Below are positions 1 through 64,000 of a DNA stretch of 64,000 bases, in pieces. Positions within the stretch are counted from its first letter, which is position 1, and every line of letters starts with the position of its first letter. The stretch is taken from the IMG/VR virus record IMGVR_UViG_2716884766_000001, positions 1 to 64,000 of that record; one strand, written 5' to 3'. A program made the translations under genes and the position numbers. This stretch comes from a virus. The notes under the pieces are model-generated. The model saw only the letters and a program-made list of their open reading frames with translations. It made no database searches and was not told the DNA's origin.

Positions 1-539
1 ACTTCATGCTTCACACCACGTGGTGTACAAAACTCTCTCTTCAACCAGTTAGCAAACTTAACTGCGTCTAGATGATACCCAACATTTTTCTTTCCTGAGA
101 ATGATTCAAAGTCACTAATGGCAACTTTATTCTCTTTAATAATTCTCCAGTAAGGTGTCATCCATTCAGCAAACGATACCTCTGGATTACCATTGGTTGC
201 TCTGTAATGGAAGAACCAATCTAATATATCAGCATTGGCATTAGCAGGAGCAGCCCCATCATAGAAAGGATAATGGAAGTCTCCATACTCGCTAAAGTTT
301 TTAAAACATACGCTATACTTATATGTGGCTTCACACTCATCCATCCAGTTATCTGGGATGTTCATCTCAAGTGTCCAGTCACGAAAAAATTGAGTGGTTG
401 ATTCACCCACACCAATAGTAGGGATATCATCCGACTCAATTAGAGTAATCTTCTTTTTTGGAAATGATTTAATCAGAGTAGCAGCGGTCATCCATCCTGC
501 GGTACCGCCACCGACTATACAAATTGATTCAATTTTCAT
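1..539 (-). CDS. Tryptophan halogenase (PrnA-like flavin-dependent halogenase), runs off the left window edge
   Basis: Not in the ORF track. Manual translation from ATG at 539 gives MKIESICIVGGGTAGWMTAATL...ITLIESDDIPTIGVGESTT...ATYKYSVCFKNF...GYHLDAVKFANWL, i.e. the GGGTAGW FAD motif, IGVGEST and YHLDA motifs of the Trp halogenase family. Confidence 0.9.
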   Translation of the reverse strand, partial: MKIESICIVGGGTAGWMTAATLIKSFPKKKITLIESDDIPTIGVGESTTQFFRDWTLEMNIPDNWMDECEATYKYSVCFKNFSEYGDFHYPFYDGAAPANANADILDWFFHYRATNGNPEVSFAEWMTPYWRIIKENKVAISDFESFSGKKNVGYHLDAVKFANWLKREFCTPRGVKHE

Positions 540-548
540 AATGTAGGT

Positions 549-1067
549 TTATGTTCCCTTGTATACAGGTCTATTAGTTGTTGGATCTAATTCCCAACCA
601 GGTTCGTAAACAGTTTCGTTCTTGAACTTAGTTAGTTTCTGTCTCTTCTCAGCAGGAAGACTATTCCAAGCGGGTGCGTCTTCAGTACCCATCTCAAATT
701 CTTTCTTCCCTGCGTAGAACGTTGCATCCGCATCCGCAGCGTCCTGATTTACAATGCTTGTTTTTACAGCAGTTACGTGATCTTTCCATGTGGTAGTACC
801 ATTCATTTGATCCCAATACATCATATCGAGTTGCTCCTCGATTTGACCATATTCTACTTTTCTTTTCATCTGTTGGTTTCTTTCCAGTCTATCAGCACTG
901 TCAAAAAACTCACCATTATATAAGACCCACATGTTAGTGACGTTATCATCGTCACATGTGATCCATCTTAAAGGAGAATCATCTCCTTGATATACCTCGA
1001 ACTCTTCACCAGGCTCAACCACATCGGTGATGAATCCACGATAGTCTACTAAACAACTTTTAGCCAT
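549..1067 (-). CDS. Hypothetical protein, possible tail-fibre assembly/accessory protein
   Basis: 172 aa; YGQIEEQLDMMYWD...WKDHVTAVK motif resembles small proteins that follow fibre genes in marine phages; preceded by a late-promoter-like CTAAATA. Confidence 0.6.
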   Translation of the reverse strand: MAKSCLVDYRGFITDVVEPGEEFEVYQGDDSPLRWITCDDDNVTNMWVLYNGEFFDSADRLERNQQMKRKVEYGQIEEQLDMMYWDQMNGTTTWKDHVTAVKTSIVNQDAADADATFYAGKKEFEMGTEDAPAWNSLPAEKRQKLTKFKNETVYEPGWELDPTTNRPVYKGT

Positions 1068-1089
1068 GTTTCTATTGAATCCGTAATTC

Positions 1090-1096
1090 TATTTAG
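1090..1096 (-). promoter_or_regulatory. T4-like late promoter (CTAAATA) overlapping the upstream stop codon
   Basis: Plus strand TATTTAG at 1090-1096, about 23 nt upstream of the ATG at 1067. Confidence 0.55.
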
Positions 1097-1848
1097 ACAA
1101 ACTCTAAAACTATAATCGCACCAGACATACCGTTAGCACCCTGATAAGAACGCTGATATCCTGATGTACCACCCGCACCGCGAGCAGCTTTTAATTGAGA
1201 ACTCCTTGCTCCCTGTGCCCATTGTCCGTGAGCACTACATGTACCACTACCAAAGTATGATCCACCACCATGTCCTAGGTAGTTCATGTGACCAATGCCA
1301 CCACCACCATAGATGTTAAGGTTACCACCTGATCCAAGACCAGATAGTCCTCCACAATGTTGATAACTTTGATTAGCACCTAGTCCACCACTAGCGGAAA
1401 GATAATTTCCGAATGATGAGGTACCTCCCCCGCCACCATTTCCAGAGTAGTATGTACCACTCGTAGAACCGTTACCTATTGTACAGTATACACTAGAAAT
1501 ACCTCGAACGTCAATAACTTCTTCAGCATATCCAGCCGCACCGCCTGATTCAGCATGTCCTGATCCACCGCCACCGCCACCTGTGACGCGAACGATGATT
1601 CTGTTTATACCATCAGGTCTAGTCCAAGTACTACTGGTATAAAATGTTTGAATACTTGCTGGACCTATATTTCTAAAGATTGCCTCACTGTTATTACTGA
1701 CTAGATACTTACCTTCCTGATCAGTAGGATCGGGAGGTATAGAAGAACTATTCAATATGGTACCACCCAAGGATAGATTATATCCACTGGGTATTAATAT
1801 ATTTTGACCCGATGCTGCGTCGAGTTCATTTGTGTAAACGTTTGACAT
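1093..1848 (-). CDS. Glycine-rich domain protein, paralogue 3 (putative fibre-tip/adhesin)
   Basis: 251 aa; TWTRPDG...VRVTGGGGGG...GGTSSFG...G.IIVLEF pattern of phage Gly-rich domains; clearly homologous to the two neighbouring ORFs. Confidence 0.75.
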   Translation of the reverse strand: MSNVYTNELDAASGQNILIPSGYNLSLGGTILNSSSIPPDPTDQEGKYLVSNNSEAIFRNIGPASIQTFYTSSTWTRPDGINRIIVRVTGGGGGGSGHAESGGAAGYAEEVIDVRGISSVYCTIGNGSTSGTYYSGNGGGGGTSSFGNYLSASGGLGANQSYQHCGGLSGLGSGGNLNIYGGGGIGHMNYLGHGGGSYFGSGTCSAHGQWAQGARSSQLKAARGAGGTSGYQRSYQGANGMSGAIIVLEFV

Positions 1849-1850
1849 AG

Positions 1851-2612
1851 TTATCTAAAGTTCCAGACACATACAACACCCGCCATACCACGAGCACCTC
1901 TACGAGATGTATGATATCCAGGTGACCCACCGCTACCTTTAGCGGCTCTGTATTGGTGATTATAGGCATAATGACCACCACGAGGATGTCCTGTTGATCC
2001 TGCTCCTCCAAAGAAGGAACCTCCACCAGGATTACCAGACCAGTATTCGTGACCTGATCCTCCTCCACCATATATATTCAACTGACCACCAGACCCTACG
2101 CCAGGTAGTCCTCCACAGTGCTGATAGTTACGGTTGGCACCGTTACCACCAGAGGCAGATAGGTAGTTACCGAATGATGATGAACCACCATTAGCAGCAC
2201 CACCAGAGTAGTATGTACCACCCCATGATCCAGGCTGTCCTATAGTAACAGATATAGATGATACACCTGTTACATCAATAATTTCTTCTGCATATCCTCC
2301 TGCTCCTCCTGCTTCTCCAACACCTGATCCTGCTCCCCCTGCACCGCAGATTCTAACAAGAATTCTTTTTACTCCACTAGGTCTTGACCATGTACCATTA
2401 GATGTCCATACAGACATAGACACAGCACCATGATCTTCCCAGTTACGAGCTGATCCATTACTTACAAGGATTTTACCATTCTGCCCACTAGGAGATGGCA
2501 TGACACTACTAGAGTCTAGGTTTTTACTTCCTAATCTCAGTGTATATCCTGATTGAATTGTTACGTTTGACCCTGATTGAGGTCTCAGTTCATTTACTTT
2601 TAGTATACTCAT
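1851..2612 (-). CDS. Glycine-rich domain protein, paralogue 2 (putative fibre-tip/adhesin)
   Basis: 253 aa; shares YYSG, SSFGNYLSASGG, YQHCGG and GHPRGG motifs with its neighbours. Confidence 0.75.
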   Translation of the reverse strand: MSILKVNELRPQSGSNVTIQSGYTLRLGSKNLDSSSVMPSPSGQNGKILVSNGSARNWEDHGAVSMSVWTSNGTWSRPSGVKRILVRICGAGGAGSGVGEAGGAGGYAEEIIDVTGVSSISVTIGQPGSWGGTYYSGGAANGGSSSFGNYLSASGGNGANRNYQHCGGLPGVGSGGQLNIYGGGGSGHEYWSGNPGGGSFFGGAGSTGHPRGGHYAYNHQYRAAKGSGGSPGYHTSRRGARGMAGVVCVWNFR

Positions 2613-3364
2613 TATTTAAACTCCCAGACTACAACCATACCGTGTTTGCCTTCAGGTCCTAAGTAGGATCCAAACCATCCGTTTGCTCCACCTGAGCCAG
2701 GTGCTGAACGAGCTTGATGGTTTCTAGAATAGTCTCCACCTCTAGGATGACCTCTGGCAGCACACCCACCGAAGAAACTATATCCTCCTGTTCCATTATA
2801 TCTTCCATGACAGCTTCCACCGCCACCGTACATATTAACATCACCACCAGCTCCAACTCCAGGAACTCCTCCTGAGTGTTGATAAGTTTGGTTTGCCCCA
2901 TCTCCACCAGTTGCTGACATGAATGAACCAAAGGATGATGAAGAACCCGCACCTGATCTACCAGAGTAGTAAGTTCCTGTACCACCAGTTCCAATAACAA
3001 CTGATATTGTAGCTGTACCAGTAACATTTAATATCTTCTCCGAAAATCCACCAGCTCCACCTGATTCACCATGTCCAGATGAACCGCCTCCTGCGGCTAC
3101 CAGACGTACCATAATCTGATTAACACCAGATGTTTTAGTATATGTACCTGATGATGTAAATACCTGCATCCCATTAGCACCATAGGTATTGTAAACGATA
3201 GATTCACCATCGCTACCTACTGCTTTATTAGTCTGTCCTGATGCTGAAGGCAAAACAGAGTTCTCACTAATAGTCTTCCCACCCAACGATAATTTTGTCG
3301 TGGAAGGGATTGTTATAACTGAACCTGAATATGCTCTCAGGTTATTAACATAAAGTCTTGACAT
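2612..3364 (-). CDS. Glycine-rich domain protein, paralogue 1 (putative fibre-tip/adhesin)
   Basis: 250 aa; same motifs; its start abuts the stop of the 4471-aa gene and its stop overlaps the next start (TAATG). Confidence 0.75.
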   Translation of the reverse strand: MSRLYVNNLRAYSGSVITIPSTTKLSLGGKTISENSVLPSASGQTNKAVGSDGESIVYNTYGANGMQVFTSSGTYTKTSGVNQIMVRLVAAGGGSSGHGESGGAGGFSEKILNVTGTATISVVIGTGGTGTYYSGRSGAGSSSSFGSFMSATGGDGANQTYQHSGGVPGVGAGGDVNMYGGGGSCHGRYNGTGGYSFFGGCAARGHPRGGDYSRNHQARSAPGSGGANGWFGSYLGPEGKHGMVVVWEFK

Positions 3365-6300
3365 TTAGATAATTACCCAACTACCGCCATTTGCGATTGA
3401 AATTGTATACCCATTGTTAACTGTTAGAGGACCAGCAGTGAAACATGAGTCTCCATTATTTATAGTGATACTCTCAGAGATAGATTGACGGTTTCTCTTT
3501 ATTATACCATATCTATCAACCCATTGCTTGTCTCCATTAGCACGAAGAACAACGGATCTCTGACCACTTGATACACCCACAGAACTTGAATCAATGTTAA
3601 GACCATTGTCTCCTCTGATCTCCATTCTGTAAGAGTTCTGAGTTGTGTCACTACCTGGTTCATAGAATGTCCATGTACCATAGTCACCATCACATGAAGC
3701 AATACTGTAGTCAGCATTGTTTCTCCAATAATAGTTATCACCACTACTATAGTATGTATGTGAGTCGTTAGCGAAGTAGAATCTTCTCTGACCTTCAGTG
3801 GTTGTGATCCACTCGTTAGTTGTTCTCTTCAAGTATGGAAGATCTAACGCATGGTATCCGTCAACCATATCAGCGTTCAAGTTAGAGTTAACTGTAGTAG
3901 ATGATATGTTGAATGGAGCAGTACCAGTTGAAACACGTGACCGTATTCTTCCGAAGAAGTGTACAGTAGAATCATTATAACGATACTTCATAACACGAGT
4001 ATCAGATCCACCATCTCTTCTGTAGAATGTTATGTCATCACCAGCTTCAGAGTTGAACGCACCAGGTGAGTTATCTCCATTGTAAGCGATACCACCACCA
4101 TAAGATAATGATTGTCCAACGTATAAGTATCCTGTACCTTGGTTATTACCAAATGCTTCAAAACCACACTGATAAGAGTCACCAGCTAATGCTCTAACAT
4201 ATGTGTTACCACTTCTACTTGTAGTACCAAAGGCAGCGTCTCCAGTAGATTGTAATGATATACCAGGATTGCTATCACCGATACCTAAACGTCCATTTCT
4301 GAAGTATACATTGTTGTATGATAGGTAAGAACCATTGTAACCGAATGAGTTACCATCATTACCAAATCTGATATAACCTTGACTTGAACTATTCTTACCT
4401 TTAATGGATAGAACGTTAGTGGTTGCCTTACCTACGGTAATACCATTACCATCACCAAGATTTAAAATTGATGTACCATTGTTAGTAAAGATACCTTGGT
4501 CACCGTGTATATCACTTACAAAGATATCACCAGATGATGTTCTACGTACAAGGTTGTTGCCCGCGTTGCCAGAGCTCTGAGTATAACCATCAACATAGTG
4601 TGCATCAAGTTGTGAGTTAACACCATCGTTACCCGCATGCCACACTGTGTTACTGTTGATAGTAACGCTACTGGACTTGATGTCCATGAGACCGTTACCA
4701 TTAGATGAGTTACCACCTGAGAACTCGAATCTTACATCATAGTTGTTTGATAGACCACCTGATCTTATATCAAAGTATGGTGTAGATACGATTCCTGCTC
4801 TACCCATTTCAAACAGAGCACCCTCAGCAGTATTGCTTAGAGCGAATACTTGTGAAGCACCTGTTGTTAATAGGTTAGATGATGTAACAGTCCACTTAGA
4901 GCCAGGGTTAGGACCGAAGACTCTGATGTCCTTGTTACCATAAGCACCAACGAATGTTATAGAACCAGTAACAACTGTATACTTAGCGTCTACAGTAGTA
5001 TCATTAGTCTCTGTGATACCACCTGGATCAATAGTGATTGTACCTATGTTATTTACAGCAGCATCATCAGCATATAGAGTGTATGTACCACCCGCTGAAA
5101 GGTTACCCGCAGGGTTTGAACCTGTTGCTGCGAAGAAGTTAGGAATGTATAATTGATATTTCTCTCCAGAGGATACAACGTAGAAGTTGTCAGCGACAAA
5201 CTTGTCTCTACCTAATAGAGTTGGTAAAGCTGGATCGCCAAGAACACCTACTGTTCTCTGGTCATGAATGTTATAACCTTGCTGATACCATAGACCTTGC
5301 TGATTATCTAAGAAGTCAGCGTTAGGACCTGGTAGTGTACCACGACGAGGTTCGTTAATGTCAGGAGGACCATCGTTCTCTGAATGCCATATCTTAGCCC
5401 AGTTACCATATACGTTAGATATGTCTGAGTTACCACGTAAGTATAGGTTGTCTGTAGCAGAGAATGATAACTGAGCAACAGAGTTGCCAGTAGCAGATCT
5501 TCTGAATGTTAATGTACCGTTTCTAGTTCCACCCGCGTCAGTTGGAATACCGTTAACGTTGTTAGATCTGAGTGCTAACTGAGCACCAACGTTTGCTGCT
5601 GATACGAGGTTAGCGTTAGCAGATGATGGAGCAGTTGTCTCAGCGAATAGTACGTTAGAGAAGTCAGCAGTACCAGATATGGATATAGCGTATGTGGTAT
5701 TTGCTAGACGTTGTGGATCAATAACACCTTCAACTAGGTTGGAAGCATTCTGATAGAACGCACCTTGGTTACCATCTAGTTTGTCAGCATTAAGTTCTGA
5801 TCCCGCACCTTGGTCGATGGATACTTCACCATTGTCTGTAACTCTGAATCCACCCTCTGTCTGATCACCAAGTGCTTGTTCAGCAACGTTCTTACGGAAC
5901 TTAGCAATACCGTAGTTACCAAAGACTGAACCACCAGCTTGTAATGTTGTTGGTGTAAGTTTGTTTGCCTTCTTAACGTCAATAGATGCGTTACCGAAGA
6001 ATCTAGGTAGAATACCCTTACGTGCGTTTAGTGTTGCTGCCTGTGATGGTGTACCTAGTTCATTTGGAACTGTTAGTACGAAGTCACCGTTATATCCAGT
6101 ACCTGGTGTAACCACAGATACACTGGTTATGACACCGAATGCTTGTGATGATGTTAGTGTTGATACACTGATCTCAACTGGTTGCTGTACTGTACCACCG
6201 AATAGAGGACCATCGAAGGTTAGTGTGTCACCACCTAAGTATCCAGATCCACCATTTAGTATGAGGTCAACTGATAGTGTACCTACACCGTCAGTAGTAA

Positions 6301-9300
6301 ATCTTATTTGAGCACCTAGACCCGCACCAGTTGTTGTAGATGGTGCTACGTCAAAGGTTGAGTTTGCTGTGTATGATTCAGGTGTCTGATTAAGGTTACT
6401 TACAGTAGCGATAATACCACCAGTAGTAACGTCAGCAACTGTGTAAGTAGCACGTGCTACTCCTGAGTCAGAGATAGGTACGTTACCACCCAACATTGGG
6501 ATGTTCTGATATGTACCGTTTGTATATCCTGTTCCTGCGACTGTTATGTCAACCTTCTCAATGTATGATGTGTCAGATAGACTTGACTCAGCAACCATAC
6601 AGTCAGCAGTTGAGAACTTGATAGACTGTATAACGTTCTGGTAAGAACTATCACCTCTTAAGAATGTGAATGAGTTCGCTATACCTGTTTTACCTAAACG
6701 CTCTGGGTCAATAGTACCCGCAACGATGTTAGATGCGTCAATGTTAGTTGATGATAACTGTGTCCAGTTAGCAGCGTCTTTAGCAGATGTGTTAACTGTT
6801 CTAATGACATCAACGATCTTCTTACGTTCGTAGTTACCAGATGTTAGCAGTGCGACTGCTGTTATAACTGTGTACTCGTTAGCGTTAACTGGAGTTACAT
6901 CATAGAAACCTGATGGAGATGAACCAGATGTAAAGTTAAGGTATACGATGTCACCTTGACTAAATCCATGATTGAGTTCTGTGACTGTGATATCGAATGT
7001 ATCATGTACGTATGTACCTGTAGCAACTGTCTGATTTGCTTCGTCTTGTAAGAAGTCAACGTTAGAGTACTTAATATTGTTCGCTAGGTCAACAGCTAAT
7101 CTTGCTTCAACTCTTGCTACATTACCTTGAGAAGTAGCAGTTGTACCACCTGTAGGAGCAGCAGTGAAGGTTACAGTAGGTTGTGTGAAGTATCCAGAAC
7201 CTTTGTTTGTAATTGTTATTGTGGATACTTGTCCGTTAACGATTGTACATGTCGCTGTTGCTTGTGTACCTGAACCGCCAGGTGCTGAGATTGTAATACC
7301 TGGTGGGTTTGTATATCCAGATCCAGTGTCGTCAACTAGAATGTCTCTAACAACACCTTGCTCATATCCTGTAATGATACCTTGAGCACCACTAGCAGAA
7401 CCAATAAGTATGTTGCCAGGTGTATATGTTAATGTTGAGTCAGGTGTGAACGCTACGAACATAGTGTCCAAATCATTCTCAAGAATGTAGGATATAGCAG
7501 CACCTTCAGTACGTAATGTATGAGTACCAGATCCTTGACTTGTTAGATTTCTAGCAGTACCACCTTGAGCATCAGATAGTGATGTAGCAAGTTTGATGTA
7601 GTCTGTGGTGTTAGCACCTACAGAGTGTACGATCACATAGTACTGAGCACCGTCTGCCAAGTTACCAATGTTACCAGTTCCTTGGAAGTAAGTTAGAATA
7701 TCACCTGTTGCTAGTCCGTGACCAGGTATTGTGATGTAGTTGTTAACTGTATCAACTGAAGCTGGTACGAATGTGAATGATGTAGATGTAGTTTCAATAG
7801 CGATGTCACCAGCTGATGCGTCTTCGATTGCTAGTCTCTCTGCTGTAGAAGCTACAGATGTAATATTGAATGGACGTAACGCAGGGATCTGTTCAATGTT
7901 GATCTTACCAGAGGTAGTCAACTGTACCAGAGCAGATGGAACAGCGTTAGTTGAGAATGGCTGGTTTAGGTATGGACCTAGTTTGTTAGTGATGTAATCC
8001 TTAACCGCTGCCTGTGTAGGTAGTAAGGAGTCAGAAGCGAACGCACCACCTAGTTCGTCACTGTCTGAAAATCCAGTGATAGTAATGGATCCACCAACAA
8101 TCTTAATAGATGAAAGTTCAGAGATACTAACAGTACCAACGAAACTAATAGAACCAGTTCTGTTGAAGATAGTAACGAAGTCTCCAACCTTGAAGTCACC
8201 AAACTCGTTAGTACCTGATGTATAAACCTGTCCGAATGATTCTTCAACAGCTTCGTTAGCAGGGATACCAACACCACCGTTTTGTGGTAGTGCTAAGTAT
8301 GTGTCACCCGCACCAACATATTCCCACGTATGTGAGGAAGAGTTACATACAGATGGTCTGTGTAATCTTATAGTCTTACCAACCAGAGTATCTAAGTTAC
8401 CCTGATCATATGATACTTCTGTATTTGTTGCGGTCTCATTTAGAGAAATTCCTAGACCGTCGTTTGTTGTAATATTAGCAGTAACCTGTGTACCGATAGA
8501 ACCAGATAACTTCTCTACACCTAGAATAAAGTATTCTTTAGCAGGGTCAGTATTAGTGTAACCATCAAACTTGATGATGTAATCTTCAATCGGGAAGTTA
8601 GTTAGTGTTGATCCACCAACCTCGATGATCTGACGACCTGTCTGAGCACCATTGTTATCAGTTTGGTTAACAACGTTTGTAACTGTACCTATGTCAAACT
8701 CATAAGCATCCTTTCTAAATCCAGTTGCTTTAAGAGCACGAGTACCGAAGTTAGACGCTGAGTTAGTTAGTGATGCATATCCACCTGACTGTACGATAAC
8801 TCCGTCTCCACCGAAGATAACGAACACAGACACCAACTGAGTATATCCATCGTTAAGAATGTTGTATCCAACACCACCACCGACTGAGATGATCGTGAAT
8901 GCGTTGGCAACCATTGACTTACCCTGTTTAGGGAAGACAGCACGTTCTCTACCGTTAGCATCTTGATAGACACCTGGTCTGGGAACGTTAGGTTCAGCAA
9001 CTTTAGCACCGTCAATCTCAGCACCTGACGCTCCTAAGAAGGAGATCAATGATGCGTTCTGAATATAAGGTGATGCCTCGATGACTGGTAGGTCAAGTAA
9101 GTCACCTAACATAGGAACTATTTTAAGACCACTGTCATCTTTAAGCAGTGTGCTTGGTTCAGTTAAGGTAACGCTACTTAGTGATGTAGGTGTAGCAAGA
9201 GCATTATCTAAAATTGTATGTAATGCTGTTAGAGCATTGATAGCAGCTCCACACTCAGGTTGATTATGATCAACTGTAGATGATGCGTTATGGAATGGTG

Positions 9301-12300
9301 CTATAGATGTAAACTTAGCTTCTGGTAACTGGTTACGTATAGCAAGGACTGCCATGTCCTTTGCCTTCTGGTATACAGCACGTGTTTGAGCAACTTCGTT
9401 GTTAACGTAGTTGATATTTGTTCCGAGAATATATTTGCTTGCGGCTTCAATAGTCTTCTTGTTACCACCATATCTTAAGTCATACATCCATGAACGTAGA
9501 ACATGTCTTACGTCATCAATACATTGATCATCAGATACAGGATATGTTCTAGCGACACCATCAAGATTACCAGGTGTACCTGTAGTACCGATAGCTTGTG
9601 TAATTATACCAGTTAATGTTGTGATAGAAGAAGCAACGTCAGCACAACGGTTAACGTATGATGCTGTTCTGGTTACAGATGATAGACTTCCTGTGTCAAT
9701 CGCAACCTCAACGATATTCATTAAGGTAGTGATAGAAGATATAACCACGTTACAGATTGGTAGACCTGTATCCTGTGTGATAGTTAGATCTTTAACCTGT
9801 GCTATAGATGTATGTCCACCTGTTACTACAGTCTCGTTCTGGAATACTTCGATAGCAACTTTCTGTGCCTCTCGTAAAGCATATATTGAATGATGTTCTT
9901 CACCTTCTAGATGAGCACCAGTAACATACATGTTAGCAGCGTCATAGGTAAAGTCGTTTCCACCCATTGCTAGGTTCCAAGAAACAACCTGTAGAATATC
10001 TACAACGTCATCCTTACAGTCAACGTTAGTACCTGATACTTCAACACCGTTAGAAGTAGCAGAGATGAATCTGTGTGGGAAGTCACCACCACTCTTAACA
10101 ACGACTCTGTTGATACATCCTGTTGTAGCACTTACGAATGTATGTGCTGTGGTGTTAGTAGGTGTAGTTCCTTGTAAAGCATTGAACTCAAATGTGTCAG
10201 CAGTTACACGCTCAATCTTAACAGACTTGTTGAATATAGGATCGCCAGGTCTAGGATAAGCATGGTTAGTTACGTTACTGTCTTGAGCACAAGTGAATAC
10301 GATACTCTCTTGATCTACCTTGATATAGTCTCCTGCGATCAAACCATGACCAACTTTGGTTACTGTCATCCAACCAGTAGTTGAGTTGTAATCAACAGTT
10401 GTAGGAGTTACTCCTGTAGCAGGAACAAAGGTGTGATCAGTTACGTTAGTAGAAGGTGTCTGACTTAGAACATTAAAGTTTAGAGTTGTGTCTTTAACAC
10501 TGATACCATTAGCAGTAGCAGATACGAATGCGTGAGTAGTCTCGTTTGAAGATGTTGCGATACAAACCTCGAATGTATCTTTATTAACAACCTTGACATG
10601 TCTCCACTCATTACTGTCTGGGTCTTTTTGAATGATTCCATTTGCTACAGCAGATACAAATACGTGTGTAGTAGTGTTAGTAGATGGAGTTACATCTAAA
10701 GTCTTAAATGAGAATGTATCGTTACTTACAGCAGTAACAGGAATGAATATGCCACTGATAGGATCAGTTGATCTTGGATATGCGTGTTCAGTTGCGTCAC
10801 CATCTTGTCCACATGTAAATGTGATAGCACCATCTTTAACCTTGATGTACTCACCTTTCTTAATACCGTGACCAGCTACAGTGACTGTTACTACACCAGT
10901 AGCAGTGTTGTAACTAGCATCTGTTGGTGTAAATTTCTTTCTCTCTGCTCTTGGATATGAATGGTTAGTAGCATTGCTGTCATGATCACATGTAAATGTG
11001 ATTGAGTCATCAGCAAACTTAACCATGGAGTCTTCTCTCAATCCATGATCAGCAGACGTAATTGTTATCTTACCTTCTGTTGGTACATATACTGCGTTAG
11101 TTGCTGTTAATGTTGAATCAGTAATAGATGTAATTTCAACAGCAGTATCATATAGTGGGTCTTTCTTGATTGATAGACCATTTGTTGTAGCAGATACAAA
11201 TGTATGAGCAGTTGTGTTGGTTGAAGGAATGTTACCTACACCCAATACCTGTACGTTAAATGTATTAGTAGAAACGTTTGATACAGTTAACCATCTGTCA
11301 TTAGCATAGTCTGTTGCTCTTGGATATGTATGGTTAGTACCATTATTATCCTCCATACAAGTGAATGTTAATGAGTCAGTAGCAAACTTAACCTGATCTC
11401 CATTAGCAAGACCATGGTTAGATGCTGTAACTATCATCACACCTGTAGAACCTTGATAGTTAGCACTCTCAACTGTGTCTGTGTCTACAGCAGATCTTGG
11501 ATAGTATTTGGTTGATACGTTACCATCTTGTGTACATGTGAACCCTATTGAATCAGGAGCAAGTCTCATGTATGTTCCTGCCTTAAAGTTGTTAGTACCA
11601 ATGTTGACAGACATAGCCCCTGTATTTGGGTTATATGCTGCGTCTCTTACATCGTACCCGTCAACAGTTGTAGGTCCTACATTGATGTCAATAGTATTAA
11701 CACTAGCAGATACAACAGGTGACCAACCATTACCATTAGCAGGGTCGGTTGCTCTTGGATATGTGTGAGTGGTATTACCATCATCCATGTCACATGTCCA
11801 AGTCATGCTATCAGTAGCAATCTTAAGATACTTGGAAGTGTCAATACCGTGACTTAAGATAACAGCGTCAGCTAAAGCATTCTGGAATACATGAGTAGAT
11901 GTATCACTAGAAGCACCAACGTTAACTGTAATAGTTGAACCAGATACTGCTGTAATTGCTAGGTCTTGCTCGTAAGCCCTATCTCTCTTCTTCTCTAATC
12001 CATTTGCTACAGCAGATACAAATGTATGTGTTGTAGTGTTTGGTGATATTGCTACGTTAACTTCAAATCCTAATCCTGTAGTGTTAGAAACTTCTAACCA
12101 CTTACCAATAACAGGATCTGTATCACGTGGATATGCGTGACTACCTGTACCAGCTTGACAGTCAAATACGATTGACTCTTCTTTGAATCTGATCCAGTCA
12201 CCATCAGTCAATCCATGACCAGCTGTTGTTGTTACGCTTAGTACACCAGTACCAGGTGTGTATACTGCCCCAGAAATTGTTGAGGTATCAATAGTAGTAC

Positions 12301-15300
12301 GTGGATAATAGTGATCAGTAGACTGTCCATCAAGATCACATCTGAAGTTAAGTGATCCTGTTTTAATTCTAATCTTATCGTTAGTCGTTAATGTATGAGT
12401 ACCGATATTAAGTTCTAGTAAACCTGAAGAAGGAGTGAATGAAGCAGCTGATACTTGTTTAACATCAGTATTAACTGTTACTGTCATCAATCCAGTAGCA
12501 GGATTATATTCTGCGTGTTGAGCAGTTCTCTTTTGTGGAGATGGAACGTTGAATGTTCTAGGTGTAGTCTTCTTGATAGCGTTTAGACTATCGTTAAGAA
12601 TAGCACTGTGTATGATTTCAAATAATGAATCTACAGCAGCTTTTACCTCTACACAGTCAGCAGCTGTATGTCTACCAGCTGAGTTTGATACATCATGTGT
12701 AATAGTGAGATCAAATGTCTGTGTTAATCCATGATCACCTCTTACCACAACCTCGTTGTTAGCAAGAACTAATTTACAAATTTCTCTAGCATGTTCGATA
12801 CAACGAACTGATTGGAACTCCTCGTCATCTAGGTGAGGTGTACCAACATAATACTTCGCAGCATCCCATACTTTATTGTTACCACCGTGCTGTACGTTGA
12901 AAGCAACAGCATCAACAATATCTACGATGTCATCTATACAATCTTGTCCGTTACCTGTTGGAACGTGTAGTGTGGGATCTTCAGCAAGTTCCCAAGCATA
13001 TGCCTCAGCACCGATAAACTCTCTGTTAGCAATTAGTAGATCGTGAGCATCAACTACCTTGTTATTAGCAACTTCAAATCCAAAGTCAGCATTCATTCTA
13101 CCGACTGCTATGTCAGCAATGAACTGTCTGTTAGCCCATATTAGGTTACGAGCATCAGCATGTTTGTTACTTTGACCTGATCCTGCTGCGTCAGGAGTAA
13201 TTGTAAAGTCTCTAATCTGTGTAAGACCATGACTACCCTGTACAGTAACAGGATCATTTCTCATGATCTGTATAGCAATGTCTCTTGCGTGGTTGAATGT
13301 CTCTACAGATTCATTCTCTTCACCTACGACATGAGAACCATCAACGTAATACTTAGCACCATCCCATACTTGGTCGTTACCACCGTATGCTAGGTTATAT
13401 CCCATTGCCTCACAGTAGTCAACAATATCATCAATACATGCTTGGTTACCAGTAGGAACCTGATATGATGGGTTGTTGGCAAGCATTCTGTCTACTGCTT
13501 CCTGAGCAATAAACTGTTTGTTAGCAAGGATTAGAGATGTACCATCAGCAGATCTATCTGAAGGAGGTACACTGTTTGGTGTCTGCCATGGAGCAGGGAC
13601 TGTTATTGTAATATCTCCACTGTCTGTGCTAGCACCACCTAAGATAATGGTAGCAGTTCTGTGGTCAGCAACATCATCTATGATGTATGAACCATCAGGA
13701 GTAGCACCACTGAATACTATACTATATGCGTTCTTACCAAATACACCATGACCTCTTGGGCAGACAACTGTCATTACATTACCAGAGCATGTGTATGTAC
13801 CCTTTCTTGTAAATGTGGCAGAAGTTCCTGCGTTATTTAATTTCTTGACGTGAGCATATGACTCTAAAGCTATAAAGTCAACGTTGTTATTGATTGTCTC
13901 AGCACCGTCTCTTTGCTTAGACATCTCTTTGAAGTCAGCACCAAACTCAACCTTCTCAAATGCGTAAGGAGAGTTCCTTAATGACATCAAAGCATAGTTT
14001 GTAGCAGAACAAACCTGTTGGTCTCCAGATGGATCAAAGTCTGTAGCAAACTTAGAACATGAACCTCTGACTACAAACTTAAGTGAGTAACCATCAGCAC
14101 GTTCTATACGATGTGTAACGTATTTTCTTCCGTTGAAGTCACCAAGGTTATCAAAGATAGCAGCACTACCAGATCTAGTAACACTGTCTGATCCTCTGAT
14201 TATAAAGTATACTTCGTTTGTTGATGCGTTATATCTAGCAACACCAGCTCCTAAGTTAGAACTGCCACCCAAAATAGTAGCAAAATCACTCTGTGCTTGT
14301 GCTAGTGTACCAGCTCTATATGTCGCAACATGGAATGATTTATCTTGATGTTGACTACCAGTACCACTAAAGTTAAGACGAATACCAACACCCTTGTCAG
14401 CTGGAGGAGCATCAGAAATACTGATCAACGTTGGCCAGATCACATTCATCTTAGAAGGATCTGTATTAGCAAACGTTACTGTAAGAGTATTGCCACTCTG
14501 GGTGTATGTACCGCTAGCACTGGTACCAAAGTCTATAGGACTATATGGTAGACCGTAGATATGAACTTCTTGTCCTGCTTCGTAGTCATGACCAACAAAA
14601 GGAATACCTTCTATTGTTCTGGAAGCAGAAGTTACCTCAAAGGAAATACCTCTGTAAGTCTCTTGTGTGTTTAACGAACTATCGACTTGGTTGATGTCAA
14701 TAACGTTAAGTGCTTTCTCGAATCTATGATAACCTTTACCTATATCCGTGATAGGAAGGATAACAGGATCATCAGCACCAGATATATCAATATTGGTAGC
14801 ATCGGCTTGAGTATTTGCGACTTGGAAATAGTTGTTGTCTACTTTATAGACGTAGTATAGACCATTATTTGTAAGACCACCTATGTCCCCTGCCTTTGAA
14901 GAACGATAGTATACACCGTTACCAGTGAATAAACCATGCTTAGGGAAATAGAATGTATTATCTTTTACACTAATTCTACATGTGAAGAGTGTGTGTTCGT
15001 CTCCTGTACCAGGATCACCTAGGTCTCTTCTACCTGTGGTTGTTTGTAAGTTAAGTGCGTTAGCAGCAGTATCATATAATTCTAATGAATTGTCATCTAT
15101 AACTCTAACAAAATATGAGTCACCAGATGTTAAACCAGCTGGAGCAGTGCCACCTTCATTCTCTACTTTATATTCTACTTTGAAACCAGTCTTTAATCTG
15201 TGTAGAGGAACAGATATTTGATTTGTAGTAGCATCTACGATAGTAGCATTACTACCATCGAAACGTAATGTCTCTGTCTCAGAGTTAATTACCCACTGAT

Positions 15301-16780
15301 ACCTTTGGTGTTTGATAACCTCAGTTTCAGGTCTTTGTGATTCTCTATCAGCAACGTCGAGTGAGTCAGATGGTGAAGCACCTGTCTTAACGATGTTAGC
15401 GTAGACATCAGCATAGTATAATCTTTCAGCGAGCTGGAAGGTTGATTCATCATCATCCATCAGTACCGTGATAGTACCAGATGAGTATGGTGATGCTTGA
15501 GGACCTGTAAACGTGACAGCTTCAATGATCGCTCTAGCAGAAGATGATCCACCCTCTACAGCGTATCCAACAAGTAATGTAGTATTGTCACCTGTGTGGT
15601 TCTCAAATGTAATAGCAAAGATGTTTCTACCTTTGTTTTCTAGACCTGGTGAGAACTCAAATGGTTCTAGGTCTGGTTCATACATTAATCTCTGCTTATC
15701 GTCAAACACATAAGCATACTTCCATGTATAGTCAGGAGATCCATTAGCATCTAAGTGGTCTCTGAATACAACACCAGAACAATACGTCTCGTTTGACGCT
15801 TTGATCATGTGTCTGTCCATGTTTAATGGACGTAGGATAACTCTTCTTAAGTTATCTCCAATCAGTGAACAGTTAAATGGTAGAGAGATCGGGTTGTCTT
15901 CTACATAATCACCACCTGAACAGATGATAGAAACATATTCAGGAGTCTGTGTGTCTTGCTGTAAACTATAAGCTATCTGTGCTGCTTTCTTAATTGTACG
16001 AACTGGTTTAGCAGCTGATCTACCATCGTTAGCATCATCACCAATACCAGCTACAGATGATACGTAAACACGACCACCATTGTCAGCAGTAGCAACGTCA
16101 TATACAAACTTGGTAGTAGCAATTCTATTATTCTGTGTCTGACGAGGAGGGTTGTCAGCAGTTGGATAGTAGATTGTACCAAAGTCAGAAGCTGTTGGGT
16201 CTGTCTCTTCAAAGTTAATTAAATTAGGACCTCTAAGGTCTAGTCCCTTAGTAACAAACTCGTTAGTAACGTCTAGGTTTCTAATTTGAGCAGTATCTGA
16301 GATGATAGATCTTGTAGTTCTGATCTGTCCTTCAACGTCAAGGTCAAACTCAGGATTGGTGTTGTTAATACCAACACGAACGTTACCTGTAGCACTCTTG
16401 GTTATGAATATAGCGTCTTCTTCATCAGCACCTGATCCGATACTGAACTCCATCTTGTCAGATGCGTTAAAAGTTAATGATCTAACACTTCTGTATGATA
16501 TTGATGTGGCAGCTTCAATAAAGTTTGTACCTGTACCTGTAATTGTAAATGTATCTTCGTCTACGACAGTAATATTATAATTTCCAGCTGTAAAAGTTCT
16601 TAGTAAACTATCTTGACCTGGCTTAACGTATAAGAGATCGTTGTTGTTTAACTTGTGAGCAATAGATGTAACAGTAACTATACCATTCGCACGTCCATAC
16701 GTAGCACTTGTCCACGGACCCTGCGGGACCTGACCTGTACCCTCTATTCTCTGTTGCGAAGAACTCTGCCTAAGTGTCAT
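3365..16780 (-). CDS. Giant tail-fibre / virion structural protein (4471 aa) with nested repeat domains
   Basis: N-terminal pectin-lyase-like beta-helix start (VYVS...DGRSAAKPVRTIKKA); nested helical and beta repeats; G.GY...P hairpin repeats; fibre-shaft motifs LNADKLDG, NADFLD, LDAHYVDG, LNADMVDG; C-terminal AGPLTVNNG...GGSWVII. Confidence 0.85.
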   Translation of the reverse strand: MTLRQSSSQQRIEGTGQVPQGPWTSATYGRANGIVTVTSIAHKLNNNDLLYVKPGQDSLLRTFTAGNYNITVVDEDTFTITGTGTNFIEAATSISYRSVRSLTFNASDKMEFSIGSGADEEDAIFITKSATGNVRVGINNTNPEFDLDVEGQIRTTRSIISDTAQIRNLDVTNEFVTKGLDLRGPNLINFEETDPTASDFGTIYYPTADNPPRQTQNNRIATTKFVYDVATADNGGRVYVSSVAGIGDDANDGRSAAKPVRTIKKAAQIAYSLQQDTQTPEYVSIICSGGDYVEDNPISLPFNCSLIGDNLRRVILRPLNMDRHMIKASNETYCSGVVFRDHLDANGSPDYTWKYAYVFDDKQRLMYEPDLEPFEFSPGLENKGRNIFAITFENHTGDNTTLLVGYAVEGGSSSARAIIEAVTFTGPQASPYSSGTITVLMDDDESTFQLAERLYYADVYANIVKTGASPSDSLDVADRESQRPETEVIKHQRYQWVINSETETLRFDGSNATIVDATTNQISVPLHRLKTGFKVEYKVENEGGTAPAGLTSGDSYFVRVIDDNSLELYDTAANALNLQTTTGRRDLGDPGTGDEHTLFTCRISVKDNTFYFPKHGLFTGNGVYYRSSKAGDIGGLTNNGLYYVYKVDNNYFQVANTQADATNIDISGADDPVILPITDIGKGYHRFEKALNVIDINQVDSSLNTQETYRGISFEVTSASRTIEGIPFVGHDYEAGQEVHIYGLPYSPIDFGTSASGTYTQSGNTLTVTFANTDPSKMNVIWPTLISISDAPPADKGVGIRLNFSGTGSQHQDKSFHVATYRAGTLAQAQSDFATILGGSSNLGAGVARYNASTNEVYFIIRGSDSVTRSGSAAIFDNLGDFNGRKYVTHRIERADGYSLKFVVRGSCSKFATDFDPSGDQQVCSATNYALMSLRNSPYAFEKVEFGADFKEMSKQRDGAETINNNVDFIALESYAHVKKLNNAGTSATFTRKGTYTCSGNVMTVVCPRGHGVFGKNAYSIVFSGATPDGSYIIDDVADHRTATIILGGASTDSGDITITVPAPWQTPNSVPPSDRSADGTSLILANKQFIAQEAVDRMLANNPSYQVPTGNQACIDDIVDYCEAMGYNLAYGGNDQVWDGAKYYVDGSHVVGEENESVETFNHARDIAIQIMRNDPVTVQGSHGLTQIRDFTITPDAAGSGQSNKHADARNLIWANRQFIADIAVGRMNADFGFEVANNKVVDAHDLLIANREFIGAEAYAWELAEDPTLHVPTGNGQDCIDDIVDIVDAVAFNVQHGGNNKVWDAAKYYVGTPHLDDEEFQSVRCIEHAREICKLVLANNEVVVRGDHGLTQTFDLTITHDVSNSAGRHTAADCVEVKAAVDSLFEIIHSAILNDSLNAIKKTTPRTFNVPSPQKRTAQHAEYNPATGLMTVTVNTDVKQVSAASFTPSSGLLELNIGTHTLTTNDKIRIKTGSLNFRCDLDGQSTDHYYPRTTIDTSTISGAVYTPGTGVLSVTTTAGHGLTDGDWIRFKEESIVFDCQAGTGSHAYPRDTDPVIGKWLEVSNTTGLGFEVNVAISPNTTTHTFVSAVANGLEKKRDRAYEQDLAITAVSGSTITVNVGASSDTSTHVFQNALADAVILSHGIDTSKYLKIATDSMTWTCDMDDGNTTHTYPRATDPANGNGWSPVVSASVNTIDINVGPTTVDGYDVRDAAYNPNTGAMSVNIGTNNFKAGTYMRLAPDSIGFTCTQDGNVSTKYYPRSAVDTDTVESANYQGSTGVMIVTASNHGLANGDQVKFATDSLTFTCMEDNNGTNHTYPRATDYANDRWLTVSNVSTNTFNVQVLGVGNIPSTNTTAHTFVSATTNGLSIKKDPLYDTAVEITSITDSTLTATNAVYVPTEGKITITSADHGLREDSMVKFADDSITFTCDHDSNATNHSYPRAERKKFTPTDASYNTATGVVTVTVAGHGIKKGEYIKVKDGAITFTCGQDGDATEHAYPRSTDPISGIFIPVTAVSNDTFSFKTLDVTPSTNTTTHVFVSAVANGIIQKDPDSNEWRHVKVVNKDTFEVCIATSSNETTHAFVSATANGISVKDTTLNFNVLSQTPSTNVTDHTFVPATGVTPTTVDYNSTTGWMTVTKVGHGLIAGDYIKVDQESIVFTCAQDSNVTNHAYPRPGDPIFNKSVKIERVTADTFEFNALQGTTPTNTTAHTFVSATTGCINRVVVKSGGDFPHRFISATSNGVEVSGTNVDCKDDVVDILQVVSWNLAMGGNDFTYDAANMYVTGAHLEGEEHHSIYALREAQKVAIEVFQNETVVTGGHTSIAQVKDLTITQDTGLPICNVVISSITTLMNIVEVAIDTGSLSSVTRTASYVNRCADVASSITTLTGIITQAIGTTGTPGNLDGVARTYPVSDDQCIDDVRHVLRSWMYDLRYGGNKKTIEAASKYILGTNINYVNNEVAQTRAVYQKAKDMAVLAIRNQLPEAKFTSIAPFHNASSTVDHNQPECGAAINALTALHTILDNALATPTSLSSVTLTEPSTLLKDDSGLKIVPMLGDLLDLPVIEASPYIQNASLISFLGASGAEIDGAKVAEPNVPRPGVYQDANGRERAVFPKQGKSMVANAFTIISVGGGVGYNILNDGYTQLVSVFVIFGGDGVIVQSGGYASLTNSASNFGTRALKATGFRKDAYEFDIGTVTNVVNQTDNNGAQTGRQIIEVGGSTLTNFPIEDYIIKFDGYTNTDPAKEYFILGVEKLSGSIGTQVTANITTNDGLGISLNETATNTEVSYDQGNLDTLVGKTIRLHRPSVCNSSSHTWEYVGAGDTYLALPQNGGVGIPANEAVEESFGQVYTSGTNEFGDFKVGDFVTIFNRTGSISFVGTVSISELSSIKIVGGSITITGFSDSDELGGAFASDSLLPTQAAVKDYITNKLGPYLNQPFSTNAVPSALVQLTTSGKINIEQIPALRPFNITSVASTAERLAIEDASAGDIAIETTSTSFTFVPASVDTVNNYITIPGHGLATGDILTYFQGTGNIGNLADGAQYYVIVHSVGANTTDYIKLATSLSDAQGGTARNLTSQGSGTHTLRTEGAAISYILENDLDTMFVAFTPDSTLTYTPGNILIGSASGAQGIITGYEQGVVRDILVDDTGSGYTNPPGITISAPGGSGTQATATCTIVNGQVSTITITNKGSGYFTQPTVTFTAAPTGGTTATSQGNVARVEARLAVDLANNIKYSNVDFLQDEANQTVATGTYVHDTFDITVTELNHGFSQGDIVYLNFTSGSSPSGFYDVTPVNANEYTVITAVALLTSGNYERKKIVDVIRTVNTSAKDAANWTQLSSTNIDASNIVAGTIDPERLGKTGIANSFTFLRGDSSYQNVIQSIKFSTADCMVAESSLSDTSYIEKVDITVAGTGYTNGTYQNIPMLGGNVPISDSGVARATYTVADVTTGGIIATVSNLNQTPESYTANSTFDVAPSTTTGAGLGAQIRFTTDGVGTLSVDLILNGGSGYLGGDTLTFDGPLFGGTVQQPVEISVSTLTSSQAFGVITSVSVVTPGTGYNGDFVLTVPNELGTPSQAATLNARKGILPRFFGNASIDVKKANKLTPTTLQAGGSVFGNYGIAKFRKNVAEQALGDQTEGGFRVTDNGEVSIDQGAGSELNADKLDGNQGAFYQNASNLVEGVIDPQRLANTTYAISISGTADFSNVLFAETTAPSSANANLVSAANVGAQLALRSNNVNGIPTDAGGTRNGTLTFRRSATGNSVAQLSFSATDNLYLRGNSDISNVYGNWAKIWHSENDGPPDINEPRRGTLPGPNADFLDNQQGLWYQQGYNIHDQRTVGVLGDPALPTLLGRDKFVADNFYVVSSGEKYQLYIPNFFAATGSNPAGNLSAGGTYTLYADDAAVNNIGTITIDPGGITETNDTTVDAKYTVVTGSITFVGAYGNKDIRVFGPNPGSKWTVTSSNLLTTGASQVFALSNTAEGALFEMGRAGIVSTPYFDIRSGGLSNNYDVRFEFSGGNSSNGNGLMDIKSSSVTINSNTVWHAGNDGVNSQLDAHYVDGYTQSSGNAGNNLVRRTSSGDIFVSDIHGDQGIFTNNGTSILNLGDGNGITVGKATTNVLSIKGKNSSSQGYIRFGNDGNSFGYNGSYLSYNNVYFRNGRLGIGDSNPGISLQSTGDAAFGTTSRSGNTYVRALAGDSYQCGFEAFGNNQGTGYLYVGQSLSYGGGIAYNGDNSPGAFNSEAGDDITFYRRDGGSDTRVMKYRYNDSTVHFFGRIRSRVSTGTAPFNISSTTVNSNLNADMVDGYHALDLPYLKRTTNEWITTTEGQRRFYFANDSHTYYSSGDNYYWRNNADYSIASCDGDYGTWTFYEPGSDTTQNSYRMEIRGDNGLNIDSSSVGVSSGQRSVVLRANGDKQWVDRYGIIKRNRQSISESITINNGDSCFTAGPLTVNNGYTISIANGGSWVII
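9188..13915 (-). repeat. Four nested ~140-aa helical repeats (D[AG]..LI..N..FIA / C.DD / GGN / C..V...I)
   Basis: Four N-terminal motifs, four C.DD-GGN cores and four terminal Cys helices appear in bracket-like rather than tandem order. Coordinates are approximate. Confidence 0.8.
10031..12524 (-). repeat. Eight nested ~100-aa beta repeats (A.Y.P.TG / HGL / FTC..D / H.YPR..DP / H.FVSA..NG)
   Basis: Eight F/W-x-C motifs and eight YPR motifs in the translation, with motif order showing insertion of copies into copies. Coordinates are approximate. Confidence 0.85.
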
Positions 16781-16793
16781 CTTTTAATCCAGT

Positions 16794-17333
16794 TTATGCT
16801 GTTGATACTTTTGTGATATCAATGATACCAATCCACTTCACGGTTGAAGTAGTCGAAACTGCTTCAACATCAAAACTAAAGAATGCGTTACTTCCTATCT
16901 GGAACGCTACAGGAGTCACAGTCCAAGTCTCTACACCAGGTAGATGCTCATGTATGACATTCTCATACTGTGCTTGGAGTGTGGGAACACCTTGAGTGTC
17001 CACTGTAATCACTGCGTCAAATGCTGACGCAAAAACATATATGTTATTATTTACCTCTTGACCAAATACCTTTGCCTTCACAAATGCCACACTGTTGTGA
17101 CCTAGAGGAGGTGTATTAGTTGAGGTGTTTGTACTTCCATCAAAACTTAAACGAAGTAAATTATTAGCTGGATCAGTTGTCCTTTTGCTAATGAATATAT
17201 CGTTAGATGCATCAGTGAAATCATCGGCAACCATGTGAATTGCTGAGATGTTCTTAAGTTCAAGTTGAGGATTTAATACCTCGGTTGAACCGACTCCGAA
17301 CCCGCCTATTGATGAGAAGTTTTTTGTTGCCAT
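16794..17333 (-). CDS. Hypothetical virion structural protein
   Basis: 179-aa beta-rich ORF between two giant structural genes, downstream of a perfect TATAAATA. Confidence 0.7.
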   Translation of the reverse strand: MATKNFSSIGGFGVGSTEVLNPQLELKNISAIHMVADDFTDASNDIFISKRTTDPANNLLRLSFDGSTNTSTNTPPLGHNSVAFVKAKVFGQEVNNNIYVFASAFDAVITVDTQGVPTLQAQYENVIHEHLPGVETWTVTPVAFQIGSNAFFSFDVEAVSTTSTVKWIGIIDITKVSTA

Positions 17334-17353
17334 GGTGTAGGGTTACCTTCGAT

Positions 17354-17361
17354 TATTTATA
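17354..17361 (-). promoter_or_regulatory. T4 late promoter TATAAATA
   Basis: Plus strand TATTTATA at 17354-17361; contains the TAA stop of the 2377-aa gene; about 20 nt upstream of the ATG at 17333. Confidence 0.8.
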
Positions 17362-20300
17362 CCTTAACTTTAGTTGTAGTAAAGCGTCCAGTGAAAGTTG
17401 TTGAACTGCTAGCCTGTGATGATTTATTTAACGAGATAGTTACATCATCAGCGTTGACAGTAACAGTAGCATCCATTAGATCATTATCAGATGTAATGGA
17501 GTTTGTGATAGTGGCATGTGCCACAGTTCCTGCTGCTCCACATATAGATGTAACTTCAAACATATGAACTTTACCATCATTACTTTCAAGAGTAATAAGT
17601 GTCTTAGCACCTTTATATACTGTCTTGTCAAATTGTGCGATAGATGCAGAAGTAGTGAATGATGTAAGCACTCCACCTTCTACTCTTGCTGAATCTAATT
17701 CAACAAATGTAGCAGTAGAATCTAGGACTGTTAAGTAATTTGTTGCTCCACCCGCTTCATAATTTCTGTTGACTTTGAGTCCTGCCTTCGCAGCACTAGA
17801 ATCTAATGACAAGAACTGCTTGTCATTATTCATATTAAAGCGAAGTTCGCTTTGTAAAGCACTGATCTTACCGTGAGCAACGTCAGCATTAGTTAATGTT
17901 GCTACAGTGAATGTTATGTCAGTACCAGCTCCACCACCTAGAAGACCACCACCAATAGTGATTACCTCTCCGATTTCATAATTTATACCACCAGTGTTAA
18001 TAGTGATAGTGGTAAGAGTACCGTTCGCGTCAGTTGTAAGATCAAAGGTAGCACCTGATCCTGCGAACTCAGATACACCAGCTACACCTGTGAAACTTCC
18101 TGATGGATCATAAGCAGCTGCTGTCGCATTGAATGTTCCATCGTTAGCACCAAGTGTACCGTCATTAAAGGTAGCGATTGTACCTGACACCAACTGATGC
18201 TTCATGAAGAATCCACCAGTTACCTCAACGTCTTTACTTCCTCTAACTTTTAATAGTGATACACCTTTTCTTTGTACGTCTAATGTATCTGTTCCTGTTG
18301 TACCATTGATGGAGAGTGTACCCTCTACATCCATCAATTTAGTAGTCTTTAATATAAACTTATTAACATCTATTGATAGAGAATTAAATCCTGCGTTATA
18401 GAACTCGAATGTATCTTCGTCAGAACCAGGTGTTGTCTCAGTTAATATGTAAGTATCTTGGTCAACGTCACGTACACCACCAAGTGATACGTAGTCGATA
18501 CCATTGTATCCTTCAAACTGTGATGTTGTAGTATTGTATCTGATACCACCAAGGTAGGTGTCATCAGCACCTGGTCTATTATTTGTATTACCAACTGGAA
18601 CTATAAGTGTACCAGTAGTATCGCAAAGAATATTTTTAGCAGGTCCTGGTTTGATTGCTATACCTGTACCAGCTACATCAACTATAACAACTTGCTGTAC
18701 AGAGTCAGTTCCTATAACAGCAGCATCAAGAGTTACAGTGTCACCCGCTTCGTAATTTTTACCACCCGCATTAACGACAACAGATGTAATAGAACTACTT
18801 ACGATTGTGACATCAACAGTACCACCAGATCCTTTTCCAGTTCCTGTTGCTGTAATTGCTACACCTGTAAATGTACCATCAGTAAATGTAGTACCAGATC
18901 CAGTTGTGTTTAGTGTAACTAACGATCCAAAACTATTTGATACACCTGAAGCAGTGTTCTGTAGAACTGCGTCAGTAATCTTTAATCTACCACCTGACTG
19001 TAAGTAACCTGAAGTTTCAAGGTCACCTGTACCCATCGCAACGTTGAATACAGTATTACCACCATTATCAACTTTAAAGTTTCTACCAACAAGACCTGTA
19101 AGAGTTATTCCACCATTTCCTTTTGGTGTAAATGTAATATCTACGTCAGCATCAGTACCAATCGCTGATATAGATGCGTCATTATTAATCTGTAAACCTT
19201 TAGCAGATGTACCAGTGATGATAGTTGCGTTAGCAACGTCAACTTTTAATACAGGACTAGCAGTTGTTGTATCAACACCAACTTGGAAGTCATTTCCTAT
19301 ATTCAAAGATGTACCATATACTGCCTTCTCTACACCAGCTATTGCTATACCAAACTCATCAGGATTCTTATGGAAGAGACCTGTTGTGAGTGAAGTTGCG
19401 AAATTTAAACTTGGAGCAGCAGCTGTACCATCAGCAAGATTTGCTGTTACGTTTGTAATTGCTACGTTACCTACAGTCTGTGTTAGATCACCTTCTAGAG
19501 TTAAGTTACCTGTTTGTGTGGTGTCACCAGTTACAGTCTGGGTACCTGTGATTGATAATGTATCAGCAGCTTCATCACCAAGAGTCATATTACCCTTGAC
19601 TACTAAGTCGCCATCAGCAGTGATGTTACCAGTTGTTGTTATATGTCCAAACTCACCTTCTACTTGAAAGACTGTTGCTTGCTTACCAATACTTAATGTA
19701 CCCTCGTATAGGGTTGGGTCTTTAGTACCAGCTACCTTAAATGCGTCAGATATAAGAGCAGAGTCATGTGTAAACTCAAATCTATCAGCACTGGTTACAC
19801 CACCAACTGTTAATTGGAATGGGTTACCACTTGTAGCAGGTCCTGATTCGTTACCAGAGACACGTGGTATTAATGTTTGTCCTACGTTATATCCAAAACC
19901 ACCATCAGAGATAGTTACGTCTTTAATGAAACCAACTTTAGTAACAGTGTACTGGAATCCAGAACCACTACCACCAACATCTCCTTGATCTACAGAAAGA
20001 ACGTCTCCTACAGTATAAGGTCCTCCATCAAGACTAATATTAGTTACTTCGTTTATAACAGTTGTATTAGCAGTCAACTGCATATCAAGACCGCTTCCAG
20101 TACCACCTATATCAGCTTGTCTTGCTTGAATGTCATTTCCTACTTGATAGTTTTCACCTTGTGCGTTACTAAAGACTTGTGTAACCTGTCCACCTTCAAC
20201 AGTAACATCTATTGATAATCCTGTACCATAACTTCCTGCTGAACCAGAGTTGATAGTAACACTAGCACCCATGTTAGCATGACTAGAACAGATATAATCT

Positions 20301-23300
20301 GCTGTCTCTCCTGCTGTGCCTGGTCTCAATACAACGTCAGTATATGCTCCTGCTGAGCCAGGTGTTCCTACAGAGATTGAAACGATATCAGTAGCTAGAG
20401 TTCCACCATCTTCTCTACCCATGGTGATTGGGTGTCCTGCGTTAGAGGAATCACTCTGATCAAAACGATAGGTGTTGCCCTCTGTCATAGTGAGAGCTGC
20501 CTGTGTGCTACCATTGATGACATATACGTCATCAGGAGGAGGTGTGCCAGGATTTGATATTACTGTAACAGTATATGTTTGTGTTGGGTTGTTGTAAACA
20601 CTTACTGAATCATATTGTCCGTCTGTATATCCACTACCACCGTTTGATACGTTGACTACCCAACCTGGTACTCTAAAGTCAGCACTAGCAGTCTGTGTTG
20701 GTTCTGTACCACCACTTACGAATGTAAAGTTAACACCTTGATAAAAGCCTGGTGTGTAGGCACTACCATTATTTGTTATGTTACCAGTCAGTGACTGGAT
20801 ATTAACTGATGTCTCGGCATCTCCACCAGCTCCACCAATAAGTGTCAAAGTAGGAGCAGTGTCGTAACCAACACCAGGACCAGTTATCTCAATACCAGAT
20901 AGTCTACCGTTTCTCTTACTGAAAGCTGGTTGTAGAACAGCATCAGTAATAGGATTACCACCCTGTATTAGAATCGTAGGAGTAAAGTTATAACCCGCAC
21001 CAACGTTTGTTATGTTGACAGCACCGATTGGGAAACCGATAGTTGCTGTAGCAGAACCGCCACCACCTGTACTATCTCCTGTAGCATTTGCTATTGAAAC
21101 AGTTGGAGCAGATGTATATCCACTACCTCTAGAGTTAATAGCAATATTATTAATAGATCTACCACAATAGACTTGAAGAGAAGCAGCGTTTGCTCCTACG
21201 TCTTCTGAGAAAGTAATTGAAGGTAGAGAGTTACCATCATATAATGTACCTTGCTCAGTAATAGTGATGCCTGTGATTACACCAGCTGATGCTGTAAGAG
21301 TTGCTTCAGCGTTAACACCCTTCAATGAGTGTGACTCAGCACTACTGGAATCAGCAGATGGTGATAGAGATATAGCAGAACCACCTTGTGATGTTGCTAG
21401 TCCAAAGTTATCACCCGACTTATTAACAACGTAATAGATTGTACCAGAGCTTAATCCAATACTCTCAGATCCTGAGTTATTGTCATAAACGATTCTTAGG
21501 TTGTTAGTAAATGGGTTGTTAGGAAGAGTAAATGTAGTACCAGATATATCACTGAAAGTATCAAATGTAACCTGATTAGGTTCTTCAATAGTGATAGTTG
21601 GTGTGCCTGTATAAGTTGATCCACCGTCACTAATATCAATTCTGTTGATTACACCATACTGTTCAAGAACTGCTGTAGCATCAGGGTTTGTAGTACCCGC
21701 AGTGAATGTAATATCAGGAGGTGTAGTATAAAGTTGACCAGGACTGGTTACAGTAACAGTCTTCAGTGAACCATCGTTAGTGTCGATAGTACAAGATGCC
21801 TGACCGTTAACAGCAGGGTTTGTATCTAATGTTAGGGTTGATGAACCGCCAGTATATCCATCACCTGTATTATTAACAGTGACTGATGATAACTTTTCAG
21901 TAGATATGAGAAGGTTCGTATCGGATAATAGTCCATAAGCGTTGAATCCACCTCTTCGTTGCTGTTGACCGAGGAAGATGTCAATAGAACCAGTTTGAGC
22001 AGTGTTGAAACTACCTACCTTGTTTTGGTCAAAGTAAGCGTTCTCGTTAAATATTACCTCACCGTTGAATGTAATGTCTTCGTTACCCGCAGGGTCGATT
22101 AGTAGAGCACCACTTGTAGTAGAGAAAGTGTTACCCGCTAGTCTTATATTACCTGTCTCGATGTATGCAGGATAGATGTTTGTAGTACCAGTGGAGTCAG
22201 ATAATCCAATACTGGTTGCTTGCTGTGATGATGATGTTGACTGGAAGTTAACGTTACCTGTTTCTTGGTCAACTAAGAATACCTCACCGACTCTGAAGTC
22301 ACCCTTCTGGTCAGTAGATGAGTAGAATACTCTACCACCATTTGTTTCTACGACTTCGTTAGCTTGGTTTGCTAGAGATGCGTCATTGGTAAAGTCCTTG
22401 CCAGAACCAATGTACATGAAGTTGTGTGCTGATAGAATTAGTTTACAACCATTACCATCAGAAACAGCACCCTTTAAACCATAGATGTTAGCAGATGCTA
22501 TAGACTTAAGTTCACAACCGAACTCACTATAGTCAACAAGTGCTATACCTGTAGCAGAGTCACCACCTGTAGAACGAACATCCTTTGGAGAAGGAGTGTC
22601 ACTAAATGAACTTGCTTGATCTGTACCATTAAAATGTATTAAAAGAACTGTATTAACATCTGTACCATACTCTGAAGATGGAGCAGTAAAGTTACTTGTA
22701 AATCTTGCTGTACCGTGACTGACTCTAACTTCATCTATACGTCCTGTGAAGAAGTCACCACCGACTGTACCATGATTAGAACCAATGTTTAATGGTTTTG
22801 TATTACCATAGTTTCTATTATCTGTATCTCCTCCTGCTCCTGTGATTGAAGTACCATCTAAAAATACCTTTGTAGTACCGTTGTAACGTGCTAGAGCAAC
22901 GTGATGCCAAGTGTTGAGGGATAATGTACCTCCACTTAGATGTTCTGTAGTATCAGTACTAAACTTTAATGTACCACCTGTTTGATATAATCTAGGAGCT
23001 ACATCAGAATCAGATGTTCTGAAGTCAAAGATTGTAGAAGTTCCAGTGGTAGAAGTAGCATAAACAAATGCTTCTACAGCAAAGTTTGCTGTACCAAAAC
23101 CAAAGTCTTCAACAGTCTCAATACTAACAAAGTCACCAGTACCATCAAGTTCTAGTGACGCAGTTCCAAATTTTTTAATTCCAGTATCCAGTCTAGCGTC
23201 AGCGTTAGGAGTAAGAGTCTTACCCTCTTCTAGTGCTGTAGTAAACTGTCCTTCACCTTTTCCGTTTAGGTATATGTAATTACCATCATTGGATGTGATA

Positions 23301-24490
23301 GCACCATAACCTACCGCTTTCTTATATGTGACATTACCAGATGTATTACCCGCTGTAAGAGCAAAGGTAAATGTATCAGCTGTTGGTGCTCCTGTTACCT
23401 GATAATAACCATCAGTAGCACTGCCCCCAATAAAGTCACAGTATACGCGGTCATTCGTAGATAAACCATGAGCCGTCCTCGTAACTGTTACAACGTTAGA
23501 AGATAAAGCATAAGTACCAGATCTAAATTGGTCTTCTAATTCATATATTTCTTCACTAGCATCAAAGCTACCAGTTACACCTGATAGTTTTAATCTTACT
23601 TTACCAGTTCCATGCTTACCTGTAGCACCCTGTATACCTTTAATACCTTCGTTAGCGAAGTATATGAAAGAGTTCTGCCACTCACAACGAACACCGTTAG
23701 TTAAGAGAATACCAACTGAGTTAGGTACGATGAATGTTGCTTCGTTGAATAATACTGATGTTTCTAGAGTATTGGCACTAGCAATAGCACCATCTAGTTT
23801 AGCACCACGTCCTGCATCCCCTGCGTCAAATCCATAGGGGTCACTAGCAGATGTGGTTGATCCTTTGTTTAGGACTGTGACTCTCTGTACATAAGCACTT
23901 CTATCTGAGTCCCAGTTGTTAGCAGCAACGAAGGCATAACCTGTGTCGTTACTACTATTGTAGAACATGTCCTTAACAGTTAGTTCTGATACAGTGGTGT
24001 CACCATTCAATACAAAACAGTTAAGATCGTTTGTTGCTGTTGTTGGATATATCTGTGTCGCTCTTAATCCTGCTCCTCTAACTGCCACTCCGTCTGGAAC
24101 TGTTAGGGGAAATTCTTCTTGATATTCACCAGCTGCTATATTAACTGTATCTCCTGCTGAAGCAGCGGCTAGGGCATATTTGATTGAAAGGAATGGAGTA
24201 GAAGCATGCCTACCTCTATTTGCTCCACCTAATAGTGTAGCAGAGTCTGTACCTGTTTTAGCAACGAATAGATGATTACTAGGACCATTAGTAATATCAG
24301 ACGCAAGCATAGACGCAGTAACACTAGCGGTGTTTGGAGCCGCGTTACCTATCTCTACGATAGTACCTGAATTGTTTACAAAGAGTTTTTTATCCGCGAT
24401 ATTAATCGCGACTTCCTTATCGACTAGATCACTATTGGTCGGTGTCGCGTTCGGGGTTATCGAGCTCTTTAGTTTGATCCTCGTTGCCAT
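17357..24490 (-). CDS. Large virion structural / fibre protein (2377 aa): beta-helix, LamG/ConA-like and cupredoxin-like modules
   Basis: N-terminal RIKLKSS...EVAINIADKKLF; beta-helix start (LFVAKTG...PFLSIKYAL...GDTVNIAAGEYQE); LamG-like region (KFGTASL...NTWHHVAL...FTGRIDEVRVS, about 22625-23180); G.GY...P repeats; GIRYNTTTSQFEGY motif. Confidence 0.85.
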   Translation of the reverse strand: MATRIKLKSSITPNATPTNSDLVDKEVAINIADKKLFVNNSGTIVEIGNAAPNTASVTASMLASDITNGPSNHLFVAKTGTDSATLLGGANRGRHASTPFLSIKYALAAASAGDTVNIAAGEYQEEFPLTVPDGVAVRGAGLRATQIYPTTATNDLNCFVLNGDTTVSELTVKDMFYNSSNDTGYAFVAANNWDSDRSAYVQRVTVLNKGSTTSASDPYGFDAGDAGRGAKLDGAIASANTLETSVLFNEATFIVPNSVGILLTNGVRCEWQNSFIYFANEGIKGIQGATGKHGTGKVRLKLSGVTGSFDASEEIYELEDQFRSGTYALSSNVVTVTRTAHGLSTNDRVYCDFIGGSATDGYYQVTGAPTADTFTFALTAGNTSGNVTYKKAVGYGAITSNDGNYIYLNGKGEGQFTTALEEGKTLTPNADARLDTGIKKFGTASLELDGTGDFVSIETVEDFGFGTANFAVEAFVYATSTTGTSTIFDFRTSDSDVAPRLYQTGGTLKFSTDTTEHLSGGTLSLNTWHHVALARYNGTTKVFLDGTSITGAGGDTDNRNYGNTKPLNIGSNHGTVGGDFFTGRIDEVRVSHGTARFTSNFTAPSSEYGTDVNTVLLIHFNGTDQASSFSDTPSPKDVRSTGGDSATGIALVDYSEFGCELKSIASANIYGLKGAVSDGNGCKLILSAHNFMYIGSGKDFTNDASLANQANEVVETNGGRVFYSSTDQKGDFRVGEVFLVDQETGNVNFQSTSSSQQATSIGLSDSTGTTNIYPAYIETGNIRLAGNTFSTTSGALLIDPAGNEDITFNGEVIFNENAYFDQNKVGSFNTAQTGSIDIFLGQQQRRGGFNAYGLLSDTNLLISTEKLSSVTVNNTGDGYTGGSSTLTLDTNPAVNGQASCTIDTNDGSLKTVTVTSPGQLYTTPPDITFTAGTTNPDATAVLEQYGVINRIDISDGGSTYTGTPTITIEEPNQVTFDTFSDISGTTFTLPNNPFTNNLRIVYDNNSGSESIGLSSGTIYYVVNKSGDNFGLATSQGGSAISLSPSADSSSAESHSLKGVNAEATLTASAGVITGITITEQGTLYDGNSLPSITFSEDVGANAASLQVYCGRSINNIAINSRGSGYTSAPTVSIANATGDSTGGGGSATATIGFPIGAVNITNVGAGYNFTPTILIQGGNPITDAVLQPAFSKRNGRLSGIEITGPGVGYDTAPTLTLIGGAGGDAETSVNIQSLTGNITNNGSAYTPGFYQGVNFTFVSGGTEPTQTASADFRVPGWVVNVSNGGSGYTDGQYDSVSVYNNPTQTYTVTVISNPGTPPPDDVYVINGSTQAALTMTEGNTYRFDQSDSSNAGHPITMGREDGGTLATDIVSISVGTPGSAGAYTDVVLRPGTAGETADYICSSHANMGASVTINSGSAGSYGTGLSIDVTVEGGQVTQVFSNAQGENYQVGNDIQARQADIGGTGSGLDMQLTANTTVINEVTNISLDGGPYTVGDVLSVDQGDVGGSGSGFQYTVTKVGFIKDVTISDGGFGYNVGQTLIPRVSGNESGPATSGNPFQLTVGGVTSADRFEFTHDSALISDAFKVAGTKDPTLYEGTLSIGKQATVFQVEGEFGHITTTGNITADGDLVVKGNMTLGDEAADTLSITGTQTVTGDTTQTGNLTLEGDLTQTVGNVAITNVTANLADGTAAAPSLNFATSLTTGLFHKNPDEFGIAIAGVEKAVYGTSLNIGNDFQVGVDTTTASPVLKVDVANATIITGTSAKGLQINNDASISAIGTDADVDITFTPKGNGGITLTGLVGRNFKVDNGGNTVFNVAMGTGDLETSGYLQSGGRLKITDAVLQNTASGVSNSFGSLVTLNTTGSGTTFTDGTFTGVAITATGTGKGSGGTVDVTIVSSSITSVVVNAGGKNYEAGDTVTLDAAVIGTDSVQQVVIVDVAGTGIAIKPGPAKNILCDTTGTLIVPVGNTNNRPGADDTYLGGIRYNTTTSQFEGYNGIDYVSLGGVRDVDQDTYILTETTPGSDEDTFEFYNAGFNSLSIDVNKFILKTTKLMDVEGTLSINGTTGTDTLDVQRKGVSLLKVRGSKDVEVTGGFFMKHQLVSGTIATFNDGTLGANDGTFNATAAAYDPSGSFTGVAGVSEFAGSGATFDLTTDANGTLTTITINTGGINYEIGEVITIGGGLLGGGAGTDITFTVATLTNADVAHGKISALQSELRFNMNNDKQFLSLDSSAAKAGLKVNRNYEAGGATNYLTVLDSTATFVELDSARVEGGVLTSFTTSASIAQFDKTVYKGAKTLITLESNDGKVHMFEVTSICGAAGTVAHATITNSITSDNDLMDATVTVNADDVTISLNKSSQASSSTTFTGRFTTTKVKV

Positions 24491-24632
24491 TTATAGCATT
24501 CTCTGATGATTGATCTTGTATACTATTTAACTGGTTTTGTAAATCCAGTATCTTCGCCTCAAGCATAATGTTGGATAATGTCAGTTCAGAAACTTTACGT
24601 TGTAATGTGGAAATAATAATGTTTACGTTCAT
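24432..24632 (-). CDS. Small coiled-coil hypothetical protein
   Basis: 66 aa with heptad pattern (LQRKVSELTLSNIMLEAKILDLQNQL); fills the gap in the operon; its 3' end overlaps the next gene. Confidence 0.6.
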   Translation of the reverse strand: MNVNIIISTLQRKVSELTLSNIMLEAKILDLQNQLNSIQDQSSENAINGNEDQTKELDNPERDTDQ

Positions 24633-24644
24633 GAGTTTTCAGTG

Positions 24645-26324
24645 TTAGAAAACACCTCCATCTAAAGTGTCTGTCCATACAGGAACTCCTCCTGATGTCA
24701 CAGTTAAAACTTGGTATGAAGTTGTTGCGTCAGAACCTGTACCAGGTGATGCCATGTTAGCAGCAGCTGTTACGGCCAATGGATTTGTACCGTCACCATA
24801 AGGAATACCATACTGAGTAAAGGTTGAAACACCTGTACCACCATATTGTACTTCGAGGTCAGTATCTAGTTCTAGGTCACCAAGTACGACTGTACCACGG
24901 TTACCTGTTACACCGAAGACTGTACCAGTGTCTGTAGCATTCTCAATGAATGTCCAAGCACCAGCTCCATCAGCACCTCCAGTGCGATCATAACCAAAGA
25001 AACCAAACTGAGCAGCACTACCTGTGTGGTAGTGAACTTTAACACCTCTGTCTAGTCCGTCACTAGCATCTCTTACAGCAGTAATAGTTGCACCACTATC
25101 TAGGTTACCAGTGATTGCCTGATCTAGAGTGATCGTTTTGGCACCTGAGTTAATAGATTGAATGTTTGTTGAGTTTGCTATACTTGTTCCAGTAATATCA
25201 TCACCAACATTTAATCCTACCACTCTGTCTACAGTAAGAACTGTAGCACCTGATGTAGCAGAAGCAGTCAATGTTAATACAGTTGTAGGATCACCTAACT
25301 CGATTGTAGGGTCGTTAACTGACATTGAAGCACTGTTAACTGTAGTTGTAGTACCATCAATCTGTAGGTCACCTTTAATTATGACCAAACCATCTGCGTC
25401 ACCACCAGCTGGAAATGGGTCAATGATCATCTCTGTACCAGAGGTAGTAGAGAGGATATTACCATCCATCTTTAACTGGTCAATAGTAAACTCACCAGTC
25501 TGGTTGATAGTACCAGAAACTGTTTGTGTACCATTGAATGTAACACCATTCTCAAATGTAGTTGTTGAGTTAACTGTTAGTGTGTCGGTGTTAGCAGTAC
25601 CGATTGTAGTATCGTCATCAACATTTAAGTCTTTGATCCATGCTTTAGCACCAACTGCTAAACCACCTGATACCATCACAGCAGCAGTTGTGGAGTTGGA
25701 CGCTGTAGTAGTGTCAGCAAATGTTACTTGAACACCTGTGTCATACTGCTGATCAGCACCAGCCCATCTTAGTTTGTCTGTAGTTGTCTCATCATAATAT
25801 ACACGTGCGTCATTTCCTGTACCGAACTTTAGGGGGATATCGTCCTGTATAAGAACTGAAGCAGCTGCGTTACCACCTGACACTCTTCTGACTTGTAAGT
25901 CACCGTCAGAGTCGTCCCAGACGAACTCAAGGTCTCCAGATGTACCGAACTCTACTTCCTGTCCATCTTGGAAAACAACCTTACCAGTGCCATTAGCACC
26001 GATGATTAGGTCTGCGTCTGTTGTGCTTGTGTCAATTACGTTCGCATTGATCTGAACGTCATCAACCAAGAGTTGATCTATTTTACTATTACTATCTACA
26101 ATGATAGATGAATCCGCTGTCAGTACGCCATGTACCTGATCCATCATATCTGTATAATACTTACCACCTACAACCTGAGCAGCAGAGTTGTTGTCTCCAA
26201 CAAATAGTCTGTCTCCTAAGTTTGCCTGTGTACCTGAACCTACGGTTAGAGCTAATTCACCAAATTCAATGGTACCTGGTGCTGCTGTTCCCGTACTTCT
26301 TTTGACCAGTAGCTTTGATGCCAT
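24645..26324 (-). CDS. Virion structural / short fibre protein (559 aa)
   Basis: N-terminal LVKRSTG..APG..FGELA fibre-attachment-like motif; GDLQIDGTTTTVNS and GGTG motifs; ends LDGGVF. Confidence 0.75.
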   Translation of the reverse strand: MASKLLVKRSTGTAAPGTIEFGELALTVGSGTQANLGDRLFVGDNNSAAQVVGGKYYTDMMDQVHGVLTADSSIIVDSNSKIDQLLVDDVQINANVIDTSTTDADLIIGANGTGKVVFQDGQEVEFGTSGDLEFVWDDSDGDLQVRRVSGGNAAASVLIQDDIPLKFGTGNDARVYYDETTTDKLRWAGADQQYDTGVQVTFADTTTASNSTTAAVMVSGGLAVGAKAWIKDLNVDDDTTIGTANTDTLTVNSTTTFENGVTFNGTQTVSGTINQTGEFTIDQLKMDGNILSTTSGTEMIIDPFPAGGDADGLVIIKGDLQIDGTTTTVNSASMSVNDPTIELGDPTTVLTLTASATSGATVLTVDRVVGLNVGDDITGTSIANSTNIQSINSGAKTITLDQAITGNLDSGATITAVRDASDGLDRGVKVHYHTGSAAQFGFFGYDRTGGADGAGAWTFIENATDTGTVFGVTGNRGTVVLGDLELDTDLEVQYGGTGVSTFTQYGIPYGDGTNPLAVTAAANMASPGTGSDATTSYQVLTVTSGGVPVWTDTLDGGVF

Positions 26325-26545
26325 TAGAATGTACCCCCGTTAATCGTTATGTTGTTTAATACTGTTGTTGGTATGAACTTAGCTATACTTTGTTTGTATA
26401 CTAAAACACTACCGTCTTGTAAACCACCTGAGCTTGTGTCTGTCAGGTCAACGTCAGCTAAAGCACCAACGTTTCCACCCCCACCGCCTGTAGCGACGCG
26501 GGTTACTCTTGGAATTGATTGATCTCCAAATCTTAACCTTGCCAT
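26324..26545 (-). CDS. Small structural protein
   Basis: 73 aa; LADVD...DGSVLVY repeat-like motif and terminal NGGTF; overlapping stop/start with both neighbours. Confidence 0.7.
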   Translation of the reverse strand: MARLRFGDQSIPRVTRVATGGGGGNVGALADVDLTDTSSGGLQDGSVLVYKQSIAKFIPTTVLNNITINGGTF

Positions 26546-26883
26546 TAAAGTGTTACTCCCTCAAGTACGCTTACTGTTCCTTCTAACACTCTCGTCTTTA
26601 GACCAGAGGGAGAAGTTATTACGACATCATATACATACCGTCCTGACTTCATTGCTGTCGTCTGAACCGCATTTAGTGAAAGTTGTACACGACCCGCTGT
26701 TACGGGTGTCATGATTGCTGCTGTAACTGTGACAGAAGAACTACTTGTATAATGCTTCTTGATCATTGATGCTACAGTATATCCAGTCATATCGAATTCT
26801 GTCCCGTTATCATTCTCAACTGTGAAGTCAATATTGAAATCGGAACCTTGATATACGAGTAAGTTGGATACCGCAGATGCCAT
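26545..26883 (-). CDS. BppU-N-like baseplate-associated protein
   Basis: 112 aa; QGSDF...DMTGYT...G.VQLSL...QT...GRYVYDV...TRVLEG motif. Confidence 0.7.
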   Translation of the reverse strand: MASAVSNLLVYQGSDFNIDFTVENDNGTEFDMTGYTVASMIKKHYTSSSSVTVTAAIMTPVTAGRVQLSLNAVQTTAMKSGRYVYDVVITSPSGLKTRVLEGTVSVLEGVTL

Positions 26884-26906
26884 GGTATAAAATTTTCCCT
26901 AAAGAG

Positions 26907-26913
26907 TATTTAT
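26907..26913 (-). promoter_or_regulatory. T4-like late promoter (ATAAATA)
   Basis: Plus strand TATTTAT, 24 nt upstream of the ATG at 26883. Confidence 0.65.
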
Positions 26914-26920
26914 CTCAGAG

Positions 26921-27217
26921 TTATTTATTGCTTTTTTCCACTAGAACTTGAAGCATAGACTTGAGTTCTGTAATCTCATCTTTGAGGTCTAGAACTTCAT
27001 CACGCTTCTTGCTAGCTTCAGCACGGGCTTTGATATATGCCTCGTACGCAGCACGATCCGTATTAACAATAGCATTGCTATCTGGATCTCTTCCTAGGTG
27101 TTTATGATCTTCTACTTTTATTAAACCTTTTTCGTCTCTTGGGTCTAGTATACCCTGCTCTCTACGAGCAGTGATTTCTTTTTCTCGTTCTCTGGCTATT
27201 GCCTCAAAGTCTTCCAT
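26921..27217 (-). CDS. Conserved hypothetical protein downstream of the VrlC-like gene
   Basis: 98 aa; KVE.H..L.RD..SNAIVNTD..AY..Y motif and a C-terminal coiled coil. Confidence 0.75.
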   Translation of the reverse strand: MEDFEAIAREREKEITARREQGILDPRDEKGLIKVEDHKHLGRDPDSNAIVNTDRAAYEAYIKARAEASKKRDEVLDLKDEITELKSMLQVLVEKSNK

Positions 27218-30200
27218 TATGCCAATGCAATGATTCTTAGGTCTTTGACTCTTGGGATGTAAGGTTGATTATAGTTCTTAAGGACTATCTTAAGTTGGAA
27301 TCCATCATAAGCAGGAGCGTCATCCAAGGTGTATTCAAAATCACCGAAGACAAATGGGTCATTTTGGGGAACCATTAATCCACTATCGGGACGACCATCC
27401 GTGTTAAAGAACTCAAAGTTCAAGTCATCAGGGTCACCAGTATAACCTACTGGTACTAACTTATACATCACCTGTATCGTTGAAAACTCAAATGTATTTG
27501 CTGCCATTGCCACTTTGACACCAGTAGCGGAGTTATCCAATCTAGCGAGTCTAGTGATGTATATAGCAGCGTTCTCATCGCCTATTCCAGAGGTAGGAGC
27601 AGCGTTGTTGATGAGGTTCGCAGTAGTTGTGACACTCATACGTTGTGTGTCTACTACAGGAGATAGGTGTGTAACGTCAGAGAAGAAGTTTAACTCTAAG
27701 TCTAAAGATTTACCACCTGACATATTACTAATTTCATTTTGCTTAGAAGCAATGACCTTAGTAGCAAGGAAGTAATTGATATCATTTAATGTGATATCTC
27801 TAAATGTAGTGTCTTTAACAAATGAAGTCTCAGCAGTGTAACCAGCTGGGAAAGGTCCTGATGATGTACCAGAAGTACCTAACGCTCTAGCACTGATGCT
27901 ACAGCCTGGTTGTGCTTGAGTCTGTATTGAAGGAGTAAGTACATCCCATGGTATATTTTGTGAGATAGAAACATTGTCTCCACCCGCTGTCAATGTCTTA
28001 TGTGCTTTGACCCCTGTAATGTTTAATCTATACTTATGAGGACTGTTCAATGTAGTCAATCCACCAAATGTAGATGTATGATGTGTGCCATTTATCTTAG
28101 TGAGAGGTATTCCTGCTAAGTTATAGCATTCTACTGTAGCACCAAGTATATGAGCTGTTCCAGTAGCAGCACCTGAGTTAGTTACTGGATCCCAATTTCT
28201 ACCACTCACTGAACCCGCATTATGTCCAACAATATCAACAACCCAATCAGGAGATCCAGTATTGATATTCTCGTATGCGATAATTTCATCACCAATCTTG
28301 AGGAAACCAGGATTGGTATCGGATACAGCAGGGGCAGAGTTGCCAGGTCCGATGTTACCACTAGCAGCAGATAAACTAGCTGCCTGTGAAGCATTACCTC
28401 CAATACAAACATGGAAGTTACCCGCTTCGATCAGAGTAATCTGTGATACACCTGAAGCTGCTAGAGCAACCTTAAGTGTAGTATCACCAACCTCAGACTT
28501 AACACCACTCATCACAACATAGTTGAGTGATGACTGCATACCATGATTACTATGGAATACATCAATATATGTGTTGTCGTCTGTAGTAGCAATAGCGTTT
28601 GGTAGAGCACTTATGAATCCACCATTGTTCTCTTCCAGTGTGGCGTTGTTTAGAATCACCTTAGACTGGCTGAGAGTTGTAGGTAGAGTAAAGTCTGCTC
28701 TGTAGATCTTGAACATCAAGTCTTCAAACTGTGATGGTGTCCAAGTAGATGCGTTCTGTGACTTGAATAGAACACCGATATATGGCTGTTCAGAGATCTT
28801 CTCTCCTGCGTGAGCAGCATCAATAGCATCTTCACCTAATAGTGAGATGAATACTTTATATTGGTTTGAGTCAGATGTAACAACAATAGCATGTTCCTGT
28901 TGATGTCCGATGAACACAGGAGATTCAAATGTAAATGTTGTTGGTGTTGAAGCATCAGTAGATGTTACTACATCTTTTGCTTGTTTAATAACTTTAGAGA
29001 AAGGAACGATGGTCTGTGTAGGTGTACCATTTTCTACTGTCCTTATATCAATAGCAACTGGAATCTCAAAGTCTTTCTGTTGGAAGAATAGATCAATCTT
29101 AGTTAAGAATACACCACCCTCTAAGTTCTCATCTTGAATCAAGAATGTCTGTGCTAGTGGGTCAGACCATAGAGTTCTGTTCTGAGTGAACTTCTGCTCA
29201 TCAATCTGTGCGTTACGCACAGATATAATAGTCTCCTGTGTAGTCTGTAAGATACCTGTAGCAGCGTATTCTGTCTGTGCTGATGACTCAGACTCACCTT
29301 GTACCTGTGAATCATTAACTGTATCAGATAGACGGAAGATACGTGTACCTGTCTTAAACTTAGGATTAGTTGCTTTGCTTGGATCAGGTATAAAGAATGT
29401 ACCCTTAATAAATCCAGCTGGGTCTGTGATTAGTTTTCTTTCTTTAACTTTCGCTTTAGCACCTGAACTTTGTCCGACAAGGATTTCATTCGGGATTGGA
29501 TTGCCAGAATACGCTCCGAGAGCTTGAGCAGCAAGAGCACTGGTATCAAGGTTAATCCAGCCGAGGTTCGCTGTGTAGTCGGATACCGACGATATATTAA
29601 CGTTCGTGTATGGGTTGACTGTGTAGTTATCATTAGGTTCTAATATCCTTAATGAGCATCCAGAGGTGAGACCTTTTACTGTCTCTCCAACTTGGAATGG
29701 TGTACTATTAGTATCTGCATCATCTGTTGGGTTCTTTGTCACCTCAAGTAGTTTAGGTGTAACGAATGCTTTGATATCTACCCCATCAAAGAATGGATAG
29801 AATCTTGTCTTAGGCTTAAGTTTCTCACCCTTAAATTCTATGTTTCTGGAACGCATGTTCTGTATGTGTTCCACAGATACAACCTTATTACCTAAGCTCT
29901 GCTGTTCGATAACAGGTGTAATCTTATGTCTGATACCAGATCTTGTCTGGTCAGTTCTAATTCTTGTGAATACTTCAGTTCTTGTTCTACGACGCTTACC
30001 CTTACCAGTTGTTACCTGTCTTGTCTGTTGTACAGCACCTGACCATGTAGTCTGCCATGATCCCCACTGAATAGGTGTAATACCATTCTGATCAGCGTTG
30101 AATGAACGTAGACTTGTCATGTAGTTACCTTCAACCACAGGACCTTGTATAGCAGCAAGTGATTTAGTATCTACCCAATCATCTGATGCAGGAGTTAACT

Positions 30201-33200
30201 TGATGTCACCTATAAATGTAAACACGTTAAATGGGTTTACATTCTCAAGAGCAGAAGCATATGGTTGATCAACTAATACTATGTCATTATATGGTAGTGT
30301 GATTAGATCACCTGTCTGTTGTATATTCTGAGATGTAGAACTAACAATAAGAGGTAAGTTAGTTGTATAGTGTGCGGGACGTAGGTGTCCTTCTTCAAAG
30401 TCAACTGATACTCTGTAGTCAGGATGGAATGTATCACTGGTTGCTAATGATGCGAAGTTGTCAACGATAAATCCATTCTTGAATCTATCCATACCATTGC
30501 TATCACGAACAGCAAATGTAGCAGTTTCAGCTTCTAATAATGATAACTGTGTATAGTATTCAAGAGTCTTGATTCTCATCTCAAGAGTCTGAATATCTCT
30601 AAACGTATATCTCTTATAGTTTGTCTGTGTAATAACTACATCTTGATCTACATCGAACACATATGGACTGATCTCTAATGTAGCAAGAAGCATAGCATCT
30701 TCTGGATCAGATGGTTCTACAGGTGTCTCAGATGGTTCACCTTTGATTATAACAATTTTAGAATCCTTATTAATACCAACCTTATCAATTCTACCCAAAT
30801 AGTATTCGTAGGATAGGATTGTAGTATCTGCCTGACCAGGTATACCTACAAGGTTACCAGTAAATGCTCTGTTAGAGAAATCAAAGTACTCATTATCAGT
30901 AAGTAAATATGGAGACTGTCTTGTACCACTACCAGATATTTTATCTGGAACCATAGGACGGAAGTCTAAACCATTTCTAAGAGGTATCTCACCAAATGTA
31001 GGAATCTCTTTATAGTCCTCAGATGAGTATGAGTCAACACTATAGAATCCATCTCCTGATGTAGTTTGGAATCTATCAAAGATAACTAAGATTCTACGAG
31101 TCGGAGCTGCGTATCCTGCCTTCCTTACAATACGAGAGTAATCATAATACTGTTCTCTTTGTCCATTATCTAACTCATAAGATGATGTAATATTATTAGA
31201 ACCAACTCTAATAGTTCCTACTGTGATTTTACCACTAGCAGTAGGGGTAGAAATATTTTCATCACCTGTAAAACTATTGTCATTTAACATGACATAGAAT
31301 ACTGTAGTGCTGTTAAAGTTTACGATCTGTGCTTTAGCACCAGATGAAGCACCTGTTAATATTTGACCAACCTCAAGTGTACCTATAAGGTTACTGTACT
31401 GAAGATTAGGAATCTCAGGATCAGCGTCATCAGCTGATTCATATACTGCCTTAAGTTTGAATACGTCAGGGCAACCAAGAGATATTTGTTTGTCTTCTAA
31501 TCTATGTCCATATCCTGCTGTAGTCTGTGTCAAACCATTAGCTGTTGTACCAGAGGTATGATCTATCCTCAACACCCTCATAAGTTCTGTTGTCTTTGCT
31601 TTAGCAGTTCTATTGCTTGAGTAAACTGTAGCGATTACGATAGCAGCACTTGTACCAGAGTTTAGTCCAGTAATAGAAGCACTAGCATCACCAGGTGATG
31701 ATGTGGTTGATATACCACTACCTACTGTGTACGATGTCCCTGCGTTGGTTCCTGCAGTGGCGATGACTTGGAAGTCATCTCCATCGGTAACATCTCTGAA
31801 CGTGAGGTTAGATCCTGCTGATAGAGAGAATGCTCCTCCTGTGACTGAGACGGAGTACGTCTTCCTGAAGTACCCAAGAGGGGCAACAGCACTACCAGAG
31901 CTATTAGTGGAAGTGGATTTGACAGCAGCTTTCGGAATTGGCGATATAAGTGTTCTCTTTTGAGCTTCCCTAATTTGTCCTCTGAGTAAGATGATATCTC
32001 CATTGATTGCTCCATTAGCGATATTGTTTGATGTGACTCTTTCAATAGCAATTTGTCCTGAATTGGTGATTGAGGTAACTCTAACTTCATGAGATAAGTT
32101 GTTGTTAGAGAATGCTAAGATGTCATTGATTCTTAACTGAGACACAAAGTTAGACAATGAAGCAGTTAAGGTAGCAGTTGTATTAGATGACTGACCTGAT
32201 AATACGGGTGCGTTAGCAGCAACAGGTGCTTGTACATCAAGAATAAGATCAGCAGTAAAACCACTCTTATAGAATGATTTACAGTCAGTGAACTGATAGT
32301 CTGTAACACCATCGTTGGCAGCATTATGAATTGTACCAATAGCTGCTGAGGGTGCTTCGTCTAAGGCAATTTGTTCATTATGAATGAATGTACCTGTAAC
32401 ACCTTCAAATAGAATATTAGAAGCACTACCGTTTGTTCTAGAGTATCCAGTAGCACCTGATGACATACCAACATATTTCTTACCAGATACCATATTAACA
32501 GAACCAGTTAAGATGATGTTTGTGTATAGATCAATGTCTGCTAGATTAACTTGATAAACTGTACTTGTGGTATTTCTATCCCCTGTATCAAATGAGAATC
32601 CAAAGACTCTTGCTTGTCCTATAGCACCACCAGGAGCAGAACCACCACTAGAAATTTTTCTGTTTCTTAATTCGATTGTATCATATAACTGTACACCACC
32701 ATATAGATTAGTAATTCTTACAAAGTTACCAAAGTCAGATGATATAGATTGTGAATCAGCAGCAGCAAATGTTCTTGGTTTGACTACATCTTTAAATGTG
32801 TTAGCTAACTTCTCTGTTCTATAACCTGAAACGTATGCTGTACCTGGTGAGATCTGAACTGCTAGATGCTCCTCTACAGGAACGTTGCCATCTTGTGTAA
32901 TTTGATCAGCAGTATATACACCATTATTAAATGCGTCGTTTAGATTCTCTCTTACATCTATACTAAATCTCTTGACATAGTAGTCACCAGACTCTTCTTT
33001 AGTTCTAGTTGCTAGTACATCATTAATAAATCCTAGATCACTACGTTCTACCTTGTTTTCAATAGCACCAATATTGGTACGTAGTAACTCGATAAAGTCA
33101 GCAGAGTTAGGGTCTGCTAAGTTCTTTTTAACCAGAGATAGATTGATTTTAAATCTATCAGCACCTGGTGCTGAGAAGTTTGTACTACCTATCGCATTAT

Positions 33201-33906
33201 CATACAGAGTAGCATCTTCGTCAGCAGTTATAATTCTTTCTTCTACCTTTAGACCAACCTTGTATGATGGAGTATTAGAATACTGATCTAATACAAGTGT
33301 TTGTTCTTGTACAGGTACAAAATATCCACGAACAAAATATACACCTTTACCTACGTTAGCAGTAGACCCTGTTGCTGTACTATTAGAGTTAAGTAACTGA
33401 GCAAGAGGTGTACCAGCTACGATAGTAGATGTACTGTAAGTTATATCTTCTTCACAAGTTAATATTTCGCCAGCTTGGAATACACTGGTTGAGTTGTCAT
33501 CTGCTTTTGTTAGATATGTCAAATAAAATGACACATATCCACGAGTAGATTGTGTAGCACTAATAGAGAAATTGACTCTAGCACGGATGTTTGAAGTGGC
33601 ACCCTTCACAACCTTGCCATTAAGTGCTTCTCTGTATAATTCTACAGGTAAGTTAAGATAATTATTTTGAACTAATACTACTGGATAATTTCTATTCAGC
33701 GTGATACCGCCAGGTACCACCATACTACCTTCCTTGTAGACACCTTGACCAAATGTATCAATTTGGTTTTGTAAAAGTGACTGGAGGGTAGTAAGTTCTC
33801 TTGCCTGTACTGGAAAGCCAGGTTTAAATAATACTTTTAGAAATCCCTTATCATCATCGAAATCGTCGAAATAAGGAGATATATTCAGGTTAGTATTCTG
33901 TGCCAT
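27217..33906 (-). CDS. VrlC-like / DUF4815 virion structural protein (2229 aa)
   Basis: N-terminus NLNISPYFDDF...VLFKPGFPVQARELTTLQSLLQNQI; APGADR; DRFKNGFIVDNF; DPLAQTF; LFKSQNASTWT; follows gp8 as in cyanomyoviruses. Confidence 0.85.
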   Translation of the reverse strand: MAQNTNLNISPYFDDFDDDKGFLKVLFKPGFPVQARELTTLQSLLQNQIDTFGQGVYKEGSMVVPGGITLNRNYPVVLVQNNYLNLPVELYREALNGKVVKGATSNIRARVNFSISATQSTRGYVSFYLTYLTKADDNSTSVFQAGEILTCEEDITYSTSTIVAGTPLAQLLNSNSTATGSTANVGKGVYFVRGYFVPVQEQTLVLDQYSNTPSYKVGLKVEERIITADEDATLYDNAIGSTNFSAPGADRFKINLSLVKKNLADPNSADFIELLRTNIGAIENKVERSDLGFINDVLATRTKEESGDYYVKRFSIDVRENLNDAFNNGVYTADQITQDGNVPVEEHLAVQISPGTAYVSGYRTEKLANTFKDVVKPRTFAAADSQSISSDFGNFVRITNLYGGVQLYDTIELRNRKISSGGSAPGGAIGQARVFGFSFDTGDRNTTSTVYQVNLADIDLYTNIILTGSVNMVSGKKYVGMSSGATGYSRTNGSASNILFEGVTGTFIHNEQIALDEAPSAAIGTIHNAANDGVTDYQFTDCKSFYKSGFTADLILDVQAPVAANAPVLSGQSSNTTATLTASLSNFVSQLRINDILAFSNNNLSHEVRVTSITNSGQIAIERVTSNNIANGAINGDIILLRGQIREAQKRTLISPIPKAAVKSTSTNSSGSAVAPLGYFRKTYSVSVTGGAFSLSAGSNLTFRDVTDGDDFQVIATAGTNAGTSYTVGSGISTTSSPGDASASITGLNSGTSAAIVIATVYSSNRTAKAKTTELMRVLRIDHTSGTTANGLTQTTAGYGHRLEDKQISLGCPDVFKLKAVYESADDADPEIPNLQYSNLIGTLEVGQILTGASSGAKAQIVNFNSTTVFYVMLNDNSFTGDENISTPTASGKITVGTIRVGSNNITSSYELDNGQREQYYDYSRIVRKAGYAAPTRRILVIFDRFQTTSGDGFYSVDSYSSEDYKEIPTFGEIPLRNGLDFRPMVPDKISGSGTRQSPYLLTDNEYFDFSNRAFTGNLVGIPGQADTTILSYEYYLGRIDKVGINKDSKIVIIKGEPSETPVEPSDPEDAMLLATLEISPYVFDVDQDVVITQTNYKRYTFRDIQTLEMRIKTLEYYTQLSLLEAETATFAVRDSNGMDRFKNGFIVDNFASLATSDTFHPDYRVSVDFEEGHLRPAHYTTNLPLIVSSTSQNIQQTGDLITLPYNDIVLVDQPYASALENVNPFNVFTFIGDIKLTPASDDWVDTKSLAAIQGPVVEGNYMTSLRSFNADQNGITPIQWGSWQTTWSGAVQQTRQVTTGKGKRRRTRTEVFTRIRTDQTRSGIRHKITPVIEQQSLGNKVVSVEHIQNMRSRNIEFKGEKLKPKTRFYPFFDGVDIKAFVTPKLLEVTKNPTDDADTNSTPFQVGETVKGLTSGCSLRILEPNDNYTVNPYTNVNISSVSDYTANLGWINLDTSALAAQALGAYSGNPIPNEILVGQSSGAKAKVKERKLITDPAGFIKGTFFIPDPSKATNPKFKTGTRIFRLSDTVNDSQVQGESESSAQTEYAATGILQTTQETIISVRNAQIDEQKFTQNRTLWSDPLAQTFLIQDENLEGGVFLTKIDLFFQQKDFEIPVAIDIRTVENGTPTQTIVPFSKVIKQAKDVVTSTDASTPTTFTFESPVFIGHQQEHAIVVTSDSNQYKVFISLLGEDAIDAAHAGEKISEQPYIGVLFKSQNASTWTPSQFEDLMFKIYRADFTLPTTLSQSKVILNNATLEENNGGFISALPNAIATTDDNTYIDVFHSNHGMQSSLNYVVMSGVKSEVGDTTLKVALAASGVSQITLIEAGNFHVCIGGNASQAASLSAASGNIGPGNSAPAVSDTNPGFLKIGDEIIAYENINTGSPDWVVDIVGHNAGSVSGRNWDPVTNSGAATGTAHILGATVECYNLAGIPLTKINGTHHTSTFGGLTTLNSPHKYRLNITGVKAHKTLTAGGDNVSISQNIPWDVLTPSIQTQAQPGCSISARALGTSGTSSGPFPAGYTAETSFVKDTTFRDITLNDINYFLATKVIASKQNEISNMSGGKSLDLELNFFSDVTHLSPVVDTQRMSVTTTANLINNAAPTSGIGDENAAIYITRLARLDNSATGVKVAMAANTFEFSTIQVMYKLVPVGYTGDPDDLNFEFFNTDGRPDSGLMVPQNDPFVFGDFEYTLDDAPAYDGFQLKIVLKNYNQPYIPRVKDLRIIALA

Positions 33907-35429
33907 TAGAATTCAATTACTACTTTGAGCTCTTCGTTTTGATCCGCAGATCTTGTTATTGGGTTCCTATTGTCTATGTAGAGGATTTCTCCAGAGTTGA
34001 TTTCAACTTCCCCGTTAGCATATCCTTCGATAAATGACAGTCCTAATTCATAGACAGAAACACCGATAGTGATTTGAGTCAAAGGTACTGAAGATGTACC
34101 AAAGTTCGCATCAGGTGTAGCAGTTACAATATCAGAAGATGTAATTTCATAATTACCCGCAAATTCTACGACGTTACCAGAGGTGACACCATCATTTGAA
34201 TCTTGATAGTATCTCATCACTTTAGTTGTAGAGTCATAAGAAACAACGTATCCTTTCGCACCTGTTGTGGTTTGAGTGATAGTTGTGCCAGGTGAAAATG
34301 TTCCACTAGGTGTACCAGTTCCAGACTGAGGGAAGATCAATGCTTTTACAGCAGACCTTGTGTTCTGATCTGAAATAGAGGTTGTATTATAATCAAATGG
34401 ATTAAGAACCAGACCAACTCTACGGAATGTAAGGTCAGTTGGGAAATCTACAAATGCTGTTGATGTTTCTAGTTTAGAAGCAAACATGAGACGGTAAGCA
34501 CCTATCTCTCTTGTAGCATCTGAACCATGTCCACCGTTAGGAGGAATGATGATATCGAGAACAGCACCCGATCCACCAGAACCGATGTTAGGAATCAATC
34601 CTACATCTATTGTTGCGAAACTATAGTTAGAACCTGAGTTAGTAACAGTAACGTTAACAACAGATCCAGACTCTACAGTCACAGAACAAAAACCTTGAGT
34701 ACCACCATTTATTTGCCAGTCACCACGAATAGGTACGTTGGTGTAGGTATCATTATTATATCCTTGACCTTGATTCTCGATAACAACTGTATCAATAGAA
34801 CCAGGTCCAGCAGCAGCCTGTACTAAACTATTCTCAAGTACAGGTATAAACTCTGTAGTAACAAATTTTAGAATATTATCAGCATCAATAGTATACATAT
34901 ACTTCCAACGATACTTGTACTCAGATGAGTCGTTGGTTTCAATAACTGTTGTTGATGTTCCTGTTGGTTCAACCAGTGAAGGTCTACCTCTAGGATATGT
35001 GGGAGACTGACCGTTGTACAAACACTTGTACACGTTGAAGTCAGAGTTCATCACATAAAAGTTTGAGTCATATAAACGAGTAGCACCATTAGCAGTAGTT
35101 TTAGCAGGACTATAGTCAGGTTTGTACATGGAATATGTACGACCAGTTCCACCAGTAGTCTCTGTCGGGTCTATCCAATCTACTCTAGGTACAACGAGAG
35201 AGGTATCAGTAATGTCTACTCTCTTAAACGCAACTGAATCTGCATATGCTAAACGATGATAGGTGAAACTATCAATAGGCTCGTTAGTAGGTGGAGAATC
35301 AGGTGAACCCCATTCTTTAGCACGTCCAACAAACAAATACACTTTATTTGCGTCCGAGCCAGTACTACCGAGAGTGTTGCGAAACGCTTCGGCTGCGTAA
35401 ATTCTAAATTTATCGGTTACAAGTGCCAT
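33906..35429 (-). CDS. gp8: Baseplate wedge subunit gp8
   Basis: YLFVGR..W, VPRVDW, FYVMNSDFNVYKCL, YRWKYMYTI, PPNGGHG, GEILYIDNR.PITR...Q.EELKVVIEF. Confidence 0.9.
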   Translation of the reverse strand: MALVTDKFRIYAAEAFRNTLGSTGSDANKVYLFVGRAKEWGSPDSPPTNEPIDSFTYHRLAYADSVAFKRVDITDTSLVVPRVDWIDPTETTGGTGRTYSMYKPDYSPAKTTANGATRLYDSNFYVMNSDFNVYKCLYNGQSPTYPRGRPSLVEPTGTSTTVIETNDSSEYKYRWKYMYTIDADNILKFVTTEFIPVLENSLVQAAAGPGSIDTVVIENQGQGYNNDTYTNVPIRGDWQINGGTQGFCSVTVESGSVVNVTVTNSGSNYSFATIDVGLIPNIGSGGSGAVLDIIIPPNGGHGSDATREIGAYRLMFASKLETSTAFVDFPTDLTFRRVGLVLNPFDYNTTSISDQNTRSAVKALIFPQSGTGTPSGTFSPGTTITQTTTGAKGYVVSYDSTTKVMRYYQDSNDGVTSGNVVEFAGNYEITSSDIVTATPDANFGTSSVPLTQITIGVSVYELGLSFIEGYANGEVEINSGEILYIDNRNPITRSADQNEELKVVIEF

Positions 35430-35449
35430 TAGTATAGGGCTTTATAGGT

Positions 35450-35457
35450 TATTTATA
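35450..35457 (-). promoter_or_regulatory. T4 late promoter TATAAATA upstream of gp8
   Basis: Plus strand TATTTATA at 35450-35457, overlapping the gp7 stop codon. Confidence 0.8.
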
Positions 35458-38400
35458 CTGTATAAACACGGATAGTTGGAAGGATCTCCATTGTACCCGT
35501 TGCTGTCAAAGATACTGGTAAAGATATGCTGAACGCAGTGTCACTCGCACGAGTAATCTTATACGTTCCATTTAATGATCCTGTAGGCCAATTTCCAATA
35601 GCAGATGTAAATCTGATGAATCTCTCCATACCAGTTTGGAGATTATGATTAGAACCCATTGTGATCACACAGTTAGTTCCACTACTATTGAAGTTTCCAG
35701 ATTCAGGTCCGTTAGCGTAACCAAATCCAAGAGCAGTTCCTGTATTTTTGAATCCTCTACCGTTTGTAGTAACAGTAAATGTCTCTGCTGCGTAATCTAC
35801 AGAACCATATAAGATTCTTTCACAACCCCATGTTGATGTTGAGGCATTCCAGAAAGGAATTAACAACTCACCGTTAGTTGGGAATCCAACTCCATTATTA
35901 TAGTATGCGTCAAGAACAGGAATAGTAGCAGTCTGCTGACCGATAGCACCAGTTAATTGTGTGGTGTATAGGAATGTACCATTAGATACTGCTCTGTCTC
36001 TCTGTGTCCTCTCTAAAGCGATTGGATGATATGGTGTGACAGAAGGAGGAGTATTGTAATTAGAACCACCTTTTAGGTTCTTGATGCCAATAACTCTACC
36101 ACTACCTTGCTCAATAATAGTCTCAGCAAATGCTCCAGATCCACCGCCACCACTAAAGATTAGGAATGGGGCAACCTCATAGTTAGATCCAGAATCAATT
36201 ATATTGACTTGTACAACAACACCGTTAACTACAACAGATTGGAATATAGCAACATTCGGTTTTAGACCTGTATACTCATATGTATCTAAGGAGGAAGAAC
36301 TAGCAATAGTAGCAAGTCTTCTGATGTCTCCTTCTGACTGTACCTGTAGTAAGTCGCCAGGATCAAGAGCAGAATATGTATCCTCAATTACAATATCAAG
36401 ATCAGAACCAGTGTAGATGTATATTAATACTTCACTACCAGCTCTAGGTGCTTCACTAAACTCAAGAATAGAACCATCCAATGTGTATGATACTTCAGGT
36501 TCCTGATAAACACCGTTCAAGAACATGATAAGGTTGTTAGCAGGGATAACCTGAGTAGAATCAGATTCTAGTGAGAATGGTTGGTCATTCTTCTTAAGTA
36601 TGAATGTCTTCTTCGTACCGTTCATGAATGGTGCGATAGAGTCCATATCTTGTAACTGTCCCACATAGAAACAGTAGAAGTCCATATTACCCTTTGGTGC
36701 TTCAGTAAAGTTAATTGTAGAAGGTGTGCCAGAGTAACTATATGCTGTACCTAACTCCTGTATGTGTGAGTTCAAGAATAATAGGAACCTGTCGTTAGCA
36801 GGAAGTGTATATCCTGATCCACCTACAGTAGCAGCAAAACCAGTTGTTGTTCCGTTGAATGTAACTGTCTCTACTTCAACTTGGAATGAGTTACCCACTG
36901 TACCACCTACGTCAGCAGCATCTACACCAAGTACGTCTGTGTTCTTATATCCGTCTCCACCACTGACTAAGCTTACACCTGTAACAGCACCTGTAGTTCT
37001 TGCTATAGGAGCACTGAGTGTACCAGCTGCTGTAGAAGCACTACCACCTGTGAGAGATAAGGTAGGTGTAGAAGCATATCCTACTCCTGTCTCTTGTACG
37101 ACTATTCTTTCTAAATGTCTACCTACAATAGCAGCTGCGGTAGCAGTTGTAGTTATTGTGTCGGCAGGATTCGCAATAATCTCAATAGTGACATCGTTAT
37201 ATCCAAATCCACCTTCATCAACTGTAATACCAGTGAGAGCCCCACCAGACACAGTAGCGGTAGCAGCAGCATTAAACCCAGTCTTTGATGTAATCTTAAC
37301 TGTTGGTACATTAGTATATCCGACTCCTCCGACGATAATTCCGATTGATTTGACATAACCTCTTTCTGCTAATACTGGTACATAGGATCCTGCTGTTGTT
37401 GGAGATCCACCAGAGATCTGAACTGTAGGAGCTGTCTCATATCCATCACCATGATTACCAACTGTTCTAGTTATACCAGAGAAGTTACCTTGGTTCAAAG
37501 CTGTATATGCTAGATCCATCAAGGTATCAACAGTTGCTTGTACAGCAGTACACGCTTCTCTAACTCCATAACCTTGCTTCACAGCATTAGGAGTAGCACT
37601 CAAGAATGTATGTGTATAGTTTCCACCAATAGTAAGAGCATTGGTTAGAGATGATGAGTATACATGTGTTGAAGCATTAGTAGCAGCAATACCAACGTTA
37701 ACTGTAATCCTGTCAATAGAAGATCTTACAATACTTAATGGTTGATCATATGCCTGATCCTTCTTCTGTTTCAATCCATTTGATGTAGCAGATACGAAAG
37801 CATGTGTTGTTGTGTTTGTAGAAGGTATAAAGTCTAATACTCTAACTTTAAATGTATCTGTGGTTACATTTCTAATCCTTAACCATTTGCCACTCACAGG
37901 GTCTGTAGAACGTGGATATGTATGGTTACTACCATTACCATCCTCAGCACAAGTAAAGGTCAATGAGTCATCGTCAAACTTAACGTAGTCACCCTTTCTC
38001 ATAGAGTGCCCAACTACAGTAACTACCATGTCACCGTCAGCAGGAGTGTATACAGCGTTGGTGACTGTGTGGTTGACTATATCTGTTCTTGGATATGAGT
38101 GAGTAGAACTGCTACTTCCTGCTATACCAACGTCAACTGTAATAGTTGTTGCTGATACTGCTGTGATTGCTTCAGCAACACCTGATGATGGGTCGCTAGC
38201 CCTAGGGTATGCATGATTAGTTGCGTGATTATCAGCAGCACAAGTAAATGTAACTGAATTATCAGCAAAGGTTACTGTGTTAGATGTGGTCAAACTATGT
38301 GTACCTATCTCAACTTCCATAAGACCTGTGAGTGGATCATAGGTTGTACCTGTCGCTGCTGTGAATGTTCCTGACGCTCCATTACCCGCTGTGATACCGT

Positions 38401-41400
38401 TTGTAGTACCAGATACGAATGTGTGAGTTCCAACTGCAGCATCACAAGTAAATGTGATACCACCATCAGAGATCTTAAGAGTTGTGCCTCTAACATGTAG
38501 ATTATATGCTACTGCTGCCTTGAATATGTGATCAGTTGTGTTAGTAGATGGAGCTGTGTTTAATACTTGTACTTTAAATGTATTTCTAGTTACATCTGTA
38601 ATAGGTTGCCATAGTTCACTGATAGGATCACTGCCTCTAGGATAAGCATGGTCACTAGCATGACTATCTTCCTGACATGTGAAGATAAGTGAGTTGTCAT
38701 CTATGATAATCTCATCTGTAGGTGTCAAACCATGATTCTCACAAGTTACAGTCATGATACCTGTAGTAGGATTATAGTCAGCACTGTCTATGCTGAGTGT
38801 TCTTTCAGATCTTAGTCCATGAGGTATAACAACAGCACCAGTAACAGCAGTTTGGAAGGTATGAGTATGTCCACCACCACTCTGTACAGCATCATTAGCA
38901 ACATAACCTGGTTTCCATCTGTGAGTAGATGTATTAGTAGATGGTGTAGAACTTAATGACTGGATAGTTATAGATGTGTCTGTAACAGCAGTAATTGTTA
39001 GAGCAGCTCCACTAGCAGGGTCACTAGGTCTTGGATATGAGTGGTCTGTCTGATAGAAGTCCATCAAACACTGATATACAAGAGAGTTATCTGTAATTGT
39101 AATAGCATCACCAACCTTGAGGATGTGATTGCCGATAGTTAACTCAACAAGACCTGTAACTGGATCGTAGTTTGAACCTGTGACAGTATGATTGACTAAA
39201 GGACTAGGTCCTACGTTAACTGTGATTGTATTATTTGTCTTCGCAATAATCTTAAGTGCTTTATCATAGAATGGATCTTTTCCAAATCTAGGATACATCT
39301 TAGTAGCATTGTTACCGTCCATTGAGCATTTGAATCCCAATGACTCAGGTCTGAACATAATCTCTTCACCTATCTCCATGCTGTGTGAACCAATGTTCAC
39401 TGTCATAGAACCTGTATTAGCATTATAGGTAGCAGCAGATACATTGAACTGTGTGTTATAGACTTCCATGTCCATATCACCAGTAGCAGGGTCATAGGTG
39501 GCATCTGTAATCTGATAGTTTACAGTAGGAGACTCTCCGACATACAATGTGATCGTAGTTCCTGTCTTAGAAAGGATAGGAAGTGACTTACGGTATGCCC
39601 AGTCTGTAGATCTAGGATATTTGTGATGTGTAACACTACCATCTTGAGCACACTTGAATGTCAATGACATATCATCAAGTTTAACTCTTGTTCCTACCTC
39701 TAGACTATGAGATCCTATTGTTATCTCTACTTGTCCTGATGTGGCAGTGTATACAGCGTTAGTTACGTTGTACTGAGTAGCATCAGTGCTCTGATATGCT
39801 GTAATTGTAGGATCTTTATACTGTGACTTGTCTGTAAGGTTAAGATGTGAGTATGTCTCGAATGATTCCTGTTGTATTGCCTTCAATACCATCTGACGTG
39901 CTTCTTCAAACACATAAAGTGTCTCTGCCTCTTCTCCTGCCACATGACTTCCTACGAAATACATGTTCAGTGTGTCATATAGAGTATGGTTACCACCATA
40001 TGCCACGTTAGTAGCAACTGCGTTCAATACATCTCTTGTATCAGACTTACATTGTCCATCACCCAAGCCAGGTGCGTTAAATCCAGTAGGAGCAGTCCTC
40101 GTAAAGGCACTCATAGTGTTAGTATCTACTGCTACCTCGACAATATTCATTAAAGTGTGTATTGTTGCTCTAGCACTAGCACATTGATTATCAGACCTAG
40201 TAATACCACCATCATACTTCTGTATCTCACCGTGATCACCAACTACAGTCACCGCTTCGTTAGCAATAACCTGTCTGGCTATCTTGTCAGCCTCACGGAA
40301 GGCATAAATCGTATGAATCTCTTCACCTGCTACATGAGCACCATCAACATAGTACTTGGCAGCATCGTATACCTCACTATTACCACCAAACTTAGCATTG
40401 ATAGCAACTGCCTCTAATACATCTCTTACATCATCAACACAGTCCTCATCATTGCCTGTTGGTTCTACAAATAGAGTTGGTTCTGTCTTATTGACATGGA
40501 TCATCAAGTCAGTATTGATAGCAGTAACAACAATATCAACAAACGTACTGATAGCGGACTTAGCACTAGCACAGCCGTCGTATATGTAAGTAACGTCTTC
40601 AAAGTATTGTTCATAACCATGATCTCCTGCGATTGATACTGTCTCATTCAAGATTACCTTGTCCATCAGACCTTTCATCTGATTAACAGCTGCTATTGTC
40701 TGCTGTTCTTCACCTTGTATTACACTACCAGAACTATATGCTGATGTGTAGTAGAAGGAAGCATCATATACCTTATTATTAGCACCAAATAGTAAGTTGA
40801 AAGCAATCGCTTCCAATATATCCATCAAGTCATCTCTACAGTCTTGTTCTGTGTATCCCTGAGCATGTGTATAACCAGGATAGTCAATAGTCTTGAATAG
40901 GTAGTATGCTTCCCAGACAATAAAGTCTTTGTTTGCCATAATCAAGTTATAGGCATCAAAGTGTCTCTTGTTAGCAATAGTATATGGTATATCAGCATGC
41001 ATCCTATCCACTGCTTCTCTAGCAATGAAGTCCTTATTCATTAAGATAAGGTTAGCTGCGTCTGCTACCTTGTTATCTACAGGTGTACCATACTTATTCA
41101 TCAGTCCCACAGCAATGTCTGCTATGACTCCTGCGTTGTTGTCAATCAGTGTTCTAGCATCAGCATATTTGTTATCGGTGACAAAAGTAGCACTATCGAG
41201 GACATTTGTTACAACTATGTTACCAGTTGCCCCCGATCCGTCTGATAATTTGTTAGTGAATGGAACGTTGTTGTATGTACCCGCAGTATAGCCTGTACCT
41301 TGATATACTCCATCAGTTGTATTCAGGGCGGTGATAACATCACCAAACTGATCTAACTGGAAGTTTCCAGATATATCAGATCTCTTGAAGTACATTATGA

Positions 41401-44400
41401 TAACTGATGAGTTCCTCATTGGAGGTTCTAAGAATGTTATCGTACTGCCTGAAAGAGTGTATGATGTAGGGTTCTGTACAATACCGTTGATAGTAACCAT
41501 CAACTGATTCTTATTTGTAGGTACAGTTGCTGTACCTCTAGTTCTTAACTGGAAGTTTCTATTAACATCATCAAATTCTACAGTTAGTTGATGCTGTGAG
41601 TCTGTTGATAGTGCTGTAATGTCTACAGTAGTATCAGCAACACCAACATTGATTGTTACATCATTACCAACTACATTAGTGATTGCTAGTGGTGTGTTGT
41701 AGGCAGGGTCTGTTGAACGTGGATAAGCATGAGTAGTAGCATGGTTATCTCCCGCACAAGTAAAGGTAAAGGCACCTAATCCTAATGTAATTGTATGACT
41801 GGTAGTCATTGTATTACTAGAAACTGTAAATGTTAGGTCACCTGTTACGGGGTTGTATGTCGCAGCAGAAGGTGTGCCAGTAAATCCATTACTACCTGTG
41901 ATTGGTAAGGCACTTACAAATGTATGAACAGATCCACCTGTTGTGGTAGATAGTTTAAAGTTATCATCATCTACACGAGTGACATAGTACGTACCTACTG
42001 GTAAACCACCTAGAGTTATACCTTCTCTAACATAAGGATAGTTACCTACATTCTGAGTTGGAATGTTGCCTGGATTGTCAATCGCATCCCAAACAATTTG
42101 AGCTAACACAGTTATAGCAGATTGTACATCAGCACATCCACCAGGATCTTGTGTGATTGTGACATCAGTGAATGGTAATAGGTTTTGAATTGCTTGTATG
42201 GCTAAGTCTCTAGCATACTGTATAGCAGCTATAGTCTCAACTGTCTCACCAACGATATAGTCTATAGCACCACCAACAACATAAGACTCAGCAGCATCTA
42301 CAGAGAATTTGTTACCACCATAGCGTAAATCATTACACCATGCGATAACTATAAGTCTTAGGTCTCTAGCACATGTGTCTGCGTTGTAATCTGGTTTAGT
42401 ACCATCAGTTAAGTTAGGATAACTCTGCTCTAACCATGTAATAGTAGTAGCAATGATATAATCTAAGTTGCCTAGTATTAAATTACGGGCATCTTGGAAT
42501 CTATCACCTTGTACAAGGTAAGATACTCTCTGATTTGATATTAGTCCGTGGTTGGCAAATGTAATCTGCTCATTTGATATATCTACGACATTACTATCTG
42601 TACCATTGAAGGTAATAGTCCTCTCATTGATAGGATCCATCTTATCAACAACAGCAGATAATATCTTTCTAACGTCAAGTAACTGTTTACCAACAACCTG
42701 AATGTTAGTTGGAACTGTTGCTGTGTAATCTGGTTTACCAAGTACAAAGTTCTCGATACGAGCTAACTTACCTGTGTTAGACGCGGATGGTTTAGGTACA
42801 AAGAAGGTTGTGCCATTAAATGACTTATTCTCATCACCAAATCTTTGTTCCCACCAGTCATTAGGATCTGGATTAGCACCATTGTAATATGATCTACGTT
42901 GATATCTCTTAAAGGCTGATTGTGATACGACCTGTGTACCTAATACCCTGAAACCAGCTGGGTGAGCAGAATTCTTAAATTGGTTCTTCCAGTCCCGTAC
43001 GTTGATTGGCGAGTTGACCACGTATGAGAACTCTTGGTATCTGTCACTATCGTATAGACGCTGATCGTTAAGATCAAGTATACCAGTAGTACGCTTAAAC
43101 TCAGCAGTAGCAGTGGCAATAGGTGATACAGTAAAGTTAGCGACTGATCTGTCAAAGTCATGTATTTCTCCAAAGGCATTAGACTGTAAACCGAAGACTG
43201 GTTGGTTAAGAGCAAACTCTCCTACCTCTACTTCAACAGATAGGACTCTACCTTTAGAATCCCATGCTTTTACTATACCCTGAGCAGAGAATGAAGCTAC
43301 AGATGAACCTTGATATACTTTCTCACCGATAGCAAATGACGCAGGAGTCATTGATACAGTAATCTGATCTCCTAAGTCTGTGGTTGTTAGGTTAAAGGTT
43401 GCTGTTCCTCCACTACCAATAGAAGGTTGACCTGTTATTGTTATTGATGATCCTGCCAAAGCATTTGCTAGTGTTGTTGCCATCTTGAGCTGGTTACTAG
43501 CAAGACCATTAGCAAGTGAAGGTGCTATAGCATAATATGTGACATTTGCTTGAAGAGGAGCTGGTAATGTACCATCTATCTCTAATAATTGTACTTTTGT
43601 ACCTAAAGGTATCTTAGTATCGTATGGGAAGTTAAGTGTACTGTTAGATTGTAGAGGAACGAATGAGTGAGTAATTCTTGCTTGTACAGCAGGAGTAGAT
43701 GAGTAACCTCTACCTGCATTTGCTATTGTAATTGCCTGAATAACTTCGTTGTCAATAATAGCATCCATAACGGCACCGCTTCCACCTCCACCAATGAGTT
43801 CGATGGTTGGTTTGGTAACGAAGGATCCACCACCGTTTGTAACAGTGAAGAAGTCAACGATTTGAGTTCGTGTGAGCTGTAAATTATAGTTTGTATTAAC
43901 GCTTGGTTTGAGGGTTCTATCATGACTGTAATTGTACGTGATATTGTCTCCACCAAGACTGATGATCTTACCTAGATCACTAGACTTGAGTAGTATGGAA
44001 GCACCATTTCCTGTACCCTGCTTAACTGTAATAATAGGAGGATTTTGGAATCTAGTTCCTGCGTTTTCAATAACAATAGAACTTACAGTCTCATCTATGA
44101 TCTCAGCACGTAGTACAGCATCTATACCTGTACCACCAGAGATCTGAACTTCAGGAGCAGATAAGAAACCTGATCCAGAGTTAGATACAATAACCTGATC
44201 AATAGAAGCATCTATAGTTGTACCTGTGACTGCCTTACGAACAAAGTCAAGTGAGTCAACTCTAAGAACAAAGTCATCTGCTGAACTACCACCTGTAATA
44301 TCCTCACCACGAATAGTAATAAGGTCACCTAGTGAATAGTTTGCTCCACCCGCTAATACATTAGCAGTTGTTACGTCTTGATTGGACGCAGAAATGATAA

Positions 44401-47400
44401 CTTGAATTGATACCCCACTACCACCTGTAGGAGCTACAGATTCCTGTGATACGGTATATGTACCTGGCGTAAAGTTAGCAGAACTATTCTGACTATTGAC
44501 GCTAAGAGTAGCTACACCACCGTAGTATGGGTCATCAATAAAGATTTCAGGGGCAGTACGGTAATTACTACCTCCATCACCATTTATAGCTATATTACTT
44601 ATAGTTCCTATCTCAGGACCTGATGAAGGAACGATAGCAGCAACGTTTGCTTGCTCACCACCAACTGCTGTTATTTTTGCTTGGTTTGATCCTGCGTATA
44701 TCTTATTAGTAGCAGCAATAGCAGTGGTAAACATGATGAAACCACGAGTAGCAGCACCTGGTAGATTATTACGTAATGGTTGTACTCTAAGTGTAGATGT
44801 ATTTGGATCCCAACTGATTACCTTACCTCTAGCAGTATCACCGTCAAGAACTAACTTAGATGCTATAACGTCACCTGGATTAAAGTCACCAAAGATCTCA
44901 TCTAGTGTCAAATCTACAAAGTCTGGCATAGAGCAGACAACAGCAGGAGGATTAGCACCATCATATCCAATACCCGCTTCTAATACTGATACGTCTTCTA
45001 GTTTACCTGAGATAGTAGCAAATGCTTGAGCACCACCACCTGACCTTTCTACACCTGTAAATTTAGGGAATGTAGAATAGTTTCTGCCTGGATCACCTAT
45101 GTTGATACTAGCAATACCACCTGAAGGGAATATAGAGTTAGTAGAGTATGAAATCAGATTAGCAGCTGTATAGTTATTCTCTGGTTCTCTTGCTAATATA
45201 AAGTTAATTGTAGTTGTAGTAGGAATTGCTGTGACTGTGTTCGCTCCTAGGAATGGATCGTTAACTACGCTCAGGTAGCTACCAGATACACCACCATTGA
45301 TATCAAAGTAGAATAATGTGCCAGGTACATCATCTAGTGATATAGTAATTGATATTTGTTCTCCTGTAACTGGATCATTCTCTGATCCAACAATATTTTT
45401 ATATGTGAATACATTAGTATTCTCTTTATCAAAGGTAAACTCTAGTCTCTTACCAGTATTAGATGAGTCAGTGGTGTTAAACTTATAAAGGTGACCGTTG
45501 ATAAGATCTAACTTAGGTTCTTTGACATACACTACACATGCTGTAGTAATAGCAGTATCAGTTATAATACCAACTGCTTTCTTGAACTGGAATCTTCTTC
45601 CTGTGCTTATACCTGTAACTGTGAACGTACCATCATAGTCAACTGGGTTAGTTCCTGTAATAATAACCTCATCACCTATCTTCACTTGATGGGCAGCTGT
45701 ACCTCTAGCAGTAAACTCTTGATTTATCTTACTAGGAGTGATGTAGAATCCATTAACACCACCAATATCGCTAGTAACAATAGGATCTAACTGCTCATTG
45801 TTGTAGTAACCACTACCTTCCTTTGTTAGAGTGACAGATGTTACCTCACCACTATTACCAACGACAATAGTAAACTCAGCACCTTCACCTGAAGAGGCAG
45901 AACTATTAGCAAGAGGAACGTTAGTATATGTGCCAGGTGTACCACCACTACCAGCTAACATTGTCCATTCATCTTGTACTATACCACCAGTCTTTTTGAC
46001 ATTACCAATATCTACAGAGAAGTTTTGACCTGTATTACCAATATTAGAGATATTGGCAGTTAGTACATCTCCATTGCTGTAATTCTTACCTGTATTCTGT
46101 ATAGAGACAGATGTGACCGTATTTCCACTTACGATGATATCAGCAGAAGCATTTTGCCCTGTACCGCCAATTAGAGGTACATTCGAGTAATTACCATCTG
46201 TGAGTCCTGTACCGCCAGTAATCGAGATATTAGCTTGTAATATCCTACCCTTTGAACTAATGATGAAATTAGTCAAATCAAAGTATTTAAAGTGATATTT
46301 GTCGTTTACAACCTTTACATCAATCTCACGGGTGTATTGGTTGTCTCCAATCGCAATATCAACACTATCGCCAATTTTTAAGAAATGATCAGTCGCTGTA
46401 GTGATAGTTCCAGTAATTACGTCTGTAGTCGAGTTTACAGAAGAAACAATCGCAGATGTGCCAGATCCAGAGATTTTAGACACTCTAGCGGAAACACCAC
46501 TTCCTCCAGTGCCTGTTTCGTCAAATATGAGTCTATCGTTAACTTTATAGTTGAAACCTGGACCTTCGATCAGATATTGGTCTAATCCACTTGAGAAGTA
46601 CCTATTTGTCGCAGATACGAATAATGAGTCAACAGAACCACCCTGAATGCTTGGGAAGAAGTCAAAGTACCCAATACCGACAGTTACGAAGCCAATGAAG
46701 GATTCATCGTTTTCTAAGACAATAGGAGTCGTAGAATCTTCCATAGCGAGTATATACTCGACTGGGTTGCCTTTATTCTTTCTTCTTACTAATGCTGTGT
46801 CTGTAGCAACATATGGACGTTTATAGCGAACTGCGTCTTCTGTAAAGTTTCTTTGGAGTCCATTTCCCTTCCAGTTGACATCTTCTGCCTGAGAGTAGTA
46901 ATTAGGTCCTACAAAGTAAGGAAACTTCGGATTTCCAGTTGTTCCGTCTAATGCTGTGAAATATGCGTATATACCAGCTGGATATTCGGGAGTTACGCAG
47001 AATCGACCATTATACTGATCTAAGTCGCCTAATCCTTCAACATATTCGTAATCTTCGATATATGTCCCCATCTTGTCGATTTGTGCCAAATCATTACCAA
47101 CTAACGCATCTCTTTCCGTTCTGATGCGATATGAGCTGATCATTTGCTTGATCTGGTTATATGGGTTCTTATTCTCTCTATCTGCGTATCCGTAAGGTCC
47201 GTAAATGGGATGTCCGTCAAATGACCATCCTAAGATCGGTGAATGCCTTGTTGGGTTTAATTCTGCGTATGTTGTGTCACTTACGTTATCTCCAAGTAAG
47301 AAACGCAACTTTTTGGGATTATATAAGTATCCGTACTCTCCACCATAGATTCCGAAGTTAGCACCTTTGATTGATACACCATTATTACTATCTGCTATTT

Positions 47401-50275
47401 TAGGTGATACAAACAGTGGATCTCCGACTTCATCCGCACTAGCAGCTAAGTTCTGCGTCAATATAGGTAATTCGACTTGGAAGGTAGCTCCAGAACCAGG
47501 ATACACGATATCAACAGTTGTTATACCAGAAGTGTAACCTACACCTCCATTAGTGACTGTAATACCCGTAACTTGCTGTGTACCAGAATCTATACTCGCA
47601 AAAGCAACCGCACCGACTCCATCACCACTAATAACAACGTCAGGAGCACCATAGTAGTTACTACCACCAAATGTCAAGATAATAGATACAATCTTACCAT
47701 TTACGATAGATGGGTAAGCAACAGCACCAGATCCAGATACTAGAGTGATATTTGGTCTTTGATTGTAGTTTGTACCATTGTTTGTGATTGTTATGCCTTC
47801 AGCTTCTAATCCACCACGAACAACCGCTGTACCAGTCGCACCTTGTCCACCACCACCAGATATTACCACTGTAGGTATAGATTGGTATCCTGAGCCAGGT
47901 GCGGACACGGATATAGCAGTTACGACTCCTGCGGTGATTGTAGCAGTCGCAGATGCTTCAACTGTAGGACTTCCACCCACAATACCAACTGTAGGAGCTT
48001 CCGTATAACCAGATCCTCCGTTTTCTACGTTTACCGCAAATAATGAACCAGATACGCTTACAGTAGCTTCAGCAGACAATCCTTCGTATTCCCAGAGGCA
48101 ACCACCGTCTTGTACTGGATCTGGAGTTGTATGTGTAGGTTCTTGTCCTAATTCTGCGGTTTTACCGCTTCCTAAGTTCTTATATCTGTATCCTAGACTA
48201 TTTCTGATTCTTTGGTTAAGAAAGAAGGATGTACCCTTTCTATGGATTGGTTCAAACTCTACAATCGGTGGATTAGTGATATCATACCCAGATCCCGCAT
48301 TTAGAACCGTAATTGACTTTACACCACCAAATAGTTTCGTTTCTACTGATTTATAGGAGAACATTGGTACTCCATTCACAGCAAACCCAACTTGACCCAC
48401 AGGAGTCGGAGTTTTGATAGATTTAGTAGTTGTTTCGAGAGGAATGCGTTTTAGATATCTCTGGTTGCCAGGATCTAGGTCTCCGCTGCCAAAAGGTCCT
48501 ATTTCATGACCAGGTACACCTGGTGACGCAATTATCGCATATTCTGAAGATCTGTAGACATTCTGTACATCAGATGGTGTATCCTCTAATCCTAAACGTA
48601 TAGATGTGTCAACTGACGTAGTTTTCGCAAATTCACGTGTAACTAGGAATGGTACGTCCACACCACGGATAGGAGTGCTAGGAATTAAGATACTAAACTC
48701 AAAATTGTTACTTACACCAAGTACAGTGAATGATGAGTTATATACGTCCTCTGGAGCGTTCAAAATGACAACTCTGTCTTCTCTTCTTAATCCGTGCTCT
48801 TGTTCAGTCGTAATATTCGCTACAACACTACCATCTGCCTTCGGAACGTCTAAAACTAGCAATGTTCCGTTTAGGAGCTTCTTAACGTTGTATACGAAGC
48901 TTTCCCAGATAGGATCTAACGCATCAAAGCCTGGTTCTGATGGTGTGGTGACTTTTGAGTCTTGTAAGTAATATTTACCGCCACTTACGATGTCTATTCC
49001 TCTTGTACCGCCAAATACCTTTAAACTGATCTTAGATTCGTCTCTATTGCTGTATCCAAAGATTTCATAGGAAGAAGTTACCTCAGATCCTGCAATATGG
49101 GGTGCATTGACTGTATCTTGTCTCGCACGGGTACATCCTAGGAACTGGGTGACTGTTTTGTCTGTATAGTTGATAATCTCGTCATCTATACGAATAGAGC
49201 CGTTCTGTTCTGGCCATCCAATAGTAGAGTCGACTGTTACGACGTTTTCCGTAAGGTTAGAACTTAGATCTTCAGAAAGGAGCGTTTTATACGGAGTTGT
49301 GAAACTTCCATCGCCATTTTCCGTATCTACATCTAATTCATAGATCTTTCCGTCTTCGGTAAACACCTCAACTACGGATTTTACGTATATACGTGCGGAA
49401 TTGACAAGAGGGTCGTTTGGATCGTTCTCTTGGAATAATACTTCACCTGTAAGTTCCACAGGGTTTCCGCTTATCGCTGTAGCACGAATAATCTCCCTTA
49501 CAGTGTAAAATGCGTCACTAGGTTTGAATATTCTTTCTTTAGGGTACTCAATAACTGCTTCTACACCAAAGAGCACTCTCATCAAGTACTTAAATGACCT
49601 TGATGTACCTTTAGCAGCGTAAAAGTCCTTAAGACGCTTAGTAACTGTTGATTGTTGGATTTGGGGGTCAAACTTAGAAGGGAATGACTCAGCAAACTGA
49701 TCTCTGAACCTCTGTAGTAAGAATAGAGGTAAAAGGTTGTTTAGGTTGACTACTGTAGCACCAAAAGCATGTGTAGCTGCTACAGATGTTGAAAATGTGT
49801 ACTCTGATAGTAAACCTATCTTGGTAGTGGCATGAAATCCTCTAACACACTCTTGAAACTGTGTTTGGGACTTACTCTTGTAGTATATGATCTCTTCGTC
49901 TATCATTAAGAGACCTTCCTTTGGAAAATCTCTAGTATTTCCTACGTCAATGACTGTTGAGTCTAAAGTCACCCCAGAGGACGCTGTAGTCGACTCTACG
50001 AGGTCATTTAGCTTGTCTATGTTATAATATTCATCTATGTTCTGTATTATGTCAACAGGGTTACCCTTTAGTTCAAGTGATTTAAAGTAATACTTGACAA
50101 ATTGTATAAAGTCAGGATAATCCTCTTGGATAAACTGAGGCATTTGCTCCTCAAGTCTATCCGAGACTTTAGATTTAGATTCTGGCGAAACCGAAGCGTC
50201 AATCGGGTCAACTGTGACCTCAGTTTGAGGTGTGACCCACGACGCAACTCTCCACGACGACTGCTCAGCTGGCAT
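35453..50275 (-). CDS. gp7: Baseplate wedge initiator gp7, greatly expanded (4940 aa)
   Basis: Lies between gp6 and gp8; QMPQFIQEDYPDFIQFVKYYF, KDFYAAKGTSRSFKYLMRVLFG and DSDRYQEFSYVV...HPAGF core motifs; also a split YHYH-like domain and nested repeats. Confidence 0.88.
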   Translation of the reverse strand: MPAEQSSWRVASWVTPQTEVTVDPIDASVSPESKSKVSDRLEEQMPQFIQEDYPDFIQFVKYYFKSLELKGNPVDIIQNIDEYYNIDKLNDLVESTTASSGVTLDSTVIDVGNTRDFPKEGLLMIDEEIIYYKSKSQTQFQECVRGFHATTKIGLLSEYTFSTSVAATHAFGATVVNLNNLLPLFLLQRFRDQFAESFPSKFDPQIQQSTVTKRLKDFYAAKGTSRSFKYLMRVLFGVEAVIEYPKERIFKPSDAFYTVREIIRATAISGNPVELTGEVLFQENDPNDPLVNSARIYVKSVVEVFTEDGKIYELDVDTENGDGSFTTPYKTLLSEDLSSNLTENVVTVDSTIGWPEQNGSIRIDDEIINYTDKTVTQFLGCTRARQDTVNAPHIAGSEVTSSYEIFGYSNRDESKISLKVFGGTRGIDIVSGGKYYLQDSKVTTPSEPGFDALDPIWESFVYNVKKLLNGTLLVLDVPKADGSVVANITTEQEHGLRREDRVVILNAPEDVYNSSFTVLGVSNNFEFSILIPSTPIRGVDVPFLVTREFAKTTSVDTSIRLGLEDTPSDVQNVYRSSEYAIIASPGVPGHEIGPFGSGDLDPGNQRYLKRIPLETTTKSIKTPTPVGQVGFAVNGVPMFSYKSVETKLFGGVKSITVLNAGSGYDITNPPIVEFEPIHRKGTSFFLNQRIRNSLGYRYKNLGSGKTAELGQEPTHTTPDPVQDGGCLWEYEGLSAEATVSVSGSLFAVNVENGGSGYTEAPTVGIVGGSPTVEASATATITAGVVTAISVSAPGSGYQSIPTVVISGGGGQGATGTAVVRGGLEAEGITITNNGTNYNQRPNITLVSGSGAVAYPSIVNGKIVSIILTFGGSNYYGAPDVVISGDGVGAVAFASIDSGTQQVTGITVTNGGVGYTSGITTVDIVYPGSGATFQVELPILTQNLAASADEVGDPLFVSPKIADSNNGVSIKGANFGIYGGEYGYLYNPKKLRFLLGDNVSDTTYAELNPTRHSPILGWSFDGHPIYGPYGYADRENKNPYNQIKQMISSYRIRTERDALVGNDLAQIDKMGTYIEDYEYVEGLGDLDQYNGRFCVTPEYPAGIYAYFTALDGTTGNPKFPYFVGPNYYSQAEDVNWKGNGLQRNFTEDAVRYKRPYVATDTALVRRKNKGNPVEYILAMEDSTTPIVLENDESFIGFVTVGIGYFDFFPSIQGGSVDSLFVSATNRYFSSGLDQYLIEGPGFNYKVNDRLIFDETGTGGSGVSARVSKISGSGTSAIVSSVNSTTDVITGTITTATDHFLKIGDSVDIAIGDNQYTREIDVKVVNDKYHFKYFDLTNFIISSKGRILQANISITGGTGLTDGNYSNVPLIGGTGQNASADIIVSGNTVTSVSIQNTGKNYSNGDVLTANISNIGNTGQNFSVDIGNVKKTGGIVQDEWTMLAGSGGTPGTYTNVPLANSSASSGEGAEFTIVVGNSGEVTSVTLTKEGSGYYNNEQLDPIVTSDIGGVNGFYITPSKINQEFTARGTAAHQVKIGDEVIITGTNPVDYDGTFTVTGISTGRRFQFKKAVGIITDTAITTACVVYVKEPKLDLINGHLYKFNTTDSSNTGKRLEFTFDKENTNVFTYKNIVGSENDPVTGEQISITISLDDVPGTLFYFDINGGVSGSYLSVVNDPFLGANTVTAIPTTTTINFILAREPENNYTAANLISYSTNSIFPSGGIASINIGDPGRNYSTFPKFTGVERSGGGAQAFATISGKLEDVSVLEAGIGYDGANPPAVVCSMPDFVDLTLDEIFGDFNPGDVIASKLVLDGDTARGKVISWDPNTSTLRVQPLRNNLPGAATRGFIMFTTAIAATNKIYAGSNQAKITAVGGEQANVAAIVPSSGPEIGTISNIAINGDGGSNYRTAPEIFIDDPYYGGVATLSVNSQNSSANFTPGTYTVSQESVAPTGGSGVSIQVIISASNQDVTTANVLAGGANYSLGDLITIRGEDITGGSSADDFVLRVDSLDFVRKAVTGTTIDASIDQVIVSNSGSGFLSAPEVQISGGTGIDAVLRAEIIDETVSSIVIENAGTRFQNPPIITVKQGTGNGASILLKSSDLGKIISLGGDNITYNYSHDRTLKPSVNTNYNLQLTRTQIVDFFTVTNGGGSFVTKPTIELIGGGGSGAVMDAIIDNEVIQAITIANAGRGYSSTPAVQARITHSFVPLQSNSTLNFPYDTKIPLGTKVQLLEIDGTLPAPLQANVTYYAIAPSLANGLASNQLKMATTLANALAGSSITITGQPSIGSGGTATFNLTTTDLGDQITVSMTPASFAIGEKVYQGSSVASFSAQGIVKAWDSKGRVLSVEVEVGEFALNQPVFGLQSNAFGEIHDFDRSVANFTVSPIATATAEFKRTTGILDLNDQRLYDSDRYQEFSYVVNSPINVRDWKNQFKNSAHPAGFRVLGTQVVSQSAFKRYQRRSYYNGANPDPNDWWEQRFGDENKSFNGTTFFVPKPSASNTGKLARIENFVLGKPDYTATVPTNIQVVGKQLLDVRKILSAVVDKMDPINERTITFNGTDSNVVDISNEQITFANHGLISNQRVSYLVQGDRFQDARNLILGNLDYIIATTITWLEQSYPNLTDGTKPDYNADTCARDLRLIVIAWCNDLRYGGNKFSVDAAESYVVGGAIDYIVGETVETIAAIQYARDLAIQAIQNLLPFTDVTITQDPGGCADVQSAITVLAQIVWDAIDNPGNIPTQNVGNYPYVREGITLGGLPVGTYYVTRVDDDNFKLSTTTGGSVHTFVSALPITGSNGFTGTPSAATYNPVTGDLTFTVSSNTMTTSHTITLGLGAFTFTCAGDNHATTHAYPRSTDPAYNTPLAITNVVGNDVTINVGVADTTVDITALSTDSQHQLTVEFDDVNRNFQLRTRGTATVPTNKNQLMVTINGIVQNPTSYTLSGSTITFLEPPMRNSSVIIMYFKRSDISGNFQLDQFGDVITALNTTDGVYQGTGYTAGTYNNVPFTNKLSDGSGATGNIVVTNVLDSATFVTDNKYADARTLIDNNAGVIADIAVGLMNKYGTPVDNKVADAANLILMNKDFIAREAVDRMHADIPYTIANKRHFDAYNLIMANKDFIVWEAYYLFKTIDYPGYTHAQGYTEQDCRDDLMDILEAIAFNLLFGANNKVYDASFYYTSAYSSGSVIQGEEQQTIAAVNQMKGLMDKVILNETVSIAGDHGYEQYFEDVTYIYDGCASAKSAISTFVDIVVTAINTDLMIHVNKTEPTLFVEPTGNDEDCVDDVRDVLEAVAINAKFGGNSEVYDAAKYYVDGAHVAGEEIHTIYAFREADKIARQVIANEAVTVVGDHGEIQKYDGGITRSDNQCASARATIHTLMNIVEVAVDTNTMSAFTRTAPTGFNAPGLGDGQCKSDTRDVLNAVATNVAYGGNHTLYDTLNMYFVGSHVAGEEAETLYVFEEARQMVLKAIQQESFETYSHLNLTDKSQYKDPTITAYQSTDATQYNVTNAVYTATSGQVEITIGSHSLEVGTRVKLDDMSLTFKCAQDGSVTHHKYPRSTDWAYRKSLPILSKTGTTITLYVGESPTVNYQITDATYDPATGDMDMEVYNTQFNVSAATYNANTGSMTVNIGSHSMEIGEEIMFRPESLGFKCSMDGNNATKMYPRFGKDPFYDKALKIIAKTNNTITVNVGPSPLVNHTVTGSNYDPVTGLVELTIGNHILKVGDAITITDNSLVYQCLMDFYQTDHSYPRPSDPASGAALTITAVTDTSITIQSLSSTPSTNTSTHRWKPGYVANDAVQSGGGHTHTFQTAVTGAVVIPHGLRSERTLSIDSADYNPTTGIMTVTCENHGLTPTDEIIIDDNSLIFTCQEDSHASDHAYPRGSDPISELWQPITDVTRNTFKVQVLNTAPSTNTTDHIFKAAVAYNLHVRGTTLKISDGGITFTCDAAVGTHTFVSGTTNGITAGNGASGTFTAATGTTYDPLTGLMEVEIGTHSLTTSNTVTFADNSVTFTCAADNHATNHAYPRASDPSSGVAEAITAVSATTITVDVGIAGSSSSTHSYPRTDIVNHTVTNAVYTPADGDMVVTVVGHSMRKGDYVKFDDDSLTFTCAEDGNGSNHTYPRSTDPVSGKWLRIRNVTTDTFKVRVLDFIPSTNTTTHAFVSATSNGLKQKKDQAYDQPLSIVRSSIDRITVNVGIAATNASTHVYSSSLTNALTIGGNYTHTFLSATPNAVKQGYGVREACTAVQATVDTLMDLAYTALNQGNFSGITRTVGNHGDGYETAPTVQISGGSPTTAGSYVPVLAERGYVKSIGIIVGGVGYTNVPTVKITSKTGFNAAATATVSGGALTGITVDEGGFGYNDVTIEIIANPADTITTTATAAAIVGRHLERIVVQETGVGYASTPTLSLTGGSASTAAGTLSAPIARTTGAVTGVSLVSGGDGYKNTDVLGVDAADVGGTVGNSFQVEVETVTFNGTTTGFAATVGGSGYTLPANDRFLLFLNSHIQELGTAYSYSGTPSTINFTEAPKGNMDFYCFYVGQLQDMDSIAPFMNGTKKTFILKKNDQPFSLESDSTQVIPANNLIMFLNGVYQEPEVSYTLDGSILEFSEAPRAGSEVLIYIYTGSDLDIVIEDTYSALDPGDLLQVQSEGDIRRLATIASSSSLDTYEYTGLKPNVAIFQSVVVNGVVVQVNIIDSGSNYEVAPFLIFSGGGGSGAFAETIIEQGSGRVIGIKNLKGGSNYNTPPSVTPYHPIALERTQRDRAVSNGTFLYTTQLTGAIGQQTATIPVLDAYYNNGVGFPTNGELLIPFWNASTSTWGCERILYGSVDYAAETFTVTTNGRGFKNTGTALGFGYANGPESGNFNSSGTNCVITMGSNHNLQTGMERFIRFTSAIGNWPTGSLNGTYKITRASDTAFSISLPVSLTATGTMEILPTIRVYTV
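37481..41173 (-). repeat. Three nested helical repeats enclosing a seven-copy beta-repeat tree in gp7
   Basis: Three consecutive N-halves (YADARTLI, VADAANLI, HFDAYNLI) then three cores (CRDD, CVDD, CKSD); seven F/Y-x-C...YPR beta units at about 37574-39787. Confidence 0.8.
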
Positions 50276-50277
50276 TA

Positions 50278-52152
50278 CTAACTATAACTTGATTCTGGTA
50301 CGACACCTGTTCCAGAAGTGTTTGAACCACTGGAAATCTCATCATCAATTACATTTACGACTAGATTATCTATACCCAATGTCAGATAGGTCTCTCTGAG
50401 AGAAACAATGTCATTAGATTCTGGAACTACGGAGAATTGTAAAATATTATCAGTAGCATTGACTACTTCAGTGATTACTAAGTCGTTAATAGTAATTTCT
50501 CCCATTGTATAGTCGATAGTTCCCCAGTTACCACCAATGTACTGTTTAGAACCATCTGCGTTAACATAATAAAGACGGATAGTTCCTAATCCATCATCAT
50601 TCAAGTAAAATACCTGATTACCGCCATCAGCACGTTTGAAACCATTAGTTTCCAAAGTTGGTGTATCTAATTGTGCGTTAATTCTGTTACCGAAGCAAAT
50701 TTTGTAATTGAATCTCTGATTTAGAGAAACAGGTACATTTTTACGCATTCTCACTTTTGTAATGTTGGATGTGATAGCTGGTTCCGCATCATCAATGATC
50801 TTTCCGACCTTAGAGTACTTAAACTTACCACCAAACTTGTTAAACTCAGCGGAAGCGTTTAATGTCTCCATTGTACGGTAAATAATTTGCTTTATATCTT
50901 CTTGACTTCTTCTAGTGTCGTTTGGGTTGAAATAAACATAAGAAACGAGGTCAATAAACAAAACAGATGGATCCATGATCTTGGGTTCTACCGCACCTAC
51001 TGAATATGAACGTATTTTCTTCGATACTGCATCTTTTTCAGATATAGAAAGACGATCTGCGTTCTTAGGTTTGATAACAACGATCACTTTACCGTATTCG
51101 GGTGGATCTGCCTCTTCACCACCAAAAGCAACGATAGATTGTACGTTAGGATAGATCTGAGGTATGATTGCTTCATAGTCCTTAGTAGTTACTGCTCTAC
51201 CGAAGGCAGAATAGAACTTAGGAGCAGAATATTTGATAGCATCAATGCTTTCTGGAGCCGCACCGCCATCTGGGACTGCTGTAAGGTCTAAAGTGATGCC
51301 AGAAGTGATAGGAGTGTTCCTAGAGTCTTTAACAGTACCCGCAAATGAGTATCCTGATAATCCATTAGGTCCTGTACCTATAGATGTTGGGTACTTTACT
51401 TCAATTACGTCACCATTAACTAATCCTTCGCCAAGGATACCATCACCGAAGATTATTTCGGGTCTCCTTGTCTCTGCTTCTTCTAAAAAGAAGACTTTAC
51501 TTATATTGTTTACTGTTGTTATATCTGTTGCCTGCAAATATGCATCAGTGACAGTTCCACGTGTTACTTCCACAGTCATAGCTGACGTATCAGCATTAAG
51601 GTTGCCTAAGATGAACCTCTGTCTTTCTGATTCTGTTTTTACGAACGTGTCAGTGATGAATATTCCTTCGTATGCTACTACATCTGTAAATGTTGCTTTA
51701 CCATCTAATGTATTAACTGATACGATCAAATCTTTAGGTATGGAGAAGATATAGTTCTCTCCACTCTCTCCAGTGAATGATGTAAACACCCCTTTATTGA
51801 TTTGTACTGATTCTGGGTATCCTCTACCATTCGCCCCTGTGCCATATATCGTCTGTACGACCACTGTAAAGGTCGCACGGGCACTTCTAGCACTCCTTGG
51901 GGTATATCCTATTAGTTTAGCTAACTTTACTACGTTTTCTCTTAGAACTGCAGTGTCTAAGAAGTTCTCGTTGATTGCTAGGTTGGCATTAACCGCTGAA
52001 TAGTAACTATTATAAGCAAGTACGTCTAAAAGAGTTGACAGAGAGGATCCTTCAAAGTCATAATCCGAAAATTCAGACTGTCCCTGTAGATATGCTTTTA
52101 GTTGTGCCTTAATCTCGTGAAATTCTAACGAGTTAACTTGGGTTAGTGCCAT
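50278..52152 (-). CDS. gp6: Baseplate wedge subunit gp6
   Basis: FSDYDFEGSSLSTLLDVLAYN...LIGYTPRS...RAVTTKDYE...GGEEA.PPEYGKV. Confidence 0.95.
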   Translation of the reverse strand: MALTQVNSLEFHEIKAQLKAYLQGQSEFSDYDFEGSSLSTLLDVLAYNSYYSAVNANLAINENFLDTAVLRENVVKLAKLIGYTPRSARSARATFTVVVQTIYGTGANGRGYPESVQINKGVFTSFTGESGENYIFSIPKDLIVSVNTLDGKATFTDVVAYEGIFITDTFVKTESERQRFILGNLNADTSAMTVEVTRGTVTDAYLQATDITTVNNISKVFFLEEAETRRPEIIFGDGILGEGLVNGDVIEVKYPTSIGTGPNGLSGYSFAGTVKDSRNTPITSGITLDLTAVPDGGAAPESIDAIKYSAPKFYSAFGRAVTTKDYEAIIPQIYPNVQSIVAFGGEEADPPEYGKVIVVIKPKNADRLSISEKDAVSKKIRSYSVGAVEPKIMDPSVLFIDLVSYVYFNPNDTRRSQEDIKQIIYRTMETLNASAEFNKFGGKFKYSKVGKIIDDAEPAITSNITKVRMRKNVPVSLNQRFNYKICFGNRINAQLDTPTLETNGFKRADGGNQVFYLNDDGLGTIRLYYVNADGSKQYIGGNWGTIDYTMGEITINDLVITEVVNATDNILQFSVVPESNDIVSLRETYLTLGIDNLVVNVIDDEISSGSNTSGTGVVPESSYS

Positions 52153-52550
52153 TATCGTTTCAATATAACTTCTAGGTTATCAATAACATTAGGCAAGCCA
52201 GTAATTAGATAATAAATCTCTACTCTCATATCATTGTCTCTTTCAATGAACTCTGATCTGACAGCATAACAAACCACACGTGGTTCATACTGGTTTATAC
52301 AATTTTGTATCTGTGCTTCTACAGCAGTAGACTGCCCACTCTGATACAATTCAAACAAAGCACCAATAATGTTCCCACCGTACTGAGGTAGGAATGGTTT
52401 CTCATAAAAGTTGTATCGAACAATGTTCTTTACAGACTCTTTGATTGCTTCTTCGTTTTTTAATGTATTAACGTCATTCGTTATTGGATTTCTTCTAAAA
52501 GTTAGATCAAAATCCTTAAACGCTCGACTTGGTAGGGCACCTTTTGCCAT
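52152..52550 (-). CDS. gp25: Baseplate wedge subunit gp25
   Basis: FKDFDLTF..NPITND...AIKESVKNIV...EKPF.P.YG...YEPRV (GPW/gp25 family). Confidence 0.92.
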   Translation of the reverse strand: MAKGALPSRAFKDFDLTFRRNPITNDVNTLKNEEAIKESVKNIVRYNFYEKPFLPQYGGNIIGALFELYQSGQSTAVEAQIQNCINQYEPRVVCYAVRSEFIERDNDMRVEIYYLITGLPNVIDNLEVILKR

Positions 52551-52577
52551 ACTATACCTACGTATTCGACCTAGAAG

Positions 52578-52748
52578 TTATTTAGACACGTTTTCAAAGG
52601 GTTTTCTCTTCTTTCTTGGTCTATCTGATCTAGGATCGGTAATTAGGTATCTACAATACTCATTTCCATGGTCATAAAAGTGATCTGACATGTCAACGGG
52701 TATATTTGCGTTCCTTTTTCCGTCTACAATTCTATTTGCCTTGGCCAC
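52578..52748 (-). CDS. Small hypothetical protein (probable GTG start at 52748)
   Basis: VAKANRIVDG...VDMSDHFYDHG...YLITDPRSD; the longer ORF-track start overlaps the upstream gene. Confidence 0.55.
   Translation of the reverse strand: MAKANRIVDGKRNANIPVDMSDHFYDHGNEYCRYLITDPRSDRPRKKRKPFENVSK
52579..52585 (-). promoter_or_regulatory. T4-like late promoter (CTAAATA) upstream of gp25
   Basis: Plus strand TATTTAG, 29 nt upstream of the gp25 ATG. Confidence 0.6.
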
Positions 52749-52869
52749 GATACATTTTCCTCGCTTTATTTCGGGATGTAGCAGAGTATTTAGAATGTTG
52801 TCCTTTACCCTGTCTTGTTTTCTTTGGTTTTGATTCAATACTGTTTCCAGTGTTCCATGTTACTGCCAT
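52732..52869 (-). CDS. Small basic protein (45 aa)
   Basis: MAVTWNTG...PKKTRQG.G..SKYSATSRN..RK.YRGQG; start re-placed at 52869, just after the PAAR stop. Confidence 0.7.
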   Translation of the reverse strand: MAVTWNTGNSIESKPKKTRQGKGQHSKYSATSRNKARKMYRGQGK

Positions 52870-52877
52870 AATTTTTG

Positions 52878-53165
52878 TTATCCTGCAAATACGTTTGATG
52901 ATCCTGCTGCGACTGATGTACAACCGCCTAATCCGTCTCCTACTCTACCACAACCTTTGCCATTGACAAAGACTGTACCACTTCCACTTGAAATAGAAGC
53001 AGAATGAGGTGGACATGGATTACCAGGTTTTAAGTGTGTGGTGTTCTTATCTCCTTGACGAGAAATAGGTCTACCATTAGCAAAGACGTTACCTGAACCC
53101 TGTGCTCTAGACATTCCAGAACAATGGGCTACATCTGCGTCTCCAACTCTTGTTACTGCGGGCAT
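52878..53165 (-). CDS. PAAR-repeat spike tip protein (T4 gp5.4-like)
   Basis: MPAVTRVGD..VAHC...GSGNVFANGRPISRQGD...CPPH...GSGTVFVNGK..GRVGD...GSSNVFAG; start re-placed at 53165. Confidence 0.9.
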   Translation of the reverse strand: MPAVTRVGDADVAHCSGMSRAQGSGNVFANGRPISRQGDKNTTHLKPGNPCPPHSASISSGSGTVFVNGKGCGRVGDGLGGCTSVAAGSSNVFAG

Positions 53166-53169
53166 GTGT

Positions 53170-53667
53170 TTAATAGTAATTTGAAATGAAGGAACGTATA
53201 CCTTCCCACTCATTATATATCTTCAATTCGAGAGTGAAGGTTGCGGGACTCTGTGCTGTCATGTTACCAGACGGTCCTGATTCCCATTGGACTGTGATAT
53301 CAAAGAACTCAGAGACATAATTACTGCCATCTTGGTTCAGATCGTAAAGAACCTTATCATCAGGCATGTTATCAGTGCCTTCTACTGTTGTTGGAGTAGA
53401 GTTAAGGTTAGTTTTGCCCTGTTCGACGTATGTAAAGAAGTCTGAAAAGGGATCTGCGAGCGTTCCTGTGATTGAAACGCTTGTTGTACCAGGTGTTATT
53501 ACTAAATTCGGTTGATTACCCTGTACAGTGGCATTGACATTCGTTACAGCACACTGATTCGGACTCGATACACTACATGAAGCACTCACTGAGGTGTTCA
53601 TAGTGAAGTTTGGTCGGGTTATATCGGGTAATCCTGTTATTACGTCGGGTGATATTGATACACTCAC
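53170..53667 (-). CDS. Hypothetical protein (possibly baseplate-associated)
   Basis: 165 aa, beta-rich, directly upstream of PAAR in a late operon. Confidence 0.7.
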   Translation of the reverse strand: MSVSISPDVITGLPDITRPNFTMNTSVSASCSVSSPNQCAVTNVNATVQGNQPNLVITPGTTSVSITGTLADPFSDFFTYVEQGKTNLNSTPTTVEGTDNMPDDKVLYDLNQDGSNYVSEFFDITVQWESGPSGNMTAQSPATFTLELKIYNEWEGIRSFISNYY

Positions 53668-53882
53668 TTCTGTTCTCTTGCTTGAAGCATAGTTAGGAAG
53701 TTTACCATGTTCTCCATCAACGCATGGTCGTTAATATCATGCGGTGGGTCTGGATACTTAGGCATAAACTTAATTAAATGGTCAAATTTATCGGGAATAT
53801 CAGAAATTTTATGATACTCTATCAATTCTGTGCCCTGACGAACAACAAAATCGCCTTCGAGGGATAAAAATTGTGCTTCCAT
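53664..53882 (-). CDS. Hypothetical protein
   Basis: 72 aa; DIPDKFDHLIKF.P..P.PPH motif; preceded by late-promoter-like ATAAATA. Confidence 0.75.
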   Translation of the reverse strand: MEAQFLSLEGDFVVRQGTELIEYHKISDIPDKFDHLIKFMPKYPDPPHDINDHALMENMVNFLTMLQAREQK

Positions 53883-53897
53883 GATGTTTTTTACAAA

Positions 53898-53904
53898 TAT
53901 TTAT
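53898..53904 (-). promoter_or_regulatory. T4-like late promoter (ATAAATA) at the start of the baseplate operon
   Basis: Plus strand TATTTAT, 16 nt upstream of the ATG at 53882. Confidence 0.65.
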
Positions 53905-53941
53905 CCCGTCGTGCGGATGCAACGACGCGATTTTTTGTATT

Positions 53942-54145
53942 TCAGTACGAAGTATCAGTAATCGCTAGATTATCGTCTTCGTCTAGGGTAATTTCTACGT
54001 AATTTAACTCCGTATTATAGGTCCACATGAGTTTTTCCCAGATTCCGTGGAAATCTTCCTCATCTACACCTCTCATTATACATCTATCTTCCCAATAGAG
54101 GTGATAAATCTTAGAGTTTTTCGATAGAGTTGAGTCTTTTGTCAT
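53942..54145 (-). CDS. Hypothetical protein
   Basis: 67-aa ORF, acidic C-terminus, in the same operon orientation. Confidence 0.65.
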   Translation of the reverse strand: MTKDSTLSKNSKIYHLYWEDRCIMRGVDEEDFHGIWEKLMWTYNTELNYVEITLDEDDNLAITDTSY

Positions 54146-54290
54146 GTTCGAGTACTACGTCTACTAATTTTTCATAATTTTCCTTATTTGGTCGCTTCAT
54201 TAGAAGCTCCATACTATTAAGGCGGGTCTCCAACGCTTCAATTTGTGATTTGAGAGCGTAGAGACAGTCAGATATCTCTTGCTGAGTCAT
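54111..54290 (-). CDS. Small coiled-coil hypothetical protein (59 aa, not in ORF track)
   Basis: MTQQEISDCLYALKSQIEALETRLNSMELLMKRPNKENYEKLVDVVLEHDKRLNSIEKL; ATGA overlap with the upstream gene. Confidence 0.7.
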   Translation of the reverse strand: MTQQEISDCLYALKSQIEALETRLNSMELLMKRPNKENYEKLVDVVLEHDKRLNSIEKL

Positions 54291-54460
54291 TCTTCTATAT
54301 CAAAACTCCATTGTATAGACTTAATATAGTCAAAAGTACATGATATGTCTTTATCACAGTCAATATCATACTTACGATCACAAAGAAATTTACGTAATTC
54401 GTAAATCCCAGAGAACTTTCCCTGTTTTTCTTGCTTCTCGTCGTATAGAATGTACTTCAT
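54287..54460 (-). CDS. Small hypothetical protein (57 aa, not in ORF track)
   Basis: MKYILYDEKQEKQGKFSGIYELRKFLCDRKYDIDCDKDISCTFDYIKSIQWSFDIEE; GAGG just upstream; directly downstream of a sigma70-like promoter. Confidence 0.72.
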   Translation of the reverse strand: MKYILYDEKQEKQGKFSGIYELRKFLCDRKYDIDCDKDISCTFDYIKSIQWSFDIEE

Positions 54461-54487
54461 ACCCTCTAGCTAGTTGTCTTCCTTCTA

Positions 54488-54515
54488 ATTATAACACATA
54501 TTATCAGCAAGTCAA
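54488..54515 (-). promoter_or_regulatory. sigma70-like promoter TTGACT-N16-TATAAT (extended TG)
   Basis: Plus strand ATTATA at 54488-54493 and AGTCAA at 54510-54515. Confidence 0.7.
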
Positions 54516-54718
54516 CACAAATTCACAAATTCTTTAGGTTCTTTTAAGGATTTCTCCATATGAGCATCGTTCCAATGACGTATATTACCCGCTACGATGA
54601 AACAATTAGTGACTATGAGTTGTATGAAGATAAAAGTACGTATCCCCGCTATGATATCTGCCTCTCGATCAGACTTTCCAGACTTCTCTCCGAGTGCTTT
54701 TGCCCAAATTCGCCACAT
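54512..54718 (-). CDS. Small membrane hypothetical protein
   Basis: MWRIWAKALGEK.G..DREAD.IA.IRT...TNCFIVAGNIRHWN; one hydrophobic segment. Confidence 0.75.
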   Translation of the reverse strand: MWRIWAKALGEKSGKSDREADIIAGIRTFIFIQLIVTNCFIVAGNIRHWNDAHMEKSLKEPKEFVNLC

Positions 54719-55305
54719 TAACAGTTCTTATTCAAGTCTTCTGCCATATTACCACCGATCTCTGCTCCCTGTTCTCCACCAAACATAGCTATCCACCCTG
54801 CTGCTACCCATCCTACGAATGGTATAGTACTCACTGTAGGTGCTGCTGCTGCTCCAACGCTTGTTCCGACAAGTCTCCCAGTGCCTTCAGCACTACCTAC
54901 TGCCTTAATACATGCTAAATCTTTGTCTGAGAGTTCGGGATTACTGTCAGTAAACTCTTGGTAAGGTGCTAACCAACTTCTTTTGTTACTTACTGCTCCA
55001 CCTTGGTTGGTCTTACCATCCATGAAGTACTCTTCAACTGTCTTAGTTGTCTCTGTTGCTAGTCCTAAGAATCCTCCCTTCTCTTTCACGTCCTTAGTAA
55101 TGTATGCTGTCTTAGGATCGTTTGCCTTATAAGAGATTCTATATCTATCTGGTTCTACTTCTGCTTGGAAAGTACCGTAATCACCATCTGGGATATTGAC
55201 TACTGGTAAGCTTCTCTCTTGTTTGTTCGTTGCTATCATTCCAATCATAGCAATATGAGAGACTCCTACGAGTACTCCCAATGATAATCCAATCCACTTA
55301 ATCAT
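54718..55305 (-). CDS. Hypothetical protein with N-terminal TM segment and C-terminal glycine-zipper-like region
   Basis: 195 aa; hydrophobic N-terminus; GRLVGTSVGAAAA...GGEQGAEIGG. Confidence 0.75.
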   Translation of the reverse strand: MIKWIGLSLGVLVGVSHIAMIGMIATNKQERSLPVVNIPDGDYGTFQAEVEPDRYRISYKANDPKTAYITKDVKEKGGFLGLATETTKTVEEYFMDGKTNQGGAVSNKRSWLAPYQEFTDSNPELSDKDLACIKAVGSAEGTGRLVGTSVGAAAAPTVSTIPFVGWVAAGWIAMFGGEQGAEIGGNMAEDLNKNC

Positions 55306-55510
55306 TTTCTTCTTTAGTATAAGGAGTGAAGACTATTAACTCTTCGCCATCCTTAACTTCCTTCATCTCTGGGTGTATATTATAAGATGTTTTAGGTTTT
55401 GTGTCAAGTGACATGAGTACAGATGACATGCTTCGCCACATAAACGCAAAAGATGCTCCTAGCACTGCTGCGAAGCATATAAAATATACGAATATGGTTA
55501 TGTCATTCAT
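55298..55510 (-). CDS. DUF2973-like small membrane protein
   Basis: TM helix followed by IHPEM...GEELIVF, resembling the cyanobacterial DUF2973 HPE motif. Confidence 0.65.
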   Translation of the reverse strand: MNDITIFVYFICFAAVLGASFAFMWRSMSSVLMSLDTKPKTSYNIHPEMKEVKDGEELIVFTPYTKEEND

Positions 55511-55607
55511 CTGAAGAGTCCTTCCCTGTATAGTATCTATAATACTCTATCTCTAAGAGTCTACAGAGTTCTTCAAACTCTTCATCCGTCAGTAGGTCTA
55601 AATTCAC
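55503..55607 (-). CDS. Possible 34-aa ORF (GTG start)
   Basis: VNLDLLTDEEFEELCRLLEIEYYRYYTGKDSSDE; fills the gap between two genes and overlaps both. Confidence 0.4.
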   Translation of the reverse strand: MNLDLLTDEEFEELCRLLEIEYYRYYTGKDSSDE

Positions 55608-55815
55608 GTTTCTCGTAATCGTAGTTGGGGTGGGGTTGAGCAGAGATCACAGGATCCTTAGTTTTGTTCTTAATCACAATAAATCTATCAGCAGCAAAGG
55701 TTCCTGCCAGTTGTACCACTACCTCATCTCCATCCTTCCAATTAATACTGCCATCCTTCTTGGTATGTAGCATTGCTTCCTGTATCTGATCAATTAACTC
55801 TTGTGTGAGTTTCAT
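55582..55815 (-). CDS. Hypothetical protein
   Basis: 77 aa; MKLTQELIDQIQEAMLHTKKDG.INW...LAGTFAADRFIVIKN. Confidence 0.75.
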   Translation of the reverse strand: MKLTQELIDQIQEAMLHTKKDGSINWKDGDEVVVQLAGTFAADRFIVIKNKTKDPVISAQPHPNYDYEKREFRPTDG

Positions 55816-55898
55816 TTCTTAAATGCTCCGAGTTTAGTTAATACGTATAATCCGAGTACAACCCAGAATATAAGTTCAAGTGCGTAGTTAGTCGTCAT
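55812..55898 (-). CDS. 28-aa single-pass membrane peptide (not in ORF track)
   Basis: MTTNYALELIFWVVLGLYVLTKLGAFKK; ATGA overlap with the downstream gene. Confidence 0.6.
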   Translation of the reverse strand: MTTNYALELIFWVVLGLYVLTKLGAFKK

Positions 55899-56127
55899 GA
55901 TCATCCCAAGGGTCGGCAAGTCCTTTGTTAGCAAAGAAAGCTTTGTATACACCAAACCCTGCCAAGAGTGTGGTAATCACTGCTACTGATATCCCAAACG
56001 TGATGTTGGGGTTAGCATTATAGTGAGGTATGAGTGCGTTACACTTCGTCCAAGTACCTGGCAGTGTATACACAGGGGGGCACGATAACAGCATATCTCT
56101 TATCGCATACATTTCAGATCCAATCAT
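55888..56127 (-). CDS. psbN: PsbN-like protein with an N-terminal extension
   Basis: C-terminal half (TFGISVAVITTLLAGFGVYKAFF...LADPWDDHDD) matches the PsbN pattern: TM helix, G[YF].[LV]Y.AF, L.DP[FW]..H.D. Confidence 0.75.
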   Translation of the reverse strand: MIGSEMYAIRDMLLSCPPVYTLPGTWTKCNALIPHYNANPNITFGISVAVITTLLAGFGVYKAFFANKGLADPWDDHDD

Positions 56128-56259
56128 AGGGGGGTTTTACCTCAGAAAAAATTTTTAAATATTTTTGAAACGCACGTACCCACTTTTGTAGGTTAGCTGC
56201 GTGGGACTCTTTTATAACGGGGGGGCGGGGGCGACTGCCCCAACCACTGCCTTTGCGAC

Positions 56260-56451
56260 TCACCCGTGAAAGAGTGGTCGCATATAGTCTTTGAACTTCT
56301 CACGCATGTCATCAGCAAGAACCCATAATTGCTCTTCTGATAGAGCGTTCTTGGCATCTGCTAACTGTATAGTTAGTTCGTCATAGCATGCCTGAGAGAT
56401 GCCCTTATTAGTTAGGTCATACTTATGTAGTTCAACATGATTAAAGAACAT
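56260..56451 (-). CDS. Hypothetical early protein
   Basis: 63 aa; GISQACYDEL...QLWVLAD.MREKFKDYMRPLF. Confidence 0.7.
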   Translation of the reverse strand: MFFNHVELHKYDLTNKGISQACYDELTIQLADAKNALSEEQLWVLADDMREKFKDYMRPLFHG

Positions 56452-56454
56452 GAT

Positions 56455-56697
56455 TTAAAATCCTCCGTTAAGTGAATCGTTTAATTTCTCAATGTAATCA
56501 GCATATGTGTCATGCTGATTGCCTAGACGTGTAATCCAGTTGTTATACCAATAACAATTAGATCCGTCCTCTAGGATAGGATCAGCGGTTAACTCACCGC
56601 CTACCTTACGTGTGAGAGTGGGGGTTGCTACCTCACTCTGTGTATATCCTTTCTGTGCTAACTGTGGATAGAATTCGTTGAAATCTGAATTGTTCAT
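56455..56697 (-). CDS. Hypothetical early protein
   Basis: 80-aa ORF downstream of a minus-strand TATAAT at 56725-56730. Confidence 0.7.
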   Translation of the reverse strand: MNNSDFNEFYPQLAQKGYTQSEVATPTLTRKVGGELTADPILEDGSNCYWYNNWITRLGNQHDTYADYIEKLNDSLNGGF

Positions 56698-56769
56698 AAT
56701 GTGTAATTAACTGTGTATAACCCTATTATAGTACGTACTGTATATAAACGGGGGGGTTATCTGTGAACG

Positions 56770-56955
56770 TTAACAATTCGTTACACTATAATCCCACGGA
56801 GCAGGTTCGCATATCTTCTCTGTGAGAGAATCAAACGCATCTTCCGATGCGTCATCTATCCACCCCATGTCTATAAAATAGGTTGCCATCTTCACTAGAA
56901 CTGCTTCCTCTGGTTCGGTAACATTTAGGGTGCGTTCCCATACTGCCTTAGTCAT
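56770..56955 (-). CDS. Hypothetical early protein
   Basis: 61 aa; GGAGG Shine-Dalgarno upstream and TAATG coupling. Confidence 0.7.
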   Translation of the reverse strand: MTKAVWERTLNVTEPEEAVLVKMATYFIDMGWIDDASEDAFDSLTEKICEPAPWDYSVTNC

Positions 56956-57140
56956 TAATGATACCCTCCCTTAGATTCAAATACATCTTCGTTCCAGTGT
57001 TCATGCTCTTCTAGAATGCCAAGGTTGATTGCTATCTGGTCATAGCATTCCATAGCACTGCGGGACATACGACCCGCTGTATAGTCCCAACCTAAATCAG
57101 CGAAGTCGTCATAGAGTTTTTTAACGTTTACAGGTTTCAT
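56955..57140 (-). CDS. Hypothetical early protein
   Basis: 61 aa; DLGWDY..GRMS.S motif; GGAGG Shine-Dalgarno and TAATG coupling. Confidence 0.7.
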   Translation of the reverse strand: MKPVNVKKLYDDFADLGWDYTAGRMSRSAMECYDQIAINLGILEEHEHWNEDVFESKGGYH

Positions 57141-57322
57141 TAGTTAACCTCCATCCATTTGATGTCTGCCTTAGTGCCTACCTTGAAAATACAGACGCGA
57201 TCCATGGTATCGGTTGCCATGTCAAGTGCTGTGTCCTCAGCGGATGCGAAGTCGTTTTTAAATTCAGCACCTATCAAAACTTGGTTTCCCCAGTGTGAAG
57301 GTTGGATTGCCCATGTTGTCAT
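57140..57322 (-). CDS. Hypothetical early protein (start re-placed at 57322)
   Basis: MTTWAIQPSHWG...; AGGAG Shine-Dalgarno and TACAAT -10 (57353-57358) upstream. Confidence 0.7.
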   Translation of the reverse strand: MTTWAIQPSHWGNQVLIGAEFKNDFASAEDTALDMATDTMDRVCIFKVGTKADIKWMEVN

Positions 57323-57388
57323 GTTGGATTGCTCCTGTGTTTGTATAGTACTATTGTAGTCTATTTTGTTGGAAAAAATAGCATTGAT

Positions 57389-57412
57389 TGTGACACAAAT
57401 AATATTGTCACA
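57389..57412. promoter_or_regulatory. Palindromic early-promoter box, copy 1
   Basis: TGTGACA-caaataatat-TGTCACA; centre 42.5 bp from the minus-strand TACAAT at 57353-57358. Confidence 0.75.
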
Positions 57413-57431
57413 CCAGACCGCGACGGTCTGG
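57413..57431. terminator. GC hairpin (possible terminator or processing site)
   Basis: CCAGACCG-CGA-CGGTCTGG just downstream of the gene ending at 57448; no clear U-tract. Confidence 0.4.
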
Positions 57432-57447
57432 GCGGCTCGTTTGACGC

Positions 57448-57603
57448 TCAAGTAACAGACCTCCTAAACTCTAGACATATCTCTTTGAAATAGTCCATGT
57501 CCTCTGCTGACACATAGTCTGCTCCGTCCTCTCCAAAATAAGAGAATGTTTCATTCACTCTCTTAATAAAGGTAAGCAATGCGATTTCGTTTGGTGTATA
57601 CAT
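57448..57603 (-). CDS. Hypothetical early protein
   Basis: MYTPNEIALLTFIKRV...; start re-placed just after the upstream stop. Confidence 0.65.
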   Translation of the reverse strand: MYTPNEIALLTFIKRVNETFSYFGEDGADYVSAEDMDYFKEICLEFRRSVT

Positions 57604-57605
57604 GA

Positions 57606-57773
57606 TTAGTGCCTGTCTGAGATGTACCATACCCCATAGTTGTTTATTCTTTGGGGTTCAAAGTTTCTCTTTGACATTTCAAAGAGTGCTGCCTTAACAA
57701 CTGGATTGTTAATTGCTGTTTCGTTAGCAAGTACCTTTCCGTCGTAGATAGGTCTTAATTGAGAGTCAAACAT
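57606..57773 (-). CDS. Hypothetical early protein (start re-placed at 57773)
   Basis: MFDSQLRPIYDGKVLANETAINNPVV...GVWYISDRH; TATAAT at 57798-57803 upstream. Confidence 0.7.
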   Translation of the reverse strand: MFDSQLRPIYDGKVLANETAINNPVVKAALFEMSKRNFEPQRINNYGVWYISDRH

Positions 57774-57797
57774 AGTTTTCTTGTTTGTTACTCTTCT

Positions 57798-57906
57798 ATT
57801 ATAGTTCGGATTACACATAATAATGACAATAAAGGACACTAATATAAGTGGCACACTGCCAGCTTAAAATTCCAGAGCTACATGCTATAATGAAGGTAGA
57901 GCTCAT
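57798..57906. promoter_or_regulatory. Bidirectional promoter module with palindromic box, copy 2
   Basis: ATTATA(57798)-GGACACTaatataAGTGGCAC(57834-57854)-TGCTATAAT(-10 at 57886)-GGTAGAGCTCAT. Confidence 0.8.
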
Positions 57907-58142
57907 TTCCCTACCCCCTTTTTAAAATCACATTTCATGTAGTCTTTGATCTCTTCCACCACTTCATCATAGCTATCGTCCCAATAGTTGCGAGCTTCCT
58001 CGATGAACTCATGCTCACCCAGTTTATCGAAGTAATTAAACAAGTCGTTGGATACATACTCCTCTAGGTCTTTGGTGGACATATTGTCCACCATTCTCTC
58101 TGTTAAGAACTCTTTGAGTTCTAGTAGTAATTCTCTATCCAT
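57903..58142 (-). CDS. Hypothetical acidic early protein
   Basis: 79 aa; ERMVDNMSTKDLEEYV motif. Confidence 0.75.
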   Translation of the reverse strand: MDRELLLELKEFLTERMVDNMSTKDLEEYVSNDLFNYFDKLGEHEFIEEARNYWDDSYDEVVEEIKDYMKCDFKKGVGK

Positions 58143-58655
58143 TTATAGATACCCTGCTACTTCACATCCTGGTTCATCATAGAACCACGATACAGACAAA
58201 TCGTCAAACTGTTCACGGATTGCGTAACAAATCTCTTCGGGTGGCGACCATGCTGTATCGAATGTTACTTGAAATCCATGTGGCATGTCAGAGTCCTCTA
58301 TATCCACACAGTAGCAATCCCACTTCGTTCCCCAGTTATGGACTCTCCAGTTGTACCATCTATCATCATTTACATCAGTGCTAGGGAAATATAAACCCCT
58401 GCCAAAACCTTTGTCTTTATATACTGGCAACTCACCGACCTCACCTCTAGGGTTAGAGAATGAATATTCTTTGACATCACTCTCAGCAAGTGGAACTTTA
58501 GACCAGTCTGGTTCGGGTATGAATGATCCAAACACTGTGTCAACTGGTTCTTTAAGTTCATCAGCAAGTGCCTTGTTAAAGATTGCGTGTAGTTTGAGAA
58601 TTGCTGTTGTATCCTCTGAGTAGAATTCTACTCTGTTGTGACAATGATTAGGCAT
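58143..58655 (-). CDS. DUF1281 / YubB-type ferredoxin-like domain protein
   Basis: MPNHCHN...WYNWRVHNWGTKWD...FDTAWSPP...FYDEPG signature; TAAGGAG Shine-Dalgarno; start re-placed at 58655. Confidence 0.8.
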   Translation of the reverse strand: MPNHCHNRVEFYSEDTTAILKLHAIFNKALADELKEPVDTVFGSFIPEPDWSKVPLAESDVKEYSFSNPRGEVGELPVYKDKGFGRGLYFPSTDVNDDRWYNWRVHNWGTKWDCYCVDIEDSDMPHGFQVTFDTAWSPPEEICYAIREQFDDLSVSWFYDEPGCEVAGYL

Positions 58656-58678
58656 AAACTCCTTAGTTGTATAATACA

Positions 58679-58787
58679 ATTATACTGCCACAGGTGACAG
58701 TATGGTGAAAAAATGGACACTAATATAAGTGGCACATAGCCACGTGAAAAGAAGCATGGTCCTTGCTATAATGGGGGTAGAGCTCAT
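58679..58787. promoter_or_regulatory. Bidirectional promoter module with palindromic box, copy 3 (direct repeat of copy 2)
   Basis: ATTATA(58679)-GGACACTaatataAGTGGCAC(58715-58735)-TGCTATAAT(-10 at 58767)-GGTAGAGCTCAT; spacing identical to copy 2. Confidence 0.8.
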
Positions 58788-58951
58788 AATTCCTCTATGT
58801 CCTCTATGACCCATTCACCTGCATATTCGTCCTCAACATCGAATGCATTTACATTCTTATGCAGGAGCTCTTCGGCTTCCTGCATTGTTTCTGCTTCGAC
58901 TAGCACGGTGAAGTAATTCACCTCGCTGCACTGGATTCTAAATTGATTCAT
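58784..58951 (-). CDS. 55-aa protein, DpnD/PcfM-like (not in ORF track)
   Basis: MNQFRIQCSEVNYFTVLVEAETMQEAEELLHKNVNAFDVEDEYAGEWVIEDIEEL; V.VEA....EA motif; ATGA overlap. Confidence 0.65.
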   Translation of the reverse strand: MNQFRIQCSEVNYFTVLVEAETMQEAEELLHKNVNAFDVEDEYAGEWVIEDIEEL

Positions 58952-59139
58952 TCGGGTTTCATTGTAAAGTGTAAATCATTGACTAGGAACCCGCTGCTAG
59001 CGGTTAATTGTTCGCAGAGGTCTTGAAGGTCTGTTGCTTCCCAGATCCCCCAATGATCCTCTGTTATTGCTTCGCGGTTAGTCTTTGAGATCCACTCCTC
59101 ATCGAATGCGAAATTGACTTGAGTTACGAAATATTTCAT
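58948..59139 (-). CDS. Hypothetical early protein (start re-placed at 59139)
   Basis: MKYFVTQVNFAFD...GIWEA...DL...LT...GFLV; GGAGG Shine-Dalgarno and ATGA overlap. Confidence 0.7.
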   Translation of the reverse strand: MKYFVTQVNFAFDEEWISKTNREAITEDHWGIWEATDLQDLCEQLTASSGFLVNDLHFTMKPE

Positions 59140-59438
59140 TTGAATGAAACCTCCCTCATGTCGCATGAGTACATTACAGAGTCTTGACGAAATGCTCTTT
59201 TGTATGCTTCACCCACTTCAAATAATGCGTCCTCATACTGTCTACCAGTAACAGAGAAACAAACTATTGCTTCCATTGTTCCTTTGTAGATCCCCATACC
59301 GTGAGTAATTGTGGCATACTCAAGACGGGTGAGCACTTCATCTTTGATGAACTGTTCTAACATCTGATTGGTGACAGTTCCCTCGTCTCCGATGTTTCTG
59401 CCGACTGTTAGTGTGGTTGTCTCCAAGGTTAACCTCAT
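59136..59438 (-). CDS. DUF3574-like protein (PII/ferredoxin-like fold)
   Basis: GRNI...G.VT...EQFI..EV..R...T....G.YKG..E...YKRAFRQDSV pattern. Confidence 0.7.
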   Translation of the reverse strand: MRLTLETTTLTVGRNIGDEGTVTNQMLEQFIKDEVLTRLEYATITHGMGIYKGTMEAIVCFSVTGRQYEDALFEVGEAYKRAFRQDSVMYSCDMREVSFK

Positions 59439-59452
59439 TGATTGATATCTCT

Positions 59453-59549
59453 ATAATAGTTCCTAGCCCTGACTAATACAAGTGATAGTGTGCACTAATA
59501 AAAGTGGCACACTCAATGCACTATACGGTGCAGGATTTGCTATTATAAT
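59453..59549. promoter_or_regulatory. Divergent promoter pair around palindromic box, copy 4
   Basis: GTGTGCACTaataaaAGTGGCAC (59488-59510) with TATTAT on both strands, each 41.5 bp from the centre; lies between divergent genes 59438(-) and 59553(+). Confidence 0.75.
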
Positions 59550-59552
59550 AAT

Positions 59553-59756
59553 ATGAAAAACTTCCAAGAATTCATCGACTACTGCCTAGACTTCTACGGG
59601 TGGAATGGTCTATACGACCAAGGTCGAACACGTGAGCAAATTGCTTACGCTACTCTATACTACCTTGACTCATGTAATGATCAAATTACTTGGGGATATG
59701 GTGACTCACTCGACAGAGAAAGAGTCCGTGACATTATGAACGAGTTGTACGACTAA
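59553..59756 (+). CDS. Hypothetical early protein
   Basis: 67 aa; FIDYCLDFYG..GLY...GDSLDRERVRDIM; apparently leaderless. Confidence 0.75.
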   Translation: MKNFQEFIDYCLDFYGWNGLYDQGRTREQIAYATLYYLDSCNDQITWGYGDSLDRERVRDIMNELYD

Positions 59757-59989
59757 TGGCATATTGTGACGTTTGCGGTAACTTTGATGATTCTCATTTT
59801 GAGGATCTCAAAGAGACCTATCAAGACATACCCAAAGATGCACATCAGCCTGATTTGTATTATTATTGGGATGCACCCATAGAAGAGGACTATTCCTGGC
59901 GAGATGCACACCCACACGTAGACTGCATGTGTGAAATCTGCTTTGATATAGCTAATCATGATAAACAAATAATATGGGCTGATCATTAA
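59756..59989 (+). CDS. Small Cys-rich (putative Zn-binding) protein
   Basis: CDVC near the N-terminus and CMCEIC near the C-terminus; TAATG coupling. Confidence 0.7.
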   Translation: MAYCDVCGNFDDSHFEDLKETYQDIPKDAHQPDLYYYWDAPIEEDYSWRDAHPHVDCMCEICFDIANHDKQIIWADH

Positions 59990-60051
59990 TGAAACTAAAA
60001 AAGAAACCAAAGAGACCAGGACCAATGCCTGTAGTCATCACCCCAGACAGT

Positions 60052-60110
60052 GTGACACTTACACAAACTGTCCACACATGTCCCAAATGCGGTTTTACCG
60101 CTGCTATAAT
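60052..60110 (+). promoter_or_regulatory. Palindromic box copy 5 plus extended -10
   Basis: GTGACACTtacacaaACTGTCCAC (60052-60075) and TGCTATAAT (-10 at 60105). Confidence 0.75.
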
Positions 60111-60136
60111 AGAAAAGTAAACAACCGAGGTAAACC

Positions 60137-60367
60137 TTGAAATTAAACTCAATCGCTAAAAACCAAACTGAAGTCACCCTCTCAAATGGTGATCAGGTAT
60201 TTTTCAGTTACAGGACCCCAGTCGCGTGTTACATTGCTAAAAAGGGACGCTATGCAAGAACTGATGCATGGTACTCATCAACCACTACAAGACATATTAA
60301 CAAGTGGTTGGGCAATCTTGAGTACGACGTAATCCCCCAATCATACCTAGACGAGATCACCCTCTGA
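60137..60367 (+). CDS. Hypothetical phage early protein (TTG start)
   Basis: FFSYRTPVA...YSSTTTRHINKWL motif; GAGG Shine-Dalgarno upstream. Confidence 0.75.
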   Translation: MKLNSIAKNQTEVTLSNGDQVFFSYRTPVACYIAKKGRYARTDAWYSSTTTRHINKWLGNLEYDVIPQSYLDEITL

Positions 60368-60394
60368 TCTCCTAGGTATCAAATGATACAACAA

Positions 60395-60423
60395 AACCCC
60401 GACAGGTCATCCTGTGCGGGGTT
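60395..60423. terminator. Intrinsic terminator between convergent genes
   Basis: AACCCCG-ACAGG-tcat-CCTGT-g-CGGGGTT hairpin; minus strand followed by TTTTGTTGT. Confidence 0.7.
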
Positions 60424-60444
60424 ATCCCAGTGCAACTTGACAAA

Positions 60445-60621
60445 CTACTTGCAGGGCACCTGGTAACAGAGTCCTTCGAGTACATAATAATCTGCCAGCT
60501 CGTAGAGCTCTGGATACTGCTCGATTAGATCCGTATCCAGTAGAAATTGGACGATTTCCACTGTGTCACACGGTGATAGCGTCCCGCTGTGATATTCTGC
60601 TATAATATCCTTATAGTTCAT
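60445..60621 (-). CDS. Hypothetical protein (likely start MNYKD at 60621)
   Basis: ORF-track protein; ATAAATA late-like motif at 60642-60648 upstream. Confidence 0.65.
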   Translation of the reverse strand: MNYKDIIAEYHSGTLSPCDTVEIVQFLLDTDLIEQYPELYELADYYVLEGLCYQVPCK

Positions 60622-60625
60622 AGAA

Positions 60626-60787
60626 TTAATAGTCTTCATGGTATTTATTCTTACTTTGAGACTTAATCCTCTTACTATTAGATATCATATCACCATAGCC
60701 ACTTCTCTCTAGATCCTCAATATCATTCATTTCTCTCATTTTCTGTGAGAATGACTCTTTTTTGTATCTTTTGCTACTTTTTCCCAT
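60626..60787 (-). CDS. 53-aa basic protein (not in ORF track)
   Basis: MGKSSKRYKKESFSQKMREMNDIEDLERSGYGDMISNSKRIKSQSKNKYHEDY; fills the gap between two genes. Confidence 0.6.
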   Translation of the reverse strand: MGKSSKRYKKESFSQKMREMNDIEDLERSGYGDMISNSKRIKSQSKNKYHEDY

Positions 60788-60789
60788 TC

Positions 60790-61089
60790 CTATACTATTT
60801 GAGATAAAGTACCATTTCTTACCAGTTCATTAAATTTCTTCCCTAGTGAGAGATGTTGCTCCTTTACAAACTTTTCTATCTCTTTCACAAATTCTGAGAG
60901 GTTCTCAGTATAGTTATAGAAATATTCAGTATCTCTACCTTGGAAGATTATTCCCACTTTCCCATCTTTTATTTGAATCTGGTTAATAGCTGTACTTATC
61001 TCAGAAATGTCAAAAACGACATCTTTTACCACTTTCCGCGACTTTCTGCGTTTTGTAGCGGTTTTTACCTTTTTCGCAGTTTCTGCCAT
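60790..61089 (-). CDS. KTSC-like domain protein with a basic N-terminal tail
   Basis: STAINQIQI...VGIIFQG...EYFY...SLGKKFNELVR resembles KTSC (S..I......L.V.F..G..Y.Y...S.G.[YF]FN..IR); AAGGA Shine-Dalgarno. Confidence 0.55.
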   Translation of the reverse strand: MAETAKKVKTATKRRKSRKVVKDVVFDISEISTAINQIQIKDGKVGIIFQGRDTEYFYNYTENLSEFVKEIEKFVKEQHLSLGKKFNELVRNGTLSQIV

Positions 61090-61114
61090 GTTCCTTTGTT
61101 TTTGTTATATTCTA

Positions 61115-61208
61115 ATTATATCAGAGATTCTCGGAGAAAATACCAAAAGTGGACAGTTTTATTTCTGGCACACTCTCGCTTGACTTTCGAGTGACCGCAG
61201 GCTAAGAC
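61115..61208. promoter_or_regulatory. Palindromic box copy 6 with flanking promoters
   Basis: GTGGACAGTtttattTCTGGCAC (61149-61171); minus-strand TATAAT at 61115-61120 (40.5 bp); plus-strand TTGACT-N17-TAAGAC at 61180-61208 (42.5 bp). Confidence 0.7.
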
Positions 61209-61295
61209 AGCAATTCCTCCGCACATTCTGGAGGTATTCTGTACATATTCTAAGGTCACTCTATTCTCACTCTAGTTCTCTCAGATACATTTATT

Positions 61296-61502
61296 TTAAC
61301 ATTTAATTAAACTACGATTTATAGTCCCATGCTCTGAATAAGTAGAAGCATCGTCCAACAAAACAGTTAAGTTCTTGAAAGGACCATAGAATCTGTTAGA
61401 GTTATCATAACTCCAAAAGTGCCCCTTCCGCGTGTTCTTCGTAACTATGGTCACTGATCCCTTTGAGGTTGAGATCACTGTCTTCGATGCTTGATTCCAC
61501 AT
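61296..61502 (-). CDS. Possible hypothetical protein (MWNQ start)
   Basis: 68 aa; YGPFK motif; overlaps the 3' end of the upstream ORF by about 100 nt. Confidence 0.45.
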   Translation of the reverse strand: MWNQASKTVISTSKGSVTIVTKNTRKGHFWSYDNSNRFYGPFKNLTVLLDDASTYSEHGTINRSLIKC

Positions 61503-61728
61503 AGGATTTAATAAGTTTAACTGATGACCAGAGATGACGATAGATACAAACATTGACTTGTCTGTCTCTACTACTCTCTGTTCCCTCTATTGTTAAAGTG
61601 AAGTATGATGTTGGTGTATGCTTATGTAGATGATTAGGTGTTGCTATACAAATACAATTTACATAGCCTCTATACCCATCTACCTCTACTAAATCCCCTT
61701 GCTTGAACTGTAGTGGCATAGCATCCAT
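61405..61728 (-). CDS. Hypothetical protein (SH3-like N-terminus)
   Basis: FKQGDLVEVDGYRGYVNCIC...VCIY..W; CTAAATA at 61743-61749 upstream. Confidence 0.65.
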   Translation of the reverse strand: MDAMPLQFKQGDLVEVDGYRGYVNCICIATPNHLHKHTPTSYFTLTIEGTESSRDRQVNVCIYRHLWSSVKLIKSYVESSIEDSDLNLKGISDHSYEEHAEGALLEL

Positions 61729-61758
61729 ATCAATACTGACTCTATTTAGATTGGGTGC

Positions 61759-61817
61759 GAGAAAACAAAACGGTCTGGATACACACAGTTAAAGTATCCA
61801 AGTGGTTTGTTTTCCCT
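61759..61817 (-). ncRNA. Structured 5' leader or small RNA hairpin
   Basis: GGGAAAACAAAC-cacu-UGGAUAC-N11-GUAUCCA-gacc-GUUUUGUUUUCUC starting at the predicted TSS of a consensus promoter. Confidence 0.5.
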
Positions 61818-61823
61818 GAGTAT

Positions 61824-61881
61824 ATTATAGTCTGTTAGTGTGTATGTGTCAACCCATGTGTGATGGTTTATTATCTGTCCA
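61824..61881 (-). promoter_or_regulatory. Consensus sigma70 promoter TTGACA-N17-TATAAT plus degenerate box copy 7
   Basis: Plus strand ATTATA at 61824-61829 and TGTCAA at 61847-61852; TGTGATGGTttattaTCTGTCCA at 61859-61881 centred 41.5 bp from the -10. Confidence 0.8.
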
Positions 61882-62418
61882 TGATAATGGTATATTGTCC
61901 ATGTTTACTGTTAAATTAAATGATAATACTGTTCTACGTTGTTCACTTGTGTGTGGATGTGTATAGTGGTGTAAGAAACTAGGAAATAGAATAAGGTCAC
62001 CTTCCTCTACCTCTGGTTCATATGTTAACTGCTCTCCTGTAATGAAGTGGTCGTATGGTGCGATGAAGTTAGTAGGTCTATGATACTTGGAGTTGTACTC
62101 AATGTATAATACTGCTGAGTATCCACCATGTCCATGATTATGTGTTGGATGATACATGTATGGGAGTGCTCGTTCATACCATGCTCTTACAATACGTGGA
62201 TCACAATTATAGTCATGTGCGAACCAACTTAGTTCATCATGTAGTATATCTGATATGTCATTGATATAATTATTGTCACCACGATAGTCAGAGAGTACTT
62301 GTTCGTCTCCCTGTACCATGTCCAGTGTGTCTATGTGTCTCAATAGCCTTTGTTTCTTCTGTTCCCACCAACTACACTTGTAGTGTGTCAGTGGTATATG
62401 AAACATGTTTATATCCAT
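61849..62418 (-). CDS. 2OG-Fe(II) oxygenase (TIGR02466-like)
   Basis: HPTHNH...SAVLYI...EGDLILFPSFLHH...RTVLSFN; start may be 62406. Confidence 0.85.
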   Translation of the reverse strand: MDINMFHIPLTHYKCSWWEQKKQRLLRHIDTLDMVQGDEQVLSDYRGDNNYINDISDILHDELSWFAHDYNCDPRIVRAWYERALPYMYHPTHNHGHGGYSAVLYIEYNSKYHRPTNFIAPYDHFITGEQLTYEPEVEEGDLILFPSFLHHYTHPHTSEQRRTVLSFNLTVNMDNIPLSWTDNKPSHMG

Positions 62419-63644
62419 GCTGTTGCGGGTTTACCATGCTTGAAGATAGTATCAACTGTGCGTTGTACTCTCTTTGCTGTTGCCTTACCATAGTTATTAT
62501 ATACAGGTATACTTATGAACCCTGTTGGTTTGTTGTAGTTATGGTATGCTCTAGGTCTCAATGTACCATTGCTGATATTGTTTCTATCCTGTGTGTCAAG
62601 TCGAATTACACGTCCGATAGTCTGTGCCATTTCAACTGTCGATAGGTTACGTAACAGTACAACATTAGTCAGACCAGATACATTGATACCTTCTGACAAT
62701 ATACTGTAATGAAACAGTACGAACTTCTGACCAGTAGCACTGAATGTGTCCAACTGTGTGAAGAACTGACTACGTGATACCTTCTTACCATTGATGATAG
62801 CACCATGCTTAGATGTAATAGTCATGACATTATAGTCTGCTTGACGTAGATCACGGAATAGATCTGTGAATGCCATCATAGCATTGATAATACGTGCTGA
62901 CGGTGCTGATACTAATACTCTCTCAGCATCATCAGCATTAATGACTCTTAATACTGTCTCAGCATCAATGTCTGCTACCTCTTCACGTGTCCTTACAGTG
63001 TCCACTGTGTGTACATTTACTGTCGGAGGAAGTATAGCACCACAATCAAGTAATTCATCTGCTGATACTGTGATTAGATTATTACCATATACATCCTCAT
63101 TGTTCATGCCACGTTCATGTTTAGCACTCATTTTAGGTGTAGCAGTGAAGAAGTACTTACGTCTGCTCTGCTGTGACACAATAGATGTAGCCTCAAAAAA
63201 ATTGCGTTGCGTAGTGTTGTGTGCTTCGTCACAATAGAAAGTGTCTACGAAGAACTGGTTATTTGCTATCTTGTGAAGACTATGATATGTAGTGAATAGT
63301 ATTACATGAGCACCGAATGTATGTGCTGAAGATACGAACCTCATGATGTCATCCTGTGAGGTCACAGAATAGAATGGAGAGTCACCACTGTGTACACTAC
63401 CAATCTTGTAGTTAGATACACTGTTAAGTATCTCATTGAACTCATTAGCAAGTTGTAGTGCTAACATAATACGTGGAGCAGCAACTACAGTAAGTGTAGG
63501 ATAGTCACTCTGAACTAACTGAGTACGTAAGTCCTCAATCATACAAATAGTCTTACCACCACCTGTAGGAATATACACTGTGCCATGCTCATTGTTGTAT
63601 AGAGCGTCGATAGTGCGTTCTTGATGTGGTCTGAGTGATAACAT
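62409..63644 (-). CDS. SF2 (ResIII/DEAD-like) helicase
   Basis: LRPHQ, PTGGGKT (Walker A), DEAH, TATP, LSEGI, QTIGRVIR; start re-placed at 63644, downstream of the promoter at 63666. Confidence 0.88.
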   Translation of the reverse strand: MLSLRPHQERTIDALYNNEHGTVYIPTGGGKTICMIEDLRTQLVQSDYPTLTVVAAPRIMLALQLANEFNEILNSVSNYKIGSVHSGDSPFYSVTSQDDIMRFVSSAHTFGAHVILFTTYHSLHKIANNQFFVDTFYCDEAHNTTQRNFFEATSIVSQQSRRKYFFTATPKMSAKHERGMNNEDVYGNNLITVSADELLDCGAILPPTVNVHTVDTVRTREEVADIDAETVLRVINADDAERVLVSAPSARIINAMMAFTDLFRDLRQADYNVMTITSKHGAIINGKKVSRSQFFTQLDTFSATGQKFVLFHYSILSEGINVSGLTNVVLLRNLSTVEMAQTIGRVIRLDTQDRNNISNGTLRPRAYHNYNKPTGFISIPVYNNYGKATAKRVQRTVDTIFKHGKPATAWI

Positions 63645-63665
63645 AGTTGCTTCGTTGTTATCACT

Positions 63666-63723
63666 ATTATAATGTAATTTGATAGTCAATTCATGTAATA
63701 GTGTACAGTTATTCTATTGTCAC
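63666..63723 (-). promoter_or_regulatory. Palindromic box copy 8 plus -10 element for the helicase
   Basis: GTGTACAGTtattctATTGTCAC (63701-63723), centre 41.5 bp from the minus-strand TATAAT at 63666-63671. Confidence 0.75.
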
Positions 63724-64000
63724 AACCCCTTCGTAGATTGCCCTGTTAGCAATATATCTCTCCCATGCTCTAGCATCTATCTCCCATGGTTCATCCCAAT
63801 ACTTAGTGAAGGGAGATACTATTTGCTTATGCCATGTGCTACTACCGTCTCTCTTCTGTCCCCACTCTCCCTTGACACGTTGTTTCACGTGTACCATTTC
63901 ATGTGCGAGTGTGACTAGGTAGTCCCATTTACTGAGACCATTATGTATTTGTATCTCAAAGAATCGTGGACGTGTAGCACTGTCCAGACATAGCATCTGT
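63709..64000 (-). CDS. Zincin-like metallopeptidase (HExxH), probably 5'-truncated by the window edge
   Basis: TLAHEMVHVKQR...PWEIDA; the frame stays open to position 64000. Confidence 0.75.
   Translation of the reverse strand, partial: QMLCLDSATRPRFFEIQIHNGLSKWDYLVTLAHEMVHVKQRVKGEWGQKRDGSSTWHKQIVSPFTKYWDEPWEIDARAWERYIANRAIYEGVVTIE

What the first reader, a model, noticed from the sequence alone, without database searches (positions are those of the whole stretch)
3365..50275. Candidate new system: recursively nested ('Russian-doll') domain architecture building branched virion appendages
Seen: gp7 (4940 aa) and the 4471-aa fibre share two repeat families, a ~100-aa beta module (8 copies in each protein) and a ~140-aa helical module (4 copies in each). 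The motif order cannot be parsed as tandem repeats but parses cleanly as balanced brackets: a copy opens, another is inserted in one of its loops, and the first then resumes where it stopped. The same loops are reused in both genes: after YPR (resuming at K.D), after V.VG..P/T (resuming at GG..H.F), and before HG[LI]. Inference: each insertion adds a branch, so the polypeptide encodes a tree or antler-like structure instead of a rod, expanded by in-frame recombination of a shared module toolkit between structural genes. I do not know of this being described, but I cannot search the literature.
Basis: partly seen in the sequence, partly recalled or inferred. Interest (0 to 1): 0.93.

Follow-up and report, generated by a model that had tools for sequence, protein, structure and literature searches.

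The report
Self-nested domains in cyanophage tail proteins
Two giant tail proteins of a marine cyanobacterial virus are built from two small domains inserted inside copies of themselves, like Russian dolls; one of the two domains is a relative of the host's light-harvesting pigment proteins, and it occurs only in phages that also carry the unexplained pigment-attaching gene cpeT.

Summary
The window is the baseplate and fibre block of a T4-like cyanomyovirus. The gp7-like protein (4940 aa) and the fibre (4471 aa) each hold 8 copies of a ~100-aa beta module and 4 copies of a ~150-aa helical module.

- HMM hits are split. Their complementary parts recur in last-in-first-out order.
- After in-silico excision, all 16 beta modules give one full-length HMM match.
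- Orthologues gain or lose whole modules exactly at loops.
- AlphaFold2 models of one nest of each family are confident. For the beta nest, both the inner and the interrupted outer copy align to single barrel domains.

Nesting and tree-like connectivity are real. The antler-like 3D shape is inferred. The principle is already described for the Si3 arm of cyanobacterial RNA polymerase.

Beyond the finding, the helical module is a phycobiliprotein homologue. It keeps the bilin-attachment Cys and Asp. In 20 cyanophage genomes it co-occurs perfectly with the phage lyase gene cpeT (15 with both, 5 with neither). In S-PM2 and Syn1, cpeT lies just upstream of the fibre gene. Pigment binding is untested.

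This scan has noted both themes before on other DNA.

The parts
35453..50275 (-). gp7-like giant baseplate wedge protein, 4940 aa (P0001)
   Evidence: ORF. PF23786 Baseplate_wedge at 37.5 bits, PF14240 YHYH, phrog_2885. Flanked by gp6 (50278-52152) and gp8 (33906-35429).
3365..16780 (-). Fibre-type giant structural protein, 4471 aa (P0002)
   Evidence: ORF. phrog_5342 tail fiber protein, E = 0. Orthologues in S-PM2 and Syn1 are annotated as short tail fiber and lie next to gp12.
10040..12529 (-). Fibre beta-barrel tree, aa 1418-2247. Eight modules: A(B(C); D(E; F(G)); H), four levels deep.
   Evidence: Split HMM hits. Each rejoined module gives one full-length HMM match of 84-140 bits.
11852..12469 (-). 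Fibre nest B(C)B, aa 1438-1643: the unit that was folded
   Evidence: AlphaFold2 with 37 sequences: pLDDT 94.4, pTM 0.84. Single barrel domains align to residues 58-162 and, separately, to 1..206 with only 65-83 residues aligned.
11162..11488 (-). Fibre module E, aa 1765-1873, absent as a unit from orthologue P0023
   Evidence: In P0023 the host module reads straight through (KYYPRS-NGN-DPFY).
13187..13552 (-). Fibre helical (phycobiliprotein-like) module H1, first part, aa 1077-1198 [HMM 2-127]
13082..13165 (-). Fibre helical module H2, opening helix, aa 1206-1233 [1-28]
12590..13057 (-). Fibre helical module H3, uninterrupted, aa 1242-1397
   Evidence: 197.8 bits
9692..10045 (-). Fibre H2 resumes after H3 and the beta tree, aa 2246-2363 [33-152]
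   Evidence: Orthologue P0187 has the same helical nest without the beta tree.
9584..9673 (-). Fibre H1 closing helix, aa 2370-2399 [122-152]
   Evidence: It comes after H2's closure, so the order is last-in-first-out.
9191..9538 (-). Fibre fourth helical module, aa 2415-2530 [37-152]. Its opening helix may be aa 957-982 (13835-13912), which is only weakly supported.
   Evidence: 69.5 bits for the body; the candidate opening helix scores only 0.1 bits, i-E 0.55
42074..42502 (-). gp7 uninterrupted helical module, aa 2592-2734
41630..41929 (-). gp7 circularly permuted beta module, aa 2783-2882, absent as a 100-aa block from orthologues about 90% identical
   Evidence: Indel against P0142, P0125 and P0144. 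After de-permutation it gives a full HMM match of 88 bits.
40112..41077 (-). gp7 helical nest, aa 3067-3388: opening helix, complete module, then the rest of the outer module. This is the unit that was folded.
   Evidence: AlphaFold2: pLDDT 86.2, pTM 0.77. The inner module matches phycoerythrin 5aqd_M at Z 16.2, rmsd 2.6, 147 residues aligned.
41096..41170 (-). gp7 outermost helical module, opening helix, aa 3036-3060
   Evidence: i-E 0.00097
39788..40093 (-). gp7 outermost helical module, middle part, aa 3395-3496
37574..39769 (-). gp7 beta-barrel tree, aa 3503-4234: M1(M2(M3(M4); M5; M6 permuted; M7)). M2 is a hub cut at four loops.
   Evidence: The five-piece hub M2 rejoins to a full HMM match of 75 bits.
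37490..37570 (-). gp7 outermost helical module, closing helix after the beta tree, aa 4236-4262
   Evidence: HMM 102-152, i-E 0.007. Orthologues P0146 and P0147 lack the beta tree and have this module uninterrupted.

Best explanation
The window is the baseplate and fibre gene block of a T4-like cyanomyovirus. Its gp7-like wedge protein and a fibre-type protein carry large side structures built from two autonomous domains.

The two domains:
- A ~100-aa six-stranded-type beta barrel.
- A ~150-aa globin-like helical domain that is homologous to phycobiliproteins.

How the structure is built:
- Both domains appear to have their two chain ends close together. This is inferred from the existence of circularly permuted copies and from the insertions themselves.
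- A whole copy can therefore be inserted into a surface loop of another copy without unfolding it.
- Repeating this gives a rooted tree of domains. The chain runs out through the first parts of the host domains and comes back through their last parts.
- Every child domain is tied to its parent by two linkers.
- The whole array starts and ends at one point, so it can itself sit in a loop of a scaffold domain.

Shown here: the nesting, its generality, loop-specific insertion, and gain or loss of whole modules between orthologues. Predicted here: that interrupted copies fold as single domains. Inferred: that the result is a stiff, branched projection that displays many barrels, and possibly pigment-type domains, at the baseplate and fibres for host contact.
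For: Identity of the block:
- The nearest DNA is gp7 of P-HM1 and MED4-213.
- Gene order is gp6-gp7-gp8. PHROG and Pfam matches agree.

Nesting:
- Split HMM hits have complementary coordinates.
- Across 121 proteins, 175 continuation pieces fit only last-in-first-out and 16 only first-in-first-out. Break points cluster at five sites. The median insert is 108 aa.
- These sites lie between the strands of the predicted barrel (DSSP).

Excision test:
- All 16 rejoined or de-permuted modules give one full-length HMM match of 75-152 bits.
- In 56 nested units, the nested pairing of halves beats the swapped pairing in 55.

Natural excisions:
- P0023 lacks fibre module E exactly. P0007, P0008, P0009 and P0012 carry 211 extra aa.
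- gp7 orthologues about 90% identical lack blocks of 100 aa and 106 aa.
- P0187 lacks the whole fibre beta tree. P0146 and P0147 lack the gp7 beta tree, and there the host helical module is contiguous.

Folding:
- Beta nest: pLDDT 94.4, pTM 0.84. E1 FCCH (Z 8.4), the phi92 endosialidase barrel (Z 7.2) and FNR-type barrels align to residues 58-162. The same fold class (8qq7, 1ddg, 4ac9) aligns across 1..206 with only 65-83 residues aligned. That pattern is what the interrupted outer copy should give.
- Helical nest: pLDDT 86.2, pTM 0.77.

Distribution:
- More than 775 giant metagenomic proteins carry the beta module.
- The beta module is in 285 isolate phage records and the helical module in 306. 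All 306 helical-module records are named Synechococcus, Prochlorococcus or Cyanophage; of the 285 beta-module records, 278 are so named and 7 are labelled only 'Marine' virus (single-cell contigs)..
Against: - No atomic coordinates could be inspected. The discontinuous outer barrel rests on alignment ranges, not on contacts.
- For the helical nest, only the inner copy appeared in the structure matches.
- The large-scale parse of the helical module is noisy: 42 first-in-first-out-only cases against 91 last-in-first-out-only, with many unclosed pieces.
- Some short gp7 pieces are below HMM detection and were placed by eye.
- The shape, stiffness and oligomeric state of the arrays are unknown.
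- The function of the barrels is unknown. The best fold matches have Z 7-8.4, which is within the range of chance-level common folds.
- Virion location is by homology and others' annotation, not measured here.
Confidence: 0.86

Rival explanations
1. The arrays are tandem or domain-swapped. Each first-half piece folds with the second half of the copy next to it in sequence, so there are no discontinuous domains and no tree.
For: N1-N2-C2-C1 has the same order as two duplicated halves (N-N-C-C). In the helical family, 42 continuation pieces fit only first-in-first-out.
Against: - When break points differ, the order of closers is last-in-first-out: 175 against 16. The fibre helical modules follow the same order.
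- The nested pairing of halves beats the swapped pairing in 55 of 56 units.
- Orthologues lack exactly one whole inner copy, which leaves a contiguous host module.
- Structure matches cover residues 58-162 as one compact domain.
Confidence: 0.05
2. The pattern reflects a folded-back trimeric fibre shaft, like the needle of T4 gp37. The chain runs to a tip and returns, so motifs recur in mirror order without forming globular domains.
For: The 4471-aa protein is fibre-like. Mirror-order motifs are expected for out-and-back shafts. Conserved His and Cys residues recall the metal-binding His motifs of T4 fibre tips (own knowledge).
Against: - The module also occurs as many uninterrupted single copies; 459 were found among the 121 proteins.
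- It occurs in gp7, which in T4 is not a trimeric fibre (own knowledge).
- It folds as a monomer into a confident compact barrel.
- The returning pieces are the missing parts of the same HMM, not mirror images.
Confidence: 0.04
3. Chance recurrence of short motifs, or misassembly of a repeat-rich region.
For: The region is repetitive, and the source is a 32-contig assembly in which the phage contig is binned with a cyanobacterial genome.
Against: - HMM matches have E-values from 1e-24 to 1e-48.
- Random orders almost never parse as balanced.
- The same architecture is found in independent metagenome assemblies at 85-94% identity.
- Module copies are only about 70% identical at most at the DNA level, too diverged to misassemble.
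Confidence: 0.01
4. The trees are mainly a display of pigment-type domains. The phycobiliprotein-like modules carry covalently bound bilin attached by the phage lyase CpeT, and the nesting only serves to mount them. See the novel case.
For: - Profile match to phycobiliproteins only, with the module's Cys and Asp aligned on the bilin Cys and Asp.
- C42 is kept in 98% and D45 in 99% of 212 modules.
- Fold match at Z 16.2.
- Perfect co-occurrence with cpeT in 20 genomes.
- cpeT lies just upstream of the fibre gene in S-PM2 and Syn1.
Against: - No pigment data exist.
- The window's copies have C-x-D-D, not C-x-R-D, plus a second conserved Cys that could form a disulfide.
- The beta barrels nest equally without any pigment link. 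S-SSM7 has barrels but no helical module.
- The co-occurrence is not corrected for phylogeny.
- T-type lyases are known to serve the beta-153/155 site, not Cys84 (PMC10452541).
Confidence: 0.3

Closest known systems
Si3 insertion of cyanobacterial RNA polymerase beta' (RpoC2)
   Same: One small beta domain family is inserted recursively into copies of itself. Some nodes host several inserts. The array forms a long arm that starts and ends in one loop of a scaffold. Six levels are reported for Prochlorococcus RpoC2 (PMC13114784).
   Different: - The domain family differs: sandwich-barrel hybrid motifs there, whereas no SBHM chain was among the top 50 structure matches here.
- Here two unrelated families nest in each other as well as in themselves.
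- The total depth from the fibre scaffold is about 7-8 levels.
- Copies include circular permutants.
- Copy number changes between phages that are 90% identical.
- The context is a virus particle, not an enzyme.
Phycobiliproteins (Pfam PF00502: phycoerythrin, phycocyanin, allophycocyanin, ApcE bilin domain)
   Same: - The helical module has the same globin-type fold: 5aqd_M at Z 16.2, rmsd 2.6, 147 of 184 residues aligned, 21% identity.
- Its profile matches only phycobiliproteins in the PDB, best E 6.7e-05.
- Its near-invariant Cys and Asp align on the bilin-binding Cys and Asp.
- A subclass has K-C-x-R-D-x-G-Y, as in C-phycocyanin alpha (the comparison with C-PC alpha is from my own knowledge).
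   Different: - It lacks the N-terminal X-Y hairpin used for alpha-beta pairing. The alignment starts near residue 37.
- It is embedded and nested in virion proteins.
- The window's copies do not reach Pfam's threshold singly.
- They read C-x-D-D and have a second conserved Cys.
- Pigment binding is unknown.
Single inserted beta barrels of phage structural proteins (endosialidase barrel of phi92/K1F, P22 coat I-domain, barrels in the lambda tail-tip entries 9e7m_Ja and 8iyk_J)
   Same: Small barrels inserted in loops of larger phage structural domains. They are the nearest phage fold matches, at Z 5.1-7.2.
   Different: Those are single insertions of one barrel. Here the barrel hosts further copies of itself at five different loops.
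T4 gp7 baseplate wedge protein
   Same: Pfam and PHROG matches, and the position between gp6 and gp8.
   Different: T4 gp7 is about 1030 aa (own knowledge). This protein is 4940 aa because of the inserted arrays.
Nested-domain pilus adhesins such as RrgA (own knowledge, not checked here)
   Same: Domains inserted in domains, so that the chain goes out to a tip domain and back, giving a stalk.
   Different: The nested domains there belong to different families and there are only a few levels.

Membership tests
Recursive self-nested domain insertion (type case: RNA polymerase beta' Si3) | Copies of one domain family are split, and the missing part follows after an inserted copy, in last-in-first-out order | tested here: met
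   (175 against 16)
Recursive self-nested domain insertion (type case: RNA polymerase beta' Si3) | Flanks rejoin into a complete domain once the insert is removed | tested here: met
   (16 of 16 full-length matches, 75-152 bits); natural excisions
Recursive self-nested domain insertion (type case: RNA polymerase beta' Si3) | The interrupted copy folds as one discontinuous domain in 3D | tested here: inconclusive
   The AlphaFold2 model is confident, and barrel domains align over 1..206 with 65-83 residues aligned. Contacts could not be inspected and no experimental structure exists. For the helical nest, only the inner copy was matched.
Recursive self-nested domain insertion (type case: RNA polymerase beta' Si3) | The module is a sandwich-barrel hybrid motif | tested here: inconclusive
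   No SBHM or RNA polymerase chain is among the 50 best structure matches. The best matches are E1 FCCH, FNR-type and translation-factor barrels.
Phycobiliprotein family (PF00502) | Phycobiliprotein-type globin fold | tested here: met
   the top eight matches are phycobiliproteins or ApcE, Z 12.4-16.2. Foldseek probability 1.00, TM by target 0.6-0.7.
Phycobiliprotein family (PF00502) | Sequence match above Pfam's gathering score | tested here: not met
   The window's gp7 copies give no Pfam match, and its one tested fibre copy gives only a weak DUF7539 match (14.6 bits, cut-off 27). Copies from relatives reach 13-16 bits against a cut-off of 22.2. A profile of 32 modules does match phycobiliproteins only, best E 6.7e-05, and many homologues carry precomputed PF00502 hits.
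Phycobiliprotein family (PF00502) | Bilin-attachment Cys (82/84) and the Asp three residues later | tested here: met
   The alignment places them correctly. C42 is kept in 98% and D45 in 99% of 212 modules.
Phycobiliprotein family (PF00502) | N-terminal X-Y helix hairpin that forms the alpha-beta monomer | tested here: not met
   The module aligns from about residue 37 of the phycobiliprotein and from residue 28 by structure.
Phycobiliprotein family (PF00502) | Covalently bound bilin | not testable with these tools
   Needs spectroscopy, zinc-blot or mass spectrometry.
T4-type baseplate wedge protein gp7 | Sequence match to the wedge family, and position between gp6 and gp8 | tested here: met
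   PF23786 at 37.5 bits against a cut-off of 27, and phrog_2885 at E = 0. gp6 and gp8 domains are in the flanking ORFs.
E1 FCCH-like or reductase/elongation-factor-type beta barrel | Fold match that covers the domain | tested here: inconclusive
   Z 7.1-8.4, rmsd 2.4-3.1, 78-80 residues aligned, which is within the range the tool gives for common arrangements. PF16190 is precomputed on some homologues.

The most novel reading that the evidence does not exclude
The phycobiliprotein-like modules mounted in these nested trees are real bilin-binding domains. They are chromophorylated during infection by the phage's own T-type lyase CpeT, using phage or host bilin. The baseplate and fibres of many T4-like cyanophages would then carry pigment.

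This would give a purpose to the long-unexplained phage cpeT. It would also offer a light-sensitive element on the tail for the light-dependent adsorption seen in P-HM1, P-HM2 and S-PM2. P-SSM2 still adsorbs in the dark, and it lacks both the module and cpeT.
Probability: 0.3. Interest if true: 0.95.

Novelty: new variant of a known kind. Interest (0 to 1): 0.8.

Why it matters
Protein architecture. This is one of the deepest and most variable natural cases of a protein built by recursive insertion of a domain into itself.
- Two families are involved, five insertion loops are reused, and some copies are circular permutants.
- Whole layers are gained or lost between near-identical phages.
- It shows how a virus can grow large, closed, probably stiff side structures out of a loop of an essential scaffold without breaking that scaffold.
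- It gives a natural library of permissive insertion sites for protein engineering.

Cyanophage biology. The larger point is that one of the two modules is a phycobiliprotein homologue with the pigment-binding residues.
- It tracks the phage lyase gene cpeT perfectly in 20 genomes from 17 named genera plus one unclassified phage.
- The role of phage cpeT has been called unresolved and that of pebS/pcyA a mystery since 2010 (PMC3037559).
- The cause of light-dependent adsorption is unknown. [quoted passage not shown]
- Both questions become directly testable with purified virions and simple co-expression.

Tried and rejected
- Foldseek against the PDB gave no match at E <= 0.001 for either model. 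The VIA search was needed.
- The ESM Atlas search gave only hypothetical viral clusters and no residue detail.
- Model coordinates are not exposed. Contacts, the Cys-Cys distance and the overall shape could not be examined.
- A profile search of the PDB with the beta module gave only a marginal hit to iota-carbonic anhydrase repeats. I treat it as not meaningful.
The N-terminal flank aligns weakly (z 4.8). The C-terminal flank does not (z 0.7). BLAST finds nothing collinear.
- A profile of the C-terminal two thirds of the helical module finds no phycobiliprotein. Whether the second conserved Cys equals the beta-153/155 site served by T-type lyases could not be decided.
- A search for recent DNA-level duplicates of modules within the window was negative.
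- tblastn with the window phage's CpeT is too insensitive for a census, finding only 59 records.
- No 2OG-Fe(II) oxygenase or cpeT lies next to the window's fibre gene, unlike in S-PM2 and Syn1.
- Literature searches found no description of nested domains or of phycobiliprotein-like domains in phage particles. The library lacks most subscription journals, and the CpeT structure paper could not be read.
Full report
**What the window is.** All large ORFs lie on the minus strand. The 4940-aa protein matches baseplate wedge families (PF23786, phrog_2885) and carries a YHYH domain. It sits between ORFs with gp6 and gp8 domains. Its nearest DNA relatives are gp7 of the Prochlorococcus phages P-HM1 and MED4-213, at about 73% identity over a small part. 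The 4471-aa protein matches a tail-fibre PHROG. The window is contig 3 of a 1.6-Mb, 32-contig assembly. The other contigs look cyanobacterial, so a phage genome has been binned with a host.

**Checking the observation.**
- I built an HMM from six uninterrupted beta modules and searched the window's proteins with it. The hits are split, their HMM coordinates are complementary, and they come in nested order.
- I rebuilt the HMM from 444 distinct uninterrupted copies taken from 121 homologous giant proteins. It gave the same picture.
- Across those proteins, fragment ends and starts cluster at HMM positions ~25, ~44, ~56, ~70 and ~81.
- Where two or more copies are open and their break points differ, the next piece fits only the most recently opened copy 175 times and only the oldest 16 times.
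- The median length between rejoined pieces is 108 aa, which is one module.
- The five sites fall between the strands of the predicted barrel (DSSP).
- The fibre parses as A(B(C); D(E; F(G)); H). gp7 parses as M1(M2(M3(M4); M5; M6; M7)), plus one separate copy.
- Shuffled orders of the same pieces parse as balanced in about 0.1% (fibre) and 0.04% (gp7) of trials. Some short gp7 pieces were placed by eye.

- After joining the pieces in silico, all 16 modules give one full-length HMM match of 75-152 bits. This includes the three-piece A and D, the five-piece hub M2 and two circularly permuted copies.
- In 56 simple nests from many proteins, pairing each first half with its own distant second half beats the swapped pairing in 55.

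**Natural excisions.**
- Orthologue P0023 lacks fibre module E exactly. Its host module then reads straight through the loop after YPR.
- Orthologues P0007, P0008, P0009 and P0012 carry 211 extra residues, two modules, in another loop.
- gp7 orthologues about 90% identical lack a 100-aa block and a 106-aa block. Removing the second leaves an ordinary FTC..D.NATNH.YPR stretch. Both blocks are permuted copies that begin with the strand that normally ends the module.
- P0187 has the fibre's helical nest without the 830-aa beta tree.
- P0146 and P0147 have gp7 without any beta module, and the host helical module is contiguous there.
- Other relatives nest the helical module five deep.

**Structure.**
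- AlphaFold2 on the fibre nest B(C)B, with 37 aligned nests, gave pLDDT 94.4 and pTM 0.84.
- Coordinates are not exposed, so I used the ranges of structure matches instead.
- Single barrel domains align to residues 58-162, the inner copy. These are E1 FCCH (Z 8.4, rmsd 2.8, 80 aligned), the phi92 endosialidase barrel (Z 7.2) and FNR-type FAD barrels.
- Barrels of the same class (8qq7 183-274, 1ddg, 4ac9) also align over 1..206 with only 65-83 residues aligned. This is what the interrupted outer copy should give.
- This supports discontinuous domains but is indirect.
- The gp7 helical nest gave pLDDT 86.2 and pTM 0.77.

**What the helical module is.**
- The inner copy matches phycoerythrin beta (5aqd_M: Z 16.2, rmsd 2.6, 147 aligned, 21% identity). 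Next come allophycocyanin, the ApcE bilin domain and phycobilisome chains. Sensor globins follow only after these.
- A profile of 32 diverse modules hits only phycobiliproteins in the PDB (114 sequences, best E 6.7e-05). It aligns the module's Cys and Asp on the bilin-attachment Cys and the Asp of the C-x-R-D motif.
- In 212 complete modules, that Cys is kept in 98% and the Asp in 99%. A second Cys is kept in 88%.
- Among the 26 copies without the second Cys, 19 read C-x-R-D, most of them as K-C-x-R-D-x-G-Y.
- The module lacks the N-terminal hairpin of true phycobiliproteins.
- The window's own copies do not reach Pfam's threshold singly.
- The helical module is found only in cyanophage records (306). 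The beta module is in 285 records, 278 of them named cyanophages and 7 labelled only as marine viruses.

**Link to cpeT.**
- The window's phage contig carries a CpeT-family gene, a bilin reductase and a heme oxygenase.
- I searched whole phage records with the module profile and with PF06206.
- Both are present in P-HM1, P-HM2, S-PM2, P-SSM4, Syn1, Syn9, P-RSM4, S-TIM4, S-CAM7, P-RSM1, S-RIM2, ACG-2014d, S-RIM8, S-WAM1 and S-CAM8.
- Both are absent in P-SSM2, S-SM2, S-SSM7, P-TIM68 and S-CRM01.
- None is discordant.
- S-SSM7 has beta modules but neither the helical module nor cpeT. P-SSM2 has pebS and ho1 but not cpeT (PMC3037559). The link is therefore specific to the lyase.
- In S-PM2 and Syn1, which belong to different genera, cpeT and a 2OG-Fe(II) oxygenase gene lie just upstream of the giant module-bearing fibre gene, on the same strand.
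- The tally is not corrected for phylogeny, and the five phages lacking both may represent few independent events.
- Published work calls the role of phage cpeT unresolved and that of pebS/pcyA a mystery (PMC3037559).
- P-HM1 and P-HM2 do not adsorb in the dark, while P-SSM2 does, and the mechanism is unknown (PMC6628666).
- T-type lyases are known for the beta-153 site (PMC10452541). I could not decide whether the module's second Cys corresponds to that site.

**Comparison with what is known.**
- Domain insertion is common.
- Recursive insertion of one family into itself, with branching nodes and six levels, is described for the Si3 arm of cyanobacterial RNA polymerase (PMC13114784). The principle is therefore not new.
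- What is new here: the setting (a virus particle), the use of two unrelated families that also nest in each other, five reusable loops, permuted copies, a depth of about 7-8 levels counted from the fibre scaffold, and rapid turnover of whole layers.
- I found no paper describing this, or phycobiliprotein-like domains in phage particles. The library is incomplete.
- Earlier notes of this scan report both themes on other genomes. One of them left a cpeT-specific link open, which my tally addresses.

**Verdict.** The nesting interpretation is supported. The branched shape and the recombination mechanism are inferred. The claim of being wholly undescribed is not right in principle. The most interesting open reading is that these trees mount pigment-binding domains served by phage CpeT.

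Noticed in passing
window 9191-13552 and 37490-42502 (helical modules); related phage records: The helical module is a phycobiliprotein homologue that keeps the bilin Cys and Asp. It co-occurs with phage cpeT in 20 of 20 genomes tested (15 with both, 5 with neither).
   Followed up: yes
L018 (S-PM2 162500-177500) and L019 (Syn1 18500-34000): Conserved gene order on one strand in two genera: hypothetical T4-GC 730, cpeT, small genes, 2OG-Fe(II) oxygenase (T4-GC 104), giant module-bearing 'short tail fiber' (T4-GC 734), gp12. The oxygenase might modify the fibre. The module has three near-invariant Asn residues.
   Followed up: partly
G000 contigs C1, C3, C4: The window's contig (phage, with cpeT-like, bilin reductase and heme oxygenase genes) is binned in a 1.6-Mb, 95%-complete assembly. 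The other contigs carry host-type copies of the same bilin genes. This is probably an infected cell or a binning artefact.
   Followed up: no
window 10040-12529 and 37574-39769: The beta module keeps His24, Cys43, His50 and His87 (numbering of alignment A1), besides the Y-P-R motif. This is a possible metal site. Some copies replace His50 by Lys or lose His24.
   Followed up: no
window 1093-3364: Three adjacent paralogous ORFs of about 250 aa lie just downstream of the fibre gene. They match each other, and the one scanned (2612-3364) matches Pfam Gly_rich_2.
   Followed up: no
proteins P0148, P0153, P0164 (metagenome relatives): Relatives nest the phycobiliprotein-like module five deep, always broken before the last helix. 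Five first parts come in a row, followed later by a stack of last helices.
   Followed up: partly
proteins P0024, P0031, P0048-P0061, P0162, P0184 and P0212: A subclass of the helical module has the canonical C-x-R-D motif, mostly as K-C-x-R-D-x-G-Y, and lacks the second Cys. It is closer to true phycobiliproteins than the window's C-x-D-D copies.
   Followed up: partly
window 35453-50275, aa 978-1110 and 2914-2961: gp7 also carries a YHYH domain (PF14240, 92.9 bits) and a weak DUF4183 match. The 100-aa permuted barrel at aa 2783-2882 sits just upstream of the DUF4183 match, in a region that has no other beta or helical module.
   Followed up: no
L018, S-PM2 RefSeq record: Sixteen tRNA features are annotated inside the giant fibre CDS and share its locus tag. 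This looks like a coordinate or annotation error in that record.
   Followed up: no

Follow-up and report, generated by a model that had tools for sequence, protein, structure and literature searches.

A giant cyanophage tail-fibre protein in which a beta-helix is probably interrupted at one turn by an insert of about 2,200 residues

Two neighbouring giant proteins in a marine virus raise a question of architecture. They share a series of motifs in the same order, and two of these motifs lie almost side by side in one protein and thousands of nucleotides apart in the other; how, then, is a common scaffold accommodated in both? The window, that is, the whole 64,000-nucleotide stretch of DNA analysed (positions 1 to 64,000 of IMG/VR record IMGVR_UViG_2716884766_000001), derives from a Prochlorococcus virus, a T4-like cyanomyovirus, and covers the region that encodes its baseplate and tail fibres. 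Among cultured viruses, the Prochlorococcus phages P-HM1, P-HM2 and MED4-213 are nearest to it, with ~80-82% DNA identity in patches. The genes of interest all lie on the minus strand, in the order gp6-like wedge, P0004, P0003, P0002, P0001 and three ~250-aa paralogues:

50278-52152, minus strand: gp6-like wedge protein
minus strand: the giant proteins P0004 (4940 aa), P0003 (2229 aa), P0002 (2377 aa) and P0001 (4471 aa)
17357..24490, minus strand: P0002, the 2377-aa paralogue, with scaffold (aa 68-800) uninterrupted at the P0001 insertion site
3365..16780, minus strand: P0001, the 4471-aa tail-fibre protein, family phrog_5342 (from the ORF list and PHROG matches)
3368..8080, minus strand: distal fibre of P0001, aa 2901-4471 (phrog_5342 profile positions 2370-2992, E 6e-258)

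Each of the five segments of P0001 hits the phrog_5342 profile (E 1.9e-77 to 6.4e-258), and P-HM1, P-HM2 and MED4-213 have orthologues that carry the names tail fiber or YapH; a Pfam search with P0001 gave no match. The orthologues of P0002 carry the annotation gp7 baseplate wedge. Directly downstream of P0001, the three ~250-aa paralogues stand in tandem (window 1093-3364) and match phrog_863 (tail fiber assembly) as well as the C ends of tail-fibre families. The phage contig itself sits within a 1.6-Mb assembly of 32 contigs, rated 95% complete and about the size of a small cyanobacterial genome, and the phage DNA in it may reflect either an infected cell or co-binning.

The shared motifs were located individually. 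P0001 has VYVS at aa 238, YAYV at aa 355 (nt 15718), SPYIQ at aa 2570 (nt 9073), HTWEYVG at aa 2817, ANEAVE at aa 2841 and GDFKVG at aa 2861, and P0002 has LFVA at aa 74, YAFV at aa 185 (nt 23938), SAYVQ at aa 198 (nt 23899), HNFMYIG at aa 689 and GDFRVG at aa 730. A preliminary description of this DNA had reported such a collinear set for the 4471-aa and 2377-aa proteins, and each motif was found where it had been claimed. That description had further put the spacing between YA[YF]V and S[PA]Y[IV]Q at about 10 aa in the one protein and about 6.6 kb in the other, which our measurements bear out: 9 residues separate them in P0002 and 2,210 residues (6.6 kb) in P0001. It had bounded the intervening segment at 9083-15700; the 15700 end agrees with our analysis, and the other end is set here at 9077, so that the insert comprises aa 361-2568. 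On the two sides of the insert, YA[YF]V and SPY[IV]Q are invariant or nearly so in both families. The similarity between P0001 and P0002 is far beyond chance, but a pairwise BLASTP comparison sees only two blocks (N block, E 4e-5; C block, E 1e-8), and profiles are therefore needed for any claim about the region as a whole. The parts of P0001 that concern us, together with their counterpart in P0002, are as follows:

15701..16084, minus strand: beta-helix N piece, aa 233-360, with the first strand, cap helix and first rungs, the YAYV strand being last
9077..15700, minus strand: the whole insert, aa 361-2568, about 2,208 aa, between the scaffold pieces
13571..15700, minus strand: insert part 1, aa 361-1070, small beta barrels strung in a chain
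12539..13570, minus strand: insert part 2, aa 1071-1414, two helical units (A1 and A2) resembling globins or phycobiliproteins
10028..12538, minus strand: insert part 3, aa 1415-2251, an array of ~60-aa beta repeats, about 12 in number, that share the motif HxYPR
9077..10027, minus strand: insert part 4, aa 2252-2568, two further helical units (A3 and A4), homologues of A1/A2
8081..9076, minus strand: beta-helix C piece, aa 2569-2900, from the SPYIQ strand, with a ~110-aa barrel at a second site
23897..23923, minus strand: 9-residue turn in P0002 (aa 190-198), the counterpart of the insertion site

Profile comparison indicates that the two pieces flanking the insert are complementary parts of one scaffold. 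From IMG/VR we obtained 81 P1-type loci with both pieces, of which 35 were aligned (alignment A2); the insert columns were deleted and the result was compared by hhalign with a 159-sequence scaffold alignment. The insert-deleted family gave one collinear match (Prob 99.6%, E 9.9e-25, 382 aligned columns, query 2-473 on template 15-421), continuing across the junction as the preliminary description had anticipated for the spliced sequence. Taken alone, the N piece matches scaffold positions 15-133 (E 9e-16) and the C piece positions 128-421 (E 1.5e-12), so the pieces abut in one loop. A HMMER search of the whole protein with the scaffold HMM (E 9.8e-19) placed aa 233-364 on hmm positions 7-129 (i-E 1.4e-11) and aa 2815-2899 on positions 339-421, and found no further scaffold piece in P0001, insert included. 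It follows from the collinear match and the HMMER pieces that P0001 contains exactly one copy of the scaffold, cut between positions ~128 and ~133. At the level of sequence the host is thus interrupted and its pieces are complementary, as in the A1-B-A2 architecture of domain insertions (PMC13114784). When mapped on the scaffold, the N piece accounts for the cap helix plus roughly one third of the rungs but lacks a C cap, and the C piece lacks the N-terminal cap helix (residues 43-49 of the P0002 model described below); judged from sequence, neither half is a full, capped helix.

The identity of the scaffold comes from its uninterrupted form. An AlphaFold2 model of P0002 aa 61-800, built with an 83-row alignment, reached a mean pLDDT of 91.4 and a pTM of 0.79. 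Compared by VIA-align with 48,161 solved chains, it matched more than 30 right-handed parallel beta-helix chains at Z 17-21; the alignments comprised 226-275 residues and extended over model positions 10..690. The best match was the tailspike of cyanophage Pam1 (7eea_A; Z 21.3, rmsd 3.6, 251 aligned residues over model positions 1..680, 16% identity), and pectate lyase 1jrg, polygalacturonase 1bhe and phi29 gp12 3gq7 followed at Z 19-20; LKA1 gp49 (4ru4_A) was found at Z 17.1 and, by Foldseek, CBA120 TSP2 (5w6p) at E 7e-7. On the strength of this model we are highly confident that the P0002 scaffold is a continuous right-handed parallel beta-helix (pectin-lyase-like fold), a shared fold that by itself says nothing on function. 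P0001 is tied to the beta-helix family solely through the scaffold profile (the HMMER and hhalign matches, E 9.8e-19 and 9.9e-25, respectively); neither the scaffold nor the C piece found a match when searched against PDB sequences. P0002 also scores above the cut-off for Pfam DUF1565 (PF07602; 28.4 bits against 20.3), but only over profile positions 7-59 of 257.

Within the P0002 model, YAFV forms the strand 125-129 and SAYVQ opens the strand 139-147, so that the insertion site corresponds to the turn 130-138. The same model offers an example of how the helix tolerates cargo, as P0002 has an insert of its own at a second site:

22625..23542, minus strand: P0002 insert at the second site, aa ~317-622, comprising a barrel, an HGL module and a LamG domain

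This segment matches Pfam Laminin_G_3 (E 6e-17) and is missing from bare relatives; on either side of it, hmmsearch places P0002 aa 68-321 and aa 623-800 on the scaffold. Model residues 361-573 match LamG and pentraxin folds (Z 17-18) and the helix match spans around them, both host pieces at this site forming one compact domain. The model thus shows a predicted helix that is continuous around an insert of ~300 residues (LamG plus barrel, model ~245-575).

The scaffold is frequent among the tail and baseplate proteins of cyanophages, and the wider family accepts inserts at several places. Searching IMG/VR with P0002 aa 61-800 recovered orthologues together with 'bare' versions of ~465 aa without the LamG region, and when 1.84 billion proteins were searched with a profile built from 15 such bare copies (profile A4), 11,645 representative clusters matched at E<=1e-3. 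In the domain table of the best 150 of these 11,645 clusters the scaffold is often interrupted, with natural inserts at several sites. The main one, profile positions ~236-316, is used by 115 of the 159 scaffold relatives, and many members carry further inserts of about 150-390 aa there; rare sites lie near positions 117-119, 150 and 182 among the best 150 relatives, none of which uses the site interrupted in P0001. Several relatives (P0133, P0141-P0147, P0150 and P0152) lack profile positions 236-315, from which it follows that the small beta-barrel found there (P0001 aa ~2690-2810) is an insertion too; the minimal helix is about 380 aa. In P0026 the turn just before the YAF strand holds an insert of ~337 aa with FG-GAP-like-looking repeats, and in P0100 the same turn holds ~83 aa with an HGL-type module. 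These two cases imply that both turns flanking that strand accept cargo.

The preliminary description had proposed that the whole nested repeat region hangs off a single loop of the scaffold, and this is supported: the halves are complementary and the site is a strand-to-strand turn in the P0002 model. We consider it likely, from the profiles and the model together, that P0001 contains one beta-helix of ~460 residues, cut at a single turn by the ~2,200-residue insert, with its halves packed as one helix. The packing of both halves in P0001 we infer from homology and from neither piece being a complete capped helix. In such a protein the chain would leave the beta-helix after the YAYV strand, run through the beta-barrel modules, two globin-like units, the ~12 beta repeats and two more helical units, and re-enter the helix at the SPYIQ strand.

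An insert is present in all 81 P1-type loci with both halves, always in one open reading frame, in frame and stop-free, and its length ranges from 728 to 3137 aa (measured between anchors at P0001 aa 371 and 2561, which gives 2189 for the window). Even relatives whose N piece is 90-99% identical have inserts of 1347-1353, 2185, 2399 or 3137 aa. One close relative, L004 (flanks 86-91% identical), lacks exactly aa 1415-2251, so that the equivalent of residues 233-1414 of the window protein runs on into that of 2252-2891. The absence of the whole ~837-aa beta array between A2 and A3 indicates that this array acts as a single nested module that can be removed; among relatives, the insert grows or shrinks by entire modules. 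Identity is 66-99% in the flanks as against 32-93% in the insert segments, the beta array being the most variable; no part of the region is better conserved than the two scaffold halves, the N piece being 46-99% identical across the 81 loci.

Self-BLAST of P0001 in 120-aa windows revealed the internal repeats, both the beta array, where the positions of its motif agree, and the helical units: A1 and A2 are 50% identical to each other (1083-1199 on 1248-1365), and both match 2247-2338 and 2414-2483. C-x-D-D and GGN recur unchanged in every one of the four units. Unit A3 is the equivalent of residues 724-850 in the model of a shorter homologue, L008, where a domain of mixed pLDDT (residues 697-844) matches allophycocyanin 8or7_A at Z 11.2 and phycoerythrin 5aqd_M at Z 9.8 (145 aligned residues, 20% identity), as well as other globin-like proteins at Z 8-10; Foldseek pairs it with phycobiliproteins at probabilities of 0.99-1.0 and E 0.04-0.05. 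Pfam Phycobiliprotein (PF00502) was approached by one unit of the four, below the cut-off (15.6 against 22.2 bits, E 0.016). A four-unit profile found no match among PDB sequences, and an ESM Atlas search with the helical units returned no usable match. Similar helical units occur in P0004. Elsewhere on the same contig, beyond the window, there are matches to a CpeT-like bilin-lyase family (G000:C3:78032-78184, PF06206, E 4e-8) and to a ferredoxin-dependent bilin reductase (G000:C3:96157-96708, PF05996, E 4e-16), and these genes are candidate partners of the Cys-bearing helical units.

The split form was also modelled directly, using the shortest natural split homologue (L008:7448-11047), which has a 728-aa insert. 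AlphaFold2 was run on 1200 aa with the 35-row alignment A2, which holds two main clades only, and the segment ended about 45 residues short of the scaffold C end. With this shallow alignment the helix pieces (1-156, 857-1000 and 1121-1200) had block-mean pLDDT values of about 24-59, mostly <55. Compared with solved chains, the model gave no beta-helix match, its helix pieces being low-confidence, and Foldseek returned a weak match to GH110 (E 4e-3); these outcomes count neither for nor against stacking of the pieces. The insert domains, unlike the helix pieces, were confident: residues 157-670, equivalent to insert part 1, had block means mostly of 73-93 and weakly resembled EF-Tu domain-II-like and FNR-like barrels (Z 6-7), and the second-site barrel (1001-1120) had block means of 73-89, at least 81 in 11 of its 12 blocks.

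That this monomer model gave no confident packing of the halves is compatible with a 3D domain swap, in which the N piece of one subunit would complete the C piece of its neighbour in an oligomeric fibre. Phage tailspikes and fibres, which are typically trimers, are among the structural neighbours of the scaffold, and the long insert would make swapping sterically easy. However, the paralogue P0002 confidently folds as a monomeric helix, and in known tailspike trimers each chain builds its own beta-helix, so we regard a swap as unlikely.

The low pLDDT of both halves in the L008 model could also be read as a sign that they are now independent, the N piece serving as a short capped adaptor and the C piece as a truncated helix, in which case P0001 would be linear and not branched; the serial chain of modules in the first part of the insert would suit such an arrangement. 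The scaffold mapping speaks against this, as the boundaries abut within 5 positions, without loss or overlap, and both pieces are incomplete (in the N piece, only some third of the rungs and a missing C cap; in the C piece, a missing N cap helix). Moreover, YA[YF]V and SPY[IV]Q are kept invariant or nearly so, as expected if the two strands still pair, and both halves are the best-conserved parts of the region, which makes independence distinctly improbable. Finally, an artefact or removable element is barely credible, because 81 independent contigs, together with the cultured phages P-HM1, P-HM2, MED4-213, S-PM2 and S-RSM4, show this architecture in a single unbroken frame, which rejects an assembly chimera or a two-gene fusion, the insert modules match virion-protein PHROGs, and an intein-like spliced segment is rejected by an insert that starts FDDKQRL and ends ...LPVIEA before SPYIQ, with no Cys/Ser/Thr first and no terminal His-Asn.

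If, as we favour, the halves of P0001 pack as a single helix, they would form a rigid hub on the fibre axis, between the N-terminal attachment part and the distal fibre, and the insert would be a side arm off this hub. Since the arm would be anchored by its two ends at a single turn, modules could be gained or lost while the length and register of the load-bearing fibre stayed unchanged, and the fast evolution of the arm would be accounted for. A broader proposal, which we see as evenly balanced between right and wrong, is that P0001 and its relatives are truly branched single-polypeptide fibres, in which an arm of up to 3,137 residues (about 340 kDa), leaving the hub and returning to it at one 9-residue turn and exchanging whole modules between near-identical phages, may act as a free-evolving display platform with phycobiliprotein-like units bearing a conserved Cys-x-x-Asp.

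Tailspikes and depolymerases such as the P22 tailspike (with its 'dorsal fin'), LKA1 gp49 and CBA120 TSP2 are well-known cases of side domains emerging from turns of a right-handed beta-helix. To our knowledge, such side domains measure tens to about 150 residues and consist of a single domain. The P0001 family differs from these in that its insert is 728-3137 residues long, multi-domain and internally nested, and five to seven times the size of its host. The Pam1 tailspike receptor-binding domain (7eea), the best match to the scaffold, is a cyanophage tail protein too, the comparison being one of fold only. Closer to hand, P0002 and its relatives have the same scaffold and also carry loop cargo (LamG plus barrel), but at the other site (~236-316) and of about 300 aa.

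Outside phages, the Si3 insertion in the trigger loop of RpoC2, in cyanobacterial RNA polymerase, is a case of recursive multi-domain insertion with six-level nesting (PMC13114784). Si3 resembles the P0001 insert in being a large, nested, multi-domain insertion in one host loop; it differs in sitting in a 1280-residue protein and in being made of sandwich-barrel hybrid motifs, whereas the P0001 insert is length-polymorphic among close relatives. In a survey of domain insertions the median insert was 115 aa and the median host 199 aa, with the insert smaller than the host in 77% of events (PMC13114784). The P0001 family lies far outside such sizes, a host of ~460 residues carrying 728-3137 at one turn. 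A literature search found no paper describing the architecture seen here, which is a known kind of side-domain insertion taken to an extreme of size and length polymorphism.

If the branched-fibre reading is true, the arm in this family would be among the largest single-loop insertions described in any protein. The family provides a natural map of cargo-accepting sites on a tailspike-type beta-helix and an explanation of how cyanophage fibre genes attain 13 kb. Looking forward, the boundary at 9077-15700 lets these giant proteins be divided into units that can be folded, as an aid to structure prediction, to cryo-EM fitting and to work on host range.

What the first reader, a model, noticed from the sequence alone, without database searches (positions are those of the whole stretch)
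9188..13915. Four helical modules nested three deep in the 4471-aa protein
Seen parse: H1-N (RDGAETINNNVDFIA, ~13915) [H2 (ADGTSLILANKQFIA...CIDD...YGGN...TITPD, ~13560) [H3-N (ADARNLIWANRQFIA, ~13168) [H4 complete, ~13066-12590] FNVPS [beta tree] H3-C (CKDD...MGGN...CNVV, ~10030)] H2-end (CADVASSI, ~9652)] H1-C (CIDD...YGGN...CGAA, ~9532). Every copy keeps two Cys (C.DD and the terminal C). Inference: these are a possible disulfide clamp that holds the discontinuous halves together. Counting the beta tree, nesting reaches about 8 levels (scaffold>H1>H2>H3>A>D>F>G).
Basis: partly seen in the sequence, partly recalled or inferred. Interest (0 to 1): 0.85.

Follow-up and report, generated by a model that had tools for sequence, protein, structure and literature searches.

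The report
Nested phycobiliprotein-like domains in cyanophage fibre
A giant tail-fibre protein of a marine T4-like cyanophage holds four copies of a helical domain inserted one inside another, and that domain is a relative of the host's light-harvesting phycobiliproteins that still keeps their pigment-attachment residues.

Summary
The 4471-aa ORF (window 3365-16780, minus strand) holds exactly four opening helix pairs, four cores (C.DD...GGN...TIT.D) and four closing helices. Their order is N1[N2 K2[N3[N4 K4 C4] beta-tree K3 C3]C2]K1 C1. Only 55 of 34,650 possible orders of these pieces are well nested.

Bracket pairing rests on orthologues. One has H2 uninterrupted. Two have the same nest without the 841-aa beta tree. 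Others have beta trees of about 735 to 1800 aa. The halves were not seen touching in a model, because no coordinates are returned.

New here: the module is a phycobiliprotein (globin-like) fold. H4 alone models at pLDDT 93 and matches phycoerythrin beta at Z 15.4, rmsd 2.2 A. A profile of 141 modules reaches E 4e-5 against phycobiliproteins. The two cysteines align with the bilin-attachment sites beta-Cys82 and beta-Cys153.

The disulfide-clamp idea is not supported. Across 906 modules the first Cys is kept in 97% and the second in only 43%.

An open lead: the modules co-occur with a phage CpeT lyase gene in 20 of 20 genomes, but this reflects only one or two events on the tree. An earlier report of this scan (e1-5336035) reached the same reading on a 3,633-aa relative.

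The parts
3365..16780 (-). 4471-aa tail-fibre-type virion protein (P0001). It is the orthologue of P-HM2 PHM2_096 and S-PM2p091, both annotated 'tail fiber protein'.
   Evidence: ORF list. PHROG phrog_5342 'tail fiber protein' at E 0. tblastn gives 68% identity to the P-HM2, P-HM1 and MED4-213 fibre genes, with the same gene order of gp7, a 177-aa protein, then the fibre.
13829..13912 (-). H1-N: opening helix pair of the outermost module (aa 957-984). It corresponds to phycobiliprotein helices A and B.
   Evidence: Opening-piece HMM hit. Aligns with the first 28 columns of H4. The Asp of the 'RDGAE' motif is invariant in orthologues.
13550..13828 (-). Small beta domain (aa 985-1077), the first insert in the H1 loop, lying ahead of H2.
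   Evidence: Predicted as strands in the model of the orthologous stretch (residues 46-117). Present in P0337, P0033 and P0001.
13175..13549 (-). H2 opening helices plus core (aa 1078-1202), ending at TITPD. Its closing helix is 1180 aa downstream.
   Evidence: HMM hits. The genome search match C3:13184-13555 covers profile positions 1-127 of 166.
13064..13159 (-). H3-N: opening helix pair of module 3 (aa 1208-1239).
   Evidence: HMM hit. The genome search match 13082-13165 covers profile positions 1-28 only.
12557..13054 (-). H4: the intact innermost module (aa 1243-1408), with a phycobiliprotein-like fold.
   Evidence: Full-length profile match at E 2e-57. AF2 pLDDT 93, pTM 0.90. Z 15.4, rmsd 2.2 A over 142 residues to phycoerythrin beta 5aqd_M.
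10019..12541 (-). Beta tree (aa 1414-2254), a second insert in the same H3 loop, splitting the F.VP|TGN motif.
   Evidence: Cleanly absent from P0033 and P0035, whose flanks are 70% identical. About 735, 1050 and 1800 aa long in P0013, P0004 and P0010.
9656..10018 (-). H3-C: core plus closing helix of module 3 (aa 2255-2375).
   Evidence: HMM hits. The genome search match 9659-10066 covers profile positions 24-162.
9536..9646 (-). H2-end: closing helix of module 2 (aa 2379-2415), with a distinctive glycine-rich extension after the helix.
   Evidence: the genome search match 9539-9655 covers profile positions 128-162 only. In P0337 the orthologous helix, with the same distinctive extension, follows the H2 core directly.
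9146..9523 (-). H1-C: core plus closing helix of the outermost module (aa 2420-2545).
   Evidence: HMM hits. The genome search match 9149-9541 covers profile positions 34-164. 48% identical to rejoined H1 of P0337.
39695..41158 (-). A second nest in the 4940-aa ORF (P0002 aa 3040-3527): Na Nb [Nc Kc Cc] Kb Cb Ka. Its outermost closing helix follows a beta tree at window 37457-37555. An intact module lies at 42056-42487.
   Evidence: HMM hits and the genome search matches. It shows the same building rule in a second protein of the same phage.

Best explanation
This stretch is a genuine recursive domain insertion. A roughly 165-aa helical module has been inserted into itself three times. The module consists of an opening helix pair, a core starting C.DD, and a closing helix starting with Cys. 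H1 encloses a small beta domain and H2. H2 encloses H3. H3 encloses the intact H4 and, in this phage, also an 841-aa beta tree.

The module is a phycobiliprotein-fold (globin-like) domain. It most resembles phycobiliprotein beta subunits and lacks their N-terminal X-Y hairpin. Two loops accept inserts. One is the loop between helix B and helix E, just before the VPTGN motif (used in H1 and H3). The other is the loop between helices G and H, just before the second Cys (used in H2).

Inferred mechanism: each inserted domain is tied to its parent by two strands. Repeated insertion therefore builds a branched, out-and-back stalk on the beta-helix scaffold. This stalk carries the fast-changing beta tree, the probable host-contact part, away from the fibre body. 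Layers are gained and lost as whole units between related phages.

The two conserved cysteines are not a clamp for split copies. They are the inherited counterparts of the bilin-attachment sites beta-Cys82 and beta-Cys153. Their present role is unknown.

Shown: the piece order, collinearity with H4, the orthologue series, the fold and its sequence relationship to phycobiliproteins. Inferred: physical reunion of the halves, the stalk and display function, and the absence of a disulfide.
For: Only 55 of 34,650 orders are well nested, and all 46 homologues with equal piece counts parse as valid nests.

Orthologue series: P0337 has N1, a beta domain, an intact H2, then K1C1. Its H2 is 59% identical to rejoined H2 of P0001 and carries the same distinctive closing helix. 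This forces the N1-K1 and K2-C2 pairings, and N3-K3 follows by elimination. P-HM2 PHM2_096 has H2 split by one intact module. P0033 and P0035 have the full four-module nest without the beta tree. Beta-tree length varies from about 735 to 1800 aa in close relatives.

The same rule appears in the second giant ORF of the window and in S-PM2p091. Nests with five modules on the stack occur in 34 homologues.

Fold: H4 models at pLDDT 93. The eight best structural matches are all phycobiliproteins at Z 11.7-15.4, with globins below them. In the model of the orthologous nest the matches reach Z 17.4.

Sequence: a profile of 141 modules against PDB sequences gives 118 hits, the listed top 60 all phycobiliproteins, best E 4.3e-5. 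Cys1 aligns with Cys82 and Cys2 with the GDC motif of helix H. 42 of 141 modules hit PF00502 on their own.

BFVD models of other cyanophage fibres superpose on H4 across inserts of about 90-120 residues, with TM 0.79-0.82 over 266-290 alignment columns.
Against: No contact map or coordinates were available. The packing of N1 on K1C1 and of N3 on K3C3 is therefore inferred from homology and orthologue states, not seen.

The model of the whole nest is only moderate (pLDDT 75.9, pTM 0.57, 14-sequence alignment).

A test of whether N-piece and core subtypes go together gave only weak, non-diagonal support.

No orthologue with an uninterrupted H1 was found. The intact inner module of P-HM2 cannot be assigned to H3 rather than H2 or H4 (36-41% identity to each).

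P0001's own modules fall below Pfam's PF00502 cut-off (15.7 bits against 22.2).

The display function is conjecture.
Confidence: 0.8

Rival explanations
1. Disulfide clamp: the C.DD cysteine and the closing-helix cysteine of each module form a disulfide that holds the discontinuous halves together in the extracellular virion.
For: Both Cys are present in all four modules and invariant in 13 orthologues. Virions sit in oxidising seawater, where free cysteines are unusual (general knowledge).
Against: The same pair is present in intact H4 and in 340 contiguous modules, so it is not specific to split copies. Across 906 distinct modules the counts are Cys1 with Cys2 382, Cys1 alone 495, Cys2 alone 5, neither 24. 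The intact inner module of P-HM2 lacks Cys2. The two positions align with beta-Cys82 on helix E and beta-Cys153 at the start of helix H. In solved phycobiliproteins these carry two separate bilins on different faces (textbook knowledge, not measured here). In the H1 and H3 splits both Cys lie in the same C-terminal part, so a bond between them could not tie the opening piece to the rest.
Confidence: 0.07
2. Pigmented modules: the conserved Cys and Asp are still bilin-binding sites. Phycoerythrobilin made by the phage PebS-like enzyme is attached to the virion modules. The phage CpeT-type lyase would serve the Cys153-like site, and a host S-type lyase or autocatalysis the Cys82-like site. The fibre and baseplate would then respond to light.
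For: C-x-x-D is kept in 97% (Cys) and 99% (Asp) of 906 modules that are only 20-40% identical overall. The Asp39-like residue goes with Cys2 (odds ratio 15.6, not corrected for relatedness).

The only CpeT gene in the 1.6-Mb assembly is on the phage contig. The host CpeB has Cys82 but no Cys at the 153-like site, so the phage lyase has no evident host target. A PebS-like gene is also on the phage contig.

Modules and CpeT co-occur in 13 genomes and are both absent in 7, with none discordant.

P-HM1 and P-HM2 do not adsorb in the dark, while P-SSM2 and P-SSP7 do. That paper cites Jia et al. 2010 for S-PM2 adsorption being light-dependent and independent of host photosynthesis (PMC6628666). The benefit of bilin genes to Prochlorococcus phages is stated as unclear in PMC2984593.
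Against: On a baseplate-gene tree the four marine phages lacking both form one clade, and S-CRM01 is the outgroup. The co-occurrence therefore needs only 1-2 events and has no statistical weight. The adsorption correlation has the same flaw.

P0001's modules read C-I/K-D-D, having lost the Arg84 counterpart. The B-E loop that covers the Cys82 bilin is about 6 residues shorter. It, and the G-H loop at the second site, are exactly where large inserts sit. No pigment in cyanophage virions turned up in the literature searches.
Confidence: 0.13
3. No true nesting: the orphan opening pieces (N1, N3) and the orphan closing helix (C2) are decayed remnants of partial duplications, or free-standing helical linkers. 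The cores K1, K3 and K2 would then fold without them or pair with neighbouring pieces.
For: Physical pairing was not observed (no coordinates). In several structural alignments the helix of H3-N lies where the phycobiliprotein Y helix would lie on H4 (model 270-290 aligned with chain 13-18). It may therefore contact H4 as well.
Against: The counts are exactly 4:4:4 and the order is well nested. The same holds in 46 of 46 homologues with equal counts. The orphan pieces are as conserved as the rest, with invariant Asp, Asn and Ile positions. P0337 shows the same H2 closing helix directly joined to its core. A core lacking helices A and B, or lacking helix H, would be an incomplete globin-like fold.
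Confidence: 0.04

Closest known systems
Phycobiliprotein beta subunits (phycoerythrin and phycocyanin beta; Pfam PF00502)
   Same: Same globin-like fold from helix A to helix H: Z 15.4-17.4, rmsd about 2.2 A over 131-146 residues. Detectable sequence relationship, profile E 4.3e-5. Shared motifs: DA.N.I..N, P.GN, C-x-[RD]-D at the Cys82 site, and a Cys at the start of helix H like beta-Cys153.
   Different: No X-Y hairpin, since matches start at chain residue about 31-35. The B-E loop is about 6 residues shorter. A nearly invariant GGN motif follows helix E. The domain sits inside giant virion proteins rather than in alpha/beta light-harvesting discs. It serves as host and guest of domain insertions. 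Pigment binding is unknown. P0001's own copies score below the Pfam cut-off.
Si3 insertion of cyanobacterial RNA polymerase beta' (eight SBHM domains; PMC10895346)
   Same: A solved case in which copies of one domain type are not in tandem. Four of the eight are built from distant parts of the chain because other copies lie inside them, and together they form an elongated projection.
   Different: A beta fold (SBHM) rather than a helical globin-like fold. It belongs to a cellular enzyme, not a virion protein. Here the nest also carries unrelated beta modules, and the depth varies between close relatives.
Tail-fibre proteins of cultured T4-like cyanophages: P-HM2 PHM2_096, P-HM1 and MED4-213 homologues, S-PM2p091 (T4-like gene clusters 513 and 830)
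   Same: Orthologous scaffold at 55-68% identity in the C-terminal beta-helix part, with the same gene neighbourhood. All carry nests of the same module.
   Different: The nest state differs. P-HM2 has three modules (N1[..K2[NKC]C2]K1C1). S-PM2 has one intact module plus a four-deep nest at the first loop only. Neither has this phage's arrangement or its beta tree.

Membership tests
Phycobiliprotein family (PF00502) | Globin-like fold with helices A, B, E, F, G and H | tested here: met
   H4 model at pLDDT 93. 5aqd_M Z 15.4, rmsd 2.2 A, 142 aligned residues. The top 8 matches are all phycobiliproteins. Z reaches 17.4 in the nest model.
Phycobiliprotein family (PF00502) | Score at or above Pfam's gathering cut-off (22.2 bits) | tested here: not met
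   P0001's H2 scores 15.7 bits, E 0.015. H4 gives no PF00502 hit at E<=1. In the wider module family 42 of 141 members hit at E<0.1, best 9.3e-6. A 141-sequence profile reaches E 4.3e-5 against solved phycobiliproteins.
Phycobiliprotein family (PF00502) | N-terminal X-Y helical hairpin that makes the alpha/beta monomer | tested here: not met
   Structural matches of H4 begin at chain residue 33-35 and sequence matches at residue 37. The module has no residues ahead of helix A.
Phycobiliprotein family (PF00502) | Cys82 with Asp85 (C-x-R-D) at the bilin site | tested here: met
   Cys1 aligns with Cys82 in HMMER and hhalign alignments. Cys is present in 97% and Asp in 99% of 906 modules. Arg is present in 71% of those modules but is replaced by Asp in P0001.
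Phycobiliprotein family (PF00502) | Covalently bound bilin | not testable with these tools
   Needs spectroscopy or mass spectrometry of the protein or of virions.
Nested (recursive) domain insertion | The separated parts of the parent domain are collinear with an intact copy, and the piece counts balance | tested here: met
Nested (recursive) domain insertion | The guest is a complete, independently folding domain | tested here: met
   H4 alone folds with pLDDT 93 and pTM 0.90.
Nested (recursive) domain insertion | Relatives exist with the parent uninterrupted or with the guest absent | tested here: met
   H2 is intact in P0337. The beta tree is absent in P0033 and P0035. No uninterrupted H1 was found, and an uninterrupted H3 is only suggested by P-HM2.
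Nested (recursive) domain insertion | The separated parts reunite in three dimensions | tested here: inconclusive
   The nest model has pLDDT 75.9, but no coordinates or contacts are returned. BFVD models of other fibres superpose on H4 across inserts.
Disulfide-stapled domain | The two Cys are conserved or lost together | tested here: not met
   495 modules have Cys1 alone, 5 have Cys2 alone, 382 have both.
Disulfide-stapled domain | The sulfur atoms lie within bonding distance | not testable with these tools
   No coordinates. By alignment the sites equal beta-82 and beta-153, which bind separate bilins in solved structures (textbook knowledge).

The most novel reading that the evidence does not exclude
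The phycobiliprotein-fold modules of cyanomyovirus fibre and baseplate proteins are pigmented in the virion. Phycoerythrobilin from the phage's own PebS-like enzyme would be attached by the phage CpeT-type lyase to the Cys153-like site, and by a host S-type lyase or autocatalysis to the Cys82-like site. These pigmented modules would be the long-sought light sensor behind light-dependent adsorption of phages such as P-HM1, P-HM2 and S-PM2. This would also explain why phages of Prochlorococcus, which lacks phycobilisomes, carry bilin-synthesis and lyase genes.
Probability: 0.13. Interest if true: 0.95.

Novelty: new variant of a known kind. Interest (0 to 1): 0.8.

Why it matters
Domain insertion is common, but self-insertion of one fold four deep is rare. 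Relatives reach five or six deep, and the layers come and go between close relatives. The only comparable solved case found is the Si3 insertion of cyanobacterial RNA polymerase. The nest gives a concrete rule (two permissive loops, whole-unit gain and loss) for how cyanophages build and vary their giant adsorption proteins.

The nested unit is also a host-type phycobiliprotein fold that keeps the pigment-site Cys and Asp in over 900 divergent copies. The literature searches here found no report of this. It turns two open questions into bench experiments. One is why Prochlorococcus phages carry cpeT and bilin reductase genes. The other is what makes adsorption of P-HM1, P-HM2 and S-PM2 light dependent.

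Tried and rejected
Nothing was folded.
- Foldseek with the whole 781-residue nest model gave no match at E<=0.001. Only local phycobiliprotein hits appeared. VIA-align on that model always chose the intact H4, so it could not report on the split modules.
- A test of whether N-piece and core subtypes correlate across 131 intact modules favoured bracket over crossed pairing only weakly. Values were 0.25 and 0.56 against -0.46 and -0.33, and the matrix was not diagonal, so it was set aside.
- The first count of Cys pairs was biased, because local HMM hits start at the Cys. It was redone with offsets and with hmmalign.
- hhalign of the module profile against the single host CpeB gave only 17% probability, E 0.0014.
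- tblastn with the phage CpeT finds only 59 records and is too insensitive for a co-occurrence count.
- The 20-of-20 co-occurrence of modules and CpeT loses its weight on a tree: 2 changes and 1-2 independent pairs.
- A regex parse of the beta tree missed pieces and did not give a clean tree.
- megablast of the region against phage records found nothing.
- The genomic context of a distant module-rich protein (P0123) was uninformative.
- The paper on the phage CpeT lyase (PMC5336146) is not held. My recollection that it bound bilin but did not transfer it to host CpeB is unverified and is not used as evidence.

Full report
**What the window is.** The window carries four giant minus-strand ORFs of 4471, 2377, 2229 and 4940 aa. 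The 4471-aa ORF (3365-16780; P0001) matches PHROG 'tail fiber protein' phrog_5342 at E 0. By tblastn its C-terminal scaffold is 68% identical to the 'tail fiber protein' of Prochlorococcus phages P-HM2, P-HM1 and MED4-213, and 55% identical to S-PM2p091. The gene order is the same: gp7, a roughly 177-aa virion protein, then the fibre. The window is contig C3 of a 1.6-Mb, 95%-complete assembly. So the phage was assembled together with a small cyanobacterial genome, whose size and single CpeB gene fit Prochlorococcus.

**Checking the observation.** The alignment is almost gap-free over about 165 columns, with 44% (H2), 36% (H3) and 22% (H1) identity.

I then built separate HMMs for the opening helices (N), the core (K) and the closing helix (C). 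They find exactly four of each in P0001, in the order N1 N2 K2 N3 N4 K4 C4 ... K3 C3 C2 K1 C1. The only other hits in the window are in the 4940-aa ORF. Of the 34,650 orders of 4 N, 4 K and 4 C, only 55 parse as properly nested modules.

**Is it true nesting with bracket-matched halves?** I collected 348 homologous giant proteins and wrote each as a string of pieces.
- All 46 proteins with equal N, K and C counts parse as valid nests.
- Recurrent patterns include NNKNNKCKCCKC (this family), KCNNNKCKCKC (the 4940-aa family) and NKNKNKNKNKCCCC. The last occurs in 34 proteins and has five modules open at once, with one closing helix undetected.
- A third insertion site, inside the core, is also seen in some patterns.

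The decisive evidence is a series of orthologues.
- P0337 (3190 aa) reads N1, beta domain, an uninterrupted H2, then K1 C1. Its H2 is 59% identical to the rejoined H2 of P0001. It carries the same unusual glycine-rich extension after the closing helix.
- In P0337 the only opening piece left for K1 is N1, so N1 pairs with K1. By orthology the same holds in P0001. K2 pairs with C2, and N3 with K3 by elimination.
- P-HM2's PHM2_096 has H2 split by one intact module.
- P0033 and P0035 (3633 and 3629 aa, 70% identical in the flanks) have the full four-module nest but lack aa 1414-2254, the beta tree. Their sequence shows that the beta tree of P0001 splits the F.VP|TGN loop motif.
- In P0013, P0004 and P0010 the beta tree is about 735, 1050 and 1800 aa long.
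- S-PM2p091 has an intact module followed by N N N (N) K C K C K C K C.

Layers are thus added and removed as whole units.

What I could not do is see the halves touch. The model of the orthologous nest (P0033 aa 945-1725) is of moderate confidence (pLDDT 75.9). Independent BFVD models of other cyanophage fibres do superpose on H4 across inserts of about 100 residues, with TM 0.79-0.82 over 266-290 alignment columns.

**What the module is.** Weak Pfam hits to 'Phycobilisome protein' looked like noise until they recurred. PF00502 is precomputed on dozens of the homologues.
- A three-sequence profile gave only phycobiliproteins among its weak PDB hits.
- A profile of 141 diverse intact modules (A3) gave 118 PDB sequences at E<=1. 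The listed top 60 are all phycobiliproteins, best E 4.3e-5.
- 42 of the 141 modules hit PF00502 individually, best 9.3e-6.
- H4 modelled with that alignment has pLDDT 93 and pTM 0.90.
- An all-against-representatives structural search puts phycoerythrin beta first (5aqd_M, Z 15.4, rmsd 2.2 A, 142 residues, model 1-156 on chain 33-184). Allophycocyanin, the ApcE bilin domain and other phycobiliproteins follow at Z 11.7-14.3. Sensor globins and haemoglobins lie below, at Z 11 down to 6.
- In the nest model, H4 matches beta subunits at Z up to 17.4.

The module is therefore a phycobiliprotein-fold domain without the X-Y hairpin.

**The two cysteines.** The alignments place Cys1 (C.DD) on the bilin-binding Cys82 (AAC-LRD). 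The Asp three residues later falls on Asp85. Cys2 falls on the Cys of the GDC motif that starts helix H, which is beta-Cys153. Counting back along the ungapped helix in the structural match gives the same answer: model 451 equals residue 172, and model 432 equals residue 153. The Asp of the opening DA.N motif aligns with beta-Asp39.

All eight Cys and these Asp residues are invariant in 13 orthologues. Across 906 distinct modules from all 348 proteins:
- Cys1 is present in 97% and the Asp in 99%.
- Cys2 is present in only 43%.
- 495 modules have Cys1 alone, 5 have Cys2 alone, 24 have neither and 382 have both.
- The Asp39-like residue accompanies Cys2 (odds ratio 15.6, uncorrected for relatedness).

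A pair that is so often unpaired is not an obligate disulfide. It is also no more frequent in split modules than in intact ones. In H1 and H3 both Cys lie in the same C-terminal part, so a bond between them could not tie the opening piece to the rest. By homology they sit at two separate pigment sites. I rate the clamp idea unlikely, with the reservation that the distance was not measured.

**How it most likely works.** Shown: a phycobiliprotein-fold domain with at least two permissive loops has been used repeatedly as both host and guest of insertions, in at least two virion proteins of this phage and across marine T4-like cyanophages.

Inferred: because a guest domain leaves and re-enters its host at one point, each level is held by two strands. 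The result is a branched projection from the beta-helix scaffold. Its outermost and most variable part, the beta tree, is the likely host-contact region. The nearest solved analogue of this building style is the Si3 insertion of cyanobacterial RNA polymerase. There, four of the eight SBHM domains are made from distant parts of the chain (PMC10895346).

**An open lead.** The near-total retention of the pigment-site Cys and Asp calls for an explanation.
- The only CpeT-type lyase gene in the whole assembly is on the phage contig (141-aa ORF). A PebS-like bilin reductase is also there.
- The host's single phycobiliprotein, CpeB, has Cys82 but no Cys at the 153-like position. T-type lyases serve that position (PMC10452541).
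- Across 20 phage genomes, the module and CpeT are both present in 13 and both absent in 7, with no exception. The absence in P-SSM2 was confirmed by an unfiltered six-frame search.
- P-HM1 and P-HM2 do not adsorb in the dark, whereas P-SSM2 and P-SSP7 do. That paper cites Jia et al. 2010 for S-PM2 adsorption being light dependent and independent of host photosynthesis (PMC6628666).

However, on a baseplate-gene tree the four marine phages lacking both form one well-supported clade, and S-CRM01 is the outgroup. One or two events therefore explain everything, and the pattern has no statistical weight. P0001's modules have also lost the Arg84 counterpart and shortened the loop that covers the Cys82 pigment. 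I give the pigment reading about 13%.

**Literature and earlier notes.** Full-text searches found no report of phycobiliprotein-like domains in cyanophage virion proteins, nor of this nesting. An earlier follow-up of this scan, on a 3,633-residue relative in another genome (e1-5336035), reached the same two conclusions and named the Si3 analogue. I reached the fold and the orthologue series before seeing it, and took only the Si3 comparison from it, which I then checked in the paper.

**Verdict.** The nesting is strongly supported by comparative evidence. The disulfide clamp is not supported. The claimed depth of about 8 levels is unverified. The modules are phycobiliprotein-fold domains, which is the more consequential result.

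Noticed in passing
whole assembly G000; window = contig C3:1-64000: The phage contig (at least 97 kb of it is addressed) belongs to a 1.6-Mb, 95%-complete, 32-contig assembly whose size and single CpeB gene fit Prochlorococcus. It is probably an infected single cell or a co-binned phage.
   Followed up: partly
L005:1489-1914 (-) = G000:C3 about 78.0 kb; L009 = G000:C3:96157-96708: The phage contig carries a 141-aa CpeT-like gene, the only CpeT hit in the assembly, and a 207-aa PebS-like ferredoxin-dependent bilin reductase. Both lie outside the window.
   Followed up: partly
L004:1414-1941 (-) and L004:885-1421 (+): The host's single phycobiliprotein (CpeB, 175 aa) keeps Cys82 (VCLRD) but has no Cys at the 153-like site. 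The neighbouring 178-aa ORF looks like an S-type lyase by its GEW.S.R..H motif; this was judged by eye only.
   Followed up: no
window 39695-41158, 37457-37555, 42056-42487 (4940-aa ORF, minus strand): A second nest, Na Nb [Nc Kc Cc] Kb Cb Ka, then a beta tree, then Ca, plus one intact module. The linkers between the three opening pieces are only 2-10 residues long.
   Followed up: partly
homologues P0015, P0020, P0036 and others (34 proteins): Pattern NKNKNKNKNKCCCC: five modules open at once, all inserted at the G-H loop. One family reaches NKNKNKNKNKNKCC... with six open. P0024-P0029 show a third insertion site inside the core, near profile column 37.
   Followed up: partly
window about 12541-12556 and 10019-10045 (aa 1405-1413 and 2246-2254); also P0002 aa 3100-3108 and 3270-3280: The loop at the insertion point looks partly duplicated on both sides of the insert (FEVANN before, VEVSGTN after; in P0002 YTIANK before, FVEPTGN after). 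The two may pair as a two-stranded stalk, or they may be a trace of how the insertion arose.
   Followed up: no
model m9f9c58961ce8 residues 270-290 (P0033 aa 1214-1234, equivalent to H3-N): In about a third of the structural alignments, the second helix of H3-N lies where the phycobiliprotein Y helix lies relative to H4 (chain residues 13-18 onward). This hints that the parent's opening helices also pack on the guest.
   Followed up: no
L001:6454-17487, PHM2_096 aa 1528-1685: The intact inner module of P-HM2 keeps Cys1 (CVDD) but has no Cys2, a natural single-Cys variant in a cultured phage.
   Followed up: no
window 13550-13828 (aa 985-1077): In the nest-model search, phage phi92 endosialidase gave a local match (4hiz_C, probability 1.0, 90 columns). 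Which part of the model it covers is not reported, but the small beta domain inserted ahead of H2 is a candidate. Elsewhere, inside the beta tree (aa 1512-1534), Pfam gives a weak E1_FCCH hit.
   Followed up: no
proteins P0122-P0269 (library representatives, sources unnamed): Giant proteins with up to 35 matched stretches of the module. Many read C-[AKE]-R-D-[VIL]-G-[YL], which by recollection resembles the Cys84 motif of phycocyanin alpha, and mostly lack Cys2. Their organisms are unknown; one contig examined (L003) was uninformative.
   Followed up: partly

What the first reader, a model, noticed from the sequence alone, without database searches (positions are those of the whole stretch)
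10031..12524. Eight-node tree of beta modules in the 4471-aa protein
Seen parse: A opens (AEYNPATGLMTVTV) [B ...FRC...HYYPR [C complete] KKRDRAY...HVFQNA] A resumes (SHGI...WTC...HTYPR...INVG) [D ...FTC...KYYPR [E complete] KKDPLY...ITSI [F ...FTC...HSYPR [G complete] QKDPDS...HAFVSA] D resumes (TTLNFNVL...HTFVP) [H complete]] A closes (GGDFPHRFISATSNG). All eight openings have a matching closure. The parent-plus-child-after-YPR pair occurs three times here and once in gp7, which suggests that pre-nested pairs were copied as units.
Basis: seen in the sequence. Interest (0 to 1): 0.9.

Follow-up and report, generated by a model that had tools for sequence, protein, structure and literature searches.

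The report
Eight beta-barrel domains nested like dolls
A giant tail-fibre protein of a T4-like cyanophage contains eight copies of one ~100-residue beta-barrel domain inserted into each other's loops four levels deep; this is a well-supported example of recursive domain insertion, a rare architecture so far described mainly in cyanobacterial RNA polymerase.

Summary
Residues 1419-2247 of the 4471-aa ORF (window 3365-16780, minus strand) map formally onto one ~101-position module profile as 4 complete copies (C, E, G, H) and 4 split copies (A, B, D, F). The pieces of each split copy have complementary profile coordinates and occur in strict last-in-first-out order.

Three results show that this is real nesting and not decayed tandem repeats:
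- Orthologues P0022 and P0012 lack child E exactly, and their parent D reads straight through the YPR junction.
- AlphaFold2 of the pair F[G] gives pLDDT 93.6 and pTM 0.81. Split F and, in the 836-aa model, split B each appear to superpose on one contiguous solved barrel.
- All pieces are conserved among orthologues.

The fold resembles the E1 FCCH domain and the endosialidase beta-barrel. No Pfam family is reached, and the module is PHROG 1276, of unknown function. The family is narrow: 700 of 1.84 billion proteins, and those I could name are cyanophage structural proteins.

D[E] arose by a single-module indel, and the module tree is unresolved, but homologue P0028 repeats a 4-deep nest as a unit.

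Recursive insertion is already known in cyanobacterial RNA polymerase SI3 (PMC13114784). I therefore rate this a new variant of a known kind. The scan also noted related nests elsewhere on this same genome.

The parts
3365..16780 (-). 4471-aa ORF (P0001), the tail-fibre-like virion protein that carries the nest
   Evidence: ORF list. PHROG 5342 'tail fiber protein', E=0. Orthologues in Prochlorococcus phages MED4-213, P-HM1 and P-HM2 are annotated as tail fiber protein.
12458..12526 (-). A piece 1 (aa 1419-1441): opening strands of root module A, before insertion site 1
   Evidence: HMM positions 1-19, iE 0.0015. Best opener-matrix score in the whole protein.
12299..12457 (-). B piece 1 (aa 1442-1494): N-half of B, ending in YPR
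   Evidence: HMM 2-55, iE 2e-14.
11987..12283 (-). C (aa 1500-1598): complete module, child of B at the YPR loop
   Evidence: HMM 1-101, iE 1e-33. VIA matches to contiguous barrels span model 82..187.
11861..11986 (-). B piece 2 (aa 1599-1640): C-half of B
   Evidence: HMM 54-99, iE 0.0011. VIA rows spanning model 24/26..229 with only 71-76 aligned residues, which I read as split B forming one barrel.
11663..11860 (-). A piece 2 (aa 1641-1706): middle of A (HG loop, W-T-C, YPR, two strands)
   Evidence: HMM 20-77, iE 5e-15.
11495..11662 (-). D piece 1 (aa 1707-1762): N-half of D, ending in YYPR
   Evidence: HMM 3-55, iE 1e-13.
11171..11479 (-). E (aa 1768-1870): complete module, child of D at the YPR loop. 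Absent in orthologues P0022 and P0012-14.
   Evidence: HMM 1-99, iE 8e-44. The gap in P0022 and P0012 begins right after YPRS, and D is contiguous there.
11111..11164 (-). D piece 2 (aa 1873-1890): one strand of D between inserts E and F
   Evidence: Not detected by HMM. Placed by the alignment of rejoined modules and by contiguity with D piece 1 in P0022.
10949..11110 (-). F piece 1 (aa 1891-1944): N-half of F, ending in YPR
   Evidence: HMM 1-54, iE 6e-21.
10631..10933 (-). G (aa 1950-2050): complete module, child of F; the deepest node (level 4)
   Evidence: HMM 1-100, iE 1e-44. VIA matches span model 58..166 of the pair model.
10499..10630 (-). F piece 2 (aa 2051-2094): C-half of F
   Evidence: HMM 55-100, iE 2e-9. 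In the pair model, the match to the contiguous E1 FCCH domain (4p22_B 216-296) has Z 8.6, rmsd 2.4, 76 aligned, spanning model 1..210.
10415..10498 (-). D piece 3 (aa 2095-2122): last two strands of D
   Evidence: HMM 68-95, iE 2e-6.
10094..10411 (-). H (aa 2124-2229): complete module, sibling of D in A's last loop
   Evidence: HMM 1-101, iE 2e-42.
10040..10093 (-). A piece 3 (aa 2230-2247): closing strand of root module A
   Evidence: HMM 89-99, not significant on its own (iE 3.4). Rank 6 of about 4460 windows with the core closer matrix. G-G, H, F, S-A are invariant in 12 orthologues, including four where it lies about 1480 aa after A's middle piece.
37568..41887 (-). Related nest of the same module in gp7 (aa 2797-4236 of the 4940-aa ORF at 35453-50275)
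   Evidence: HMM hits include a complete copy at 4070-4171 followed by a C-half at 4172-4215. Eight YPR motifs. This nest was not fully parsed here.

Best explanation
Residues 1419-2247 of this cyanophage tail-fibre protein are eight homologous ~100-residue, all-beta barrel domains joined by recursive domain insertion. The tree is A{B{C}, D{E, F{G}}, H}.

Each child is a complete module that leaves and re-enters its parent through one inter-strand loop. Four loops are used, at profile positions of about 20, 56 (just after the conserved YPR), 68 and 78-88. Each parent still folds from its separated pieces.

An inserted barrel returns the chain close to where it left. Modules can therefore be added or lost without moving the flanking scaffold. 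This fits orthologous fibres that carry 3 modules (P-HM2), 7, 8, 10 or about 20.

Inferred function: the result is a compact, branched cluster of lectin-like barrels displayed on the fibre. I think it most likely acts as a multivalent, low-affinity binder of the picocyanobacterial cell surface, or failing that as a stiff decoration or strut. The architecture is shown; the function and the way new copies arise are inferred.
For: Shown:
(1) The pieces have complementary profile coordinates, under two profiles.
(2) The eight rejoined modules align end to end with all conserved motifs, at 24-50% identity.
(3) The order of pieces is last-in-first-out; only 0.12% of random orders pass the same grammar.
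(4) In P0022 and P0012, D reads ...YYPRS-NGN-DPFY... without a break, where P0001 carries the E insert, about 106 residues longer, right after YPR. The total lengths are 4362 and 4471 aa.
(5) AlphaFold2 of F[G] gives pLDDT 93.6 and pTM 0.81, with no residue below 70.
(6) VIA-align matches one contiguous solved barrel (4p22_B 216-296; Z 8.6, rmsd 2.4, 76 aligned) across model 1..210, which I read as split F. Other chains match 58..166, which is G.
(7) The 836-aa model gives pLDDT 80.9 and pTM 0.61. It has rows for C, E, G and for split B (24/26..229; 71-76 aligned; Z 5.6).
(8) Orthologous modules cluster by position with starred support, so the architecture is older than these phages' divergence.
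(9) The same grammar appears in homologues. The pattern N-half, complete copy, C-half occurs 48 times in 33 of 120 proteins. Last-in-first-out continuations number 209 against 110 +/- 7 in shuffles. P0028 has a 4-deep nest with three closers in a row. P-HM2 has a 3-deep nest.

For the functional inference:
- The fold matches the endosialidase beta-barrel (K1F 424-506: Z 7.4, rmsd 2.1; phi92 256-338/343: Z 7.7-8.0) and outward-facing barrels of phage tail proteins.
- That endosialidase barrel holds a polysialic-acid binding site and is a host-discrimination hotspot (PMC12632334).
- FCCH-type domains face outward on siphovirus tail tubes (PMC13576161).
- Module number varies between orthologues.
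Against: - No atomic coordinates were available to me, so I could not inspect contacts between the pieces of A and D. For these two the structural support is only pLDDT of about 58-90 and weak VIA rows (1..836 at Z 3.5; 2..289 at Z 3.9).
- VIA reports only the first and last aligned residue, so the reading that split F and split B each form one barrel rests on the span plus the aligned length.
- A's closing strand and D's middle strand are not significant HMM hits on their own.
- The 836-aa model rests on only 13 sequences.
- Z values of 7-9 are within the range the tool calls common for unrelated folds, so the link to lectin-like barrels is a fold resemblance only.
- No binding, metal or virion-location data exist for this protein.
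- Fibres are usually trimers, and a monomer model cannot exclude pieces being completed between chains.
Confidence: 0.85

Rival explanations
1. This is a tandem, bead-on-string array in which the partial copies are decayed remnants of unequal recombination, not pieces of functioning split domains.
For: Partial HMM hits are common in the family (603 hits of the 1-80 class). gp7 contains shortened 'mini' copies. My general parser left many pieces unmatched (216 orphans).
Against: The pieces are exactly complementary and correctly ordered. They are conserved at 77-89% among orthologues over the whole segment. Split F is modelled at pLDDT of about 88-97 and split B at about 82-93, and each matches one contiguous barrel. 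D becomes contiguous when E is absent.
Confidence: 0.03
2. The split modules are completed between chains of a trimeric fibre (a domain-swapped or knitted arrangement), not within one chain.
For: Phage fibres are generally trimeric with intertwined chains (general knowledge).
Against: The monomer models are confident without partner chains. Linkers at the junctions are short (0-9 residues), which suits a child that returns to its own parent. Related barrels in endosialidase and E1 are monomeric inserted domains.
Confidence: 0.07
3. The structure is as described, but the nests grew mainly by separate tandem duplications of N-halves and C-halves (an out-and-back hairpin), or by copying pre-nested units, and not by insertion of single complete modules.
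For: P0028 repeats a 4-deep nest as a unit. B's C-half is closest to the gp7 half-module (48%). AU tests do not reject child or parent clades.
Against: E is a clean single-module presence/absence within D. In the best tree, children and parents are interleaved. E's nearest non-orthologous relatives are complete modules of other phages at 58-64% identity, not a neighbour. DNA repeats between copies are old, at 60-84% over short stretches.
Confidence: 0.2
4. The barrel cluster has no ligand-binding role. It is a rigid spacer or brace that sets the geometry of the baseplate or fibre.
For: The conserved residues (Y, G, H, F-x-C, H-x-YPR, D, H-x-F) are the same in every copy and look structural. 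Loops were not shown to be hypervariable. Fold matches carry no functional information (tool note).
Against: Module number is not conserved between orthologues (3 to about 20), which fits poorly with a fixed-length strut. The nearest solved barrels in phage proteins face outward, and one binds glycan (PMC12632334, PMC13576161).
Confidence: 0.35

Closest known systems
SI3 region of the cyanobacterial RNA polymerase beta' subunit (rpoC2): eight hybrid-motif (SBHM/HABAS) domains in a six-level recursive insertion (PMC13114784)
   Same: One small beta domain family is inserted repeatedly into copies of itself. The pattern is A1-B1-C-B2-A2 with branching nodes. There are about eight domains in about 550-830 residues. 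Simpler relatives have fewer copies that are not nested.
   Different: The protein is a virion fibre, not a polymerase. The module appears to differ: no RNA polymerase chain is among the 50 listed structural matches, and none of six sampled sequence hits is a polymerase. Depth here is 4, not 6. Copy number varies far more between close orthologues.
Beta-barrel domain of phage endosialidases (Pfam PF12195; K1F endoNF 424-506, phi92 256-338/343)
   Same: A small barrel of about 80 residues inserted in a loop of a larger domain of a phage tailspike. Structural match Z 7.4-8.0, rmsd 2.0-2.5, 77-82 aligned. Three of 47 modules give sub-threshold Pfam hits.
   Different: It is a single copy, not nested. 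The Pfam threshold is not reached. The conserved F-x-C and H-x-YPR signature is not part of that family as far as tested. Sialic-acid binding residues were not compared.
FCCH domain of ubiquitin-activating enzyme E1 (Pfam PF16190) and FCCH-type decorations of siphovirus tail tube proteins (PMC13576161)
   Same: These are the best structural matches: Z 8.6-8.9, rmsd 2.4-2.8, 76-81 aligned. The FCCH domain is a closed antiparallel barrel (PMC13576161) and, from my own knowledge, is itself an inserted domain in E1. It faces outward on phage tails.
   Different: The Pfam score is 15.6 bits against a cut-off of 29.5. Sequence identity is only 10-18%. These domains are single copies.
PHROG 1276 (unknown function)
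   Same: The module matches it at E 1e-59 in seven stretches in this protein and E 9e-75 in gp7.
   Different: The PHROG is an unannotated 325-position profile, and nothing on nesting is recorded with it.
Single-level insertion domains in phage structural proteins (P22 coat I-domain 2m5s; carbohydrate-binding inserts in 'evolved' Dit and Tal proteins)
   Same: A beta domain plugged into a loop of a virion protein and facing outward. The P22 I-domain appears among the structural matches at Z 4.9.
   Different: These have one level only, and host and insert are unrelated folds. The Dit and Tal comparison is from my own knowledge and was not tested.

Membership tests
Recursive (nested) domain insertion, A1-B1-C-B2-A2 (as defined in PMC13114784) | The host domain's sequence is interrupted, and the flanking pieces map to complementary parts of one domain model | tested here: met
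   A = 1-19 + 20-77 + 89-99; B = 2-55 + 54-99; D = 3-55 + (56-67 by alignment) + 68-95; F = 1-54 + 55-100.
Recursive (nested) domain insertion, A1-B1-C-B2-A2 (as defined in PMC13114784) | An inserted domain is itself host to a further insertion (depth greater than 1), and the pieces are properly nested | tested here: met
   A > D > F > G gives depth 4. The stack grammar accepts the order, and 1196 of 1e6 permutations do.
Recursive (nested) domain insertion, A1-B1-C-B2-A2 (as defined in PMC13114784) | The separated pieces of a host fold together as one domain in three dimensions | tested here: inconclusive
   Indicated for F (1..210, 76 aligned, Z 8.6) and B (24/26..229, 71-76 aligned, Z 5.6) in AlphaFold2 models. 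For A and D there are only weak rows. No coordinates or experimental structure were available.
Recursive (nested) domain insertion, A1-B1-C-B2-A2 (as defined in PMC13114784) | Homologues without the insert have a contiguous host domain | tested here: met
   D in P0022 and P0012. Not available for the other three hosts.
Pfam PF16190 E1_FCCH | The sequence reaches the family's gathering score | tested here: not met
   15.6 bits against 29.5. Five of 47 modules hit below threshold, best E 0.0042.
Pfam PF16190 E1_FCCH | Closed antiparallel beta-barrel of about 80 residues superposable on solved FCCH domains | tested here: inconclusive
   Z 8.6-8.9, rmsd 2.4-2.8, 76-81 aligned. These are top-ranked, but Z is near the level the tool calls common.
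Pfam PF12195 End_beta_barrel | The sequence reaches the family's gathering score | tested here: not met
   Three of 47 modules hit weakly, best E 0.0072; nothing for the window's module E.
Pfam PF12195 End_beta_barrel | Sialic-acid binding site in the barrel | not tested
   The site is described in PMC12632334. No coordinates were available to compare residues.
PHROG 1276 | Significant match to the profile | tested here: met
   E 1.1e-59, 7 stretches.
RNA polymerase beta' SI3 hybrid-motif (SBHM/HABAS) domains | The same fold or detectable homology | tested here: inconclusive
   No RNA polymerase chain is among the 50 listed rows. Six sampled profile hits of 1125-1454 aa are not polymerases. 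Absence from a list does not exclude the fold.

The most novel reading that the evidence does not exclude
This module family follows a general 'grammar' of self-insertion at four permissive loops. Cyanophages use it to grow and prune dendritic arrays of receptor-binding barrels on their baseplate fibres, from 3 to more than 20 domains in orthologous proteins, sometimes copying whole nests as units. Host range would then be tuned by adding or removing branches. That would make it the most extensive natural system of recursive domain insertion known, and a ready-made scaffold for protein engineering.
Probability: 0.35. Interest if true: 0.8.

Novelty: new variant of a known kind. Interest (0 to 1): 0.62.

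Why it matters
Domain insertion is common, but multi-level nesting is rare, and inserts are normally smaller than and unrelated to their hosts (PMC13114784). Here a ~100-residue barrel is both host and guest, four levels deep. The nest branches, and its size changes between closely related phages.

This offers a natural series (3, 7, 8, 10 and about 20 modules) for studying how discontinuous domains fold and how new domains are added to a protein whose two ends are fixed in a machine.

If the barrels bind host-surface glycans, the tree is a candidate host-range determinant of abundant marine Prochlorococcus and Synechococcus phages. It also explains part of why these phages' structural proteins are so large, and it warns that linear domain annotation will misread them.

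Tried and rejected
- Foldseek against the PDB gave nothing at E <= 0.001; the best hit was UBA1 at 8e-3.
- A profile search of PDB sequences gave only a marginal hit to iota-carbonic anhydrase with three weak stretches, which I judged spurious.
- Pfam on the whole protein gave only sub-threshold E1_FCCH and Phycobilisome hits.
- Adding single modules or pairs as extra rows to deepen the 836-aa alignment was rejected, because MAFFT scattered the fragments across several modules.
- My generic stack parser at iE < 0.01 on 120 homologues left many orphans and open modules, because short pieces escape HMM detection. It shows enrichment of nesting, not complete parses, and its 'maximum depth' figures are unreliable.
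- A loose regular-expression count of closers against openers over-counts and was not used.
- No RNA polymerase SI3 chain appeared among the listed structural matches.
- Literature searches for nested modules in cyanophage proteins found nothing.
- An opener regular expression I wrote was faulty (0 matches inside the segment) and was replaced by the matrix scan.

Full report
**Context.** The window is the baseplate and tail-fibre block of a T4-like cyanomyovirus, with all genes on the minus strand:
- gp6 (50278-52152)
- a 4940-aa gp7 (35453-50275)
- gp8
- ORFs of 2229, 559, 2377 and 179 aa
- the 4471-aa ORF at 3365-16780 (P0001)
- three ~250-aa paralogues

Nucleotide and protein searches find only Prochlorococcus and Synechococcus phages. 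The nearest cultured relatives of the 4471-aa protein are the 'tail fiber protein' genes of MED4-213, P-HM1 and P-HM2.

- YPR 8 times, all inside the segment
- H.F[VIQ] 8 times, all inside
- [FW].C 10 times, 8 inside

I built one profile from the four uninterrupted copies and a second from 47 complete modules, 43 of them from other proteins. Both map the segment in the same way. There are four full-length hits (C, E, G, H). The partial hits have profile coordinates that fit together:
- A = 1-19 + 20-77 + 89-99
- B = 2-55 + 54-99
- D = 3-55 + 68-95
- F = 1-54 + 55-100

The only gap is an 18-residue strand of D (1873-1890), which is too short for HMMER. It aligns in place once D is rejoined, and it is contiguous with D's N-half in orthologues that lack E.

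A's opener and closer are weak HMM hits. I scored them with matrices trained only on other proteins' modules. A's opener is then the top window in the protein, and its closer ranks 6th of about 4460 windows. The eight openers and the eight closers each occupy ranks 1-7 and 9.

The 14 pieces satisfy a strict stack grammar, which only 0.12% of random orders satisfy. The eight rejoined modules align over their full length with all conserved positions, at 24-50% identity. The tree is A{B{C}, D{E, F{G}}, H}. H follows D's closing strand, so it is a second occupant of A's last loop.

**Is it nesting or debris?** Three independent lines point to nesting.

1. *A natural deletion series.* Orthologues with the same architecture (P0005, P0010, P0004) conserve every piece. 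P0022 (4362 aa) and P0012-14 lack E, and in them D runs straight through: the E gap opens right after YPRS, and the sequence then continues with DP.Y. P0001 carries an insert about 106 residues longer at exactly that point.
2. *Structure prediction of a pair.* AlphaFold2 of F[G] with 47 natural pairs gives mean pLDDT 93.6 and pTM 0.81, all-beta, with no residue below 70. In an exhaustive structural comparison, the contiguous E1 FCCH domain (4p22_B 216-296) aligns at Z 8.6, rmsd 2.4, over 76 residues spanning model residues 1..210. I read this as the split parent F. Other chains align to 58..166, which is the child G.
3. *Structure prediction of the whole segment.* The 836-residue model (13 orthologues) has pLDDT 80.9 and pTM 0.61. 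It gives rows for C (82..187), E (351..459), G (532..639) and split B (24/26..229, with only 71-76 aligned residues).

For A and D I have only adequate pLDDT and weak rows.

**Where do inserts go?** Four sites recur, at profile positions of about 20, 56 (right after YPR), about 68 and 78-88. In the pair model each lies between predicted strands. The same sites recur across 120 homologues. Hit classes ending or starting near these positions dominate, and the pattern N-half, complete copy, C-half occurs 48 times in 33 proteins. Continuations match the top of the stack 209 times, against 110 +/- 7 in shuffles.

Three examples in other proteins:
- P0028 shows the principle plainly. Three openers and a complete copy are followed by three closing strands in a row, and this four-deep unit is repeated several times.
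- P-HM2's orthologue has a three-deep nest at 1022-1335.
- In P0012-14, A's closing strand lies about 1480 residues after A's middle piece.

**What is the module?** No Pfam family is reached. It is PHROG 1276, of unknown function. A profile search of 1.84 billion representative proteins finds only 700 at E <= 0.001. Predicted-structure matches in BFVD at E <= 1e-6 that carry an organism name are Synechococcus phage proteins, and weaker rows include uncultured Caudovirales. An ESM Atlas cluster matches the whole pair at TM 0.80.

The best solved matches are:
- E1 FCCH domains, Z up to 8.9
- the endosialidase beta-barrel (K1F 424-506, Z 7.4, rmsd 2.1; phi92, Z 7.7-8.0)
- barrels of phage tail proteins, including FCWL1, T1, N4 and lambda gpJ

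These Z values are at the level the tool warns can be a common arrangement, so I treat this as a fold resemblance and not as membership. The endosialidase barrel holds a polysialic-acid site and is a host-discrimination hotspot (PMC12632334). FCCH-type domains face outward on siphovirus tails (PMC13576161). From this I infer a surface-exposed, possibly glycan-binding role. It is not shown.

**The 'copied as pairs' idea.** Orthologous modules cluster by position with starred support, so the architecture predates these phages' divergence. Deeper branches are unresolved:
- Children C, E and G are not a clade in the best tree, and parent F joins gp7 child VIII (90/93, below the star threshold).
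- AU tests reject neither a child clade (p 0.465) nor a parent clade (p 0.116).
- D[E] cannot be a copied pair, because E alone is present or absent.
- E's closest non-orthologous relatives are complete modules in other phages' proteins, at about 58-64% identity.
- DNA repeats between copies are old.
- In favour of unit copying, B's C-half is closest to the gp7 half-module that follows copy VIII (48%), and P0028 clearly repeats a whole nest.

This inference is therefore partly supported.

**Comparison with what is known.** Recursive insertion has been described. A survey of 2.7 million domains reports that nesting is a minority pattern and that inserts are usually smaller than their hosts. It singles out the SI3 region of Prochlorococcus RNA polymerase beta', with eight hybrid-motif domains in a six-level recursive insertion (PMC13114784).

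The present case is the same kind of architecture built from what appears to be a different module, in a virion protein. Host and guest are of equal size and of one family, and copy number varies widely between orthologues. I found no paper describing it.

The scan's own notes record related nests on this same genome, in gp7 and in the helical modules. I used one of them to re-read the gp7 half-module, and I checked only parts of it.

**Verdict.** The function is inferred. I rate it a new variant of a known kind, of moderate to high interest.

Noticed in passing
window 37568-41887 (gp7 aa 2797-4236): gp7 carries its own nest of the same module (eight YPR motifs). It includes shortened copies that lack the YPR part, a half-module (…THSYPR [complete copy] KKDQAY…), and long helical domains inside one module's insert. 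My HMM mapping did not give a fully balanced parse here.
   Followed up: partly
P0028 aa 271-700 and repeats at about 745, 1759 and 2232: A homologous 4764-aa protein has a four-deep nest with three closing strands in a row (…HTFVSS…HTFISA…HTFVRT…). The nest is repeated as a unit several times.
   Followed up: partly
L001:3580-14613 (Prochlorococcus phage P-HM2 PHM2_096, aa 1022-1335): The cultured phage P-HM2 has a three-deep nest of the same module. It lies before the helical modules, not after them, and the protein is 3677 aa against 4471 aa here.
   Followed up: partly
window 12527-13700 and 9100-10039 (P0001 aa about 1030-1418 and 2248-2560): The beta tree is flanked on both sides by repeated helical modules with a C-x-D-D-[IV] … G-G-N … Y-Y-V signature, which give weak Pfam Phycobilisome hits. 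I did not test whether the tree sits inside one of them.
   Followed up: no
P0001 aa 23-86, 992-1058 and 3254-3323; 2377-aa ORF aa 320-395 (window about 23300-23530): Simpler ~70-residue modules carry the same opening strands and H-G-[LF] loop but lack F-x-C and YPR. They may be the plain ancestor of the nested module.
   Followed up: no
window 10040-12526, all eight modules: One Cys (F-x-C) is invariant and up to three His are conserved or nearly so (H-G, H-x-YPR, H-x-F) in each module, which suggests a metal site. D has K in place of the second His. In P0012-14, module A has M-T-Y-P-K instead of H-T-Y-P-R.
   Followed up: no
P0006/P0007/P0009/P0011 aa about 1708-1975: In these orthologues the N-half of D is replaced by a shortened copy plus two extra modules (about +210 aa). 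These rejoin D just before its YPR, which suggests recombination within modules as well as whole-module insertion.
   Followed up: partly
window 1093-3364: Three abutting ~250-aa paralogues (PHROG 863 'tail fiber assembly') follow the 4471-aa gene.
   Followed up: no
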